A stretch of 64,000 nucleotides of DNA, taken from assembly GCA_002269645.1 (NCBI GenBank), contig NIVC01000975.1, forward strand, positions 124,001 through 188,000. Direction: 5' to 3'. Both the position numbers and the translations under genes were made by a program. Below the pieces are notes generated by a model, which had not been told where the DNA came from, made no database searches, and worked only from the letters and a program-made list of their open reading frames with translations. Origin of the DNA: Macrostomum lignano (lineage: Eukaryota). Position 1 is the first letter of the stretch, and the number at the start of each line of letters is the position of its first letter. This document shows, one piece after another, positions 1-64,000 of this stretch.

Positions 1-2
1 AC

Positions 3-737
3 ATTGCTTCCAGATATAAGGAAGCTCGCCCACTCAAGACGAAGAAGTCAGAAGCAGTTGCAGCCGCCCTCCAAGATATTTATAAAAACTCACCCCTTAG
101 TTACCCTGAAATCTTTATGACGGACCCGGGTAAAGAATTCATGGGTGCAGTGATATCACTTCTACATAAGTATGACACAAAAATTCGCTATGGAAGAACT
201 GAGCTCCACAGAGACCAGGCTTTTGTGGAAAGATTCAATCTAACTCTAGCCAAGAGGCTATTCACTAAGCAGACAGCAGAGGAGCTGAAACTAAAAGGTG
301 GCCAATACTATACCAAGTGGACAGACCGGCTCCCCACTGTTATAGAGCAACTGAACAATGAAGTCACGCGCATGACTGGATTGAAACCGTCCCATGCAAT
401 TAAACAAGACACTGTCGAACTTAAGTCATCTCATAGAACAGACACCTCAAACTACCCTAAGCTTCCAGGAGTTGAATCACCATACATACTGACAAACTCT
501 GAGTTTCTACGCTTTTTATATCTACCTGGAGAGCTAGAGAAAGACACCAAAAGAAGAGCTACAGATCCATACTTCAGCCTTGATGTACATAAAATAGACA
601 GACATTTTACCTCCGACTCTGGAGACTATTACTTTTTATCTCAAACCTTTAACCCTAAATCCCCCACGCGGTCATTCACTAGAGCTGAACTCCAGCCGTA
701 CCAGCTGACACGGAAATTAATTAAAATATTAAAATAA
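3..737 (+). CDS. Polinton rve integrase, left-arm copy, 5'-truncated by the window edge
   Basis: Mirror of 7608-8342. Carries the motifs IASRY, MTDPGKEF and QAFVERFNLTL. Confidence 0.9.
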   Translation: MASRYKEARPLKTKKSEAVAAALQDIYKNSPLSYPEIFMTDPGKEFMGAVISLLHKYDTKIRYGRTELHRDQAFVERFNLTLAKRLFTKQTAEELKLKGGQYYTKWTDRLPTVIEQLNNEVTRMTGLKPSHAIKQDTVELKSSHRTDTSNYPKLPGVESPYILTNSEFLRFLYLPGELEKDTKRRATDPYFSLDVHKIDRHFTSDSGDYYFLSQTFNPKSPTRSFTRAELQPYQLTRKLIKILK

Positions 738-740
738 AAA

Positions 741-1199
741 ATGACAAAGATTGAAACCAGAACCATCAATAAACTCAATAAAATCATTGAATCAAAGAGA
801 CCAGGTCTTATATCAATAAAAGGTGCCAAAGTAAAAGTCGATCCCGTGCAGCAAATAGTTCAATGTAATGAACAAAGACACAGCATCACAGATGAAAAGT
901 CAGGAGGAATCCTACCATTAGCAGCTCTTATTCCGATCATTGCAGGCGCTGTGAGTGCCGCAGGTGGTGTAGCTGGAGGTGTAGCAACTGCTGTTAAAGC
1001 TGGGAATGATAGAGCCCACCAGCTAGAATTGCAAAAGATTGCAAGAGACAAAGGTATAACAATTAAGGCAGGAGAGGGCTGCCCTGAGGGCTGCCCGGAT
1101 CGTGATGATTGTGAGAATGAAAATTCTATAAGCAAGTCTGACATTGTCAAAGCTATCATGACACTGCACAATGCTGGGTTTACAATAATGCGCATGTGA
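741..1199 (+). CDS. Small virion protein with adenovirus protein X (pX/mu)-like hydrophobic segment, left-arm copy
   Basis: SGG|ILPLAALIPIIAGAVSAAGGVAGGVATAV resembles the adenovirus pX C-terminus (RGG|ILPLLIPLIAAAIGAVPGIASVAL, recalled). The start context is AAAAATG, 3 nt after the integrase stop. Confidence 0.75.
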   Translation: MTKIETRTINKLNKIIESKRPGLISIKGAKVKVDPVQQIVQCNEQRHSITDEKSGGILPLAALIPIIAGAVSAAGGVAGGVATAVKAGNDRAHQLELQKIARDKGITIKAGEGCPEGCPDRDDCENENSISKSDIVKAIMTLHNAGFTIMRM

Positions 1200-1323
1200 T
1201 GAGGTTTAAAACCCCACTTTATCCAGCTTCATAAACCTAACACTACTTATAGGATGTAGAAACAGTTCAACTTTTCTATCAGGGTGGTCACCCTCAAAAT
1301 TTTTTTTTATTTTATAGAAAAAA

Positions 1324-4300
1324 ATGCCAAAAGCTAATCCAGCAAAAGATTTAGTCAACAGATATTTTTCAAAAGGCGTCTCATTTCAAGACAAAAGTAA
1401 TTTACTAAGAGAAGCATGTAAACAAAAGTTTAACACCGACCCTGGTCACCTGGGAAGCTATGAAAAACAGTTGGAAATCATCAATCAATTAGAATCCAAC
1501 CAGTATGCGCCTATACAAAATCCTGCAAAGGAACACCAAGAGAGGAGTCGCAACTTAGTTAACAAATACGAAACTCTCACTGGTGAAAAAGCAAAGTACC
1601 CACAAAATAAGCAGGAACAAGAGAAATTAGAGCAATTAATCCATTTAAAAGAGTCGGAGCTTGCCATTGAAGAGATTAATTTTGCACAGAGAAAGTTTAC
1701 AGAACATTACATCGAGTACACAATCCCAATTAAGGATACCACCGCAAACATCTACGACTATAAAGACAGCATCCAATCAGTTGTTGATCACACACTCAAA
1801 ACACGCAAGACCTTTAAACTACAGATATCATTCAAGATTGCATTTTATATGCCTGCAAAACCCACTGAGCATCTCGAGTATTACATGACAACAAAGGCAA
1901 AGCCATTCACCCCTACAGACACACTGGATCCTTTCCTTCAAGATGTCACTAAGAAAATTGAAGCGTTTACATCCAGAGGTTCCGGATGGGTCGTAGGAGG
2001 GATTCAAAGAGCGACTGTCATGGTCATGAAATATGACCCACTTAAAGCCTCCTCTTATATAGAGCTCCCACACAAGCTAGCCGGCAAAAAAGCTTGCATA
2101 AATGTTAAAAATAAAGACAATTGCTGTGCTCTATGGGCAGTTCTTTCTGCACTTTTTCATGATAGTGTCCCTCACCACCCTGAAAGAACCTCAAATTATC
2201 AAAATTATTTCAACTACTATCTCATTGAATGCGAAAAGAAGGGAATCAGGTTTGACAAAGGAGGCTTGGCGATCTCTCAGATCCCAAAGCTGGAAGAGGT
2301 GTTTAATAACAAAATTAGAATCACAGTCTTTGAGTGGAGTGAAAAAACTGAGAAAGTTCAACCGGTCAGATGTAGCAAAGACGTTTTAGATCCTGAGGGG
2401 AAAAGGCGGACTGAAGTGGATCTTCTAGTGATTGGTAATTTACTAGAGGAGGCTCACTATGTTTGGGTTAAAGATCTTTCAAGACTCATTCACAAGCAAT
2501 TGAATAATCATCACGAGGCTGTTGCCATCTGCCGCTTGTGCCTTAAGCATTACAGTGGACCTGAACGCTTTGAAAAACTAACAGAGCACGAATTATCGTG
2601 CGAGGATCACCCAACAAACTGCTCTCTTCCTTCAGCTGAAGAGAAGTATCTTCGGTTTAAGAACTATCACAAGATGGAGAAGCTCCCATTTGTTGTATAT
2701 GCTGATTTCGAATGCTCAATCGTGCCGGAAACACAAAAACAAACTCAAACTCAAAAACATGTCCCCAATTCAGTAGCATATGCCTTTATTAATACAAAAG
2801 GACTTGTTGAGGATAATTATTTCTTTGGAGAGCAGTGTGTGGAGCAGTTTATTGCCAGAATGTTAGAGTTGCAAAAAGTTATTAGCACCCTTCAACCTGT
2901 TCCAATAATGATGACTGAGGAGGATGAAAGCAATTTCCTATCAGCAACTCATTGCCACATCTGCAGGAAACATTTAACTTGCACTAATATTAAAAACCCC
3001 ACCGTTAGGGACCACTGCCACTTTACTGGGAAATTTAGAGGTGCAGCGCATAGCACCTGTAATCTAAAGCTAAAATCGAACATTCATGATCTAACGATAT
3101 TTTGTCACAACGCAAAAAACTATGACATGCATTTAATAGTTGAAAAAATCGGCATGATTCCAGACATACACCTTGACTGCATCGCAGAGAACAAGGAGAA
3201 GTTTAAGTGTGTTGATATTAAACAGGATAATTCGGGTACAGGTAAAATAAGACTGAAGGATTCATATCAATTTCTAGCTGCCAGTCTAGACGAACTAAGC
3301 AAGAATCTAAAAGATGAACAATGTACATATACAAAGATGTTTGCAAGTAAAATTTACAACAGTGATGAATCATTTAAACTCCTGAGAACCAAAGGCTTCT
3401 ATCCCTATGAAAATATTACTGGGTATCACGTATTTGAAGAAGGTTTACCACCACAAGAAAAGTTCTTTTCAAAGCTAACAGACTCTGGAATCTCTGACAA
3501 AGACTATGAGCACGCGAAGCATGTCTATAATTACTTTAATTGTCAAAACTTCTTCCAGTATCACCTGCTTTACCTCTTCACAGATGTGTTTCTGCTGGCC
3601 GATGTGTTTGAAACCTTCAGATATACCTGGTACACAGCATATGGCCTCGATCCTGCACATTATGTGTCCCTGCCTGCCACTAGCTGGGAATCTTTGCTTA
3701 AAATGAAATGGGATCAAGATCCAGATTGGTACATTGAACTTCTTACAGACATTGACATGTACAATTTTGTCGAATCGTCAAAACGAGGGGGGATCTCAAT
3801 TTGCGTTAACAGGTATGCAAAAGCAAACAATCCCTACATTGAATCTTACAATAAGGAGCAGCCCTCAAACTACATTACTTACTTGGACGCTAATAATCTC
3901 TACGGGTGGGCGATGAGTCAAGATCTTCCAGTTAGAGATTTTCGATGGCTACCCTCATCAGAATTCAAACAGGACTTTTCATTGGCTGCCATTTATGAAG
4001 TTGATGTTTACCGTACATTCCACCAGAGCTTCACGACTATTTCTCTGACTTTCCACCCTTCCCAGAGAACATTAAGTGCCCGAAAATAATCGAAACTCCC
4101 AATGATAATAATGGAACTTGGCACCTGTCAGGAACAGAAAAAGAACATACAGAGAAACTAACACAGAATCTAAACAACAAGACACGTTACAAAATCCATT
4201 ACAAACTGCTTCAGTATTTTATCTCACTTGGTTGCAGGGTCACCAAAGTTCACCGGGCTCTTACATTTACAGAGGAAGCGTGGATGAAACCCTACATTGA

Positions 4301-4424
4301 TAAGAACACCCAGTTTAGGACCAAAGCAACCAACGACTTTGACAAGAACCTCTTTAAGTTGGCCAACAACTCTGTCTATGGCAAGACTCTTGAGAATGAG
4401 CGGAAAAGAACAAACCTGAGATCT
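1324..4424 (+). pseudogene. Protein-primed B-family DNA polymerase (pPolB), one frameshift near 4009-4013, truncated at the fold-back
   Basis: ExoI VYADFEC, ExoII FCHNAKNYD, the EndoVII-like RDHCHFTGKFRGAAH segment and motif A YLDANNLYGWAM are in frame 1. After the shift, frame 3 (4014-4424) reads YIPPELHDYFSD...KLANNSVYGK (motif B). Motif C is absent. Confidence 0.92.
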
Positions 4425-7021
4425 TGACTCATCGCCCACCCGTAGAGATTATTAGCGTCCAAGTAAGTAATGTAGTTTGAGGGCTGCTCCTTATTGTAAG
4501 ATTCAATGTAGGGATTGTTTGCTTTTGCATACCTGTTAACGCAAATTGAGATCCCCCCTCGCTTTGACGATTCGACAAAATTGTACATGTCAATGTCTGT
4601 AAGAAGTTCAATGTACCAATCTGGATCTTGATCCCATTTCATTTTAAGCAAAGATTCCCAGCTAGTGGCAGGCAGGGACACATAATGTGCAGGATCGAGG
4701 CCATATGCTGTGTACCAGGTATATCTGAAGGTTTCAAACACATCGGCCAGCAGAAACACATCTGTGAAGAGGTAAAGCAGGTGATACTGGAAGAAGTTTT
4801 GACAATTAAAGTAATTATAGACATGCTTCGCGTGCTCATAGTCTTTGTCAGAGATTCCAGAGTCTGTTAGCTTTGAAAAGAACTTTTCTTGTGGTGGTAA
4901 ACCTTCTTCAAATACGTGATACCCAGTAATATTTTCATAGGGATAGAAGCCTTTGGTTCTCAGGAGTTTAAATGATTCATCACTGTTGTAAATTTTACTT
5001 GCAAACATCTTTGTATATGTACATTGTTCATCTTTTAGATTCTTGCTTAGTTCGTCTAGACTGGCAGCTAGAAATTGATATGAATCCTTCAGTCTTATTT
5101 TACCTGTACCCGAATTATCCTGTTTAATATCAACACACTTAAACTTCTCCTTGTTCTCTGCGATGCAGTCAAGGTGTATGTCTGGAATCATGCCGATTTT
5201 TTCAACTATTAAATGCATGTCATAGTTTTTTGCGTTGTGACAAAATATCGTTAGATCATGAATGTTCGATTTTAGCTTTAGATTACAGGTGCTATGCGCT
5301 GCACCTCTAAATTTCCCAGTAAAGTGGCAGTGGTCCCTAACGGTGGGGTTTTTAATATTAGTGCAAGTTAAATGTTTCCTGCAGATGTGGCAATGAGTTG
5401 CTGATAGGAAATTGCTTTCATCCTCCTCAGTCATCATTATTGGAACAGGTTGAAGGGTGCTAATAACTTTTTGCAACTCTAACATTCTGGCAATAAACTG
5501 CTCCACACACTGCTCTCCAAAGAAATAATTATCCTCAACAAGTCCTTTTGTATTAATAAAGGCATATGCTACTGAATTGGGGACATGTTTTTGAGTTTGA
5601 GTTTGTTTTTGTGTTTCCGGCACGATTGAGCATTCGAAATCAGCATATACAACAAATGGGAGCTTCTCCATCTTGTGATAGTTCTTAAACCGAAGATACT
5701 TCTCTTCAGCTGAAGGAAGAGAGCAGTTTGTTGGGTGATCCTCGCACGATAATTCGTGCTCTGTTAGTTTTTCAAAGCGTTCAGGTCCACTGTAATGCTT
5801 AAGGCACAAGCGGCAGATGGCAACAGCCTCGTGATGATTATTCAATTGCTTGTGAATGAGTCTTGAAAGATCTTTAACCCAAACATAGTGAGCCTCCTCT
5901 AGTAAATTACCAATCACTAGAAGATCCACTTCAGTCCGCCTTTTCCCCTCAGGATCTAAAACGTCTTTGCTACATCTGACCGGTTGAACTTTCTCAGTTT
6001 TTTCACTCCACTCAAAGACTGTGATTCTAATTTTGTTATTAAACACCTCTTCCAGCTTTGGGATCTGAGAGATCGCCAAGCCTCCTTTGTCAAACCTGAT
6101 TCCCTTCTTTTCGCATTCAATGAGATAGTAGTTGAAATAATTTTGATAATTTGAGGTTCTTTCAGGGTGGTGAGGGACACTATCATGAAAAAGTGCAGAA
6201 AGAACTGCCCATAGAGCACAGCAATTGTCTTTATTTTTAACATTTATGCAAGCTTTTTTGCCGGCTAGCTTGTGTGGGAGCTCTATATAAGAGGAGGCTT
6301 TAAGTGGGTCATATTTCATGACCATGACAGTCGCTCTTTGAATCCCTCCTACGACCCATCCGGAACCTCTGGATGTAAACGCTTCAATTTTCTTAGTGAC
6401 ATCTTGAAGGAAAGGATCCAGTGTGTCTGTAGGGGTGAATGGCTTTGCCTTTGTTGTCATGTAATACTCGAGATGCTCAGTGGGTTTTGCAGGCATATAA
6501 AATGCAATCTTGAATGATATCTGTAGTTTAAAGGTCTTGCGTGTTTTGAGTGTGTGATCAACAACTGATTGGATGCTGTCTTTATAGTCGTAGATGTTTG
6601 CGGTGGTATCCTTAATTGGGATTGTGTACTCGATGTAATGTTCTGTAAACTTTCTCTGTGCAAAATTAATCTCTTCAATGGCAAGCTCCGACTCTTTTAA
6701 ATGGATTAATTGCTCTAATTTCTCTTGTTCCTGCTTATTTTGTGGGTACTTTGCTTTTTCACCAGTGAGAGTTTCGTATTTGTTAACTAAGTTGCGACTC
6801 CTCTCTTGGTGTTCCTTTGCAGGATTTTGTATAGGCGCATACTGGTTGGATTCTAATTGATTGATGATTTCCAACTGTTTTTCATAGCTTCCCAGGTGAC
6901 CAGGGTCGGTGTTAAACTTTTGTTTACATGCTTCTCTTAGTAAATTACTTTTGTCTTGAAATGAGACGCCTTTTGAAAAATATCTGTTGACTAAATCTTT
7001 TGCTGGATTAGCTTTTGGCAT
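4419..7021 (-). pseudogene. pPolB, right-arm copy, truncated just after motif A
   Basis: Its translation matches the left copy up to MSQDL, then reads into the antisense of the spacer and stops at 4376. Confidence 0.92.
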
Positions 7022-7145
7022 TTTTTTCTATAAAATAAAAAAAAATTTTGAGGGTGACCACCCTGATAGAAAAGTTGAACTGTTTCTACATCCTATAAGT
7101 AGTGTTAGGTTTATGAAGCTGGATAAAGTGGGGTTTTAAACCTCA

Positions 7146-7604
7146 TCACATGCGCATTATTGTAAACCCAGCATTGTGCAGTGTCATGATAGCTTTGACA
7201 ATGTCAGACTTGCTTATAGAATTTTCATTCTCACAATCATCACGATCCGGGCAGCCCTCAGGGCAGCCCTCTCCTGCCTTAATTGTTATACCTTTGTCTC
7301 TTGCAATCTTTTGCAATTCTAGCTGGTGGGCTCTATCATTCCCAGCTTTAACAGCAGTTGCTACACCTCCAGCTACACCACCTGCGGCACTCACAGCGCC
7401 TGCAATGATCGGAATAAGAGCTGCTAATGGTAGGATTCCTCCTGACTTTTCATCTGTGATGCTGTGTCTTTGTTCATTACATTGAACTATTTGCTGCACG
7501 GGATCGACTTTTACTTTGGCACCTTTTATTGATATAAGACCTGGTCTCTTTGATTCAATGATTTTATTGAGTTTATTGATGGTTCTGGTTTCAATCTTTG
7601 TCAT
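7146..7604 (-). CDS. pX-like small virion protein, right-arm copy
   Basis: Mirror of 741-1199, 152 aa. Confidence 0.75.
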   Translation of the reverse strand: MTKIETRTINKLNKIIESKRPGLISIKGAKVKVDPVQQIVQCNEQRHSITDEKSGGILPLAALIPIIAGAVSAAGGVAGGVATAVKAGNDRAHQLELQKIARDKGITIKAGEGCPEGCPDRDDCENENSISKSDIVKAIMTLHNAGFTIMRM

Positions 7605-7607
7605 TTT

Positions 7608-8615
7608 TTATTTTAATATTTTAATTAATTTCCGTGTCAGCTGGTACGGCTGGAGTTCAGCTCTAGTGAATGACCGCGTGGGGGATTTAGGGTTAAAGGT
7701 TTGAGATAAAAAGTAATAGTCTCCAGAGTCGGAGGTAAAATGTCTGTCTATTTTATGTACATCAAGGCTGAAGTATGGATCTGTAGCTCTTCTTTTGGTG
7801 TCTTTCTCTAGCTCTCCAGGTAGATATAAAAAGCGTAGAAACTCAGAGTTTGTCAGTATGTATGGTGATTCAACTCCTGGAAGCTTAGGGTAGTTTGAGG
7901 TGTCTGTTCTATGAGATGACTTAAGTTCGACAGTGTCTTGTTTAATTGCATGGGACGGTTTCAATCCAGTCATGCGCGTGACTTCATTGTTCAGTTGCTC
8001 TATAACAGTGGGGAGCCGGTCTGTCCACTTGGTATAGTATTGGCCACCTTTTAGTTTCAGCTCCTCTGCTGTCTGCTTAGTGAATAGCCTCTTGGCTAGA
8101 GTTAGATTGAATCTTTCCACAAAAGCCTGGTCTCTGTGGAGCTCAGTTCTTCCATAGCGAATTTTTGTGTCATACTTATGTAGAAGTGATATCACTGCAC
8201 CCATGAATTCTTTACCCGGGTCCGTCATAAAGATTTCAGGGTAACTAAGGGGTGAGTTTTTATAAATATCTTGGAGGGCGGCTGCAACTGCTTCTGACTT
8301 CTTCGTCTTGAGTGGGCGAGCTTCCTTATATCTGGAAGCAATGTCAATAATTGTAAGAGCATACTTGTAGCCTGAGTCGTTGGGGAGAAACAAAAGATCT
8401 GCTTGGTGCGCTTCATTAGGTTTATAGATGCTAAAGTGAGGTCTTGTAAATTTTACTGGTGGGAAATAGACTTGAAAGACAGCCTGCTTAGAGAGCCACT
8501 TTTCTACTTTAGCTTTTGGTTCCTTACTTAGTTCTGCGAGTTTGGTGACTGCATTTTTTCCTACAAAGAATCCTTTGTCGCTGTAGTAGAGTTTTTTAAG
8601 TTTCTGATCTGTCAT
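7608..8615 (-). CDS. Polinton retroviral-like (rve) integrase, full length (~335 aa)
   Basis: The DDE triad is intact (HQADL, MTDPG, VERFN) and YALTIIDIASRY is present. The likely start is MTDQKL at 8615, in AAAAAATG context. No C-terminal chromodomain is seen. Confidence 0.93.
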   Translation of the reverse strand: MTDQKLKKLYYSDKGFFVGKNAVTKLAELSKEPKAKVEKWLSKQAVFQVYFPPVKFTRPHFSIYKPNEAHQADLLFLPNDSGYKYALTIIDIASRYKEARPLKTKKSEAVAAALQDIYKNSPLSYPEIFMTDPGKEFMGAVISLLHKYDTKIRYGRTELHRDQAFVERFNLTLAKRLFTKQTAEELKLKGGQYYTKWTDRLPTVIEQLNNEVTRMTGLKPSHAIKQDTVELKSSHRTDTSNYPKLPGVESPYILTNSEFLRFLYLPGELEKDTKRRATDPYFSLDVHKIDRHFTSDSGDYYFLSQTFNPKSPTRSFTRAELQPYQLTRKLIKILK

Positions 8616-8645
8616 TTTTTGAAAAAGAAAATTTAAAATAAAATA

Positions 8646-9173
8646 ATGCAACGCTCTGGTGGTAAGTTAGATTCACATGGACTGATAGAAAAGCTTCCTC
8701 ATCCAAACAAAGGCTGGACACTTCCCGGCTATAAATATTGCGGGCCTTTGAATCCACTTGAAATACAGTTAGATAAAAACAATAATCCACATCCTGGGCA
8801 TGAGCCTGTGAACGAGCTAGACTCTGTCTGCATGTGGCACGATGTTAAATATAGAGATTTTCCTGAGGAGAAGAATCGCTGGGACAAAGAAATGCTTAAG
8901 AGACTAGACAATATAGGGGCTTAAAGCGGATTTCGTGAGTCGATTGCTCGGAAGCTAGTTAAAGCTGTTATTTTTAGTAAGGCAAAGTTGGGTTTGGGGG
9001 TTCAAGGCGAAGGTGGGTGTTTGGGGAGAGAGGGCGGGTGTGCGGAAAGAGAGGGCGGAGGCTTGGAAGCAGGGTTTATTTTGTGTGCTCCTAACAAGAA
9101 ATTGGGAAGACTGCTGAAAGAGCTGGGGGTAGAGAGAGCGCGCGTGGGGGAGAGAGATTTTCACTTTAACTGA
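8646..9173 (+). pseudogene. Parvovirus-type phospholipase A2 domain protein with an in-frame TAA at 8922-8924
   Basis: GYKYCGPLNP (Ca-binding loop-like) and DSVCMWHDVKY (HDxxY). After the TAA the same frame continues GFRESIARKLVKAVIFSKAKLGLG, the KxKLGxG-type ending typical of Polinton PLA2 ORFs. Confidence 0.8.
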
Positions 9174-9274
9174 GCCCAGCCGGGGAAGAATTCCGTCTCG
9201 AGTGAAGGCCAGAATGCAAAGGATTTCGGCCTCGCGCGAGGCCAAAATGAAAACGATTTTGGCCTTTCAGTTTT

Positions 9275-9517
9275 TTAACGCAATTGCTTAATGATTTCTG
9301 CAAAGTTATAGTAGCTGTCGTAATCTTTTACATAGGTTACTCCATACTTATGAAACCAGTGTCTTTGGAGAGCTAGATTAATATTAGGGACATTGATATG
9401 AACGTCGGGCCAATATTTTCTCATGTACTCGCTGCATTCTAGTTTGCATCGGTACTTGGATTTGTACAATGGATGAGGCTGAGTATAATAGGAACCTGGA
9501 GAGACAACTGGAAACAT
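9275..9517 (-). CDS. Small orphan ORF (80 aa) of the Polinton-like element
   Basis: It has the same AATAAAAATG start context as the neighbouring viral genes. No recognisable domain. Confidence 0.5.
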   Translation of the reverse strand: MFPVVSPGSYYTQPHPLYKSKYRCKLECSEYMRKYWPDVHINVPNINLALQRHWFHKYGVTYVKDYDSYYNFAEIIKQLR

Positions 9518-9728
9518 TTTTATTGAGAATTTATTTTTTTTTCAAAGGGTAAGGACCCTGGGTTAGGGGGTTTAAAGTCTTTGGGATCTGGTTTCGTGTT
9601 GCGAATTGAATGTGGGGAGAAGAATGCAGATTATTTTCTGATTGTCTCGAAGATGCTATGGGTGGATTTGGAGCTGTTATGCTCAGAGCATAAACCCTCA
9701 GAGCATAACAGTAGGACACCTGTTATGC

Positions 9729-9860
9729 TCTGATTCTGTCAGAGATAATATGGATGGATTTAATGGGATTATGGAGGACGTTTTGTGAGCGAGTGCGACC
9801 CCCCTTTTTTTCTGATTCTGTCAGGGATAATATGGATGGATTTAATGGGATTATGGAGGA
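9729..9860. repeat. Two 50-bp direct repeats (9729-9778, 9811-9860) preceded by a palindromic GAGCATAA motif cluster
   Basis: tctgattctgtcag(a/g)gataatatggatggatttaatgggattatggagga occurs twice. A 14-bp hairpin pairs 9698-9711 with 9720-9733. Confidence 0.85.
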
Positions 9861-10751
9861 AGTGAAAAATTTTGTCCCAGAAGCCCCCTCATGCCTACTA
9901 CTCCTATAGAATCTTACTATAACCATGATTCTGGATAAAAGAAACAATATGAATAGAACAGAAATCGGTCCGAGAACGCACTGTTATTCTGAGTCGAAGA
10001 AAGTACAACAAAACAATTTTAACGCTGTAGTAATTTTGAGCACATGTTAGCCACCTCTAACATTCGAATTCAAAGTTAATAAATTATATCGTTCGCCGCA
10101 GTGGTCTTTTGCTAAAATGGGCTGAAACCCATTAATGACACTGTTTTAAACGGCAATAACGAATTGGTTCAGGCTGTATATACAGCGGTGCCAATTAAAA
10201 GCGTCAATAGTTTAGCCAAGTCCGAAATTTCTCTACGATTAAGTAATTAACCATATCGATTCTTCCCTCAGCTGAAAATCATAAAGCATTCTGGATAGGT
10301 TTGCTGTTCGAACTTAGAAGTCTCTAGCTTTGCTAAACAGGATCATATCATGGGCAATACTATATTCATGAATTCATGATATTTTAATTATATCCATGAT
10401 CGATACCAAGAAGCGCACTTTAACGTACGTCGAATGTAGAAAACGCATTGTTTTATTTCAATTTTTATGCAATTTAAATGAGCAAACTACTTACAGACAG
10501 ACAAACTACTGAGAAAGCCAAACAGGCTTCTTGCCTGAGCCAAACTTACTACTTCTACTACTACTACTTTGTCAGTAAACTTTCTTTGTTTTTGTTATAA
10601 CGTGAATTACAATGCGTACATTTAAAATTAATAACGTGCTAAGCGTACATATTAAAAATATTACGCATTTGTTTCCCCATTGATATTCGCATTGATATTC
10701 GAATTTTAACAAAAGCAAAATACTAAAAACAACCAGTACAAGTAAAACTTC

Positions 10752-11096
10752 AAGATCGGCAACGAGCGAGTCACCAACACGGCGCTCTATCATCGCGCCG
10801 GCCTGGCCCGTCCTAGCGATCTGCTGCGCCGTCGGCGACTCCAGCTGGCAGGCCACGTCATCCGCGCCGAGGCCTACTGTCCGGAGCCGGTGCAGGAGGT
10901 GCTGCTACTTACGTTGCAGGCACCCTACCGGCGGGGACAGGCGAGGACTCGGCGCTACGTCGACTGTCTGCTGGCTGACGCCGGCGCCCCGGACTCTGCC
11001 GGCGGTGCGGCTTTTGTTCGCGCCCAAGCTTCGAAGCGCGCCATCTGACGCTGCTTTTGCGAACTGGCAGCGTACTCTGTTGTTGTTGTTGTTGTT
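10752..11096 (+). mobile_element. 5'-truncated RTE-type non-LTR retrotransposon 3' end with (TTG)n tail
   Basis: Translates as KIGNERVTNTALYHRAGL...LRRRRLQLAGHVIR...RRGQARTRRYVD...* (stop at 11046-11048), the typical RTE ORF C-terminus. A (TGT)6 tail follows at 11078-11096. Confidence 0.8.
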
Positions 11097-11097
11097 T

Positions 11098-11930
11098 GGA
11101 ATCACATGTATTTTAAATAGAACACATCGAAAATCGCTCCTGCTCAGAGCCAAAGTTACATATCGAGCTGAAACTTGACCAATAGTCGTTTCACGGTTGC
11201 AGTTTACTCTGTGTAAAGTTTCGTCAAGATCAGTGAAGCAGAAGTACCTGTACTCGAATATCAATATGAATTTTGGAATCACATGTATTTTAAATAGAAC
11301 ACATCGAAAATCGCTCCTGCTCAGAGCCAAAGTTACATATCGAGCTGAAACTTGACCAATAGTCGTTTCACGGTTGCAGTTTACTCTGTGTAAAGTTTCG
11401 TCAAGATCAGTGAAGCAGAAGTACCTGTACTCGAATATCAATATGAATTTTGGAATCACATGTATTTTAAATAGAACACATCGAAAATCGCTCCTGCTCA
11501 GAGCCAAAGTTACATATCGAGCTGAAACTTGACCAATAGTCGTTTCACGGTTGCAGTTTACTCTGTGTAAAGTTTCGTCAAGATCAGTGAAGCAGAAGTA
11601 CCTGTACTCGAATATCAATATGAATTTTGGAATCACATGTATTTTAAATAGAACACATCGAAAATCGCTCCTGCTCAGAGCCAAAGTTACATATCGAGCT
11701 GAAACTTGACCAATAGTCGTTTCACGGTTGCAGTTTACTCTGTGTAAAGTTTCGTCAAGATCAGTGAAGCAGAAGTACCTGTACTCGAATATCAATATGA
11801 ATTTTGGAATCACATGTATTTTAAATGGAACACATCGAAAATCGCTCCTGCTCAGAGCCAAAGTTACATATCGAGCTGAAACTTGACCAATAGTCGTTTC
11901 ACGGTTGCAGTTTACTCTGTGTAAAGTTTC
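11098..11930. repeat. 177-bp tandem repeat, ~4.7 near-identical copies
   Basis: The unit start ggaatcac recurs at 11098, 11275, 11452, 11629 and 11806. Confidence 0.97.
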
Positions 11931-12262
11931 ATTGTACTGGTTGCTTTTAGTATTTTGCTTTTGTTAAAATTCGAATATCAATGCGAATATCAATGGGGAA
12001 ACAAATGCGTAACATATTACTAGACCGTCTGGGAACGTAGCACAAAGTTCGCTACGCTTCCGTGTGAACGGCCTTTGTGTTACGCTCCGCTCCCATCTAA
12101 GCGGTAGTCTATAGGGTGAGCTGGCTGGCCAGGGCTAACATCAACATGTTCACGGTGTTCGGTGTTCTGATTCTGAGCGAGCAGCTAGCGAAAAAGACAA
12201 CGATAGAATGACTTTGAATATCATATTGTTGATTTTACTTTTACAGACAGATTCATTTGGCG

Positions 12263-15200
12263 AAGTAGACTTATAAGTTATATTTATAACTTTTAACTTT
12301 TTAGTTTTAAAAACAGGAACAGACCAGGTAGGAGGTGGCTCAGGCATAGCACTAGGAGTCTAGGTGTCTACCTACTACCTAGCCTAGGTAGACATATAAC
12401 ATGGCATGCCATGGCCTTTATATAGTATATGCTATTGCCTATCCCCATAGCCTAATATGTATATTTACTCTATGTTTATAAATATTTAGTATAGCCATAG
12501 GCCTAAGTTAGTGCCAAGTGTTACTGCATGAATAGTCTATATGATGATAGGCCTAGTAGCTTAAATACTATTAGCTTTTTATAATTATTACCATTTAATA
12601 CTTATTGGAATTCAAAAGATTATAGCTATACTCTAGAAGATGTAGTGCATGCCAGAAAATTTTTGGCATATATTCTAAAACCTAAGTAGTATGCATAGCA
12701 TGCAAATGAAAAAATATGTAGTTGTCAGCATTAGCATGCACTATCTATGCAATTGCTATGCAGTGTGTATGTCATGGCATGCTAATGTATGCGCATAATA
12801 TATATGATTGCTTAGGCCCTATAAAATTTTTAGATCTAGGCCTATTATTTTCATTATAGGCCTATTTGAATAAATTATTAAATATTAGACTTCTATTGGT
12901 CTTAACTCTCTTACATAAGCCTAGTCTAAATTTCATTACAATCTCCTTTGACCTTTCCCTTGTTTTTGGTGTATAAGAGTCATATTCATAAGACCTTATA
13001 TTGAATTTGTTTGGTATCAGTGTATATCAATATCAATACATTGATCCATCAATTATCAATATCAATAGGTTATATATATCTAATAACCCTTTGGTATTCT
13101 ATTCTTTAAATATATTTTAATATTTTATATTAATATATTATATTAATATAATATATTAATATTTTAATATTTTAAAGTTTTAACTTTATATATTTTCCCT
13201 AAAAGTATTGGTATTACTGTTCTATTCTATAATAATTAGGTCTGTCATCTTTGCTAGGCAGCTTTAGCAATAAGCTAAAATTCAATTGTAACTATCTAGG
13301 CCTTTTCATGCAATAGTTAGACCCTATATATACTATACTAGCAAGTTTAATTCAAAGTGGCTGCTATGCTTATGGCATTTAGCTTCTTATGCCACCCTTT
13401 AGTATTATTCTTTTGTGCATGTCTTTCTTGTAAACTTGTAAACTTTCTTATAAACTTTGTAAAAACATAGCTTACATATAGTTATATAGTTTTAAACACT
13501 AGTTGGAATAAAGGTTGTAGCCAAAAAAACTATTGATTAATTTCTTTGTATAGAAAAAAATAACAGCAATATTAATTTGTTGCATATGGAATGCACTTTG
13601 AAGTTAGAGCATATACAAAGTTTATGGTCTAGAGTTTTGAATATAGTGGTAAATTACTTAAAGTTGCATGTTTAAAGGCACAAGTAAGTATAAACTAGCA
13701 AAGCTTATAATACAATTTAATGCTAAAAGTGAATCCTATTAAAGATATCACCATTAGGCTGAAAATATAACTATTGCCTTTTCAATAACTTTTATCTTAT
13801 AACTTTAAACCATAACCCCTTGACAACTATAGTGACAACCAATTGATAACCAATCATTGACAACCATATCCCCATTGGTTTATTGGCTGTATTCACTGAT
13901 ACTCTGATAGCCACAATCTCCATTGGTCTATTGGCTGTATTTATTAATAATTAGAATTTGTCATTGTCTATTAAAAAGATGTCAAATGAGAAAAGAATCT
14001 ATTTGATTCTAGTATATAGCATATAGGCCAAAAAACATTCATTTCTATATTGTATATTCAAGACTATAGATTGTCACAATCTAATAGAAAATTTATTTCT
14101 AGTTTAGAAAGTATTAAAATCACTATTATATATAAATATATTAAATATCATTGTAGATATATAAAAATATAAAATATAATAATAGTGGTTCTAATTCTAA
14201 TACATTACATATATTATTTTTGCAGGAAATTATTTCCCAAAGCATTACTTTTTGGGAGCCTTACAATATATAAATTAAGACACCAAATATATTTTATTTG
14301 ATAGGCTACTTCTTAGTATGCAATTTTACCTAAAATATTTTGGGCATATACATTCATATATGCTAGTAATATATTTTTTATGTTTTCTTGCAGTAGATAC
14401 CCAAAATTATCTATGAGTAAAATTAGGGTCTTAAATAAATGTTCATGATGGGGTTTAGGATTAATAACAAAAGTAGCTAATTCAATCCCAAATAATACTT
14501 CATGATATAACAAAGCATAAAGAGCCAATTTTGGTACCATCATAAATATTTTTTAAAGGTTGTAATGATTTATATGAGGATTTTCAAAGCAAAATAAAAC
14601 TTATATGGCTACACCTGCATTATGTTTTCCTTTTTGTGCTTTTTCTATACTAAATATGCTTTCTATGTATTTTTATTTACTATTTTGCCATAAAAATTTT
14701 GACAAGAAATGTATAAAAATGGACTCATTTGCTAATAACCTTGTGATATCTTTTCAGTTTTTGTTTTTAAAAATTAATTAAATAGGTTCAAATTTAACTA
14801 GATTTGCATGAAATTTTTCTATAATATAATATAATATTAGTCATTGAGCCAGTTAGCTTTTAGAATGTCTTATAGAAGACTTCAAAATGTAGTTTCTTAG
14901 TCATATTGACCTTGCAGCTTGGGCATGGCAGTAATAAAGATAAGCTTGCATGCATCCACCTTTTCTGCTAGCATCAAGCATAGAACCAAGAAATGATGGC
15001 AAATTTAGCACAATAACAAAAAAAGATCAATGAAATATAGAAGTAGACACAATACATTTTTATGCAAGCTGAAAAGAGAGAAAGTGCCCTGCATTTTGTA
15101 GTACAAAAAAACAGTAAAAAACTGGACTGACTATGATTCTAAATGACTAAGTTCTCTAAGTGACTATGCTATGTCTTTTTTGACTAGGGGTTTAACCTTT

Positions 15201-16150
15201 TGACATTTAAATTTGCAGTTTTTTGATAGATTGAATGCATCAATAAAAGTGCCATAGAGCAAAAAGGCCTGTCTCATTCATTTACTAAACTAAGCCAGAC
15301 ATTTTAAAGACTTAAAATTGGTATTTACATGGTAAACCTTTTTGCTCTAGAGTTTTTTAAAACTACAATATATGTATGTCATATAAAATGTTGCTGTAGT
15401 CTCTTTTTCTCCCATTATTTTTTTTTTACTTTGGGTTCACTTTTTTAGAAAATCAAAAAACCAATTCTATATTCTTTATTTAGTTAGCAAGTACGCAGAA
15501 ATTTAGTTGAGCTGTTTTTTCTAGAATTGATCATAAACATACATACCAACAAACCATTTTAGTATATGGATTTCAATAGAAACAAAATCTATAATTGCTT
15601 CTTGGATTTGATGAGCAAATAAGAAGTAAGACAGTTAAGCATCTATTCCACTTTTCATTTTTTGAGATCTTGTCATTAGCAACTCAAAGTCTTGGGTAAT
15701 GCTGTGGGTCGAGTTATTTTGTTTAGCTAGATAATATTTTTTTGAATTAGCCACGGCAGACTTTGGCCTATGGCCTAGTGGGAGCTTTCATACTGTATGT
15801 CTAAGAAGAATGCTTGGCTTATGTGGAAAAGGCAAAGCTAAGCTAAGTAAGCTAAGAAACAAATAAATGGTAACTGCAAAACTACAAAGCAACAGGTAAA
15901 GTTGCCAGCTTAAAATTCTCAAAAGTTGGGTAACTTAAGTCTGTTTAAAGTTCAACTTATTTCAAAATCTTAAGTATCTCTGTAGACCCAAATGTATCTC
16001 AAATTTAGCTAAAAAATTTCTGTAGAACACATTTTAGCTTTGTCACAACTTTCCTAGTCATTTCTTTAGTTCACCTTCACTTGTCTTTGTTTGATCTGTT
16101 TTCTCTCTGTCTAGCTCAATCTTGTTATTCTTATCTCTCTCTCCCTTGCT
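12263..16150. other. AT-rich, CpG-depleted island, probably a hypermutated transposon relic
   Basis: I counted one CpG (12792) between 12263 and 15493 and only a few more up to 16150. TA, TG and CA dinucleotides are abundant. The flanks are rich in CpG. Confidence 0.8.
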
Positions 16151-16521
16151 GCCTTCTGATTGGCTCTCCATTCTTGACTCTCTCTTTAGTCGCGAACTCC
16201 ACCCCTCTCTTTATTATTCTAGGCTCAACCCCCCCCCTTAAGTTAGTTTTATAAATACACTGGTTTAGACCCTGCGCCTACTTACTGCTCCTTCTGTCCT
16301 ACTATTCAACTTAGCTCTAATTATTTAGTCTCATTAATTATTTTCTTTACAGCTTTCTCTTTTGTCTCTTTACTGAACGCTCAATTATTCTCATCCTTAA
16401 AGTAAATAATATTACTTTTACAGTCCCAAAAGTCTCTACCGCTCCGCATTGCAGCTCAAGCAGTCACAGGCCTCGAGCATCGGCATCTCAGCACTGATCG
16501 CAGCCCCACAGTTTCTCAGAG

Positions 16522-17199
16522 ATGCGCCGGGGCTCTGTAGCCTGCCCCTTTTGTCCCAGGCGGTTCTGCCGCACTCGAGCGGCAGTGTCGCAGTACTTGC
16601 GTCATGTGCGGTCACACGGAATGGGCTGCGACTCGGAGCCAGAGGAGGCGGCTGCGACCAACTCAGAAGCTGGCAGAGCGGCGGCGGTCGAGCAGGTCGC
16701 GTCTCGCAATGAGTCAGCGATGCAGCCGTGTGCAGACGGCAGTCGTGCAGTGACGAAGCGTCACGAGTGCGAGTCAGTCGGAAAGACCCGAGCTACAAAG
16801 AGTGCTGCAACAAGGCATTGTCAGGCTCAGGGTGTCCAGAGGCCGATCCAGTGCAACACTTGCCAGAAGAATTTCTCCAGAAAAAGCGAACTCAAAGCTC
16901 ACATTAGTGCAGTGCACTGGAAGAAGAAAAGGCACGAGTGCAAGTGGTGTGGGAAGTCCTTCGCAAAAGCATTTCATCTACACGTGCACATCCGGTCTCA
17001 CACTGGAGAGAGGCCGTTTGAGTGCGATGTGTGCGGCAAGAGATTCAGTGTCAGCAGCAGCTTTACGAGGCACTCCAGAGTGCACACCGGAGAAAAGCCA
17101 TTTGAGTGCGAGATGTGCGGCAAGAGATTTAATCGAAGCAGCCACCTCGCTAGGCACTCAAGAAGGCTGCATGCTGGAGAAAAGGCATTTTTTGTGTAA
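16522..17199 (+). CDS. C2H2 zinc-finger protein, paralog 1 (intact, 225 aa, atypical N-terminal finger plus 4 fingers)
   Basis: N-terminal CPFC...HVRSH, followed by CxxC-x12-H-x3/4-H fingers with TGE(R/K)PF linkers. Confidence 0.85.
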   Translation: MRRGSVACPFCPRRFCRTRAAVSQYLRHVRSHGMGCDSEPEEAAATNSEAGRAAAVEQVASRNESAMQPCADGSRAVTKRHECESVGKTRATKSAATRHCQAQGVQRPIQCNTCQKNFSRKSELKAHISAVHWKKKRHECKWCGKSFAKAFHLHVHIRSHTGERPFECDVCGKRFSVSSSFTRHSRVHTGEKPFECEMCGKRFNRSSHLARHSRRLHAGEKAFFV

Positions 17200-17519
17200 G
17201 GTCTGCGGATTTGTTGTTTTCCACTCATCGTACTACATATTGTCCAAGTAGTCAGCACTCCTAGTATCCTAATTATTGTTGCATGTCTTTTTACACTTTT
17301 TTAACAACAAGCATTTAGCGTTTTTGTTTGCCCAGTCTGAAATACAGATGTAGGCTGTTAAATGCGTGGCTAAAATTTCGTCTCAAACTTTTTCCCTTGT
17401 ATTTATAATTACGCCGATGGCATGCAAACTTCATTTATTGTTTGTTGTAATGCTTGTCTTGATGCGATCATTATTTTGACATTGATTTAGGCCCTGTAAA
17501 TTGTAAAATTCTGCAGTTG

Positions 17520-18203
17520 TGGTGGAATTTGCTCAGCTCTCAGGGCCTCAGCCAGCGGGCTGTGTTTGAGCTGCACCAGTTTTCTGGGGAGTTCATCTTC
17601 AGGTGTACCTTCTGCACTGGCTGCTCGGTCGCTACCTGCTCATGGCGGTATTCGAAGCCGATCAAAGCACCAATACCTGTCCGGTGGTCCCATGTGTCTG
17701 CACTGGGTATATCCGCTCAGAACTTTCGTTTTTAATGGCTTGTTCGCTCGATCTGTCTCCGAGATGGTTGTCCCTCGCTCGCTGAGCTCTGTCTCTGAGG
17801 TGGTCACGATGCATCATCAAATCTCGAACTTGGTGATCTTGGACTCGCCCTACTTGTTGAGTCACAGCTTCTTGTTGGGCTCCTTCTCTTCACTCTTTAT
17901 TGCAGGTATCCTAAGATCAGTGCTGTATCGCAGCTATTTAAGAAGTAGTACTTTAACCAGCCTACTGTCTCTAGCAACGAATGAGGTCCATTTGTCAATA
18001 ACAAGTACCGTAATTCCGGGATGCTTAAACTTTAAAACAGTCTTCCCAGAACTCTGGCCACAGCCGCTTTGTCAATGCCACAGGATCATTCATCACAGAG
18101 AAGTCCTGTGTTTTCGTTTTAAATCACTAGAAGGTTGTTTGCTTCTAATTAGCCCAGATCAGCATGCATTCGGCACCATGGTTCCTTTGCTATTGGCAAT
18201 TGC
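17520..18203 (-). mobile_element. Decayed Ty3/Gypsy integrase fragment, unit 1
   Basis: The minus strand reads KEPWCRMHADLG...IPE...TNGPH...HGTTG, with stops and frameshifts. It is homologous to the blocks after paralogs 2-4. Confidence 0.75.
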
Positions 18204-18206
18204 AGC

Positions 18207-18976
<770 letters not shown>

Positions 18977-19153
18977 CGAATATTTAACTCAGAAGTGGCT
19001 GCAGAAGTGGATCACCGGTCTTGTTATTTACTGTGGGCCAAGTGCTTTAAAGTTGCTCACTATCGTTTAACATCTCTTGTCGTTACGTATTCATGATCCT
19101 TGTTGAATTCTTTTAATGTAGTGCAGATGGCAGCTAATCCATAACCAGTTAGT

Positions 19154-19823
19154 TACAGCACTCAATGACCAGTTAGTGACAGCACTCAATGACCAGTTAG
19201 TGACAGCACTCAATGACCAGTCAGAGACAGCACTCAATGACCAGTTAGTGACAACACTCAATGACCGGTTAGTGACAGCACTCAGTGACCAGTTAGTGAC
19301 AGCACTCAATGACCAGTCAGAGACAGCACTCAATGACCAGTTAGTGACAACACTCAATGACCGGTTAGTGACAGCACTCAGTGACCAGTTAGTGACAGCA
19401 CTCAATGACCAGTTAGTGACAGCACTCAATGACCAGTTAGTGACAGCACTCAATGACCGGTTAGTGACAGCACTCAGTGACCAGTTAGTGACAGCACTCA
19501 ATGACCAGTTAGTGACAGCACTCAATGACCAGTTAGTGACAGCACTCAATGACCGGTTAGTGACAGCACTCAGTGACCAGTTAGTGACAGCACTCAATGA
19601 CCAGTTAGTGACAGCACTCAATGACCGGTTAGTGACAGCACTCAGTGACCAGTTAGTGACAGCACTCAATGACCAGTTAGTGACAGCACTCAATGACCAG
19701 TTAGTGACAGCACTCAATGACCGGTTAGTGACAGCACTCAGTGACCAGTTAGTGACAGCACTCAATGACCAGTTAGTGACAGCACTCAATGACCAGTTAG
19801 TGACAGCACTCAATGACCAGTCA
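19154..19823. repeat. 24-bp minisatellite (gacagcactcaatgaccagttagt), ~28 copies
   Basis: Read directly from the sequence. It explains the TALNDQLV/VTNWSLSA ORFs. Confidence 0.97.
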
Positions 19824-20509
19824 GTCACGGCATCCACTGTTGTGCAATGCACTACAAGATCAGCATTTAACTTCTTGTTGCTGCCAAAGATCAGCAGTTG
19901 TTTCCCCACTCTCTATTATGTCATTACCTACTGTAAAAATACCCAGCACTCATATTCTACTTATTCTGTTCCTTTTAACTTTTGTGAGATGAAGCTTTAT
20001 TCTTGTCTGCCTGATGAAATTTGGTCGTTGCACAACTTTCACAGCCGGTGTTTAAGTTTCCCCAGTCTAAAATGCGTGGGTAAAATTTCACTTCAAAATT
20101 TTTTTCCTATTTATCTACAAATTACACTGGTGTAATTGCAAACTGCACTTATTGTTTGTTTCAATGCTTGTCTTAAAAAGTTGATTGCTTTGAATTGACT
20201 TTAATAGGCGACTTGTAGGGTTTTAAATGCAGCTGTTGTCATGGGCAGTTGCTCAGCTCTCAGGGCCTCAGCCAGCGGGTATTCAGTCAGCTGATCAAGT
20301 TGGTTGAGTGTTTCAGCTGCAGCAGTTTTCTGCTGAGGCTTCGCATTGAGGTGTTTCCCGCACTGAGCTCTCAGACAGTAATAAATTACAAGAAAAAGAT
20401 TTGGTTACATTTTACAATTCAATGTGCTTCTTATATAGGACATTCCTTGATTTAAATCTGGTGTGTCCTGCTTATTTGCACTACTCTACGTGATCTCCCA
20501 TGCTAAAAC

Positions 20510-21630
20510 CACCCTACCCACCCCATTCCTCACCCTACCCACCCTATTCCTCACCCTACCCACCCCATTCCTCACCCTACCCACCCTATTCCTCACCCTA
20601 CCCACCCCATTCCTCACCCTACCCACACTATTCCCCACCCTACCCACCCTATTCCTCACCCTACACACCCTATTCCTCAACCTAGCCACCCTATTCCTCA
20701 CCCTACCCACACTATTCCTCACCCTACACACCCTATTCCTCACCCTACACACACTATTCCTCACCCTACCCACCCTATTCCTCACCCTACACACACTATT
20801 CCTCACCCTACCCACCCTATTCCTCACCCTACACACACTATTCCCCACCCTACCCACCCTATTCCTCACCCTACACACCCTATTCCTCAACCTAGCCACC
20901 CTATTCCTCACCCTACCCACCCTATTCCTCACCCTACACACCCTATTCCTCACCCTACACACACTATTCCTCACCCTACCCACCCTATTCCTCACCCTAC
21001 ACACACTATTCCTCACCCTACCCACCCTATTCCTCACCCTACACACACTATTCCTCACCCTACCCACCCTATTCCTCACCCTACACACACTATTCCTCAC
21101 CCTACCCACCCTATTCCTCACCCTACCCACCCTATTCCTCACCCTACACACACTATTCCTCACCCTACCCACCCTATTCCTCACCCTACCCACCCTATTC
21201 CTCACCCTACCCACCCCATTCCTCACCCTACCCACCCTATTCCTCACCCTACCCACCCTATTCCTCACCCTACCCATCCTATTCCTCACCCTACCCACCA
21301 TATTCCTCGCACTACCCACCCTATTCCTCGCACTGCCCACCCTATTCCTCGCACTACCCACCCTATTCCTCGCACTACCCACCCTATTGCTCGCACTACC
21401 CACCCTATTCCTCACCTTACACACCCTATTCCTCGCACTACCCACCCTCACCCTACCCACCCTATTCCTCGCACTACCCACACTATTTCCCACCCTACCC
21501 ACCCTATTCCTCACCCTACACACCCTATTCCTCAACCTAGCCACCCTATTCCTCGCACTACCCACCCTATTCCTCGCACTGCCCACCCTATTCCTCGCAC
21601 TACCCACCCTATTCCTCGCACTACCCAATC
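20510..21630. repeat. 21-bp minisatellite (accctacccaccctattcctc), G-rich on the minus strand
   Basis: Read directly from the sequence. It explains the TLPTLFL ORF. Confidence 0.97.
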
Positions 21631-22432
21631 CATTCCTCTCCCTCCTTATTACACAATCACATTTTAGAGTATAAGTTTACTTTGTTAGTGTTCCACAAAG
21701 AGCCTTATTTTTTTCTATTTTCCACGAACAAAAAATAGAGTTTTAATTTAATTTTTGTACAAAACATTTCTCAGAGGAATTTTTGCCCCTTGCTCAGCTT
21801 CCAGACGTCAACCAGCGGTTTCTATGGAGTATGTTCGCTAGCTCTTTTATTCCAAATCTTCCGAGACGGAACACTTAAGATGCCCGAAAAATCTCCAGCT
21901 CAAAATCGCACACTTTGAGATTCCAGAATAGCGTTCCAGATTGAAGAAGCACCAGACTGGGTGCCTTTTTCGAAAATGCTATTGTATTTTAATTTTTCAC
22001 CTGAAAAGCATGGGCATTACCTCAATTGTACCAGTTAGATTGGATAGATTTGCTTCTCCAGTTTGTGTCGGCTGCTCCATGTAGACAGCTCTGCTGGCAT
22101 TGATCCAGCAAGCTGCAGTTAAGTTCCACTAAGTCCACGGAGAAGTTTTTCGGTCCGTCAGAAACCCTGAAAATGCCACCTCTCATAGACAAGTGCAGAG
22201 TTCTTTCGAGAAAGATTTTAATGCATGGCACTAAACTTATCGTAACTTGTGCCCAATCGGCGTGTGCTGATTGGTTGTAAACACCCACCCCAAGTCAACC
22301 CCCTCTGCACTGCACCCCTCCGCCGTGAGGTTTAAATCACCTGACTTTTACTCAGACTGCCTCACCTTTCTCGCGCTGCATGAATTTTTTTATCGCACGG
22401 AGTGGCGTGAGAGCTGCCGCGCCTAGGCTGCA

Positions 22433-23506
22433 GTGGCCGAGATTTCAATTGACCAAATCACTGCAAGGCAGCTTAGAGACCGTCTACGCCAACTGGGACT
22501 GCCCAGTGGCGGTCGCAAGCGAGAGTTGCAAGTCAGACTGGAACAAGCCAGTTTCTCAAATCAAGCCAAGCGACGTGGACGGTCAACAGCCACTCACTCG
22601 AGCGAAATCGACCGAGTCAGCACCAGCAGCAGCGACGACGATGAGGAAGCGACTCTGGACGAGGCTGGCACCCAGCAGGGCACTGACGATCTGGACCAGA
22701 GGATCGCCCGTCAGGAGAAGCTGCTTCGGCTGAGGACTCTGCAACGCCAGACTGCTGAGATCGAGGCTGAGCTGGAGAACAAGCCTCTCCAACAGAGCCG
22801 TAAGTTGCTGAGCCCCTTGCCGATTGACTGGTCCCCCGCTGCCTCTGAGCCGGAGCTGGGACTGCCAGACCTGGGCCTTCAAGGCCCCTACAGCACTTCT
22901 GCCAGGCCGTCGGGACCGTCAAAGGCCTTTCTGGTGAAGGACTTTATCAACCGTGATGGCGAGGAGCCCGCCTCTGGCGAGAAGTCCAGAGTCCGGACTG
23001 AGCAGATCTCGGCGGGTCAGTGGGTAGCAGGCAGCAACCGAATCCTGTTGAAACTCCTCGACGAGGGTTCCCTGGTCACCGTTAAGGATGGCGCAGTTGA
23101 TCTTGAACAGCTGAAGGCCTACGTTCGCTACTGCGTCCAGTTCGGCGAGTTTATGCACCAGGGTTTCAGTCAGGCCGCCCTCAACTGTTACGCTGAAGAC
23201 TTCAGGATCCTGCAACATCAGTCGAGCGGCAGCTGGGAGCGGGAGTCGCTGCAGCTGCTATCCAAGCACATTCTGGCACCAAAGTCAAATCAGGGTGGCA
23301 ACGCGATCTCCCAGCGCACCAACTTCAAGCCCAGTAAGCCAAAGCAGCAGCCGTCCGGCTTTGTCGGCCCGATCGATCCTGAGGGGCGGGAACTGTGCGT
23401 GAAGTTCAACCGCAACGGCTGCCTACGGCGCGACTGCAAGTTCAGGCACGTCTGCTCCGCCTGCTACGAGGCGCGCCCGCGCCAGTTCTGCACTTCAAAA
23501 AACTAG
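22433..23506 (+). CDS. gag-like ORF1 with N-terminal SAP motif and C-terminal CCCH/CxxC zinc finger
   Basis: ITARQLRDRLRQLGLPSGGRKRELQVRLEQ (SAP-like) and CVKFNRNGCLRRDCKFRHVCSAC. The ORF starts at GTG in gcaGTGgcc context. Confidence 0.8.
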   Translation: MAEISIDQITARQLRDRLRQLGLPSGGRKRELQVRLEQASFSNQAKRRGRSTATHSSEIDRVSTSSSDDDEEATLDEAGTQQGTDDLDQRIARQEKLLRLRTLQRQTAEIEAELENKPLQQSRKLLSPLPIDWSPAASEPELGLPDLGLQGPYSTSARPSGPSKAFLVKDFINRDGEEPASGEKSRVRTEQISAGQWVAGSNRILLKLLDEGSLVTVKDGAVDLEQLKAYVRYCVQFGEFMHQGFSQAALNCYAEDFRILQHQSSGSWERESLQLLSKHILAPKSNQGGNAISQRTNFKPSKPKQQPSGFVGPIDPEGRELCVKFNRNGCLRRDCKFRHVCSACYEARPRQFCTSKN

Positions 23507-25100
23507 ATCGCGGCCGGCCGGGGGGCTCAACTGGCAGCGCAGCTGCCCCGGCGGAAGCCAAAGTCAAACCCCCGCTGCCCCCCCGGCTGGCCCTGTCCCA
23601 AGACACTCGAGTCCGTTGCTTTCTCATCCGACCTCGCCACAGCCGCCTGGGAAGCTGAGCTGACTGACGATCCTGACCGCGAATTCCTGCTGAATGGCAT
23701 CCGCAACGGCTTCCGACTCACCTGCCCTGACCCGTCAGAAAGAGCCTCAACTATGTCAGAAACCCAGAACTACCTATCAGTCAACGGTTACCGGCAGCTG
23801 GTCGAGCAGCAGGTACGAGAGGAAGTCCTCAATGGCCGCTACGTTCAAGTCAGTGACAAACCGGAGGTCATCAGCGCCCTTGGAGCCATTCCAAAGAGCA
23901 ACAACAAGATTCGACTCATCCACGACTGCTCTAACCCTCCGGGTCTCTCCCTAAACAGCCGATTTTCTTCCGACTACCGTATCAAGTTCGAGACCGTCAG
24001 TCACTTCACCGACAAGCTGCAACCCGGTTGGTTTATGGCCAAAGTCAACCTCGCCAATGCCTACCGGAGTGTCGGCATCAGCCCGAACGATTTCCGGCTC
24101 ACCGGCTTGAAGTGGAAATTCAGCGATCAGAGCAGCGATTCGTACATCTGCGACACGCGGCTCCCCTTTGGCGCTGCTGCCTCAGTGGAAGTCTTTCACC
24201 ACCTGAGCCAGGCCGTCAAGCGCATGATGCAGAGACGGGGCTTCAACGATATCGGCAGCTATCTCGACGACTTCGCCGTAGCAGCCCCCAGCAAGGACGA
24301 CTGCCAGCTCGCTCTCGACACCCTGCTCAATCTGCTTGGCTTCTCCATCAACTGGAGCAAGGTGGTGGCGCCGTGCACCAGACTGGTCTACCTGGGCGTC
24401 CTCATCGACACCGTCAGCGGCCTGCTGGAGCTTCCGAAGGACAAGCTCGACGCCACCAAGTCTCAGCTGCAGTCCGCGCTCTCTCGCAAGCGCATCACCA
24501 AGCGTCAACTTCAATCGCTCTGTGGCCGCATCAACTGGGTCTGCCAGGTGGTCCGCATCGGGAGGTGCTTCCTGAGACCACTCCTGCTCGAGCTCAGCGA
24601 CCTGAAGCAGCAGCGGCACAAACTGCGCGTGCACAATGATCTTCGCGAGATCCTTAGCTGGTGGGACGCCTGCCTGGCCGCCTCCCCCAGCTGCAAAATC
24701 TGGCGTTCCAGCGGGCCCAGCTGGGCCATCGAGTCCGACGCGTCCAAATGGGGCGGCTGCGGCATCATCCGCGGCCCAGGCACCACCAGCTGGCTCATCA
24801 TGGACTGGCACCGCGACTCAATCGAGATCGAGCCGCTGCACATCAACTTCAAGGAAAGTCTCGCGCCAGTGCTTACGGCCCTGCATTTCCAGCAGCAGCT
24901 GCATCCGGGCTTGTGATCTACTCTGACAGCACCGCCGCAGTCGGCGCCATCAACAAGGGCTCCTCACCAAATCGGCTCGTCAACTCGGCTCTGCAACAGC
25001 TGATGCTCCTCGCTGCGCACCGCGACCTCTCCGTCCAGGCCTTCCACGTCCCCGGGACATTCCAGATCTTCGCTGATAGTGGCAGCCGAGCCGATGACAT
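23507..25100 (+). pseudogene. Reverse transcriptase / RNase H (pol), frameshift near 24910
   Basis: WEAELTDDPDREFLLNGIRNGF, KVNLANAY (catalytic D to N), RLPFG, YLDDF, ESDASKWGG and HINFKE, then -1 frame VIYSDST...FHVPGTFQIFADSGSR. Confidence 0.9.
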
Positions 25101-26218
25101 CAGCGAGCTGACAAACTTCCTGCTCCGGCTCTTTGGCTCTATTCACTTCGACCTTCGCAACCTTATCGAGCACACCCTCTCGCCAGCCACCTGCGAATTT
25201 CTCGCCTTACAGATCGCCTGCCTCAAGTCCCGAGCGCGAACTTCAGCAAGCGCTACCGTGAGCTCTGCCACCTGGCCTTCGCTGAGACAACCGCGCGCTC
25301 TTATCGCTGCCAGATTGACTCCTGGAAGCGGTTCTGCAAGCAGATGCGCATCGACAGCACCCGACCGTCTCTACAGCAGGTCGCGCGTTACATCATCGCG
25401 CTGTCCGACCGCCTCTCCTCGCATGCCAGCGTCGGTGCGTACATTAACGCCGCAGAACTGCACTGCAAGCTCAAGACCGGCCGCGGCCTTCCTCGCGGCC
25501 CCCGCATCGACCTGCTCCTCCGCGGTGTTCAGCGCAAACTCGCCAAGCCGCCGGCGCGCAAGGCGCCCATCACTCCGGGTGACCTCCTCAAACTGCGAGG
25601 AACCCTGCGCCTGCAGCAGCCTCTAGATGCAGCCTTCTGGGCGGCAGTCCTGGTCGGATTCTGGGGCCTCCTGCGCCGCGCCAACCTGTGCTGCTCGAAA
25701 TCGTTCCCACCACCTGGCGAGGCGGTCACCTGCGGCGACCTGCAAGTATCACCGGATCTGGCCATCCTTCACATTCGGCGCTCCAAGACGAACCAGTTCC
25801 GCCAGCGAGTGCACCGCGTTGTCCTGCCGCGCCTCCGGCACGCGGCTCAGCACCCGCTGTGCCCGGTGGCAGCGCTGCTTCACCACCTGCGCATCAACCA
25901 GCCGGACCGCGCCGCTGCTGCCCACCTCTTCGCCTACCGAAGCAGCGGCGGCCTGACGCCTCTACGGTCGTAACAAGCACCCGGTTCTGTCGCCTGTTTC
26001 GGCACGTCGTCCACCGCGCCGGCCTGGCAGACCGGTCTCTGTCTCCTCACAGCCTTCGACGCGGCGGCGCCTCGCTGGCGTTCCGCGCCGGTGTGCCGCT
26101 GCCGGTCGTCAAGGCCCTGGGCGACTGGCGAAGCTCGGCGGTCGAAGTGTACCTGGGGCTGGAGAAGGGCTTCGACCTCCAGCTGGCGGCTGTTCGCAAA
26201 CTGTCTCAGTGCCTATAA
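25098..26218 (+). pseudogene. Tyrosine recombinase, frameshift near 25960
   Basis: TARSYRCQIDSWKRFC (N-terminal domain), GLLRRANL (R), RSKTNQ (K), HSLRRGG (HxxR), GDWRS (W) and EVYL (Y). Confidence 0.9.
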
Positions 26219-26798
26219 TTTTTTCGTTTGCCTGCTCTGGGTTTGTAGCTGGTGTGCAGTCTGCTTTCTTCTTTTTTCCTCTGTCTTGGAATCTATTGCA
26301 CGGGTTTTTTCCCCTCTGAACTCGCGTGTTTTCCTATTTCTCGTTTTATCTTTTGCGCAATGATTACTGTTGCTTTTATCGATTAAGTGCCGTTTTAATG
26401 ACTGTTGTATTTTACTTTTTTGTTTGCTTGCAAGTGTGACCCAACTTCCTGCGTGCCCCCCCCCCCGTTTTTTTTTCTTTCACTTTTTCTCCCATCATTT
26501 TTTCGGATTTTCGACCGTCGTATCCACTCGCACTGTACTCGTTACTCGCAAACACTCGCGTCCGCCTTCCACTTCCCTTGGGGTGTGGTGTTTAACTCTC
26601 AAATATCTCCGTCTCTGAGTTCTTCAGTCTTTTCGCTCTAAAAGTGAAATAAATCTATTTTCCACATAGGGATTGCATTTTATTCAATCTCGGATTACAA
26701 AATAACGAATTATTTACCGCTCCGCATCGCAGCTCAGCAGAGACGGGCTTCGAGCATCGGCATCTCAGCACGGATCGCAACCCAACAGTTTCTCAGAG

Positions 26799-27480
26799 AT
26801 GCGCCAGGGCTCTGTCGCCTGCCCCTTTTGTCCCAGGCGGTTCTGCCGCACCCGAGCGGCAGTGGCGCAGTACTTGCGTCATGTGCGGTCACATGGAATG
26901 GGCTGCGACTCGGAGCCAGAGGAGGCGGCTGCGACCAACTCAGAAGCTGTCAGAGCGGCGGCGGTCCAGCAGGTCGCATCTCGCAATGAGTCAGCGATGC
27001 AGCCGTGTGCAGACGGCAGTCATGCAGTGACGAAGCGTCACGAGTGCGAGTCAGTCGGGAAGACCCGAGCTACAAAGAGTGCTGCAACACGGTACCGTAG
27101 GGCTCAGGGTGTCCAGAGGCCGTTCCAGTGCGACGCTTGCCAGAAAAAGTTCTCGAAAAAAAGCAACCTCATTCATTCTCTGGGGCATCTGATCTGCACG
27201 TGCACATCCGCTCTCACACTGGAGAGAGGCCGTTTGAGTGCAAGGTGTGCGGCAAGAGATTCAGCAGCGTCAGCAGCCACCTCACTACGCACTCCAGGGT
27301 GCACACAGGAGAAAAGCCATTGAAGTGCAAGGTGTGCGGGAAAAGATTCAGTGACGGCAGCAACTCTGCTAGGCACTCCACGTTGCATACATGAGAAAAG
27401 CCGTTTGAGTGCAGGATGTGCGGCAAGAGTTTCAATCCAGGCCGCGGTCTGACAAGACACTCTGAGCAGCGAAAATTTAA
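26799..27480 (+). pseudogene. C2H2-ZF paralog 2, internal deletion and frameshift near 27170, stop at 27392-27394
   Basis: Same N-terminus as the other paralogs. The finger array is split across frames. Confidence 0.85.
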
Positions 27481-27874
27481 AACTCTCTGAGGTCTTGATC
27501 CTTGCTGTGCGTCGAGCATTTTTTAGTAGCTCACTGTCGTTTAGCAGATCTTTTCGTTTCGTATTAATGAAATTTGTTTAAATTCTGCATTTGTTGCTCT
27601 TCTTGCTTCTAACCTCTGCTTGGTGCTATACTTTTCTAGTTTTTGTTTCCCACTCATTCACAGTCTGCAGTTTTGTTTTCCCAGTCCGAAATGCAGCTGG
27701 AAGCTGGCAAATGCGTGGCTAAAATTCAGTATGAAACTTTTTTCCTGCTGGTATTTATAATTTAAACCGATGGCACTCGAGTTTCTTTATTGTTTGCTTT
27801 TATAATTATCTTCACGTGTTGATTATTTTGATATTGATTTATGCCACATAGGCCATGTAAGCTGTAAATGCAGC

Positions 27875-28645
27875 AGTTGTTGTGAAAGGTACTCAGCTTT
27901 CAGGGCCTCAGGCAGTAGGCATTCAGTCAGTTAATAAAGTTTGTTAAGCGTCTCAGCTGCAGCGGTTTCTGGGTGTTCATCTTCAGGTGTACCCTCTGCA
28001 CTCTTACTGGCTGCTCGGTCGCTACTTGCTCATGGCAGTATTCGAAGCCGGGTCAAAGCAATCAATACTTGTCGGGTAGTCCGGTGGTCCATGCGCCTGC
28101 AGTGGGCTTGCGTACAGAATTTTCGTTTTTAATGGCTTGTTTGCTCGTTGTCTCCGAGATGGTTGCCCGTCGCTCACTGAGCTCTGTCTCTGAGGTGGTC
28201 ACGATGATAGATCATCAGATCTCGAAATTGGTGATATTGGACTTTTCAACTTTTTCAGTCCACTCTTTATTTGAGGGATTGGACTGTAGCCTAAGAGCAG
28301 TGCTGTATTGCAGCTATTTAAGAATTTAGTACTTCAACCAACATGCTCTCTCTAGCAATTGTCGGTAACAAGTACTTCCGGAATGCCTAAAGTTTGAAAA
28401 ATTCTGGCCACAGCCGCCGCGTCAATGTCACAGATTAATTCATCACAAATACGTCCTTTGTTAGCGTTTTAGCTTATATCACTAGGAGGTTGTTTGATTC
28501 TAATTGGCCAAAATCAGCATGCAGTGTTTCTTTGCAATTGGCCATTGCTTTAAGCACCGCTTTCTGAGGTCTCATGCGTTGACATTTGGAACTCTCCGCT
28601 ACGCTCTTATTTTTCTCGGCTTCGATATTTGGCCTGCATGCCGCG
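27875..28645 (-). mobile_element. Decayed Ty3/Gypsy integrase fragment, unit 2
   Basis: Minus strand PNIEAEKNKSVAESSKCQRMRPQKAVL...LHADFGQLESNNLLVI (integrase zinc-binding end and start of the rve core). Confidence 0.75.
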
Positions 28646-28987
28646 CCATTTGCCTTTGATTGCTCAAAAGACATTTAGAAATAACACATATTCACTCGGT
28701 TAAGTATCCATAGGAAATTGGCCGTTTGAATTTTAAGGGAAGAATTAATGCATGTTACGAGCTAGTATTTGCATAATCCTCGTTAAAATCAGCATTTGTC
28801 TATCTAAACCAAATGAAACATATGTTTCTATATGAAGCATATCGACTATATATGCTTTCGAAACCAGAAAGTATCATTCAGTTTTTTTAGATGTCTTTCA
28901 AACACAGATTACAATTGACAAAATCTCTGCCGCTTCGTATTGATGCTCAGGTACAGACGGGTTTCGCAGTCCCACAGTTTCTCAGAG

Positions 28988-30490
28988 ATGCCCCGTCGCT
29001 CTGTCGCCTGCCCCTTTTGTCCCAGGAGGTTCTGCCGCACCCGAGCGGCAGTGGCGCAGTACTTGCGTCATGTGCGGTCACACGGAATGAGCTGCGACTC
29101 GGAGCCAGAGGAGGCGGCTGCGACCAACTCAGAAGCTGTCAGAGCGGCGGCGGTCCAGCAGGTCGCATCTCGCAATGAGTCAGCGATGCAGCCGTGTGCA
29201 GACGGCAGTCGTGCAGTGACGAAGCGTCACGAGTGCGAGTCAGTCGGGACGACCCGAGCTACAAAGAGTGCTGCAACACGGCACCGTCGAGCTCAGGGTG
29301 TCCAGAGGCCGTTCCAGTGCGACACTTGCCAGAAGAAGTTCTCCAGCAAGAGCCACCTCAAAGCTCACATGAGTGCAGTGCACAGGAAGGAGAAACCGCA
29401 CAAGTGCAATCGGTGTGGGAAGTCCTTCTCAAGGGCATCTGATCTGCACGTGCACATCCGTTCTCACACGGGTGATAGGCCGTTTGAGTGCAAGGTGTGC
29501 AGAAAGAGATTCAGGGTCAGCTGCAGCCTCACTAAACATTCTAGAGTTCACACCGGAGAAAAACCATTTGAGTGCAAAGTGTGCGGCAAGAGATTCAGCG
29601 TCAGCAACCACCTCACTGCACACTCAAGGCTGCACACAGGAGAAAAGCCATTTGAGTGCAAGGTGTGCGGCAAGAGATTCAATCAAAGCAACAACCTTAT
29701 TACACACTCAAGGGTGCACACAGGAGAAAAGCCATTTGAGTGCCAATTATGCGGCAAAACATTTAGTGACGGCAGCAGCTTTACAAGGCACTCAAGGCTG
29801 CATACCGGAGAAAAGCCGTTTTAGTGCAAGGTGTGCGAAAAAAGATTTAGTGATAGCAGCGGCCTCACTAAACATTCTAGAGTGCACACAGGAGAAAAGC
29901 CATTCGAGTGCAAGGTGTGCCGCAAGTGGTTCAGCGTCAGCAGCCGCCTCACTAGACATTCTAGACTTCACACGGGAGAAAAACCATTTGAGTGCAAAGT
30001 GTGCGGCAAGAGATTCAGTGAAAGCAGCAACCTTACTACACACTCCAGAGTGCACACAGGAGAAAAGCCGTTTGAGTGCAAAGTGTGCGGCAAGAGATTC
30101 AGTGAAAGCAGCAACCTTACTACGCACTCCAGAGTGCACACAGGAGAAAAGCCGTTTGAGTGCAAGGTGTGCGGAAAAAGATTCAATCAAAGCAGCCATC
30201 TCACTGCACACTTCAGGTTGCACACAGGAGAAAAGTCTTGAGTGCGAGATGTGCGGTAAGAGATTTAATCGAGGCAGCAACCTTACAAGACAATTAAGGC
30301 TGCATGCAGGAGAAGAGCCATTTTTGTGTAAGGTGACCATTTCTGCGGCCAGAGATTCAGTGACCGCAGCAACCTCTAAACACTCAAAACTACACACCGG
30401 AGGAAAGCCATTTGGGTTCAATATGTGCGACGTGAGATTCGATTGAGGCGGCATTCTGACAAAGCACTCCAAGCAGCGCATTGTGTAGCG
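28988..30490 (+). pseudogene. C2H2-ZF paralog 3, ~12 fingers, in-frame TAG at 29822-29824 and TGA at 30239-30241
   Basis: ATG at 28988. The finger array continues in frame past the TAG, which replaces the GAG of the FEC motif. Confidence 0.85.
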
Positions 30491-31024
30491 AATATTCGAA
30501 TTTACTGCCGGTCTTGGTCCATACTGTGCGTCAAGCGTTTTAAGTTGGTCACTATCGTTTAGCAGCTCATGTTGCTTCCAAAATTTTCTAGTTGTTGTTT
30601 TCCACTCATTGTAATTACGTACCGTGAAACGTGAAAGTATTTGGTAATCATAGTACGAGTATACTTATTATTGTTCCACGTGTGCCCTTGAAAGCGAGGT
30701 TTAATATTGGGGGGGGATTAACTAATAGCCTGAAGGTGTATTAACATAAATTTAGGTAAATAAACCTTACTTTACTTTACCAATATTAAGCGTTAATATT
30801 GTCTGCATGAAGGAATTTGGTAACTTTGAGTCTGCCTTTATGTTTTCCCAGTCTGAAATGATAGGCTGTTAAATGCGTGGCTAAAATTTCTTCTCAAACA
30901 TTTTTCCTTGTATTTATAAATTACGCCGATGGCATGCGAACTTTATTTTCTGTTTATTTTAATGCTTGTCTTGACGCGTTGATTATTTTGAAATTGATTT
31001 AGGCCATGTAAGTTGTAAAATTCT

Positions 31025-31835
31025 GCTAAGCTGTCAGGTCCTCAGGCAGCGGGCATTCAGTTAGTTACTTAAGTTTGTTAAGTGTTTCAGCTGCAGCAAT
31101 TTTCTGGGGAGTTCATCTTCAGGTGTACCTTCTGAACTCTTACTGGCTTCTAGGTCGCTACCTGCTCATTGCGTTATTCGAAGCCGGATGAAAGCTGAAA
31201 GCAATCAATACCTGTCCCTCTGGTCCGGTGGTCCCATGCGTTTGTACTGTGTGTTTGCGCTTAGAACTTTTGCTCGTAATGGCGTGTTTGCTCTTTGTCT
31301 CCGAAATGATTGTCTCTCGCTCACTGAGCTCTGTCTTTGAGGTGGTCACGATGATGCATCATCAGATCTCGAAATTGGTGATCTTGGACTCGCCTTACCT
31401 GTTCAGTCACAGTTTCTTGTAGGGCTTCTTCTCTCCACTCTTTTCGGGGATTGGACTGTAGCCTAAGAGCTGTGCTGTATCGTATTTATGTAAGAGGTAC
31501 TTAAGAGTACTTCAACAGACCTGGCGTGTCGGACTGACAATAGACTGACAACGAATGAGGTCCATTGTCAGTGACTAGCACTTCTGGGATGCCCAAATTT
31601 TAAAGCATTTAAATCTCAGCACTCTGGCCACAACCGCTGCGTCAATGTCACATATTAATTCATCACAAATAAGTTCTGCGCTAGCGTTTTAAATCACCCG
31701 AGGGTATTTGGATTCTAATTGGCCAAGATCAGCATGCATTGCTCCTTTGCTAATGGCCATTGCTTTAAGCACCGCTATCTGAGAAGGTCTCATGCCTTGA
31801 CAAATGAGGCTCTCCGCTACGCACTTCTGTCTCAG
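31025..31835 (-). mobile_element. Decayed Ty3/Gypsy integrase fragment, unit 3
   Basis: The minus strand at 31554-31600 reads LGIPEVLVTDNGPH, the canonical Gypsy rve second-Asp motif. MHADLG lies upstream. Confidence 0.85.
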
Positions 31836-32121
31836 CTGAGGCAAACTTTTTATTGTCAAATTGTTTCTGGCCAGAAACACAGAATTCATTATAGAAAGCT
31901 GTTAAAGCGTGCAACAAATAAATGTATTCTCATAAATCTTTGTCTACGTTTTTTCTGTCTAAAAGTGGATTAGATCAGATTTTACACAGCCATTCCAATA
32001 TCATTCAAAGTCGGATTATAGATTAACGAATTATTTACCCCTCCGCATTGCAGCTCAGGCAAGAGACGGGCTTCGAGCATCGGCATCTCAGCACTGATCG
32101 CAGCCCCACAGTTTCTCAGAG

Positions 32122-33030
32122 ATGCCCCGTCGCTCTGTCGCCTGCCCCTTTTGTCCCAGGAGGTTCTGCCGCACCCGAGCGGCAGTGGCGCAGTACTTGC
32201 GTCATGTGCGGTCACACGGAATGAGCTGCGACTCGGAGCCAGAGGAGGCGGCTGCGACCAACTCAGAAGCTGGCAGAGCGGCGGCGGCCGAGCAGGTCGC
32301 GTCTCGCAATGAGTCAGCGATGCAGCCGTGTGCAGACGGCAGTCGTGCAGTGACGAAGCGTCACGAGTGCGAGTCAGTCGGGAAGACCCGAGCTACAAAG
32401 AGTGCTGCAACACGGCACTGTCGAGCTCAGGGTGTCCAGAGGCCATTCCAGTGCGACACTTGCCAGAATAAGTTCTTTAGCAAGAGCCACCTCAAAGCTC
32501 ACATTAGTGGAGTGCACAGGAACGAAAAACCGCACAAGTGCAAATGGTGTGGGAAGTCCTTCTTAGATGTAACTCATCTACACGTGCACATCCGGTCTCA
32601 CACTGGAGAGAAGCCGTTTGAGTGTAAGATATGCGGAAAGAGATTCAGCGTCAGCTACAGCCTCACTAAACATTCTAGAGTGCACACAGGAGAAAAGCCG
32701 TTTGAGTGCAAGGTGTGCGGCAAGAGATTCAGTGACAGCAGCAGCCTCATTAAGCACTCAAGGCTGCACACAGGAGAAAAGCCATTTGAGTGCAAGGTGT
32801 GCGGCAAGAGATTCAGTGACAGCAGCAGCCTCATTAAGCATTCAAGGATGCACACAAGAGAAAAGCCGTTTGAGTGCAAAGTGTGCGGCAAGAGGTTCAG
32901 TGACCGCAGCAACCTCTCTAAACACTCAAAACTACACACAGAAGAAAAGCCAGTTGAGTCCAAGGAGTGTATTAAGAGTTTCAACCAAAGCAGCGGTCTG
33001 ACAAGGCACTCCGAGCAGCACAATGTATAG
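32122..33030 (+). CDS. C2H2 zinc-finger protein, paralog 4 (intact, 302 aa, 6 fingers plus 1 degenerate)
   Basis: Open ORF with the shared N-terminal domain and TGEKPF linkers. Confidence 0.88.
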   Translation: MPRRSVACPFCPRRFCRTRAAVAQYLRHVRSHGMSCDSEPEEAAATNSEAGRAAAAEQVASRNESAMQPCADGSRAVTKRHECESVGKTRATKSAATRHCRAQGVQRPFQCDTCQNKFFSKSHLKAHISGVHRNEKPHKCKWCGKSFLDVTHLHVHIRSHTGEKPFECKICGKRFSVSYSLTKHSRVHTGEKPFECKVCGKRFSDSSSLIKHSRLHTGEKPFECKVCGKRFSDSSSLIKHSRMHTREKPFECKVCGKRFSDRSNLSKHSKLHTEEKPVESKECIKSFNQSSGLTRHSEQHNV

Positions 33031-33519
33031 CGAATATTCAACTTCCCTGCTTTTATTCTACAGCCGTCTTGGTCCTTTTTGTGCGCCAAGCGTTTCATCA
33101 AGTTGCTTACTTATGTTTAGCAGACCTTTCGTTTCATAATAATGATCTTTGTTGAATTTTAATTTGTTGCTCTTGTTGCTTCTAACCTCTAGTTGCTGGC
33201 ATACTTTTCTATTTTTTTACTTCCAAAATTAGTCAGCACTCATAATATACTTACTTATTGTTTCATGTCTTTTGCAAACTCATGTGTTTCGTTTAGCGAA
33301 ATGAATCGTTATTTTTGTGTGCATTAAGGATTTTGGTAGCTTCACGACTTTCAGATTCTGTGTTTATATTTCCCTAATCTGGAATGCAGCTGCAAACTTG
33401 TAAGTGCAACTTTTTTCTTTGTATTTTTAAATTACACTGATTGCATTGTGAGCTTCATTTATGTTTTTTTAATGTGTCTTGATGTGTTGATTATTTTGAT
33501 ACTGATTTAGGCCATGCAA

Positions 33520-35760
33520 GGTGTAAAATGCAGCAGTTGCTGTGGCAGATGCCCAGCTCTCAGGGCCTCAGCATTCTGTCAATTGAGCAAGTTGGTTGAA
33601 TATTTCAGCCGCAGCAATTTTCTGGGAAGTTGCACTCGTACTGGCTGCTCAGTCGCTACCTGCTCATGGCTGTATTCGAGGTCGGACAAAGCAATCAATA
33701 CCGGTCCGGTGGTCCCCTTGTCCGTACTGTGTATTTGCGCTCAGAACATTTGCTCTTAATGGCTTGTTTGCATTGTTGTCTCCGAAATAGTTTTCTTGCG
33801 CTCGCTGTGGTGTCTCTGATTTGGTCACGATGCATCATCAGATCTCGACCATGGTGATCTTATACTTGCCGTAGCTGTTCAGTCACAGCTTCTTGTAGGG
33901 CTCCTTCTCTCCACTCTTTATTGGAGGGATCAGACTGTAGCCTAAGAAGCAGTGCGGTATTTCAGAGATTTGAGGTAGTACTTGCTGTCTCTTTAGTAAC
34001 AAATGAGGTTCATTTCACTAACAAGTACTTCCAGGATGCCCAAATTTCAAAACGTTCTTTACGATACTCGGTAGTGGATTACGATACAGGCTACCGAGCT
34101 ACCGACGGCACTCTGTCGGTAGCCAGTGCGTCAGTGTCACAGATTCATTCATCACAAATAAGTCCTGTTTTTGCATCACTAAAAAGTTATTTCCTAATTG
34201 GCCAAGATCAGAATGCATTCGGCACTATGGTTTCTTTGCTATTGGCCATTACTCTAAGCATCGCTTTCTGAGGTCTCATGCGTTGACATTCGGAACTCTC
34301 CGCGACACACTTCTCTATCTCGGCTTCGATATTTGGCAAGGAAATTATAATGACGCGCCATTTGCATTGATTGCTTGTAATCCCGAATGAGGGTCGTGCA
34401 GAAACCACATCACCAGTGCTCACGGCTTCCCCAGCAATGACTATCCGATGATCGAGTAGCAGTAGATTCTTAGTGCAGCGCAGTCTACTCGATATCGATA
34501 CGACTGTAATACCTCTTCACATGATCGCAGTCGACCGAAAACGACTTTTTAATCTTCTCGTCTCCGTGTGACGCTCTAGCTGATCTTCGAGCTCCAGTCT
34601 TAAATCGAAACTGCTTGTAAACTGTTATGATTGTGAAACTTCAGTAGATCGGAAATCGATTTTCAAATCTGATTTACAAGCGTAAATTGATTCAAATCTT
34701 TAATTTTTATCGTAACCACTACAGCACTCCATGAGCTTCTCGCTCAAGTTGGCTATACCGAAACTCCGCAGGTGTGGGTTTCTTTGAGACAAATCGCATC
34801 AGTTGTCAGGATCAGCTCTTCAGTTTGATCATACGGAGTCAGTAAGTATCTCGATATGATGCCCCGCTCAGTAGCTTCACTGCACTCTGGTCTTCTATTT
34901 TCCAAGCCCAGACAACGTCCTTCGGCAATGATACTGGATAGCAGTCTTATGGCCAGTTGAGGAATGAACACTACCACTCTGAGTACACCCCGAAGCATCA
35001 TCGAAGAACTTCAAAAAACTTTTCGGAACTACCACTATAGTGCTAGCAAACACAGGTCGTTGCATAGTTCTCTTTCAATACTCTCTCGCCTTTCGAATTC
35101 TTTTTAATATCTCCGTAACATCTACAATTAAGCGAAAACGTTAATGTTCGGTCCCTCGACATTTTTAGTCATTTTTAGACATTTTAATAGTCATTTTTTT
35201 CACCAACGACGCATTGCGTAGTCCAGCTGCGAACCGAACTCTTAGAGCTTCTTTCAGAAAGTCTTCAAATTAATCGGTGTCGGCGTGGGCTCGCAATCGG
35301 CTCTCAAAATCTACCGCTGGCTGGCTCGATCGTACTAGTCTTGCTTCAGTACGTTAAACTTGTGTTGCTCCGCCACAAAAGTTTTTTTCTGGAAGGTCAA
35401 AAGCTTTTTGATTTAATCCTTCAGTTTCTTGATTGTCTTGTCCTCTAGCTTTGCTGGAGCGACCAGGTTCGGTAATTTTTCATACTCGCCTTCCCCATGG
35501 GGCTTATAAAAGTGTCGGTATTGGTTAAGAATCAGTCGACTTTCTCATCCTTCATGCCAAATATTCCGCAGAGTGATTCAAACCGCTAGATCCACTTTCC
35601 TTTAGTCCGGGCAAGCTCCCGCAATATTTTTCGAGACAGGAACGTTCTCGGTTTGTCCAGAACCAAACAACAGAAGTAGTTGCACGATCGTGCAGCTCAG
35701 CATGCAACTCTAAAACATGACGTACACTCCTTTTGCTCGTGTTTGCTCGGCAGCTCGTAA
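33520..35760 (-). mobile_element. Longest remnant of the decayed Ty3/Gypsy (Mag-like) element: gag, RNase H and integrase pieces
   Basis: gag: APAKLEDKTIKKL...FVAEQHKFNVLKQ...LRVRFAAGLRN (~35200-35520). RNase H: LTPYDQTEELILTTDA and TPAEFRYSQLEREAHGV (~34725-34845). Integrase: RIVI...PNIEAEIEKCVAESSECQRMRP. Confidence 0.8.
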
Positions 35761-35776
35761 CACTCCTTTTTATTTC

Positions 35777-36158
35777 CATAGGCGTAGGAACGTTTCAAAA
35801 AGTGGGAAGTGGGACAAGGTTCAATGGCGGATTTAAGGGGGTGGTGGCGCACAGGGCTCACGCCCCCGTCGAGTTAGATTTTAAGATTTTTATGTGAAAA
35901 ATGCACATTATCATGTACCGATTATTTTCATTTTTGCGCCGCGGGCACTCATTTTAGAGCTGCAGGCGCTTTTTAAGAGCTGCTGGCGCTATTTTTTGTC
36001 GCTCTGCAGCAAAATACATTCATGCAAAATAACAAAAACAAAAAATGAGTAAAAAAAGCAAATAAGTCTACATTTTGCATTTAAATGTGGAGGGGCTAGA
36101 TAGCATTACTGCCCCCCCCCACTTTGCCTCCACTGTCTCCCCCGTTCCTACGCCTATG
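35777..36158. mobile_element. MITE-like element with 15-bp TIRs (CATAGGCGTAGGAAC)
   Basis: cataggcgtaggaac at 35777 and gttcctacgcctatg ending at 36158. No TSD seen. Confidence 0.7.
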
Positions 36159-36843
36159 TCACACCTTCTTCCAAGTGGCCTTCGCCAAAATGCTTTTTCG
36201 CCGAAATGGTTAGCACCCCATATTAAGTTCAACAAAAGCTGCTGGCTAATTTAGACACAAGAACGCTTTTTTTATTATGAAGTAAATTTTAAAAGGCAAA
36301 AAAATTCTGTTCCGAAAGAAACATTTCCCTCACACGAAATCATTTTGTTATTCGTTATTTATTCGTTATATTATATTATCCTGAGCAGTCTTAAAGGGAT
36401 ACGCAAAATTTAAAACGCTAAACGCAGAATTATAGAAACAACGGGACGGGGATGACACTGCATGGGTTTGGTGTAGTGACGCAGGGTGAATCCTCGTAGC
36501 TCAGCTCGATAGTTTTGTCATCGGTGCACCATAGACTTTTAAAAACAACATACAGTCTCCAGTCTCCATAAAAATTGGCCAACCAAATTTCAAGCAAAGA
36601 ATGCATATGTAATTTGCATAACCTTTATAAAATGAATAAAAATTTTTCGCTTATTTGTCAATAAGGCGCAGCCATCGTCTTTATGTTTTAGAGATCAGAA
36701 AGTATTGTTCAGTTCTTTTAGATGTGTTTCAAACCCGTATTACAATTGACGATGTCTCCGACGCTATGCATTGCAGCTCAGGCAGTGACGGTCTTCGAGC
36801 ATCGGCATCTCAGCACGGATCGCAGCCCCACAGTTCCTCAGAG

Positions 36844-37749
36844 ATGCGCCGGGGCTCTGTCGCCTGCCCCTTTTGTCCCAGGCGGTTCTGCCGCACCCGA
36901 GCGGCAGTGGCGCAGTACTTGCGTCATGTGCGGTCACACGGAATGGGCTGCGACTCGGAGCCAGAGGAGGCGGCTGCGACCAACTCAGAAGCTGGCAGAG
37001 CGGCGGCGGTCGAGCAGGTCGCGTCTCGCAATGAGTCAGCGATGATTGCACGGCACCATCGAGCTCAGGGTGTCCAGAGACCGTTCCAGTGCGACACTTG
37101 CCAGAAGAAGTTCTCCCGAAAGAGCGAACTCAACGCTCACATTAGTGCAATGCACAGAAAGGCGAAACCGCACAAGTGCAAGCGGTGAGGGCAGTTTTTC
37201 TCAACGTCATCTCATCTTCACGTGCATATGCGGTCTCACACTGGTGAAAGGCCGTTTGAGTGCAAGGTGTGCGGCAAGAGATTCAGTCAAGGCAGCCATC
37301 TCACTTCGCATTCAAGGCTGCACACAGAAGAAAAGCCATTTGAGTGCAAGGTGTGCTGCAAGAGATTCAGTCAAGGCAGCCATCTCACTAAGCACTCAAG
37401 GATGCACACAGGAGAAAAGCCATTTGAGTGCAAGGTGTGCTGCAAGAGATTCATTCAAGGCAGCCATCTCACTGCACACTCCAGGGTGCACTCAGGAGAA
37501 AAGCCATTTGTGTGCAAGGTGTGCGGCAAGAGATTCAATGACAGCAACAGCTTCAGAAGGCACTCCAGGTTGCACACAGGAGAAAAGCCGTTTGAGTGCA
37601 AGGTGTGCGGCAAGAGATTCAGTCAACGCGACCATCTCAATACGCACTTTAGAGTGCACACCGGAGAAAAGCCATTCGAGTGCCAGGTGTGCTTTAAGAG
37701 ATTCAGTCGCCGTAGCAACCTCACTAGGCACTCCAGGGTGCATAAATAA
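36844..37749 (+). pseudogene. C2H2-ZF paralog 5, 8 fingers, single in-frame TGA at 37186-37188
   Basis: ATG at 36844. TGA replaces a finger Cys codon, and ORF 37222-37749 lies in the same frame. Confidence 0.85.
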
Positions 37750-38442
37750 ATAAAGTGATTTGATCAAGGTGTACGGGAAGAGCAGCAGTCGAAGCAGGCA
37801 TCTGAAATAGCACATTGTGTAGCGAAAATTCAACTTGGCGCTCCATGATTGCAGAAGTGGACCACCGGTCTTGATCTCCACTATGTGCTAAGCGTTTTTG
37901 ACCTCCTCGCAATCGTTTTGTCGTTTTGCGTTAATGATTTTTGTTGAATTCCCCTGAAGCAATGGCTGCGGAAGCAAATCAAATGACCAGTTAGTGGCAG
38001 CACACATTTGTCTCAATCAATTGCAGCACTGCAATTCACTTTGCTTCTTTACTAGTTTTAGTTTCTGCTCTTTCGAAATGTTTATAGTTTTTGTGCCAAA
38101 CTCATCAAATATTGACTCTTACAATACTCAGCACTGAAAACATACTCATAACTCATGGTTGAACTTATAAATCTTTGTTTTGTGTTATCAATCCTGTATA
38201 ATATTTAGCGGAAAAGTGTTATTTAAATGCTGAATTATTTCAGCTTTTAGAATGCATCTACGAGTGATAAGTAAAAATGACCCTTGGCAGTCAAATACAC
38301 AATACAGTTGACTTTGTCAGCCTTGCTTCGCTGTTCTTTTTCCAATTCACAGTTTGTCTTGATAATTTTAAGTTTATGGCCACCACACACCGCACTATGA
38401 TATAACTGTTGTAGAACAATTTTAGATGGATGGATGGATGCA

Positions 38443-38816
<374 letters not shown>

Positions 38817-38860
38817 AACTGACACACCGCTGCAATGAGTCTATATTGTCAACACACTTC

Positions 38861-41800
38861 ATGAAGTACACTTGGACCGAATTAGCAGGCGATTTCGATC
38901 GCCTATCGAGCCTGGTTGCGGAGCTCGAATCCCGTGACGCTTCGGATGGCAACGACATCGAAGATCTTGTTGATTTAACCGACGCTGAACCGGCCCAGCT
39001 GCTGCAGCATCTGGCTAGCGAGGATGGGCATCGAAGGCCTCAGGAGCTGCGCCTGGTGTTCGCTGTTGCCACCCACTGTCTGGCCGCTCTGGCCAGCAGA
39101 AGTGCCACAGCGAATCAGCGATGCCAGGCCCTCGTTGAATCGCTGGTTAATGATCATCTTGGCAGCGTCTACAGAGCGTTGGATCCCGCCAACAGTGCCG
39201 GGGTGGTCAAGTCGGCCCTGCGCTGTCTGGCAGCCATGGCTTCGTGCGATGCCAGCTCTGCCAGGACTTTGCTGCACTCCATCGATTTCGGTGCCAAGCG
39301 TTGGCAGACCCTGGCTAGGAGGCGGAATCCCGCTGACTCCCAGGACATCCGGCACTGCTGCGTTCAGCTGGGCGTGGCGTTCCTATTGGCTGGCGGTGAG
39401 AGCTGGACTCTGGGAAAAGGGGGCACTGGGAGTCTACAATGTCGCACGCATCATCTTGGCTTTTCCCATTCAAGGAACCCCAGCTTTAGGTCCCATCCTG
39501 CCATCCCGAATACCCATCCTAAAATCCTCAATACCCATCCTACAATCCCCAATACCCATCCTACAATCACCAATACCCATCATAAAATTCCCAATACCCA
39601 TCCTACAATCCCCCATACCCATCCTACAATCCCCCATACCCATCATACAATCACCAATACCCATCCTACAATCCCCCATACCCATCCTACAATCCCCCAT
39701 ACCCATCCTACAATCACCAATACCCATCCTACAATCCCCCATACCCATCCTACAATCCCCCATACCCATCCTACAATCCCCCATACCCATCCTACAATCC
39801 CCCATACCCATCATACAATCCCCAATACCCATCCTACAATCACCAATACCCATCATAAAATTCCCAATACCCATCCAACAATCCCCAATACCCATCCTAC
39901 AATCCCCAATACCCATCCTACAATCCCCAATACCCATCATACAATCCCCAATACCCATCCTACAATCCCCAATACCCATCCTACAATCCCCCATACCCAT
40001 CATACAATCCCCAATACCCATCCTACAATCACCAATACCCATCATAAAATTCCCAATACCCATCCTACAATTCCCAATACCCATCCTACAATCCCCAATA
40101 CCCATCCTACAATCCCCCATACCCATCCTAAAATCCCCAATACCCATTTAACAATCCCGAATACCCATCCTACAATTCCCAATACCCATCCTACAATCCC
40201 CAATACCCATCCTACAATCCCCAATACCCATCCTACAATCGCCAATACCCATCCTACAATCCCCAATACCCATCCTACAATCCCCAATACCCATCCTACA
40301 ATCCCGAATACCCATCCTACAATCCCCAATACCCATCCTACAATCGCCAATACCCATCCTACAATTCCCAATACCCATCCTACAATCCCCAATACCCATC
40401 CTACAATCCCGAATACCCATCCTACAATTCCCAATACCCATCCTACAATCGCCAATACCCATCCTACAATCCCCAATACCCATCCTACAATCCCCAATAC
40501 CCATCCTACAATCCCCAATACCCATCCTACAATCCCTAATATCCACCTACAGGCGGCTCCGGCGGTCCCATTGTCCGCGCTTTTCTCGACCGAGCCGCTG
40601 ACTTTGCCAGCCTCCTGCTGGACCGACTTGAGGCAGACAAGCCGTCAACTCTGCTGCTGCTGCTGCCGGCCCTGTCGGACAGGCTGATGTCGGCGGGCTG
40701 CGGGGTCAGCAAGACTCAGAAAGCCCGACTGTTTGGCCGCCGACAGCTCACCAGCCTGGCCAAGCTGTTGACTTACACGACTCCCACTGTGTCATCAGCG
40801 AGGCATCGAACTGCTGACGAGGAGGATCTTGCGATGCCGGTCGACGACGAAGACGATAGCGAAGGCCTTGGCGAGTCCGCGCTCGCCGTACGCGAGTCGG
40901 CGCACCGACTGCTGCGCCGGCTGGGCACGTCCCGACGCGACGGCATTCTGTTCCGGCGAGGCGAAAATCCCCTGCTGTGCCACCTGCTGCTCGGCTGTCT
41001 GGCGAGGAGGATCGTGTCGAATGGTCGGTGCCGACGGCTGGCCGCCGGAATTGCTCGAGGATGCCCGGAGCTGACGGCCCGCCTGACAACTGAGGTGCTG
41101 GCGCCGCTGCTGCCGCCTCGACCGACGCCCGGCTGGCTGGCCGCCGCTGACTGCCTCGCCGCCGTCTGGGGCGTCGACGATGGCGACGCTGGCGACGCAG
41201 AGGAGGACGGCGACGGCGAAGCGGCAAGAATAGCTCTGGCCGCCGTTGTCAAGGACGCCGCTCAGCTATTGTCGTCTGTTGATAAGGACGCCGCCGCAAC
41301 GTTATTGAAAGGTCTGCTGGTGCCGGCTGGCGGCGTGTTGGAGCACCTGGCCGCCGGTCTGGCGCTGCCGGACGGCGCCGATGGTGACGTCACCAAAGAC
41401 GCCCCCGCCACCGTCCGCTCTCGGTGTCGACGAATCCGACGAATTCTGGCGCGTCGGCTGGCCTTCGCCATGCGCGTCTGGCGTCGGGTAGCCGGCGGGG
41501 GCGACGGCGCCGGCGACGAAGATAAGTCGACAATTATTGTAGAGGTCGTGAGCTTGTTAGGCGATCCGCTCGGTCTGGTTGCCAAGGCAACGGAGCTAGC
41601 CGATGCAGGCTCCGGTCATAGTGACGAAGCTGAAGCTCTGGTAGCTAAGGCGATCGTCGGCGCGTCCAGCGACGGAGCAGCTGGCGGTGAAGCTTCCAAA
41701 GCATCGCTGACGTCCGTCAGAGTCGATCAAGGAGGTCCCGCCGCTGCGGACGAGGCCGACGAAGAGGAGAGAGTTGTCGAAGAGTTGCCGGCTTGCTCGT

Positions 41801-44178
41801 GTGACCTCGCCGACATTTCCGAGCGTCGGCAGGCGGCAGCGGCTCGGATAGCTGGCAGAGACGGACAGCCTGCCGTGCCTGTGTCGGTGGATTCGTGGCT
41901 TCGATTTTGTCGGAAGTCGCTGCAGATGGAACCAGCAGCTGTGGCTTGTCCCATTATCGACGCTGTCTGCATCGGAGCTGATGAAGATTCCGACGGCAAT
42001 GCAGCTGCCGCTGTCTTGAAACTGGCGCTGGACAATCCGGTTATTCGTCAAATTTTATTGCAAACAGAAGATTCCACCACCGAGTCTCACTCTCATGTTG
42101 CTAAGGCCTGTCCTCGCCTTCTCGACGCTGTTCTGACCATGCTGTGCCGTCTCGCCCTTCGAATGTCCTCGCCGACGCCTCCGCCAGCTGAACTGGCCAT
42201 CCGACTGGCTGGTCCGTTGATGCTACACTATGGCGCTAGCCTGTCTCGCCGAGATCAGCTCATTGTGTCCGTTGTGCACCGCCTGCGGCGCTCCCTGCCA
42301 GCCGACCTCAGCCAGTGCTGCTGGGCCGGCCGCCTGGCCGAATGTCGAAGATTTCAACCGGATTTGAGCAGTCGGCTGTTCGCCTGTCCGCCGCCGGCTG
42401 GCATTTTGGCACAGCTGGAGCCCAGGTGTGTGTTTTTGCTGCTGTTTTATGTACTGATCTGACTACTGATCGATTGGATTGTTAGTAGTATTATACTTAT
42501 TTGTCATTTTTTAGTCTATAACTTCTTCGCAGATTCAATTCATTAGAATCTCCCTGTGTCTCAGTCTGAGATTCTCTGAGTCCAATAGAATCGCACTGTG
42601 TGTCTCAGTCTGAGATTCCCTGGGCCCATTAGAATCTCACTGAGTCTCTCAGTCTGAGATTCTTTGAGTCCATTAGAAACTCAGTGTGTGTTTCAGCCTG
42701 AGATCCTGAGTCCATTAGAATCTCAGTGTGTGCTTCAGCCTGAGACTCCCTGAGTCCATTAGAATCTCACTGTGTCTCTCAGCCTGCGACTCCCTGAGTC
42801 CATTAGAATCTCACTGTGTCTCTCAGCCTGAGACTCCCTGAGTCCATTAGAATCTCACTGTGTCTCTCAGCCTGAGACTCCCTGAGTCTATTAGTTTCTC
42901 ACTGTGTCTCTCAGCCTGAGACTTCCTGAGTCCATTAAAATCTCACTGTGTCTCTCAGCCTGAGACTCCCTGAGTCCATTAGAATCTCACTGTGTCTCTC
43001 AGCCTGAGACTCCCTGAGTCCATTAGAATCTCACTGTGTCTCTCAGCCTGAGACTCCCTGAGTCTATTAGAATCTCACTGTGTCTCTCAGTCTGAGACTC
43101 CCTGAGTCCATTAGAATCTCAGTGTGTGCTTCAGCCTGAGATCCTGAGTCCAATAGAATCGCACTGCTTATGCTCAAAACCCGCCGCTCCCAGGCGCATT
43201 CTGTACACGGCTCTGCACTTTCCGCTGGACCGGCCCTGGCTGAGCCACCCAAAGCCGTTCGCCGAGCCATCCAAGCCGGGCCTGTACGACCCCTGCTGGC
43301 TGCTGCCTCTGCTGTGCCGCCTGTTGCCATCGGGTCTTGAAGCCAGTGCGGCTGTGCGGCACCACTGTCTGGCCCTGGCCATTGCGGCTCTGTCAAGCCA
43401 TTCAGAACGAGTCCGACTGCTAGCGCTAACCGTGCTGGCCAACCTGCACTCCGCCTGCTCCGGCCAACAAGCTCAACGATTCCCTGAACGGGATCAGACT
43501 CGCTACCTGATTGACGTGGTCCGGTGCACTTTGACATCGGCCACCCGACGCCTGCCTTACCTCATTGGTCTGTTCCTGGCCCGCTGCGCGGAGACAATGC
43601 TCCGACCGCAGCAGAGGATGTACAGCCTGCTGTGGAAATTCCTCACCGCCCGCTCCTCGGTGCAGCTGAACGCCGCTCCGGAGCTGTGGCGCTTCCTCAT
43701 GTCCGATCACGTTGATCATCGGGTCGAGCGTCAGTGGCTGTTGAACCTGTTCGCTCAGGGCGTGCGCGACCTAGAAGACTACAGGCTGCTGGAGAGAAGC
43801 TTCGCTGTCAAAACACTGCTGGCTGTCTATCCGGCATTGGATGGCACCGCCAAGTGTCTGACACTGCAGCTGCTGTGCCGACTGGCCAGCCTTCGACCTG
43901 CTGCTGTCAGTTTAGTGAACCGGCACCAGCTAACCGTCTGGCTGTCTTCTGTCACCTGCGGCCCTGCTGACTCGCGTCAGTTGGTTCTCTGCCGGCGATT
44001 GATCAATCTGCTGTGGAGCTGCTTGCTCGGCTTGCGGACTGCGGACAGCCTGCCGGAGCATTTCGTCAGCCAGATGCGCTGTCTGGTGTCGCTGCCTGCC
44101 TTCAGCGACTGTTTGGAGTTGAAGACTGTGCGAGATCAGGTTGGAGATTGGCCTGCTGTCTCTGCTGCTGATGCCTGA
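38861..44178 (+). CDS. URB1: Nucleolar pre-ribosomal-associated protein 1 (URB1/Npa1); join(38861..39395,40553..42425,43194..44178), ~1130 aa
   Basis: The GT-AG joins keep the frame (3393 nt). Npa1-like N-terminus: [40 protein letters not shown]. NopRA1-like C-terminus: [37 protein letters not shown]. Confidence 0.85.
39505..40540. repeat. 21-bp minisatellite (aatacccatcctacaatcccc) filling URB1 intron 1
   Basis: Read directly from the sequence; lies between the donor at 39396 and the acceptor at 40552. Confidence 0.97.
42530..43165. repeat. 44-bp minisatellite filling URB1 intron 2
   Basis: Unit gagtccattagaatctcactgtgtctctcagcctgagactccct. Confidence 0.95.
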
Positions 44179-44984
44179 CCTTAGTTGAGGCATAGCGCAT
44201 TTCGATTCCTAATGAAGCAAATATACAGCCAATGTGTTACTCACTTTGACTCTGTGGATAAATCAGTTAGAGATCGGGCTGGCTTACTTTTTGTTTTTTT
44301 TTTCTTTTTGGTTTTCTAGCCAAGGACTGAACATTCGTTCTCAATCCGGTGCAGCATTTGTAGATCTTTGCTAGTCAGCTCAGGCAGCACTTTGGTACTA
44401 AACGACGCATCCAAATTGTTAATCTCCAGAAAAGCGACTGCTCGATTCTCGGTTGACAAAAGCCAACTCGTCCGTGGAGAGTCCACATTTTCTCCGCCAG
44501 GGTTTTTGTAGCAAAACGGACATACGAGTACATGCAGCTCCTTTTTCTATTGGTAATTTAATTGATAGGCGAGATAGGCGAGTCGTCATCACTGTCCTTT
44601 CCAACTACCTTCGAAAGACTAACAGACTAACAGACTTCTATTTTTAACACTGCTAAGGTTCGACCTTCAGGGCATTTTCGCTGACTATCGCTTTGAATTG
44701 CGATGCGAATGCAAAGTGTTATTCTGGTTGGCTAGGCAGACTGAAATCCAATTAATTGCTAATTAGTTGGGCATTAGTTTTTAATATAATATAGCTGCTC
44801 AGACAAGATCTCTTGTACTCTCGTCGCCCCTTGTGCCTCGCAATTAATGGTGAGAAACTGACCCTGCATAATCTATATAACTAAATACTGAACTAATGCC
44901 ACATAACTGAATGAGAGTTTTTTGCGGAAGGGGTCCTTTCACGAGTACACTATCTAATTGCACTCGATTTCATAACTCTTAATC

Positions 44985-45510
44985 TTCAAATTTCCCGATC
45001 CTCATATCCCCAATCCTTATGTCCTCAATCTTTATATCCCAATCTTCATATCCCCAATCTTCATATATCCCCAGTCTTCATATCCCCAATCTTCAAATTC
45101 CCTAATCTTCAAATTCCCAAATCTTCATATCCCCAGTCTTCAAATCCCCAATCTTCATATCCCCAATCTTCATATCCCCAGTCTTCATATCCCCAATCTT
45201 CATATCCCCAATCTTCATATCCCCAATCTTCATATATCCCCAGTCTTTATATCCCAATCTTCAAATTCCCTAATCTTCAAATTCCCAAATCTTCATATCC
45301 CAATCTTCATATCCCCAATCTTCATCCTCAATCTTCATATCCCAATCTTCATATCCCCAATCTTCATATCCTCAATCTTCATATCCCCAATCTTCATATC
45401 CCAATCTTCATATCCCCAATCTTCATATCCTCCAATCTTCATCCTCAATCTTCATATCCCAATCTTCATATCCCCAATCTTCATATCCCAATCTTCGTTA
45501 TCCCCTATCT
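44985..45510. repeat. ~15-bp minisatellite (atcttcatatcccca)
   Basis: Read directly from the sequence. Confidence 0.95.
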
Positions 45511-47411
45511 TTATATCTTAACGAAAATTTGAAATTGGGGATATGAAGAATATTGATTATGAAGTCAAGCGACTTAAGGAATGGGATTTTTGCGGTTTGC
45601 CATCCAGGGGCCATGAACTCTGATTGCAGTTATGACAGGTATAACAAGACTGTTATACGGACAGCCATAGCAGTTACCTATTGTGCTCATTGCTCCCACA
45701 GTGCTCTACGCAACGCATTGGATAAATAGCAATGCCGCTCCGCTTTATGAGGAGGGAATGATGAGGGAGCAGCTGTATGACTTTGAGCCATTTTTGCAGT
45801 CTTTTATGGCGATAATAATGCTGCTACTGATGATGATGATTAAGTTTTTCATGGGATGATGCTGGGCCCTAGGGGACTCCCCGCTGAGCTGAGCTACTTT
45901 TCAGCACAGTGGCTCACAATGGACTGCTTTAAAAAGAGAGAGAGAAGTCTCTGTCCAACCCTTAGCTCCATCTGGTCTACAAAAAGAGCTCTGCATTGCT
46001 CACAACACAATTGCTTTTTGAGGCGCTTCAGGAAAATCTGCCTGACGACTGGAGGGTTAATTCAATCCAATCTTCCTTAATCCTCTGTTAATAACTAAAG
46101 CTCAGAAAAAGCAGCTCACATGGCCTCGTCTGAGCTGCTCGAATGCAGCAGTGCCAGCCAGCTGTGCGCATGCAAAAGTGAGTCTGTGTGCTCAATAACT
46201 TTTGTTTAAATTAAGCAATTATGTGAATTCGATATTTAGTCATTTAATTTGCCACCCGCTGCTGGGCAAACCAATTACTTTTCACAGGCACTTAACACAG
46301 CTTCAGCTATAAAATTATTAATAGTTAATTAATTAGCTAGCTAGCTTGGTTGGGATCATTTCTCTAGCACTTCTTCACAGAATCTCTGTCTGCAGTCGGC
46401 ATGAAATCAAATATTTGAGCAAGCCACGGGCTACGCAAGATAAGCCGTGTGTGCTCAGAGCCGACACAGTTTAAGCGGATCTGATTGTTTTCTAACACAG
46501 TTTTATGGTTTACAGCTAAAGCAGAGAACTATTGAGAAAATCTTGCTGGTGGTGATAGTACTTTTCAAAACCTTTTTTTCTCGATAGATATTGACGGGAA
46601 ATATGATGCATGGAATTATATCTGTACAAAAAATACACCCCAAGTTTCTTGAGTCTATACCTAGGCTCAAAAGTACGCGTTGGCAAATCTATAACCCCCC
46701 CCCACGGGCGTACTGATCCCCTTAGCTCTCCGTTTCATTCCCTATGTTTCTCTCTCCCGTCTTTTCTACCTCGTCTCCCGGCCTATAACCTGAGTCTCTT
46801 GTCTCGACCTACCAAACAACAGCCCCTCTGGCCTGCAGTCACCTTTCTCCTCTGACTATGCAGTATACACTGTTGTGTTGCTGTCAGCCAGACTCTTCCC
46901 CATCACTGTACCCCTCTCCCATTCCCTTTCCCCGCCGATGAGGTGTTGGGCGCGCAAGTCAATTGTTAACAGACCACGGCTAGCAAGGGCAGGCGTGAGG
47001 ATCTAAAGGATTTTAATCAGCTCGTAGCCGCAAACTCAAACATAGAATTCTTGCTAGCAGAAACTTCAAATTCCTTCATGCATACTGGCAGACTTTTCGG
47101 CAGAGGTAAGTACATCGAGTGAGTGCCCCAGTCTAGCCCAGACAGACAGTGCCAAGTCCGCAAAAGGTGTGCAAAATTCTCACACACACACACACACGCT
47201 GCCCCCGTGTCGACTCTAAGTCAACAAAGCTTCATGGTACTTGTAAAGCTTAGAACCTTATCGTGACAGCTCATTGGCTTATCTGCTCAAAAGCCGCTCT
47301 TCCTGCACACTTTTATTGGCTGTAGCAAATCTTCTTTAACTATACAAGAATGCGGCAGATTAATTCAGTTAATGCATTTTTAAATGCATTAAGCTCTGAC
47401 TCCGCGCTGAC

Positions 47412-49870
47412 ATGATGCCCTCAGCTGGTGCACCACACGGCAGATCGCTGTCCAGCTCCTCTGCGACCTCCTCAGCCTCCGATGAAGTTCCTCAGCAGAG
47501 ACCGGCTAGCGTTCACTACGTCAAGATTGACAGCTCAAGACAGCTCGAGTCGGATTTTGAGTTCGGCGAAACTCTTGGAGAAGGCGCCTTCGGCCAAGTG
47601 CTGCTGGCCGTCAGAAAGCGGGACGGCGAGCAGTTTGCGGTGAAAAAGGTTTGTGAGTCACATCTGAGCTGCATCTAGTCACTCTCTGACTGCTCTAGTC
47701 ACTCTGCCTGCTTTAGTCACTCTGGACACTCTCTGTCTGCTCTGGTCACTCTCTGACTGCTCTAGTCACTCTCTGACTGCTCTACTCACTCTCTGACTGC
47801 TCTAGTCACTCTCTGACTGCTCTAGTCACTCTCTGACTGCTCTAGTCACTCTCTGACTGCTCTAGTCACTCTCTGACTGCTCTAGTCACTCTCTGACTGC
47901 TCTAGTCACTCTCTGACTGCTCTAGTCACTCTCTGACTGCTCTAGTCACTCTGCCTGCTTTAGTCACTCTGGACACTCTCTGACCGCTCTAGTCACTCTC
48001 TGACTGCTCTAGTCACTCTCCTGACTGTTCTAGTCGCTTCTGACTGTTCTAGTAACTGCTCTAGTCACTCTCTGACTGCTCTAGTCACTCTCCTGACTGT
48101 TCTAGTCACTCTCTGATTGTTCTAGTCACTCTCTGATTGTTCTAGTCACTCTCTGACTGTTCTAGTCACTCTCTGACTGCTCTAGTCACTCTCCTGACTG
48201 CTCTAGTCACTCTCTGACTGCTCTAGTCACTCTGACTGCTCTAGTCACTCTCTGACTGCTCTAGTCACTCTTTGACTGCTCTAGTCACTCTCTGACTGCT
48301 CTAGTCACTCTCTGACTGCTCTAGTCACTCTCTGACTGCTCTAGTCACTCTCTGACTGCTCTAGTCACTCTGCCTGCTTTAGTCACTCTGGACACTCTCT
48401 GGCCGCTCTTAGTCACTCTCTGACTGCTCTAGTCACTCTCTGACTGCTCTAGTCACTCTCTGACTGCTCTAGTCACTCTCTGACTGCTCTAGTCACTCTC
48501 TGACTGCTCTAGTCACTCTCTGACTGCTCTAGTCACTCTCTGACTGCTCTAGTCACTCTCTGACTGCTCTAGTCACTCTTTGACTGCTCTAGTCACTCTC
48601 TGACTGCTCTAGTCACTCTCTGACTGCTCTAGTCACTCTCTGACTGCTCTAGTCACTCTCTGACTGCTCTAGTCACTCTCTGACTGCTCTAGTCACTCTC
48701 TGACTGCTCTAGTCACTCTCTGACTGCTCTAGTCACTCTTTGACTGCTCTAGTCACTCTCTGACTGCTCTAGTCACTCTCTGACTGCTCTAGTCACTCTC
48801 TGACTGCTCTAGTCACTCTGCCTGCTTTAGTCACTCTGGACACTCTCTGACCGCTCTAGTCACTCTCTGACTGCTCTAGTCACTCTCTGACTGCTCTAGT
48901 CACTCTCTGACTGCTCTAGTCACTCTCTGACTGCTCTAGTCACTCTGCCTGCTTTAGTCACTCTGGACACTCTCTGACCGCTCTAGTCACTCTCTGACTG
49001 CTCTAGTCACTCTCCTGACTGTTCTAGTCACTTCTGACTGTTCTAGTAACTGCTCTAGTCACTCTCTGACTGCTCTAGTCACTCTCCTGACTGTTCTAGT
49101 CACTCTCTGACTGTTCTAGTCACTCTTTGACTGTTCTAGTCACTCTCTGACTGCTCTAGTCACTCTCCTGACTGCTCTAGTCACTCTCTGACTGCTCTAG
49201 TCACTCTCTGACTGCTCTAGTCACTCTGACTGCTCTAGTCACTCTGGCTGCTCTAGTCACTGATTGATCTACTCACCCTTTGACTGACCCGCTCACATTC
49301 TCTGTAACCTACTCAAATTATTTTAAATCTACAGAATAAAATAATTTTAATCCGCTTTACAGCGTAAAGTTAATAGAAATGGAGCTTGAAACTTGAAATT
49401 ACAAACAGCAATCTAAAAAGTGCGTTTGGCTGACCCTAACTGAGCACAGCACCCCCAGCCCCATCTGTCAATCAACTGTTTTCGTGTATTTATTCACCAT
49501 AGAGAATAGCTAACACAGCTCAGCTCAAGATGAGGGGGCAGCTGGAGACAATGGACTGCTCTAATACAGACTGCTAGTGCATCAACTTCAGCGCTGTTGA
49601 AGTGCTCAGCTGAATCGTTTTCCAGCTTATAGTGGGTGGGTAGCCTTCAGACGCATTGCCTGACTGCTCATCTGCAGGTGCCAGTCACCTCTGAGTTGGC
49701 CCTGCCCTGCTCAAGTGAGAGAGCTTGAGTAATGGGAAAGCGGAGCTGCTGATAAAATTTTGACTTCTTTATCCTGAATCTAAAACTATATTGAGATGAC
49801 AGACAGACAGACACACGTAAACAGACAGACAGACAGACAGACAGGCAGAAAGACAGACAGACAGATAGGC

Positions 49871-49931
<61 letters not shown>

Positions 49932-50214
49932 GGCAGGCAGGCAGGCACGCAGACAGACAGGCAGACAGACACAGACAGACAGACAGACAGACAGGCAGGC
50001 AGGCACAGACAGACAGACAGACAGACAGACAGGCAGAAAGACAGACAGACAGATAGGCAGACAGACAGACAGGCAGACAGACAGACAGGCAGACAGACAG
50101 ACAGACTGACAGGCAGACAGACAGACAGATAGGCAGACAGACAGACAGGCAGACAGACAGACAGGCAGACAGACAGACAGACAGACACACAGACAGACAG
50201 ACAGACAGACAGGC

Positions 50215-50271
<57 letters not shown>

Positions 50272-50370
50272 GGCAGGCAGACAGACAGACAGATAGGCAG
50301 ACAGACAGACAGGCAGACAGACAGACAGGCAGACAGACAGACAGACAGATAGGCAGACAGACAGACAGGC

Positions 50371-50431
<61 letters not shown>

Positions 50432-53341
50432 GGCAGGCAGGTAGACAGGCAGACAGACAGACAGGCAGACAGACAGCTCACTGCCCCTGTCCCGCAGCTC
50501 GCCAAGAACAAGGACACAAAGTCGACGTACGGAAAATCTTGGGAGAATGAGATTCGGGTGCTCAGACGCTTCCAGCACGCCAACATCGTGCAGCTGGAGA
50601 TCATCTTCGAGTCTGAGAGCAACTGCTACCTGTTTATGGAGCTTTGCGATGCCGGCACCCTGGCGGATGAGCTGAACAGAAGGCGACAGTTTCAGGAGGC
50701 CGATACCAGATGCCTGCTTAGACAGGTGCGAATGCTTTAAATAATCCCATCCTGTACTCTGATCCCATCCTGTACTCTGATTCCATCCTGTACTCTGATC
50801 CTATCGGGTACTCTGATCCTGTACTCTGATTCCATCCTGTACTCTGATCCTATCCTGTACTCTGATCCTATCGGGTACTCTGATTCCATCCTGTACTCTG
50901 ATCCTGTACTCTGATTCCATCCTGCACTCTGATCCCATCATGTACTCTGATCCCCTCCTGTACTCTGATCCCATCCTGTACTCTGATTCCATCCTGTACT
51001 CTGATCCTGTACTCTGATTCCATCCTGTACTCTGATCCCATCATGTACTCTGATCCCCTCCTGTACTCTGATCCCATCCTGTACTCTGATTCCATCCTGT
51101 ACTCTGATCCTGTACTCTGATTCCATCCTGCACTCTGATCCCATCATGTACTCTGATCCCCTCCTGTACTCTGATCCCATCCTGTACTCTGATTCCATCC
51201 TGTACTCTGATCCTGTACTCTGATTCCATCCTGTACTCTGATCCCATCATGTACTCTGATCCCCTCCTGTACTCTGATCCCATCCTGTACTCTGATTCCA
51301 TCCTGTACTCTGATCCTGTACTCTAATCCCATCCTGCACTCTGATCCCATCCTGTACTCTGATCCCATCATGTACTCTGATCCCATCATGTACTCTGATC
51401 CCATCATGTACTCTGATCCCATCCTGTACTCTGATCCCCTCCTGTACTCTTATCCCATCATGTACTCTGATCCCATCATGTACTCTGATCCCATCCTGTA
51501 CTCTGATCCCCTCCTGTACTCTGATCCCATCCTGTACTCTGATCCCATCCTGTACTCTGATCCCACCATGTACTCTGATCCCATTCTAACTCCATCAGGT
51601 GGGCAGTGCGCTCAGCTTCCTACACAAGAGTCGCATTGTTCACAGAGATCTGAAGCTGCAAAACTGCCTCCTAAAAGCCCGTTGCTCCCAGAAGCAGCAG
51701 CCACAGAAGGCCAGACGAGTTCGCAGCCATCACAGCCTCGCAGAAGACGACATTTCAGCCTCCTGCCCGTTCGACGTCAAGCTGACAGACTTTGGCTTGT
51801 CCATCGAACTGCGCTGCCTCGAGCACTCCCTGGTGGACAATGTCGGCACCCCTGTCTACCAGGCACCCGAGATTGTCAACGGCAGCAGTTACAACTACAA
51901 GTGCGATGTTTGGGCCCTGGGCATCATAGCCTACTGCATGCTCCACGGCCGCTGCCCCTATGACGACTCGGATGACCTGACTGAGGCCATTCGATGCTTC
52001 AATTATGCAGAGGCCTGCGCCGACTGCGGAGTCTGCGCCCAGCTCAGCAGGGAGTGCCGCGACTGTCTGGACCGCCTGCTGAGGCCCTGCCAGGTGGGCT
52101 GGGATCTGAGATGGAGCTGAGTCTGGGATTTGAGATGGAGCTGAGTCTGGGATCTGAGATGCAGCTGAATCTGGGATCTGAGATGGAGCTGAGTCTGGGA
52201 TTTGAGATGGAGCTGAGTCTGGGATCTGAGATGGAGCTGAGTCTGGGATTTGAGATGGAGCTGAGTCTGGGATCTGAGATGGAGCTGAGTCTGGGATCTG
52301 AGATGGAGCTGAGTCTGGGATCTGAGATGGAGCTGAGTCTGGGATCTGAGATGGAGCTGAGTCTGGGATCTAGGGGGGGGGATCTAAGGGACAGAGATCT
52401 AAGGGACGGAGATCTAAGGGGTGGAGATCTAAGGGGCGGAGATCTAAGGGCGGATATCTAAGGGGCGGAGATCTAAGGGGCGGAGATCTAAGGGCAGAAA
52501 TCTAAGGGACAGAGATCTAAGGGGCGGAGATCTAAGGGACAGAGATCTAAGGGGCGGAGATCTAAGGGGCGGAGATCTAAGGGGCAGAGATCTAAGGGGC
52601 GGAGATCTAAGGGGCGGAGATCTAAGGGGCGGAGATCTAAGGGGCGGAGATCTAAGGGGCGGAGATCTAAGGGGCGGAGATCTAAGGGGCGGAGATCTAA
52701 GGGCAGATATCTAAGCGCAGAAATCTAAGGGACAGAGATCTAAGAGCAGAAATCTAAGGGACAGAGATCTAAGGGGCGGAGATCGCGGAGATCTAAGGGG
52801 CGGCCATCTAAGGGGCGGCCATCTATGGGGCGGCCATCTAAGGGGCGGAGATCTAAGGGGCGGAGATCTAAGGGGCGGAGATCTAAGGGCGGAGATCTAA
52901 GGGGCGGAGATCTAAGGGGCGGAGATCTAAGGGGCGGAGATCTAAGGGGCGGAGATCTAAGGGGCAGAGATCTAAGGGGCGGAGATCTAAGGGGCGGAGA
53001 TCTAAGGGGCGGAGATCTAAGGGGCGGAGATCTAAGGGGCGGAGATCTAAGGGGCGGAGATCTAAGGGGCGGAGATCTAAGGGCGGAGATCTAAGGGGCG
53101 GAGATCTAAGGGGCGGAGATCTAAGGGGCGGAGATCTAAGGGGCGGAGATCTAAGGGGCGGAGATGTTGCCCAGCTCAGAAGCAGCTCTCCCCATCGCTC
53201 ACGCAGGTTGAGCGGTCTTCAGCCGCGGAGTTCATGCAGTCTGCCTGGTCCCGAGGCGCCAGCCTAACAGAGTCGGACAGCGGACCATCGGGCAGCATCC
53301 TTGAGCTGATGCGCAGCATGAACAAGGCCAAACTGGCTTGA
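47412..53341 (+). CDS. STK33: Ser/Thr kinase, STK33-like (CAMK group); join(47412..47648,50498..50725,51599..52093,53207..53341), 364 aa
   Basis: LGEGAFG, FAVKK, ENEIRVL, YLFMELC, HRDLKLQN, DFGLS, GTPVYQAPE and CDVWALG are present. All three introns are GT-AG and phase 0. The pre-kinase VHYVKIDSSRQLE and C-terminal SILELM resemble STK33. The symbol is tentative. Confidence 0.7.
47675..49260. repeat. 20-bp minisatellite (ctctgactgctctagtcact) in kinase intron 1
   Basis: Read directly from the sequence. Confidence 0.97.
49797..50476. repeat. (CAGA)n/(CAGG)n microsatellite in kinase intron 1
   Basis: Read directly from the sequence. Confidence 0.99.
50745..51585. repeat. ~18-bp minisatellite (tgtactctgatcccatcc) with a higher-order ~103-bp period, kinase intron 2
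   Basis: Read directly from the sequence. The repeated ORF translations are offset by about 103 nt. Confidence 0.95.
52098..53165. repeat. Two adjacent minisatellites in kinase intron 3: 24-bp (gagatggagctgagtctgggatct, to ~52372) and 15-bp (ctaaggggcggagat)
   Basis: Read directly from the sequence. Confidence 0.96.
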
Positions 53342-53639
53342 CCACACCCGTGCACAATATTGCTTTGAGTTGAAAACCAAACACACTCTTGTGCCTTTCT
53401 GTCTGCTTTCCTCTTGCTTTCAGAACGCTTTCTGCAGATTTTGTATTTCGATTGTAAATGTAATTACTCACATTCAGGAGGTGTGACCTCTTGAATCCCA
53501 GCTTTGAGCATTAAACTGGACCTTCCTGCCTTTTACTTTTCCTGCTTCTGTCGCTTGCTGCTTTTTTCGCTTTGCTTCATCTCTTCTACTTTTCCTTCAC
53601 TGCCTTCTCTTCTCTCTCATCTTCCCTGTCAACTCCCCT

Positions 53640-53870
53640 TTTATCTCCCCTCTTATCTCCTTCCCATCTCCTTTCTCCTCTTCCCTCTCATCTCCCCTCT
53701 TATCTCCCCTCTCATCTCCGCTCTTATCTCGCCTCTAATCTCTTCTCTCATCTCCCCTCTCATCTCCTCTCTCATCTCCCCTCTCATCTCCCCTCATCTC
53801 CCCTCTCATCTCCTCTCTCATCTCCGCTCTTATCTCTCCTCTCATTTCAACTCTCATCTCTATTTTGCCT
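53640..53870. repeat. 12-bp pyrimidine-rich repeat (ctcatctcccct)
   Basis: Read directly from the sequence. Confidence 0.85.
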
Positions 53871-54319
53871 CTCTCACATCCCTTCTAATCGGTAAGAATG
53901 ATACGAATGAGAGCCTGCAGCACGTAGCGGTTAAGGCATTCAGACGCTGGCCCAGTTGCCACGCCTTTTTAGTACAGAAAGAGCCTCAAACGGCTGCCCA
54001 TGCAGTCCCTGTGACAGACAGGTTCAAGTGGCTACCAGTTCAGTCACAGTGAAGTTACCCAAAGCCTCTCCTTATATTAAAAGCAGAACAAAGTCCTCTT
54101 TTTCTATTTTAAAATTTAGCCAAAGAAGGCTACTCAAGAAATACGGACAACAGACCTTTCAGTGCAAGATTTGAATGACCTGGGAAAGGTGAAGAAATGC
54201 TGATTGTTGACGAGCTCTTGAATCCTTTTTCACTCTCTTCACTTCCTTCTGGTCTTCTTTAATCTCTTTGACCACACTGTATATCTACGAGCGTATAATC
54301 TTCCTTCATCTCTCCCCCT

Positions 54320-56095
54320 CTCTGCTCTGCTGCCCCACTCCCCTCTGCCCACTCCCCTTCGCCCCACTCACCTCTGCCCCTCTGCCCCTCTGCCCCACTG
54401 CCCCACTCCCCTCTGCCCCACTCCCCTCTGCCCCACTCCCTCTGCCCCACCCCCTCTGCCCCTCTGCCCCACTCCCCTCTGCCCCATTTCCCTTTGCCCC
54501 ATTCCCCTCTGCCCACTCCCCTTCGCCTCACTCCTCTCTGCCCCTCTGCCCCACTCCCCTCTGCCCACTCCCCTTCGCCCCACTCACCTCTGCCCCTCTG
54601 CCCCACTCCCCTCTGCCCCATTTCCCTTTGCCCCATTCCCCTCTGACCCACTCCCATTCGCCCCACTCACCTCTGCCCCTCTGCCCCACTCCCCTCTGCC
54701 CCATTTCCCTTTGCCCCATTCCCTTCTGCCCCACTCCCCTTCGCCCCACTCCTCTCTGCCCCTCTGCCCCACTCCCTCTGCCCCACTCCCTCTGCCCCAC
54801 TCCCTCTGCCCCTCTGCCCCACTCCCTCTGCCCCATTTCCCTTTGCCCCATTCCCCTCTGCCCCACTCCCCTTCGCCCCACTCCTCTCTGCCCCTCTGCC
54901 CCACTCCCCTCTGCCCCATTTCCCTTTGCCCCATTCCCCTCTGCCCCACTCCCCTTCGCCCCACTCCTCTCTGCCCCTCTGCCCCACTCCCCTCTGCCCC
55001 ATTTCCCTTTGCCCCATTCCCCTCTGCCCCACTCCCCTCTGCCCCATTTCCCTTTGCCCCATTCCCCTCTGCCCCACTCCCCTCTGCCCCATTTCCCTTT
55101 GTGCCATTCCCCTTTGCCCCACCCCCTCTGCCCCTCTGCCCCACTCCCCTCTGCCCCATTTCCCTTTGCCCCATTCCCCTCTGACCCACTCCCCTTCGCC
55201 CCACTCACCTCTGCCCCTCTGCCCCACTCCCCTCTGCCCCATTTCCCTTTGCCCCATTCCCTTCTGCCCCACTCCCCTTCGCCCCACTCCTCTCTGCCCC
55301 TCTGCCCCACTCCCTCTGCCCCACTCCCTCTGCCCCACTCCCTCTGCCCTTCTGCCCCACTCCCTCTGCCCCATTTCCCTTTGCCCCATTCCCCTCTGCC
55401 CCACTCCCCTTCGCCCCACTCCTCTCTGCCCCTCTGCCCCACTCCCCTCTGCCCCATTTCCCTTTGCCCCATTCCCCTCTGCCCCACTCCCCTTCTCCCC
55501 ACTCCTCTCTGCCCCTCTGCCCCACTCCCCTCTGCCCCATTTCCCTTTGCCCCATTCCCCTCTGCCCCACTCCCCTCTGCCCCATTTCCCTTTGCCCCAT
55601 TCCCCTCTGCCCCACTCCCCTCTGCCCCATTTCCCTTTGTGCCATTCCCCTTTGCCCCACTCCCCTCTGCCCCACTCCCTCTGCCCCACTCCCTCTGCCC
55701 CTCTGCCCCACTCCCTCTGCCCCTCTGCCCCACTCCCTCTGCCCCACTCCCTCTGCCCCTCTGCCCCACTCCCCTCTGCCCCACTCCCTCTGCCCCACTC
55801 CCTCTGCCCCACTCCCTCTGCCCCTCTGCCCCACTCCCTCTGCCCCTCTGCCCCACTCCCTCTGCCCCACTCCCTCTGCCCCACTCTCTCTGCCCCACTC
55901 CCTCTGCCCCTCTGCCCCACTCCCTCTGTCCCTCTGCCCCACTCCCTCTGCCCCACTCCCTCTGCCCCACTCCCTCTGCCCCACTCCCTCTGCCCCACTC
56001 CCTCTGCCCCACTCCCTCTGCCCCACTCCCTCTGCCCCACTCCCTCTGCCCCTCTGCCCCACTCCCTCTGCCCCACCCCCTCTGCCCCACCCCCT
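54320..56095. repeat. C-rich minisatellite (ccccactcccctctg variants)
   Basis: Read directly from the sequence. The minus strand carries dense G-runs. Confidence 0.97.
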
Positions 56096-56335
56096 TCTTT
56101 CCTTCCTGTCTTTTTTCAGCAAAGAAAAAGCGTTAGTTCTAGAGGCCTCGAGATTTTATTTTTTATATTTCAGTTCTGATTTCGAATCACTAAAGCAATT
56201 TTTGCGGCAACAAAAATCCTAAAAAATCGTTTAAGAAAATAAGTTCAACCAGCCGGTTTTGTTAAAATTTTAAAGTCAAATTTGAAAAAGTACCAATGTT
56301 GCAATTTCCTAGATTATGGAACTATCTGAAGTCGC

Positions 56336-57667
56336 TTAACTGATCGTCCTGAATGAGCAGCTCTTGTTGACCCGGATCTCAACCCATTCACCCCAGAAGC
56401 TCTCGGCGCCTTCAGGGCACAGACTGTCCTGCACGTTGTAGTCTTTGCGAATGCGAATCACGGATACTGGCTGAGTTATCTGTTAGGGATTGAGCAGTCA
56501 GTGAGCAGTCAGTGAGCAGTCAGTGGGCAGTCAGTGAGAAGTCAGTGAGCAGTCAGTGAGCAGTCAGTGAGCAGTCAGTGAGCAGTCAGTGAGCAGTCAG
56601 TGAGCAGTCAGTGAGCAGTCAGTGAGCAGTCAGTGAGCAGTCAGTGAGCAGTCAGTGAGCAGTCAGTGAGCAGTCAGTGGGCAGTCAGTGAGCAGTCAGT
56701 GGGCAGTCAGTGAGCAGTCAGTGAGCAGTCAGTGAGCAGTCAGTGAGCAGTCAACAATGAATGTGCTCACCTGCTCGCACACTCCAACAATCGAATTTAG
56801 CCTATCATCAACCCGACTGCACAGGCAGTTTAGCTGAACCTGAGCGGCAGGCAGTTCATCAGGCCTGGCTTCAACAATGGCAGTGACCGGGCACACGAGC
56901 CCGTCCAGGCGTGTGATCAAGGATCCGTCGCAAACGTCCTTGTACACCGCGTCGCGAGATTCCTCTACAAGAAATCTGTTGTATTCAAGTTGGTCTCGAA
57001 TGAATCTCAGCGATTGGTTCAGAGTAGTTGAGGGCTTCTCCTTGCACACGAGCACGCTGGAGCCGGCATCCCCTGGGTGCAGGTGGTAGATGAGCAGCCC
57101 CGTGGCCAGCAGCAGCAGCAGCACCAATATTGACAGGCACTTTTTCGACTGGCCCTGTCACGGGGGGCGGGAATTGCCGTCAGAACTGTCCCGGCCCTCA
57201 CTGACTCTCGTCTGAGATCTGTGACTCTATCCTGACCCTCAGTGACTCTATTATCACCTCTCAGTGACTCTATCCTGACCCTCAGTGACTCTATTATCAC
57301 CTCTCAGTGACTCTATCCTGACCCTCAGTGACTCTATTATGACCTTTCAGTGACTCTATTATCACCTCTCAGTGACTCTATTATCACCTCTCAGTGACTC
57401 TATTATCACCTCTCAGTGACTCTATTATCACCTCTCAGTGACTCTATTATCACCTCTCAGTGACTCTATTATCACCTCTCAGTGACTCTATCCTGAGATC
57501 TCAGTGCCTCATCCTGACCCCTCAGTGACTCAACCTGACATCTCAGTGACTCAACCTGGCATCTCAGTGACTCAACCTGGCATCTCAGTGACTCTCAGCA
57601 GCAACTCCAACCTTTCCCTCATAGAAAGGCATCAATAAGAAAGCAATCAACTCACCTGATCTGGCAT
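56336..57667 (-). CDS. Secreted cystine-knot protein, IL-17/Trunk-like; complement(join(56336..56479,56771..57154,57656..57667)), 179 aa
   Basis: The phase-0 GT-AG joins give MPDQ|GQSKKCLSILVLLLLLATGLLIYHLHPGDA (signal peptide)...LVCPVTAIVEARPDELPAAQVQLNCLC...VCEQ|ITQPVSVIRIR...CP...WGEWVEIRVNKSCSF*. Confidence 0.65.
56492..56752. repeat. 11-bp minisatellite (gagcagtcagt) filling an intron of the cystine-knot gene
   Basis: Read directly from the sequence. Confidence 0.97.
57205..57595. repeat. ~22-bp minisatellite (ctctcagtgactctattatcac), intronic
   Basis: Read directly from the sequence. Confidence 0.93.
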
Positions 57668-58147
57668 GGTTACAAAAACAGAAGAAATTAATATTCTCCG
57701 ACAGAAGTCACTCAGTGAGAGAGCACACAATTTTTTGCATGCAGCCGGGAAGTTACGGCCTGCTATGTACAGTGTGGAGCAACTCGTCTCTTCTTTTATC
57801 TGAAGTTCGCTTTAATCTAGGACTCTGTTGCTCCAGTTTTATTGCTTTAGATTGTGTTGTGTTTCTCATTGGCCAACACTTGTCTTTGAAATAGATTTTG
57901 CAAAAGGGCGGCACTGTGCCCTTTACTACAAGGTAAGGTTTGAAGTCTCGAGCAATGCTTGCTAGCCATATCGATGGACTGCTTTTGATAATAAATCAAT
58001 AAAACAGAAATCTTACAGTGTTTGTTTGTATTTATTTGTAAGTTTATAATAATAGACAAGTAATTTTGGCTGTGTGCAATATTACTATGCAATTGAACAT
58101 GTGCTGTTATAATTTGCTTACATGAACATTTGGCATGGAGTAGGACT

Positions 58148-59095
58148 GAGGGGTGGGAGTGAGGGGTGGGGAGTGAGGGGTGGGGAGTGAGGGGTGGGGA
58201 GTGAGGGGTGGGGAGTGAGGGGTGAGGAGTGAGGGGTGGGAGTGAGGGGTGGAGTGAGGGGTGGGGAGTGAGGGGTGGGGAGTGAGGGGTGGGGAGTGAG
58301 GGGTGGAGTGAGGGGTGGGGAGTGAGGGGTGGGAGTGAGGGGTGGGAGTGAGGGGTCTGGAGTGAGGGGTGGGAGTGAGGGGTGGAGTGAGGGGTGGGGA
58401 GTGAGGGGTGGGGAGTGAGGGGTGGGGAGTGAGGGGTGGAGTGAGGGGTGGGAGTGAGGGGTCTGGAGTGAGGGGTGGGGAGTGAGGGGTGGGGAGTGAG
58501 GGGTGGGGAGTGAGGGGTGGAGTGAGGGGTGGGGAGTGAGGGGTGGGGAGTGAGGGGTGGGGAGTGAGGGGTGGAGTGAGGGGTGGGAGTGAGGGGTGGA
58601 GTGAGGGGTGGGGAGTGAGGGGTGGGGAGTGAGGGGTGGGGAGTGAGGGGTGGGGAGTGAGGGGTGGGGAGTGAGGGGTGGGGAGTGAGGGGTGGAGTGA
58701 GGGTGGGGAGTGAGGGGTGGGGAGTGAGGGGTGGAGTGAGGGGTGGGGAGTGAGGGGTGGGGAGTGAGGGGTGGGAGTGAGGGGTGGAGTGAGGGGTGGG
58801 AGTGAGGGGTGGGAGTGAGGGGTGGAGTGAGGGGTGGGGAGTGAGGGGTGGGAGTGAGGGGTCTGGAGTGAGGGGTGGAGTGAGGGGTGGAGTGAGGGGT
58901 GGAGTGAGGGGTGGGAGTGAGGGGTGGGGGTGAGGGGTGGGGAGTGAAGGGTGGGGAGTGAGGGGTGGGGAGTGAAGGGTGGGGAGTGAGGGGTGGGGAG
59001 TGAGGGGTGGGGAGTGAGGGGTGGGGAGTGAGGAGTGGGGAGTGAGGGGTGAGAGAGTGAGGGGTGGGGAGTGAGGGGTGGGGAGCGAGGGGTGT
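58148..59095. repeat. G-rich 12-14-bp minisatellite (gagtgaggggtggg)
   Basis: Read directly from the sequence. Confidence 0.97.
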
Positions 59096-59208
59096 GGAAT
59101 ATTGAAGCAGGAGTGAATGCAAAGTACATGTAGAGCATAAGAGCATTTAAAATATTTAAATAGCATTATGGTAATTTAATATTTAGCGATTTCAGCAGCA
59201 TAGCAGCT

Positions 59209-62200
59209 TCACTTCTTCTTTTTGCGACCCCGCTTGCCTCGCTTTCTCTTCTTGATGCCGGAGCCCAGCTTCTGGATGTTGGCGAAGGTCTCGGAGTTCA
59301 TGCGGGGACCGACGCGCAGCGACATGGAGGACAGCTTGGCTGCAGGCGATTTTGAGGGCTGGTCTGACTCTGTCTGACTCTCGCTGTCTGACTCTCTGAC
59401 TCTCTGTCTGACTCTATTCGACTCTCTGACTCTCTGTCTGACTCTGTTCGACTCTCTGACTCTCTGTCTGACTCTGTCTGACTCTCTGACTCTTTGTCTG
59501 ACTCTCTGACTCTCTCTCTGACTCTCTGTCTGACTCTCTGTCTGACTCTCTGACTCTCTATCTGACTCTCTCTGTCTGACTCTCTGTCTGCATCTCTCTG
59601 TCTGACTCTCTGTCTGACTCTCTTCTTCAGCCTGACTACCTTTCTGACTGTATGACCATCCCTGACACCGCCGTACACTACCTCTGACTTTCTGTCTAAC
59701 TCCATAATTGTTTTTTGACACCGATTCTAAATACTGACTCACTCAGAACAAAGGTCACTCACCTTCTTTGCGTGCCTGAAGGAACTCAAACACCAGCCGG
59801 CCGCCCACATCGCCGATGTCGTTGCCCCAGAGGTCCAGCTCTTCGAGGATCGGGGAGCAGCTCACGATGCTGGGATGGGGAATTTCGGGATTTTCTTCGA
59901 ACTGAGAGTGTCGTGATTTCTTTTGGATTCCCCACTATAATTAGTAATGGGATTCCCCTTTAGGCTAGGATTCCCCGTGCAGCGGGATTTCCCTTCGATT
60001 TGTGATTCTCCAGAAAAATTGGATTTCCCATCCCAGTTAGGATTCCCCAGTAAACAATATAATCAGATTCTCCATCGGGAAGTGCTTTTCAAGAGTAGTA
60101 GAATTTCCTTTCGCTTTGGGATTCCCCAGTGAAATGGGAGTCCCCGATTCTCGAAAAATGAGATTCCTCTAAATTATTAGTTCCCCTTAAAGTAGAATTC
60201 CCTTAAAATTAGGATTCCCCCTAAATGAGGATTTCCCCTACATTAGGATTCCCCTAAAATTAGGATTCCCCTAACATTAGGATTCAGCTAAAATCAGGAT
60301 TCCCCTAAAATCAGGATTCCCCTTGAAATTAGGATTCCCCTAAAATTTGGATTCCCCCTAAAATTTGGATTCCCCCTAAAATTAGGATTCCCCTACATTA
60401 GGATTCCCCTAAAATTAGGATTCCAATAAAATCAGGATTCCCCTAAAATTAGGATTCCCCTAAAATTAGGATTCAGCTAAAATCAGGATTTCCCGAAAAT
60501 CAGGATTCCCCTGAAATTAGGATACCCGTAAAATTAGGATTCCCCCTAAAATTAGGATTCCCTCTAAAATTTGGATTCCCCCTAAAATTAGGATTCCCCC
60601 TTAAGCTTCTCCCTAAAATTAGAATTCGCCCTAAAATTAAGATTCCCCCTTAAATAAGGATTCCCCCAAAATTAGGATTCCCCCTAAAATTTGGATTTCC
60701 CCTAAAATTAAGATTCACCCTAAAATTTGGATTTCCCCTAAAGTTAAGATTCCTCTAAAATTAGGATTCCCCTTAATAAGAATTTCCCCTAAAATTAGGA
60801 TTCCCCCTAAAATTAGGATTCCCCCTAAAATTAGGATTCCCCCTAAAATTAGGATTCCCCTAAAATTAGGCCAAGCATCAGTCAACGCAACATTAGTTGG
60901 ATGTTCCCCGATGGCCCACCTGCCCAGCCGGATGACGCTCTTCAGGCAGACAAAGTTGGCGCCCCTGCCGACCTGGTCGATTCCGTTGTCGGCCAGGTGG
61001 AGCTTGCGGATTACCGGTTCGATTGCTGGCCGCTCGACGGGCTTCTTCCTGCGACCTGGGAATCCAGGGTTGGGAATGTACTTTAGTAGGTAAACCTATA
61101 ATTAATATCTAAAGGAGAGGAGCTTATAATTAATGTTTTTTGACAGGTAATATTGGTCGAAACAAAATGTGCCATCTGTTTGCGAAGTGAGAAAAAAATA
61201 TTACTCAAAGTTAAAAAGTTATGAAAAAAAAAAACGTGACTAGTATTTGTGCTACTTTCAGCAGTAGCCAGTAACGCAAAAGGGCGGTAAATTTTAGCAA
61301 AAAATTGAAAAAAATCTTTAATATTTACCCGACTAAGCGAGCGCTGAAACATTTGAAAGAAATTATTCATCAATATTTCTGCAATAGAATCTATTAGCAA
61401 GCAGAGAGTTCAACTTAATCGCAGAAAATGTTATTAAAAATCTAAAAAAAGACAATTCTTATTTGAATTTTGACTTTCATAGCTTTTGTTTACCCTCAGC
61501 ATCGCTTTCTTCGTCTGCAGAAATTTGACCATGAAAAAGTACAAGGTGTACATAAATCACTGTCACTGCACTACTAATAGAGATTGTCATGCACATAAAT
61601 TTTCTTTAGAGCTCTCACCTTTCTTTCCGCCCTTCTTTCCGCCCTTTTTTCCGCCCTTCTTTCCGCCCTTTTTTCCGCCCTTCTTTCCGCCCTTCTTCTT
61701 GCCGCTCTTCGAAGATTTGGCTGAGTCCGGTTTGGCCTCTGAGGCGCCTGAAAGTTGAAAACAAGCGCATGAAACTCTACTTGCAGTAGAGAAAATCGGA
61801 TTTTGCCACTAAAACTAAGAAAGATATCTAAATTAGTAGTCCTTGAAAATTTCTTTAAACGGATTGGAAACGAAAAGTAAAGGCTCAAAATTTTATATGC
61901 TATTCGTCAAAACATCTACGCAAAAGCAACGTAAGGAAGATGGAAAAAATGGAAATTCGTAATTGAATTAGTAGAGAAAAATAAAATATACTATTTAATA
62001 CAATAGGTTTTCTCCTGTTTTCGTACTGCAAATGTGCGATGATGTGGAGTAGGTGTACCGATCCTTGGGTGCTGAAAAATGGTCCAGGTGGTTGGCGCTG
62101 CAGCATTTGTACTGCAATGTGCAGTGTACTGATATCGTTCTGTCCAATCAACAGAACCCCAATCAGCCCCCACTCCAATCAACGCCCAACCCAATCAACC

Positions 62201-63937
62201 CCCACCCCAATCAACGCCCAACCCAATCAACGCCCACCCCAATCAACGCCCAACCCAATCAACCATCACCCCAATCAACCCCCACCCCAATCAACCATCA
62301 CCCCAATCAACCCCCACCCCAATCAACCATCACCCCAATCAACCCCCACCCCAATCAACCATCACCCCAACCAACCCCCACCCCAATCAACCCCCACCCC
62401 AATCAACCCCCACCCCAATCAACCCCCACCCCAATCAACCATCACCCCAATCAACCCCCACCCCAATCAACCATCACCCCAACCAACCCCACCCAATCAA
62501 CCCCCACCCCAATCAACCCCCACCCAATCAACCCCCACTCAAATCAACGTCCCACTCAAATCAACGCCCAACCCAATCAACGCCCACCCCAATAAACGCC
62601 CAACCCAATCAACCATCACCCCAATCAACCCCCACCCCAATCAACCATCACCCCAATCAACCCCCACCCCAATCAACCATCACCCCAACCAACCCCCACC
62701 CCAATCAACACCCACCCCAATCAACCCCACCCCAACTCACTCTGCAGCGCTTTCTCCGCAGCTTCCTGCAATTTCCGCTGCGCCTCCTCTTCGCGTCGTT
62801 TCGCCTCGTCCTCCGCATATTCGGCCAGACTATCAACCAGGTAGATGACGCCTTCAGCCTCCAGCTCGTTGCCGTCGAGAAAAAGATCGCTGAATCATTG
62901 AGAAAGCTCATGTGATGCCATATTGAGGTGAGGGTTTGGTTGGGGTGTGGGTTTATTGGGATGGGGGTTGATTGGGGTGGGGTTGATTGGGGTGGGGGTT
63001 GATTGGGTGATGGTTGATTGGGGTGGGGTTGATTGTGGTGGGGGTTAATTGGGGTGGGGGTTGATTGGGGTGGGGGTTAATTGGGTTGGGGTTGATTGGG
63101 TTGGGGTTGATTGGGCGGGTGGATTCGGGTGGGTGTTGATGGGGGTGGGTGTTAACTGGGGTGGGGGTTGATTAGGGTGGGGGTTGATTGTGGTGGGGGT
63201 TGATTAAAGTCGGCGTTGATTGGGGTGGGGCGTTGATTTGAGTGGGACGTTGATTTGAGTGGGGGTTGATTGGGGTGGGGTTGATTGGGGTGGGGTTGAT
63301 TGGGGTGGGGGTTGGTTGGGGTGGGCGTTGATTGGGGTGGGGTTGATTGGGGTGGGGTTGATTGGGGTGGGGGTTGATTGGGGTGGGCGTTGATTGGGGT
63401 GGGGTTGATTGGGCGGGTGCATAGGGGGTGGATTGGAGTGTAGTCTAATCGTAGGTCCCTTATAGTAGGTTATTACGAGCGTATTAATAAGTCGCTTATT
63501 ATAGTATAACTCATAGTAGTATAGTGTAAATTGAACATCAACTATGAGAGGATGAGCTACGTGAAAATAGCAACTCACACGACAGCCGATTGGCAGAGCA
63601 GAGTGCCCAGGTACTTTCCGCTGAGATAGGTGAGATCGCAGTAGCACAGGCTGAGAGTTTTCAAGTACTTGTTGCCAATCAGCCCGCGGCAGAGCTCCTT
63701 GCAGCCATCGTCTGAAAACCTGCATGTCAGGGTTTTGAAACACAGCGGTGCTTTGCGTTCAGTTTTTCTGAGGTTCGAGCATAGCAAGACTCACTCGTTA
63801 AAGTCCAGCACGATCTCCGTGAGTGTTCTGCAGGCTCTTGTTGAGTCGCCGAATGATTTCAGCGAGTCCGGCTGCAGCAGGCAGTCCATCAGCTCCACCT
63901 TGGTCAGGGCGTAGAAGCCTTTGCCTATGAGGCTGGA
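59209..63937 (-). CDS. 3' part of an RNI-like leucine-rich-repeat protein with coiled coil and basic tail; exons 63795-63937, 63579-63719, 62741-62889, 62059-62139 (tentative), 61619-61747, 60920-61055, 59763-59869, 59209-59339
   Basis: Splice phases are consistent across all joins. LRRs: LTEIVLDFNEFSDDGCKELCRGL, LKTLSLCYCDL, DLFLDGNELEAEG, KLHLADNGID and LEELDLWGNDIGDVGG. The 5' end lies beyond the window. Confidence 0.8.
59360..59615. repeat. tgactctc/tgtc compound repeat, intronic
   Basis: Read directly from the sequence. Confidence 0.9.
60170..60870. repeat. ~17-19-bp minisatellite (aaattaggattccccct), intronic
   Basis: Read directly from the sequence. Confidence 0.93.
62160..63430. repeat. 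Inverted pair of ~16-bp minisatellite arrays (ccaatcaacccccacc at 62160-62735; its complement at 62940-63430) flanking exon 62741-62889
   Basis: A 46-bp variant block at 62524-62569 is the exact reverse complement of 63228-63273. Confidence 0.92.
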
Positions 63938-64000
63938 CTGCAGGTTGGGGGTGGGGAATCTCTGTGTGTCTGTCTGTGTGTCTGTCTGTGTGTCTGTCTG

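Follow-up and report, generated by a model that had tools for sequence, protein, structure and literature searches.

Several systems are known in which DNA methylation, or a process related to it, depletes a genome of CpG. In the honeybee, oyster, amphioxus and Ciona, as described in the accessible parts of PMC9246332 and PMC7343188, methylation involving DNMT1 and DNMT3 covers gene bodies or is enriched in exons, favors broadly over tissue-specifically expressed genes and leaves a CpG scar with a bimodal observed/expected ratio (o/e). For Strigamia maritima and Planococcus citri, the accessible part of PMC7343188 describes promoter methylation instead, with the mark upstream of unmethylated exons, on lowly expressed genes and accompanied by general transposon methylation. 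In vertebrates and fungi, methylated transposons decay from CpG to TpG and CpA on both strands, with an approximately tenfold dominance of CpG and to a degree that is graded among copies. Finally, RIP in Ascomycota produces AT-rich, C-depleted repeat patches with raised TpA, for which cut-offs of TpA/ApT above 1.15 and (CpA+TpG)/(ApC+GpT) of at most 0.75 are given in the accessible part of PMC7882544. Parts of PMC10658182 and PMC3333190 also entered this comparison. In Macrostomum lignano, low global methylation and the presence of both enzymes are reported in the accessible part of PMC11292947.

The DNA considered here is a stretch of 64,000 nucleotides of an M. lignano contig, referred to below as the window. 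A preliminary description of it pointed to an island with one CpG in 3231 bp that fades to the right, and the counts bear this out. Positions 12263-15493 have a GC content of 28% and a single CpG, at 12792 (o/e 0.02), where about 62 are expected; 1000 base shuffles gave a mean of 61.8 and a minimum of 44. Across 12263-16150 there are 4 CpG (o/e 0.05, against 0.61 for the whole window). TpA is raised in the island, with an o/e of 1.08 against 0.74 for the window. The left border is abrupt, directly after a CpG-rich block on the plus strand at 12007-12261. At the right border, CpG reappears at 15494, 15710 and 15754 and fades in gradually, reaching normal levels from about 16190-16440. The neighboring sequences keep their CpG, as had been claimed; for instance, the Ngaro-type element has an o/e of 0.7-1.1. 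Moreover, 500-bp bins of 25-34% GC (n=69) fall into two groups, with an o/e below 0.3 in 27/69 and of at least 0.5 in 41/69. Low CpG is thus not an effect of AT content, since equally AT-rich bins split in this way.

The AT-rich desert as a whole (12263-16190) is bounded by the CpG-rich block on the left and by exon 1 of a zinc-finger gene on the right, and consists of eroded repeat fragments. Genome searches resolve the island into a patchwork of repeat pieces, at least four in number and unrelated to one another. A fragment of a small dispersed repeat stands at 12569-12812, and the relatives of it that were found are also nearly CpG-free. It is followed on the minus strand by a putative Mutator-like transposase relic (13187-13716) that contains 0 CpG, whereas a CpG-rich paralogue contains 35. 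Its assignment is a lead only, from an Atlas feature score of 0.94 to a cluster in which 11% of members carry PF10551; Pfam and two protein searches returned no match for the relic. The eroded minus-strand reading frame of the preliminary description exists at 14220-14699, with four TAA stops. It may correspond to the terminal part of a non-LTR reverse transcriptase. Pfam, a word-based protein search and local phmmer gave no match for it, and in its own genome only the second copy described below was found. At the right end, where the island fades out, a high-copy repeat (16015-16351; 1158 candidates in the first genome search) has 3 CpG, against 7-8 in its relatives. By contrast, a tail that we label LINE-like, outside the island at 10761-11070, keeps all of its 41 CpG, and its relatives in other deserts have decayed. 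For the motif read as a mutated ATCGAT array, no unmutated counterpart was found in the fetched loci. A literature search for the word TAGGCCTA found no paper containing it. Minisatellites typical of the introns of this genome are nearly missing from deserts.

A second contig (G000:C647) carries the entire locus again, including its two flanks and the zinc-finger gene, and the island there is equally CpG-free. The two copies differ by about 4% substitutions, alike in the island and its borders. The CpG-rich block, the first ~110 bases of which belong to a low-copy repeat, diverges by 4.2% and is thus no better conserved. The C647 copy holds two extra MITEs, of 372 and 600 bp, both with target duplications, for which the window has empty sites at 13715-13730 and 14056-14070, respectively. 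Both MITEs inserted after the two copies had separated, and 5/20 and 18/58 of their CpG cytosines are already gone, with transversions below 1%. Therefore, the process acts in place and recently. The second contig also argues against a misassembled contaminant as the source of the island, because the same island stands there between both flanks.

The C-to-T signature that had been claimed is present. Compared with its CpG-rich paralogue, the piece at 13191-13716 shows 47 C>T and 44 G>A changes against 5 T>C and 10 A>G, which confirms a directional loss, with an unmutated relative as the reference. By context, C>T changes in the relic affect 31/63 CpG, 31/70 CpA, 21/68 CpT and 8/39 CpC, with T>C at 15/262 and transversions at 47/502, the reference being this paralogue and not a true ancestor. 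In less decayed relatives of the relic, CpG is lost first and CpA afterwards. Two young MITE families (30/34 and 12/15 copies kept) show the same order on both strands: C>T has hit CpG cytosines at 19% and 26%, CpA at about 4% and CpT and CpC at 1-2%, with T>C at 0.3-0.4% and transversions at 0.7-0.9%. CpG decay in these families is thus ~10-14 times the CpT/CpC rate and ~60 times the rate of T>C. CpG-dominated C>T change is what 5mC deamination is expected to produce, and DNMT3 prefers contexts in the order CpG >> CpA > CpT > CpC. The raised TpA that had suggested RIP can be explained by non-CpG loss in this DNMT3-like order, and the heavy cytosine loss is of the methylation type, as first proposed. 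In an age-matched element, CpA loss is 30/132 inside deserts and 29/295 outside; a similar contrast for MITEs in CpG-poor flanks (6.1% vs 2.6%) is inflated by the duplicate loci L169 and L176.

The island was first attributed to a process that hit this one element. That idea fails not only because of the patchwork but also because the island is a member of a genome-wide class. Bins with an o/e below 0.1 number 15/374 over 274 kb of the window's contig and 12/206 in 14 random 10-kb stretches, so that deserts make up 4-6% of non-tandem bins; CpG-free runs of at least 600 bases occur in 6/14 of the random stretches, and the window's run is the longest sampled. What the preliminary description missed, and what is the main point, is the position of the island before the first exon of a gene. 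All 11 unselected deserts (5 on the contig and 6 in random stretches) stand upstream of the point where a gene or ORF begins. Pfam supports the gene in nine (zinc finger, BTB, PDZ, two LRR, BCL11A-like, prefoldin, RPS8 and GTPase), with the other two assigned by ORFs alone, and three of the 11 lie partly 2-6 kb from the ATG. One of these genes, the BCL11A-like transcription factor, is not a housekeeping gene. Deserts met through repeat searches precede XPG, RPL37A, PITP, WH2, RING, hnRNP-Q-like and GTP_EFTU genes, and the DNMT1 and DNMT3 genes are themselves preceded by deserts. The gene behind the desert at the duplicate loci L169 and L176 is not actin; its product carries a GTP_EFTU domain and is presumably eIF2-gamma.

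Selection by desert is removed when genes are sampled first. Scored as a CpG-free run of at least 600 bases within 5 kb upstream, a desert occurs at 7/14 proteasome genes but 1/26 GPCR genes (p = 0.001), expression class being assumed from gene family, first exons being called from ORFs and the samples being small. The sole desert in the GPCR set stands before an EF1-gamma gene. Among the seven proteasome genes that lack one, two have a desert that immediately precedes a gene further upstream on the same strand (HMG-box and TM9SF). The other five have none directly before a Pfam-identified upstream gene: one has a desert higher in its same-strand cluster, one stands behind a same-strand gene and three are unexplained. 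In 21 genes aligned on the ATG, most of them picked by their desert, o/e lies at 0.05-0.09 between -400 and -1000, is ~0.5 as far out as -4 kb and stands at 0.86-1.0 once the ATG is passed; around the ATG of GPCR genes it is flat at ~0.8. In AT-rich DNA of 22 genes, o/e is 0.15 upstream of the start and 0.86 and 0.71 downstream of it. The depletion stops where the first coding exon begins or shortly within it. Many genes retain CpG in the final 150 bases before the ATG, and a few, among them DNMT3, the hnRNP-Q-like gene and the L147 gene, are depleted up to 450 bases into exon 1. The search for a gene-body pattern, that is, CpG depletion in exons or the gene body, found partial loss in some first exons only.

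Decay follows position, not repeat family or age. Relatives of the LINE-like tail keep 24/106 CpG in three copies with CpG-poor flanks and 121/143 in four copies with CpG-rich flanks, in a comparison that leaves out two intermediate and three near-identical rows. Some of the CpG-rich-flank copies are far older, at 16-18% transversions, and one CpG-poor copy stays below 6%. Similarly, a 550-bp element, compared over 6/17 rows, keeps 2/16 CpG in two desert copies and 9-13 of 13-16 in four equally diverged copies elsewhere. For three MITE families, CpG loss and flank CpG were not significantly correlated (rho -0.29, -0.30 and -0.02); a rho of -0.57 in a fourth family counts each palindromic copy twice. 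Two MITE copies inside deserts are intact, with 21-22/22 CpG, and may be recent arrivals.

Methyltransferases that could produce such a scar are present. Of 15 candidates, 12 match, and they form three sets (four loci translated): DNMT1, which carries RFD and BAH domains; DNMT3, in which an ADD domain is accompanied by a divergent PWWP-like exon; and a third set, which we take to be DNMT2. The PWWP-like exon has no Pfam score, and its best PDB hits are DNMT3B; the loss of this domain as a cause was ruled out by the existence of the exon. Most probably, DNMT3 would set 5mC in the germ line, on the 2-4 kb that precede exon 1 of broadly expressed genes, and DNMT1 would keep it there. Spontaneous deamination of 5mC would then erode any DNA landing in this zone, whatever its family. 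Since loss is ~60 times faster than rebuilding by T>C, the resting level of CpG would be pushed close to zero, and the weaker CpA component would reflect off-target activity of DNMT3. Transcription would start at the CpG-rich upstream border, which in the window makes the block at 12007-12261 a candidate promoter region. The zone itself would be the outron, DNA that is transcribed and then discarded by trans-splicing, and methylation would stop where the leader is spliced on. A methylated zone at gene starts, whether placed on the outron or on the promoter flank, is highly probable, and the desert at 12263-16190 would be one such germline-methylated zone. Its narrower form, in which germline 5mC covers the 2-4 kb ahead of exon 1 in broadly expressed genes and this zone is probably the outron, we hold at about even chances. 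More tentative still is the suggestion that M. lignano methylates the outrons of housekeeping genes and operon heads and leaves exons and introns unmethylated.

Explanations other than a methylated zone at gene starts fit less well. The one first advanced, RIP-like hypermutation triggered by duplication or the acquisition of DNA from a heavily methylated genome, drew on the directional C>T/G>A excess and the raised TpA, and CpA is indeed the second-ranked context both in the relic and in the age-matched element. Nevertheless, the RIP indices are 1.06 and 1.35 for the island and 1.03 and 1.38 for pooled deserts, so that both fail the cut-offs in either case. RIP acts within a single generation, ahead of meiosis, and is recognized by strand-coherent bursts of C>T within one copy; here nearly all MITE copies with several hits combine C>T with G>A at CpG. 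Duplication is no trigger either: near-identical repeats outside deserts (copies 99.5% alike) and the 177-bp tandem array adjoining the island keep their CpG, and pieces found solely at this locus and its second copy have decayed. No RID or DIM-2 type enzyme is among the 12 matches, although a very divergent one could escape such a search. A foreign origin sits badly with a total divergence after the split that equals that of the flanks, and with resident MITEs that decay in place. We therefore regard this pair of explanations as highly improbable. A methylation-independent mutator, for instance a cytidine deaminase acting on single-stranded promoter-proximal DNA, could account for the excess of non-CpG C/T differences between the two copies (75/881 C sites in the island against 7/354 in the flank, p = 7e-6, with equal transversion rates). 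It is nonetheless very unlikely, given the ~tenfold dominance of CpG, the likeness of both strands, a TG/CA skew that is inconsistent (14/24 genes) and the presence of both methyltransferases. Methylation guided by the transposons themselves, for example by piRNA on nascent RNA, in a genome where transposons prefer promoter-near sites, would suit deserts that consist of transposon debris and the observation that most of 20 MITE loci (10 kb each) sit in or beside CpG-poor runs. Yet members of these families that lie outside the zones, for example in intron 1 of DNMT3, have kept their CpG. Past the start, AT-rich sequence retains an o/e of 0.7-0.9, and depletion reaches first exons that are not repeats. 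All of this makes the explanation unlikely.

The closer question is whether the zone is transcribed. Conserved genes of M. lignano are mostly trans-spliced; according to the accessible part of PMC8629364, trans-splicing affects 30% of genes, of which 70% are conserved and many belong to operons. Contigs of runs X20 and X24, presumed to be RNA, begin with the tail of the published spliced leader (PMC8629364), and this tail joins the zinc-finger family at an acceptor homologous to 16454/16455. The leader, and a published promoter primer that matches exactly, mark the source as M. lignano or something very close to it. In the window, a CAG acceptor lies at 16452-16455 on the plus strand, homologous to the spliced-leader site of the gene family, just before a C2H2 zinc-finger ORF (16498-17199, plus strand, ATG at 16522) that is the first in a same-strand cluster and has normal CpG. 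The letters after the leader junction match sister copies better than the window's copy. Read mapping covered the right part of the island only, and shallow X11 contigs inside the island, which may be DNA, were left unused. The alternative to the outron is a 5mC scar on untranscribed flank, in which a methylated shore would spread 2-4 kb from a promoter near the first exon. Its best argument is EF1-alpha, which is cis-spliced and for which the outron reading predicts no upstream depletion: o/e is 1.03 far upstream and falls to 0.37-0.46 over the last 1.1 kb ahead of the presumed start, which is marked by a CpG-rich cluster, and the coding region is CpG-rich. A cloned EF1-alpha promoter is functional in M. 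lignano, according to the accessible part of PMC5730564. Depletion that is on average deepest beside the gene and weaker further out, and the CpG retained just before many ATGs, also suit a flank, and the high-copy repeat just before the window's acceptor could be a source of promoter. Against this, EF1-alpha depletion is only partial, and left borders judged by eye are sharp in single loci. In addition, depletion crosses the ATG in the three genes named above. ADD domains bring exclusion by H3K4me3, so a transcription start at the first exon fits badly with depletion that enters exon 1 and a DNMT3 that bears this domain. Strand skews expected from transcription were not significant per gene, and strand tests of donor and poly(A) motifs did not separate outron from flank; 3/28 motif tests reached p 0.02-0.04, uncorrected, with a weak sense-strand avoidance of acceptors and AATAAA. 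Taken with the leader junction, the sharp upstream borders and the depletion through some ATGs, this weak avoidance counts for the outron, which we hold at about even chances; a scar on untranscribed flank is plausible but less likely.

Set beside the systems described at the outset, the deserts share with gene-body methylation the DNMT1/DNMT3 pair, the bimodal o/e, the CpG scar and the bias to broadly expressed genes, here seen as 7/14 against 1/26. They differ in that exons and downstream introns keep an o/e of 0.7-1.0 and the loss lies before exon 1. An upstream mark with unmethylated exons, as inferred here, is shared with Strigamia and Planococcus; unlike in the account of those species, transposons elsewhere keep their CpG, and the deserts precede genes such as those for the proteasome, RPS8, RPL37A, EF1-gamma and prefoldin, whose expression is inferred from their identity. 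The decay itself is like that of methylated transposons in vertebrates and fungi, except that here the landing place decides and not the repeat family. With Ascomycota RIP, as described in the accessible part of PMC7882544, the deserts have in common their AT-rich, C-depleted patches and raised TpA, and they differ in indices, strand pattern, duplication dependence and enzyme. No earlier account of a CpG-desert pattern 5′ of genes was found in the literature searched, and no M. lignano methylome or link between methylation and outrons was found among papers open without subscription, a set that does not include the first genome paper.

In summary, the feature first noticed is real and its first reading was wrong, as judged from sequence scars and small samples. 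The explanation by a methylated zone at gene starts predicts that 5mC sits within a few kilobases upstream of exon 1 in broadly expressed genes and is sparse in the rest of the genome. If true, this would almost invert the layout usual in invertebrates and would explain the low global methylation level of M. lignano. DNA methylation could then be tied to trans-splicing and to the heads of operons, in a stem-cell model in which transgenesis and RNAi are available. Furthermore, if the zone is the outron, the scar in the sequence would map the hidden promoters of trans-spliced genes genome-wide.

Tandem repeats are scarce in the CpG deserts, where they cover 0–8% of the 3 kb upstream of the ATG in the 21 desert genes, most of which were chosen by their desert, versus 20–50% in introns and in most upstream bins of the GPCR genes. 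When 97 CpG-poor bins were compared with 94 AT-matched CpG-rich bins, TAGGCCTA and AGGCCT were found to be enriched in deserts by 3.4-fold and 3.8-fold, respectively, while GGCC reached an o/e of 6.2 in deserts. In addition, the majority of copies of the 372-bp MITE (loci L166–L185) lie within or adjoin deserts, which suggests that this element prefers gene starts as insertion sites.

Around the island, a CpG-rich element (window 10655–12018) immediately adjoins the left border; its ends are inverted, and a 177-bp tandem array lies within it. This element is a young insertion, and comparison of both locus copies showed that it is absent from the C647 copy. Further left lies a Polinton-type region with polymerase-like and integrase ORFs, which forms a perfect 3.9-kb inverted repeat (1–3926 and 4419–8344) with a CpG o/e of ~0.5; this repeat may represent an assembly foldback. 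On the other side, a C2H2 zinc-finger cluster (16498–37750), interrupted by an Ngaro/DIRS-type element, has its genes on one strand, and at least four of the copies share the same acceptor. The cluster is probably a single operon-like unit headed by the desert. Downstream, on the same strand, an Npa1/URB1-like gene (38786–44178) has introns containing minisatellites and lacks a desert immediately in front of it.

Finally, DNMT3 at locus L313 carries an intron-split, PWWP-like domain (4103–4312 and 8850–9419) that is divergent in sequence; it was not detected by Pfam, and a PDB search matched it to DNMT3B. The domain may have an altered histone specificity.

Follow-up and report, generated by a model that had tools for sequence, protein, structure and literature searches.

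The window, meaning the whole stretch of 64,000 nucleotides of Macrostomum lignano DNA that was analysed, holds a tandem array of C2H2 zinc-finger (ZF) genes. When the whole window was searched by tblastn with the protein of copy u4, exactly six ZF copies were recovered, all six on the plus strand, as the original prediction had counted them. The features of the array are as follows, with the evidence given in brackets for individual entries:

16522..17199 (tblastn 16522-17190), plus strand: ZF paralog u1, an intact ORF of 225 aa with the N-terminal family domain and about 4 fingers (ORF list, tblastn, translation)
17200..17581, plus strand: 3' flank of u1, common to the whole family (flank alignment, blastn)
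17582..18203, minus strand: integrase-like probable retroelement relic of u1, directly adjoining u1b (tblastn of the stitched consensus, colinear blastn)
18216..18997 (tblastn 18202-18997), plus strand: ZF pseudogene u1b, 5'-truncated, its start equivalent to position 32328 in u4, with an internal stop in finger 4
19144-19832 and 20510-21643: satellites
19873..20354, plus strand: 3' flank of u1b, equivalent to 33171-33624 of u4
22433..26218, plus strand: DIRS-like tyrosine-recombinase retroelement, breaking up the array and lying outside the repeat unit (Pfam SAP, RVT_1 and Phage_integrase)
26799..27469, plus strand: ZF pseudogene u2, with a frameshift near 27171 from a 62-bp deletion relative to u3 (ORF list, tblastn)
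27972..28664, minus strand: integrase-like relic of u2 (colinear blastn, tblastn of the consensus)
28988..30500, plus strand: ZF pseudogene u3, with at least 11 fingers and an in-frame TAG at 29822-29824
31102..31833, minus strand: integrase-like relic of u3, in which the predicted GIPEVLVTDNGPH was located at 31555-31593 on the minus strand
32122..33030 (tblastn 32122-33027), plus strand: ZF gene u4, intact and intronless, 302 aa with 6-7 fingers
33031..33629, plus strand: 3' flank of u4, including an island at 33408-33624
33630..35161, minus strand: probable retroelement relic of u4, with an integrase-like part at 33630-34318 and an RNase H-like part at 34644-34890
35183..35775, no strand assigned: a separate repeat, originally read as gag, that lacks a gag signature and is also present in other arrays, upstream of ZF genes
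36844..37753 (tblastn 36844-37743), plus strand: ZF pseudogene u5, with TGA at 37186-37188 and an N-terminal deletion of 28 codons

Only u1 and u4 have kept intact ORFs, the other four copies being pseudogenes, which supports the birth-and-death pattern that had been proposed. The array is also interleaved with other transposable elements as described, in the form of the DIRS-like element, for which terminal repeats were searched for and none found, together with the two satellite tracts. The first of these, a 24-bp satellite, separates the u1b flank at 19873-20354 from 18998-19124. This flank had been taken for the distal end of the integrase; it proved instead to match u4 33171-33624, a 3' flank found throughout the family, even in members without any integrase, and located 3' of the mapped integrase coding part. 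Homology of the u1b flank stops where the integrase starts in other units. The island within the u4 flank is conserved in all family members, those of relic-free arrays included. Homology across the ZF family has a sharp common end at the equivalent of u4 33624.

These genes form a Macrostomum-specific family of intronless C2H2 poly-zinc-finger genes. The 302-aa u4 protein matched Pfam zf-C2H2 (E=3e-33) and zf-H2C2_2 (E=1.6e-43), and the fingers are consecutive and joined by TGEKP linkers, with 3 to 11 per copy when counted by regular expression, which is the arrangement of a tandem C2H2 poly-zinc-finger family. Pfam returned zinc-finger models only, both for the 302-aa protein and for its N-terminal 108 aa, and KRAB (PF01352), SCAN and BTB were not found; no relatives of the N-terminal domain were detectable outside Macrostomum. 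The encoded proteins are putative sequence-specific DNA binders. Finger positions -1, 6, 5 and 3 show the greatest entropy. Variability is greatest at the DNA-contacting finger residues, as in any poly-ZF family.

Copies u1 to u4 are followed by the same decayed block on the minus strand, as was originally noted, and sensitive blastn ran from gene through flank to block in single colinear alignments (u1 16430-18203 with u2 26708-28548; u2 27215-28664 with u4 32767-34375; u3 29899-31833 with u4 32442-34319). The junctions between gene, flank and relic are identical across all four units, and the repeat unit of about 2.3-3 kb consists of a conserved leader of about 130 bp, the gene, a 3' flank of about 0.4-0.6 kb and the antisense relic. 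Neighbour-joining trees of the flank and of the relic are congruent, with (u1,u2,u3) set against (u4,h4,h5) at 96-100% bootstrap. Lesions are held in common as well: one relic stop is common to five of six copies, frameshifts are also shared, and the consensus of the six relic copies still requires five frame switches. The common junctions, trees and lesions together argue that the block was already dead at the first duplication and was copied within one tandem unit, with no repeated insertion, and so the proposal that ZF gene and antisense relic were amplified as one unit is upheld.

Comparison of rates separates the gene from what follows it. The relic copies of different units are 18-26% diverged (K2P 0.18-0.26), and in the u4/h4 pair the K2P of the relic, 0.076, equals that of the flank, 0.080, so the relic appears to evolve neutrally. 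Between clades the relic distances lie somewhat below those of the flank, which we put down to the AT-rich flank aligning poorly. The 5' part of the ZF genes shows a K2P of 0.02-0.12 and a dS of 0.025-0.12 compared with 0.18-0.45 for flank and relic, and its tree is not congruent with that of the relic. The expectation that separate ZF and relic trees would agree failed for the 5' part of the gene, a conflict that under the refutation originally set out would count as a sign of independent insertions. As dS there is far under flank divergence, the explanation for the incongruent tree lies in gene conversion and not in independent insertions; on these distances, conversion evidently kept the genes alike over their 5' half as the flank and the relic diverged. 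An assembly duplication artefact was rejected given the 18-26% divergence of the copies, and carriage of the ZF gene inside a mobile element was rejected for want of termini or other evidence.

The nearest public sequences are from Macrostomum lignano itself. The relic is restricted to the array in the window and its syntenic counterpart (L001), and four other loci (L002-L005) carry arrays of the same ZF family without it, with annotated genes of about 290 aa. The absence of the block from paralog 5 was confirmed by blastn, and the syntenic locus retains a relic behind its u5 counterpart. Window positions 37385-37621 match two places in that locus and mark a deletion; the comparison shows that u5 joins what are two units in the syntenic copy, a deletion between ZF repeats having removed the relic.

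The identity of the block is a more delicate matter. Pfam rve was matched at E=7.4e-5 (23.4 bits, threshold 32.6) only by a consensus translation in which the frameshifts had been bridged by hand, and at E=0.1 without bridging; single-copy translations, including natural single-frame fragments, gave no rve match. RT_RNaseH_2 was matched at E=4.1e-5 (24 bits, threshold 29.8) at 34644-34890 on the minus strand, with a clean reversed control, upstream of the integrase-like 33630-34318 on the same strand. When the blocks and 33030-36650 were simply translated in three frames, Pfam found nothing, or RNase H at an E of about 0.07. Gag, protease and RT had no Pfam match in any frame of 33030-36650, no CCHC knuckle or other gag signature occurs in 34380-36600, and self-comparisons contained no LTR-like repeated sequence. 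The u4 relic is homologous to the syntenic copy as far as 35161, and the different repeat that begins at 35183 is present in other ZF arrays too. The claim that unit 4 extends to RNase H and gag is therefore retained for RNase H, at a sub-threshold score, and withdrawn for gag.

One reading of these data is that the block is a plain non-coding spacer of the repeat unit, with its integrase and RNase H likeness due to chance. All retroelement domain matches fall below the Pfam gathering thresholds, a reversed-sequence control yielded a spurious match of equal size (E=6.7e-5, 23 bits), and the databases were silent: PDB searches with the stitched integrase, a 7-sequence profile and the stitched RNase H returned no retroelement, and two large protein searches gave no integrase, the stitched integrase having no match among 5.8 billion proteins. 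However, the family matched by the control is of low complexity and the match fell in another, charged region; hhalign aligned the relic with the second catalytic Asp motif (TD.G.eF) of a genuine rve integrase (P=0.005); and the two pol domains match independently, in the correct order and on the same strand. We regard chance likeness as unlikely on balance. The block is probably, if tenuously, a retroelement pol relic with RNase H followed by integrase, in which Gypsy is indistinguishable from BEL/Pao. The Ty3/Gypsy integrase originally named is thus preserved as an rve-like similarity, sub-threshold and on a stitched consensus, and finds no echo in single copies, PDB or protein databases.

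We propose, and consider it likely, that the locus is a tandem array of the ZF family in which a dead antisense pol fragment is carried passively within the unit. The pol fragment would already have been a pseudogene when the unit first duplicated, and unequal crossing-over would then have carried it along as a passenger. Gene conversion kept the 5' half of the genes near-identical as flank and relic drifted, and a deletion between ZF repeats, as the syntenic copy shows, fused two units into u5 with the loss of one relic; a truncation would have given u1b, and satellite expansion and the DIRS-like insertion would have remodelled the array. The passenger status of the fragment is argued from its neutral decay and its dispensability.

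Another possibility is that the relic is retained because it is useful, with transcripts that run on from the ZF genes supplying piRNA or siRNA silencing with RNA antisense to the retroelement. The piRNA pathway is active in M. lignano and includes unidirectional clusters (PMC4604429), every relic is antisense to the ZF genes, and a conserved AATAAA between stop codon and relic was searched for and not found, all of which would fit such a model. However, the orientation is shared because all relics descend from one event and so carries no independent weight, the divergence of the relic is that of neutral sequence, and the relic is gone from u5 and absent from the other arrays of the family with annotated genes. 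Furthermore, a protein search with the stitched integrase detected no intact relative that could serve as a target, the copies are as diverged from one another as given above, and the DIRS-like element in the array lies in the sense orientation. This model is accordingly very unlikely. As the divergence of the relic equals that of non-coding flank, a copy was lost from u5 and no intact relative is detectable, we see no sign of function in its sequence and infer that it has none of its own. The array does resemble uni-strand piRNA clusters of the flamenco type in having retroelement fragments antisense to a common direction of transcription, but differs from them in that a single fragment family is repeated by descent and the DIRS-like element is in sense.

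Closer parallels exist for the genes. As in mammalian KRAB-ZFP clusters, for example on human chromosome 19, poly-C2H2-ZF genes stand in tandem arrays with many pseudogenes in surroundings rich in transposable elements, and variability peaks at the residues that contact DNA. Unlike KRAB-ZFPs, the Macrostomum family has no KRAB, SCAN or BTB and its N-terminal domain is restricted to the genus; the 5' half of its genes evolves in concert and does not diverge, and binding of its proteins to transposable elements is conjecture. The FiNZ-ZNF genes of cyprinid fish are likewise lineage-specific, KRAB-less and clustered in tandem, with a short conserved N-terminal sequence that has an acidic stretch, but the Macrostomum N-terminal sequence has no detectable relatives outside the genus. 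The idea of a KRAB-independent analogue is not new, as co-evolution of ZNF genes and transposable elements has been proposed across Metazoa, and shown for the KRAB-less FiNZ family, by Wells et al. (2023; PMC10547256), who do not discuss flatworms. Taken furthest, the ZF family would play in flatworms the part of the KRAB-ZFP and FiNZ transposon repressors, through a new N-terminal effector, supplemented at this array by read-through small RNAs; if true, protein-based and RNA-based defence would be coupled at one locus. The analogy with KRAB-ZFPs is speculation, as is the idea of antisense small RNAs, and we hold this combined reading to be highly improbable.

Barely credible is the idea that one Gypsy family inserted independently at each ZF gene through a preference for that site: the conflict between ZF 5' and relic trees that would speak for it is accounted for by gene conversion, LTRs were not found, flank and relic trees agree, and it is refuted by one flank-relic junction in four of four units, with alignments continuous across it, and by the common frameshifts and stop. 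The locus is an ordinary tandem segmental duplication with a transposon-fragment passenger, with no essential difference from others of this class, in which the junctions are likewise fixed, the passenger decays neutrally, unequal crossing-over later remodels the unit and gene conversion affects the gene only. Its significance beyond annotation is little. It does illustrate that a dead transposon fragment may seem to be associated with a gene family merely from sitting inside the duplication unit, and that gene conversion can set gene and flank trees at odds without independent insertions. Published work spanning Metazoa has already framed the question whether KRAB-less ZF proteins serve flatworms against transposons, and the family with its Macrostomum-restricted N-terminal domain may offer an entry to it.

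In this repeat-rich flatworm genome the locus represents ordinary tandem segmental duplication: a zinc-finger (ZF) gene and the decayed retroelement-like sequence behind it were amplified as one unit. The original prediction was largely right in its structural part. With the longest intact copy as query, a tblastn search of the 64-kb window found exactly six C2H2 ZF paralogs. They share one strand (+), as had been claimed:

16522-17190, +, ZF paralog u1
18202-18997, +, ZF paralog u1b
26799-27469, +, ZF paralog u2
28988-30500, +, ZF paralog u3
32122-33027, +, ZF paralog u4
36844-37743, +, ZF paralog u5

Full copies have a non-finger N-terminus of ~110 aa, followed by canonical fingers that vary in number (3-11 per copy by regex match) and are joined by TGEKP linkers. 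Reading frames are intact only in u1 (225 aa) and u4 (302 aa, intronless); four of the six copies are damaged, u1b by the loss of the first ~200 bp of coding sequence and an internal stop, u2 by a 62-bp deletion that shifts the frame, u3 by a GAG to TAG change at 29822-29824, and u5 by a TGA at 37186-37188 and an N-terminal deletion of 28 codons. No KRAB, SCAN, BTB or other effector domain was detected in the ZF protein. Finger entropy was maximal at positions -1, 6, 5 and 3 (2.0-2.6 bits, with most framework positions at <=1.2 bits), as is usual for poly-ZF proteins.

Self-comparison by sensitive blastn returned single colinear alignments that start ~90 bp 5' of the ATG, span gene and 3' flank, and continue into the retroelement-like block:

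u1 16430-18203 with u2 26708-28548
u2 27215-28664 with u4 32767-34375
u3 29899-31833 with u4 32442-34319

Units u1-u4 therefore have identical gene-flank-block junctions, and this confirms that the same block follows four of the paralogs. NJ trees were built separately for the 3' flank and the block, with three copies added from the syntenic public locus NIVC01000647.1 (L001; its copies include h4 and h5), and were congruent: the flank tree groups (u1,u2,u3) at 96% bootstrap, the block tree (u4,h4,h5) at 100%. Even the majority consensus built from six block copies requires five frame switches and carries a stop, …F*NLGIPEV…, common to five of the six, so the block was already a pseudogene at the first unit duplication and was copied along with the gene. 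Independent insertion beside each gene is excluded by the same junctions, the congruent flank and block trees and the shared lesions, and amplification as one unit is borne out.

Relic copies differ between units by a K2P of 0.18-0.26 and flanks by 0.21-0.45; for the u4/h4 pair the values are 0.076 (relic) and 0.080 (flank), so the relic diverges as fast as the neutral sequence around it. The 5' part of the ZF gene shows a K2P of just 0.02-0.12, the u3-u4 value (0.022) being lower than the u4/h4 divergence, and synonymous divergence in the N-terminal coding region is 0.025-0.12. Its tree is poorly resolved and differs in topology from the flank and block trees. This discontinuity in sequence divergence indicates gene conversion of the gene's 5' half, which is why a naive comparison of ZF and Gypsy trees would falsely suggest independent insertions. 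The congruence that had been proposed as a check thus held for flank against block and failed for the gene's 5' part.

The integrase-like part of the block, on the minus strand, was mapped as follows:

17582-18250, -, u1 (tblastn HSP; colinear DNA homology stops at 18203)
27972-28608, -, u2
31102-31829, -, u3
33630-34318, -, u4

Raw frame translations of the blocks gave no Pfam match, and natural single-frame fragments of individual copies matched neither rve nor any other model. A flank-plus-relic consensus of ~1.4 kb (about 0.7 kb integrase-like) was built for domain searches only. Translated with frameshifts bridged by hand, it matched rve along …DIDAAAVARVLGRMF·NLGIPEVLVIDNGPHF… with 23.4 bits (E=7.4e-5), short of the gathering threshold of 32.6; the unbridged frame reached only E=0.1. 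Another part of the window holds a Maverick element with a genuine rve integrase, and hhalign aligned this stretch to the second catalytic Asp motif (…YPEIFMTDPGKEF…) of that enzyme (P=0.005). The stitched peptide had no match among 5.8 billion proteins, and neither it nor a 7-sequence profile of it retrieved anything relevant from the PDB. Reversed, the peptide gave a spurious match of the same size to Pinin_SDK_memA, a low-complexity family (E=6.7e-5), and an rve E-value of this order on this charged sequence is therefore no proof. Two adjacent unit 4 fragments at 34644-34890 (-) jointly match RT_RNaseH_2 (E=4.1e-5, below the gathering threshold; reversed control clean). This RNase H-like part and the integrase-like part share a strand, with the former upstream, the order found in Ty3/Gypsy and BEL/Pao pol genes. 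On these thin statistics the block is probably an LTR-retroelement pol relic, of either the Gypsy or the BEL/Pao superfamily; Gypsy-type polyproteins are the main source of the RT_RNaseH_2 model, a point in favour of the predicted Gypsy integrase.

Unit 4 had been said to extend to RNase H and gag. The sub-threshold RNase H match lends the first some support; as to gag, no gag, protease or RT model matched in any frame of 33030-36650 and the unit 4 region has no CCHC knuckle. Unit 4 and its syntenic counterpart are homologous as far as 35161. At 35183-35775 lies a separate repeat of ~590 bp, different from the unit 4 relic and with no protein-domain match. Several other arrays have copies of it (about 70% identity), placed a few hundred bp 5' of their ZF genes:

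L002 7094-7668 and 19851-20432
L003 3637-4218 and 13733-14307
L005 9083-9616

L002-L005 are four further contigs with arrays of the family, which have the N-terminus and a conserved 130-bp leader in common. Genes in these arrays are annotated as ~290-aa proteins and tblastn found no integrase-like sequence in them, so the relic is private to the present array and dispensable for the family. Across these contigs synonymous divergence in the N-terminal region (e.g. 32122-32451) is merely 0.01-0.09 and non-synonymous divergence up to 0.12, with dN/dS >1; 3' flanks are hardly alignable between arrays. This pattern suggests either homogenisation between arrays or nucleotide-level constraint with diversification of the protein. 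Proteins sharing the N-terminus were Macrostomum lignano models only (72-83% identity); HMMER, run exhaustively on 1.84 billion representatives, yielded seven clusters. Synteny between L001 and the window spans 32.8-44.3 kb of the latter and takes in the downstream Npa1/NopRA1 gene. At 87-95% identity the two differ well beyond the 1.9-2.4% SNP divergence of the M. lignano subgenomes (PMC10733133); relative to L001, the window may be an older paralogous segment or derive from a sibling Macrostomum species.

That paralog u1b keeps the distal integrase end, as had been supposed, is not supported. Its 3' piece (19873-20354, separated from 18998-19124 by a 24-bp satellite) is the equivalent of u4 33171-33624, a stretch situated 3' of the integrase coding part as mapped and also found behind ZF genes in integrase-free arrays. 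Flank homology stops at the equivalent of u4 ~33624 in u1b (20354) and in all integrase-free arrays examined (L004 3300; L005 529 and 11529). Beyond this point copies run on into three different sequences: relic, other spacer or satellite. The shared piece may represent either 3' sequence of the gene itself or an outermost remnant of the element, and the sharp common boundary could mark the end of an mRNA, the end of the element or the limit of the segment that was duplicated ancestrally. The absence of the block from u5 is indeed a loss, and its mechanism is visible against L001, where a u5 counterpart is followed by the relic (L001 4878-6289) and a 5'-truncated ZF. Window 37385-37621 aligns to two L001 sites, which implies a deletion between ZF repeats that fused two units into u5. 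A 266-codon open frame at 17566-18366 (+), antisense through the entire u1 relic into the u1b N-terminal region, is unexpectedly long for decayed sequence; it is closed by stops in other relic copies and probably arose by chance.

As predicted, the array is interleaved with other elements. A DIRS-like tyrosine-recombinase retroelement (22433-26218, +) interrupts it between u1b and u2; its long ORFs encode a SAP-domain protein, RVT_1 and Phage_integrase, its GC content is 57-63% vs about 47% around it, and terminal repeats of at least 40 bp were not found. Window 1-8651 holds Maverick/Polinton-like genes in a head-to-head inverted duplication, either a true palindrome or possibly an artefact of the assembly:

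1324-4089 (+) and 4376-7021 (-), near-identical polB-like ORFs
741-1199 (+) and 7146-7604 (-), identical small ORFs
7608-8651 (-), Maverick/Polinton-like rve integrase (Pfam E=5.8e-10)
117-737 (+), partial copy of the rve integrase

A tandem repeat at 10905-11861 has a translated unit of ~51 aa, with a run of N residues adjoining in the ORF translation. Mini- and microsatellite arrays are numerous (38423-38816, 39492-40551 and several between 49.7 and 63.7 kb) and include TAGA ~98 times and 21-bp units ~50 times within the Npa1/NopRA1 (URB1-like) gene region. The intervals 49.8-50.6, 54.3-56.2, 57.8-59.2 and 62.0-63.7 kb contain long repetitive ORFs of simple composition.

The functional interpretation put forward originally is unsupported. 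It held that read-through from the ZF genes yields antisense retroelement RNA that feeds small-RNA silencing. Only three points favour it: the relics are antisense to the genes, an orientation inherited from a single event; no conserved AATAAA lies ahead of the relic; and piRNA clusters are present in M. lignano (PMC4604429). Against this, the relic decays neutrally, has been lost from u5 and is absent from the other arrays, the stitched-peptide search detected no intact relative as a target, and the DIRS-like element inside the same array is sense-oriented. A KRAB-independent arms race between ZF proteins and transposable elements has already been published for Metazoa and the FiNZ family (PMC10547256), an idea that the window neither tests nor extends. 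The best-supported reading is of a ZF cluster under birth-and-death and concerted evolution, composed of predicted DNA-binding genes and carrying a dead pol fragment as a passenger.

Follow-up and report, generated by a model that had tools for sequence, protein, structure and literature searches.

A dead Ngaro-type retrotransposon of Macrostomum lignano with a deeply conserved candidate signal for -1 frameshifting

How does a retrotransposon that carries a tyrosine recombinase express enzymes whose reading frames lack start codons of their own? For this group of elements the answer had previously been left as a guess, and the question is posed in concrete form by a broken element at positions 22249-26594 (plus strand, as are the parts of the element given below) of the stretch analysed here, a 64,000-nucleotide piece of the Macrostomum lignano genome (contig NIVC01000975.1, forward-strand positions 124,001 to 188,000) hereafter called the window. 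We propose that the family of this element makes Gag-Pol by programmed -1 ribosomal frameshifting at an A AAA AAC heptamer and its recombinase as a spliced fusion to the Gag N-terminus, a reading to which we give a probability of roughly 0.85. The predicted signal appears to be real and deeply conserved, and the copy in which it was noticed is an otherwise ordinary dead Ngaro element. Such a reading would provide exact, testable sites for both enzymes of a widespread group, the slip site spanning 7 nt and the intron 2.4 kb.

The element is placed, by its repeat layout, its ORF order and its lack of a methyltransferase, as a broken copy of an Ngaro-type tyrosine-recombinase retrotransposon. Ngaro elements, which belong to the DIRS order, are described in excerpts of four papers as carrying gag, RT/RNase H and a tyrosine recombinase, no methyltransferase, and split direct repeats in the arrangement A1-ORFs-B1A2B2 (PMC8547959, PMC3783388, PMC3266345, PMC9210276), and the window's family shares all three traits, as the first-pass annotation had supposed in calling it Ngaro-like and as domains and repeats agree. 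In an alignment of 4296 nt the window copy differs from L103, a full copy, by 193 mismatches; it begins with repeat A1 (22249-22391, 90% to the A repeat of L103) and stops after repeat B1 (26513-26594, 94% to the B repeat); the whole series A1-ORFs-B1-A2-B2 is found in L103 and in members of three other families, L072, L080 and L067, whereas the window copy retains just A1 and B1 of it, and L101, examined for split direct repeats, showed none. The gag ORF (22433-23506) encodes an N-terminal SAP domain (E 2.6e-6), a coiled-coil-like region and a C-terminal Cys/His zinc-finger region (23396-23476). It is followed by pol (23507-25212), in which RT, with YLDD at 24260-24271, is matched by PF00078 and RNase H is recognized from motifs alone, and which extends to a splice acceptor about 100 codons past RNase H; a Pfam search of pol returned no methyltransferase match, unlike in DIRS1 and PAT. 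Last comes the tyrosine recombinase exon (25213-26218), with HSLRRGG and GDW..Y motifs and a PF00589 match (E 1e-5) slightly below the curated cut-off; in the window's family, no ATG precedes its conserved start. This copy has been inactivated by a GTG at the gag start where L103 has ATG, an extra C, a 7-nt deletion at 24908 that disrupts pol and leaves an assembled ORF of 23507-24916, a frameshift in the recombinase near 25964-25973, and the loss of A2 and B2.

Where gag meets pol, the sequence reads TCA AAA AAC TAG, so the slippery heptamer A AAA AAC (23497-23503) lies in the gag frame with the TAG stop (23504-23506) immediately 3′ of it. A spacer of 8 nt (23504-23511) separates the heptamer from a predicted stem whose 5′ arm, GGCCGGCCGGGGGG (23512-23525), would pair with a 3′ arm at 23579-23592 over 14 bp with one G-U; the minimum-free-energy fold of 23490-23620 includes this stem (-55.7 kcal/mol, z -2.25, with 3 of 200 shuffles equally good). 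On direct reading, the first-pass annotation had all of these coordinates right. It had also claimed that pol needs recoding, which holds for the window's family: pol has no usable start ahead of its conserved N-terminus, where the WEAEL..DPDREFLLNGI motif (W at 23648) precedes the first pol ATG at 23753. In the assembled window copy pol nevertheless shares the gag frame behind the single TAG, being set there by a C run at 23578-23584 that is seven long in this copy only. Since short-read contigs of two sequencing runs (X1 and X2) cross this run with zero gaps and zero mismatches, it is not an assembly slip; the seven-C allele is real and is private to the window copy.

Is the heptamer kept where the rest of the element has diverged? 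A protein search of the same genome, in which 150 of 504 candidates were scored, yielded 52 stretches of divergent matches that were analysed with 8 from the window's own family and grouped into 13 families (L107 and L096 being merged by hand, and F5 and F11 being 79% alike), and the pol of the sampled families is 40-48% identical to that of L103. The heptamer claimed in the window proved to be conserved among them, for in 12 of the 13 gag ends A AAA AAC, with a stop 0-1 codon on and the -1 frame open into pol. With the Lys-Asn pair held fixed, codon usage would produce the heptamer with a chance of 0.021 per family, and the product over families, 7e-21, overstates the significance because families share ancestry; across families, the heptamer occurs far more often than chance would allow. 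Since nearly all relatives share the slip signal, the window's family likely uses a -1 slip for pol. In half of the 12 families (F1, F6, F7, F11, F12, F14) the conserved region has already run for 117 to 567 nt when the first ATG of the pol frame is reached; that ATG precedes the pol anchor in the other half (F2, F3, F4, F5, F8, F10), whose pol therefore need not depend on recoding. In family F9 one TGA-CTC separates gag from a pol of the same frame, in 11 of 11 copies (L080, L097, L109-L117), and this is probably a readthrough family within a frameshifting clade. Some copies (L074-L076, L077/L078/L089 and L087) carry long in-frame tandem repeats (PAAG, PASDVAQPACL, PPAQ) between heptamer and RT that stretch the linker of Gag-Pol to as much as about 800 nt, and the -1 frame is still open in many copies.

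A wider view comes from a scan of metagenome contigs, of which the best 80 of 141 loci were taken; a gag zinc finger was present in 57, which fell into 46 clusters. Across these clusters, from the best 80 of 141 loci, pol lies at -1 in 27, in frame 0 in 15 and at +1 in 4, and a strict slippery heptamer occurs within six codons of the stop in 20 of the 27 clusters at -1, against a background of 33 in 13,729 positions. Two of the frame-0 clusters were set aside (L183, an A7 fusion, and L187, with a heptamer plus an indel); each of the remaining 13, again from the best 80 of 141 loci, has exactly one stop, which is TAG in 10, TGA in 3 and TAA in none, as compared with TAA in 9 of the 27 clusters at -1 (Fisher p 0.019). 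Stop readthrough appears to be used by F9 and by these 13 clusters, whose arrangement of one leaky TAG or TGA between in-frame gag and pol resembles that of MuLV, where gag-pol is of the stop-readthrough type. The stop contexts of these relatives (TAG-G, TGA-CTAG, TAG-CTAG) share in this likeness; in contrast to MuLV, no conserved pseudoknot was found, and it is to relatives, not to the window's family, that readthrough applies. On a quick maximum-likelihood tree of 56 pol proteins, built with no outgroup, with L187 and L188 omitted as too short and L183 and L147 labelled by hand as frameshifting, the readthrough label changes 8 times, at least 5 of the changes being forced by starred branches, and the mode of pol expression in related lineages appears to have alternated repeatedly between a -1 slip and reading through one TAG or TGA. 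One clade of six clusters (L127, L145, L158, L170, L177, L190) is without a strict heptamer and has either its own upstream pol ATG or a +1 overlap with gag, which amounts to a third mode of pol expression. Such a natural series of replacements between frameshifting and readthrough should be useful for studying the Gag:Pol ratio and the need for 3′ structure. A scan of viral contigs for relatives gave no matches, and a protein search with the gag alignment gave 3, covering SAP only.

How, then, would the recombinase be made? The first-pass annotation missed a splice that appears to serve it. A donor, GTAAGT (22800-22805), stands in phase 1 of the gag frame, and a pyrimidine tract with an ACAG acceptor (25195-25212) in phase 1 of the recombinase frame. 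The start of the recombinase was located in 11 M. lignano families, and all 11 have the same arrangement there, a pyrimidine tract plus CAG in phase 1. In five families the SAP domain is followed, about 100-120 codons on, by a GTRAG donor in phase 1, with none in F6 and a later one in F1. From these conserved donors and acceptors an intron of 22800-25212 was expected, and the joint 22799->25213, of the GT..AG type, was then found in run X2, in one contig of depth 2.3 with 30 nt on its short side. None of the runs is recorded as RNA; X2, X5 and X8 are probable RNA, the status of X2 being a guess, and, as all runs were available as contigs, depth says nothing on expression. The joint was not seen in X5, X8 or the DNA run X13, and among genomic copies 0 of 28 start at the acceptor and 0 of 34 end at the donor. 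Among 59 metagenome loci, drawn from the best 80 of 141 and not deduplicated, the best acceptor is in phase 1 in 56, and in 41 of the 44 with strong pyrimidine tracts, as against acceptors in 38 of 500 control windows, whose phase is mixed. At the same 59 loci the recombinase lies at -1 relative to pol in 26, at +1 in 27 and in frame 0 in 6, and because this relation varies, with broken copies adding noise, a fixed -1 slip cannot serve the recombinase. It is therefore likely that the recombinase is made from a spliced RNA and not by a second slip, which contradicts the published guess of Poulter and Butler (2015), as quoted in the accessible part of a later paper (PMC13003380), that a programmed frameshift probably gives access to the recombinase ORF.

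If the element splices, as the X2 joint suggests, pol could in principle come from a spliced or separately initiated RNA of its own, the -1 overlap being a by-product. A phase-1 AG does lie just ahead of the pol motif (23641-23642), an ATG in the pol frame occurs close to the junction in several families, and the clade of six clusters shows that pol ATGs or a +1 overlap can go with the absence of a strict heptamer. Yet of 50 elements only 5 carry a strong acceptor where pol begins, a rate similar to that of the control windows (38 of 500), and spliced pol was rejected on this comparison; nor does any joint enter pol in the three probable RNA runs. A pol with its own RNA or start would, moreover, explain neither why AAA, AAC and the A ahead of them are conserved nor the swaps among classic slippery heptamers, which makes this explanation quite improbable beside frameshifting on the ribosome.

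For the window's own family, a DNA search of the genome gave 35 matches, 30 of which were analysed. Over 26 places, with two double-counted sites excluded, the C run is six long in 17, five in 8 and seven in 1, the window; among short-read contigs the six-C form occurs in X13, X5 and X8, the five-C form in one X2 contig and the seven-C form in X1 and X2. At 22 distinct junctions pol lies at -1 in 10, at +1 in 9 and in frame 0 in 3; that just 10 keep the -1 relation reflects the decay of most copies and the instability of the G and C runs. Where the pol ORF measures 858-862 codons, it is a -1 frame that runs open through the heptamer, and an uninformative codon-position test of the linker counted variant alleles as 7/7/4. 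The first-pass annotation had blamed the odd frame of the window copy on one extra C, and so it turned out, the common allele lacking that C and intact copies placing pol at -1. It had also left the choice between frameshift and readthrough undecided; the frameshift half, at A AAA AAC, is supported, and readthrough of the TAG is not supported for this family, given the same intact copies.

In L005, L007, L064 and L183 the heptamer has A7 in place of A6, and gag is thereby joined to the pol-side frame; these copies reflect either homopolymer error or slippage of the reverse transcriptase. They also speak for an origin of Gag-Pol in a polymerase that adds one A to the run, by stutter in transcription or reverse transcription and not on the ribosome, which we regard as very unlikely. 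Least credible of all is that the window's family reads through its TAG in the manner of MuLV, the heptamer being incidental: the in-frame pol behind one TAG, the stem 3′ of the stop, the reality of the seven-C allele and the readthrough layouts of relatives favour it, but that allele occurs in 1 of 26 places, frame 0 is seen at just 3 of 22 junctions, of which the two besides the window carry additional indels, the window copy is dead at its gag start, pol and recombinase, intact copies of the family contradict it by having pol at -1, and TAG-A is a poor context for readthrough.

The stem, offered by the first-pass annotation as a conserved stimulator, is no more than a candidate for that role; in 17 copies 97% of cells are paired with 0 compensatory pairs, a covariation test that is uninformative because the copies are too alike, and the stem is not general among metagenome relatives. 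As a predicted fold it is just modestly beyond chance. Minimum-free-energy z-scores at +5 were no lower than in other windows (p 0.52 for metagenome elements at -1, 0.55 for readthrough elements and 0.055 for the M. lignano families). Opening-energy ranks were enriched in the M. lignano families only, 6 of 12 falling in the top decile (Fisher p 0.001), while 24 frameshift and 14 readthrough elements from metagenomes showed none and families F8, F10 and F12 had no downstream structure; a crude scan for pseudoknots gave a weak signal (p 0.04 in the M. lignano families, 0.44 and 0.32 in the other sets). A different candidate is a TTTTA motif, often present twice, which lies 19-75 nt past the recoding site in mixed frames in 11 of 13 M. 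lignano families (L061-L099), a 12-fold enrichment; elsewhere the enrichment is merely 2.5- to 3-fold, and the motif is absent from the window's family.

Taken together, these features suggest a sequence of events in which, on the unspliced RNA, most ribosomes would halt at the TAG and release Gag, and a minority would move backward by one base at A AAA AAC and proceed through K-K-L into RT/RNase H, probably assisted in the window's family by the GC stem that begins 8 nt further on. Removal of the intron 22800-25212 would take out the C-terminal half of gag, the slip site and pol, and would fuse about 122 Gag codons, the SAP domain among them, to a recombinase that is 454 codons long in L103. 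The plan recalls that of retroviruses, in which A AAA AAC serves as a -1 frameshift site in MMTV gag-pro and in HTLV. Common to both are an X XXY YYZ heptamer that ends gag and a short spacer and, as predicted here, 3′ structure, an excess of Gag over Gag-Pol and a spliced RNA for the 3′ gene, as for env; the Ngaro family differs in having no protease, DDE integrase or env, in a stop that abuts the heptamer, in 3′ structure that is not conserved between families and in a spliced product that would retain the Gag N-terminus. The heptamer class is described in a review (PMC5009743) that also summarises a survey of gag-pol recoding in LTR retrotransposons, with pol at -1 in 28 of 51 animal elements, and both the mechanism and the class are those proposed here for the Ngaro family.

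A broader idea, speculative and in our view rather unlikely to hold in full, is that Ngaro elements, lacking protease, integrase and envelope, follow the retroviral plan of a recoded Gag-Pol and a spliced 3′ gene with many flips between -1 slippage and readthrough, that a SAP-recombinase may steer integration, and that the UUUUA 3′ of the site, kept in both modes in the families of this host, may be a shared stimulator bound by protein, possibly the Gag zinc finger, in place of a pseudoknot. Such a fusion, if true, would be a candidate factor in the choice of targets, which fits the effect of ORF1 on Ngaro insertion sites reported in the part of PMC8547959 available.

How much of this is new? 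For Ngaro elements, whose expression was merely guessed at in print, the gag-pol slip site is here mapped, readthrough variants are found and the recombinase is apparently spliced. What is new is the mapping of that site, the apparently recurrent change to readthrough and the recombinase splice (one contig, from a probable RNA run); the mechanism of frameshifting itself is anticipated in print. Poulter and Butler in 2015 and Goodwin and Poulter in 2004 may propose a frameshift for gag-pol too. The first-pass annotation knew of no characterisation of such recoding in an Ngaro-like element, which is right in so far as no paper was found that names the site, and too generous in that, in the accessible part of PMC13003380, a 2015 review is quoted as guessing at frameshifting at least for the recombinase ORF. 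Across the openly accessible main-text literature on Ngaro and DIRS elements, no paper was found that names the heptamer, readthrough or a spliced recombinase, and the same holds for the available portions of PMC3783388, PMC6681497, PMC3266345, PMC9210276, PMC7192593, PMC3212892 and two bioRxiv preprints; the first 300,000 of the 449,034 characters of PMC5009743 do not mention Ngaro or tyrosine recombinase elements.

Some further observations concern the surroundings of the element and its full copies. In contigs of X5 and X8, repeat B runs straight on into repeat A (window 26594/22253), as expected because full copies contain a B1-A2 junction; a circle would give the same picture. The L103 copy is flanked by 62-nt perfect inverted repeats (L103:1489-1550 and 8440-8501) and may sit inside a DNA transposon. 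Directly upstream of the window element are minisatellites at 19090-19917 and 20510-21650, with units of 24 nt and 21 nt. The element itself is located between two C2H2 zinc-finger genes of a tandem cluster of duplicated genes, several of them broken (window 16466-18950, 26743-27480, 28932-30450 and 32066-33070).
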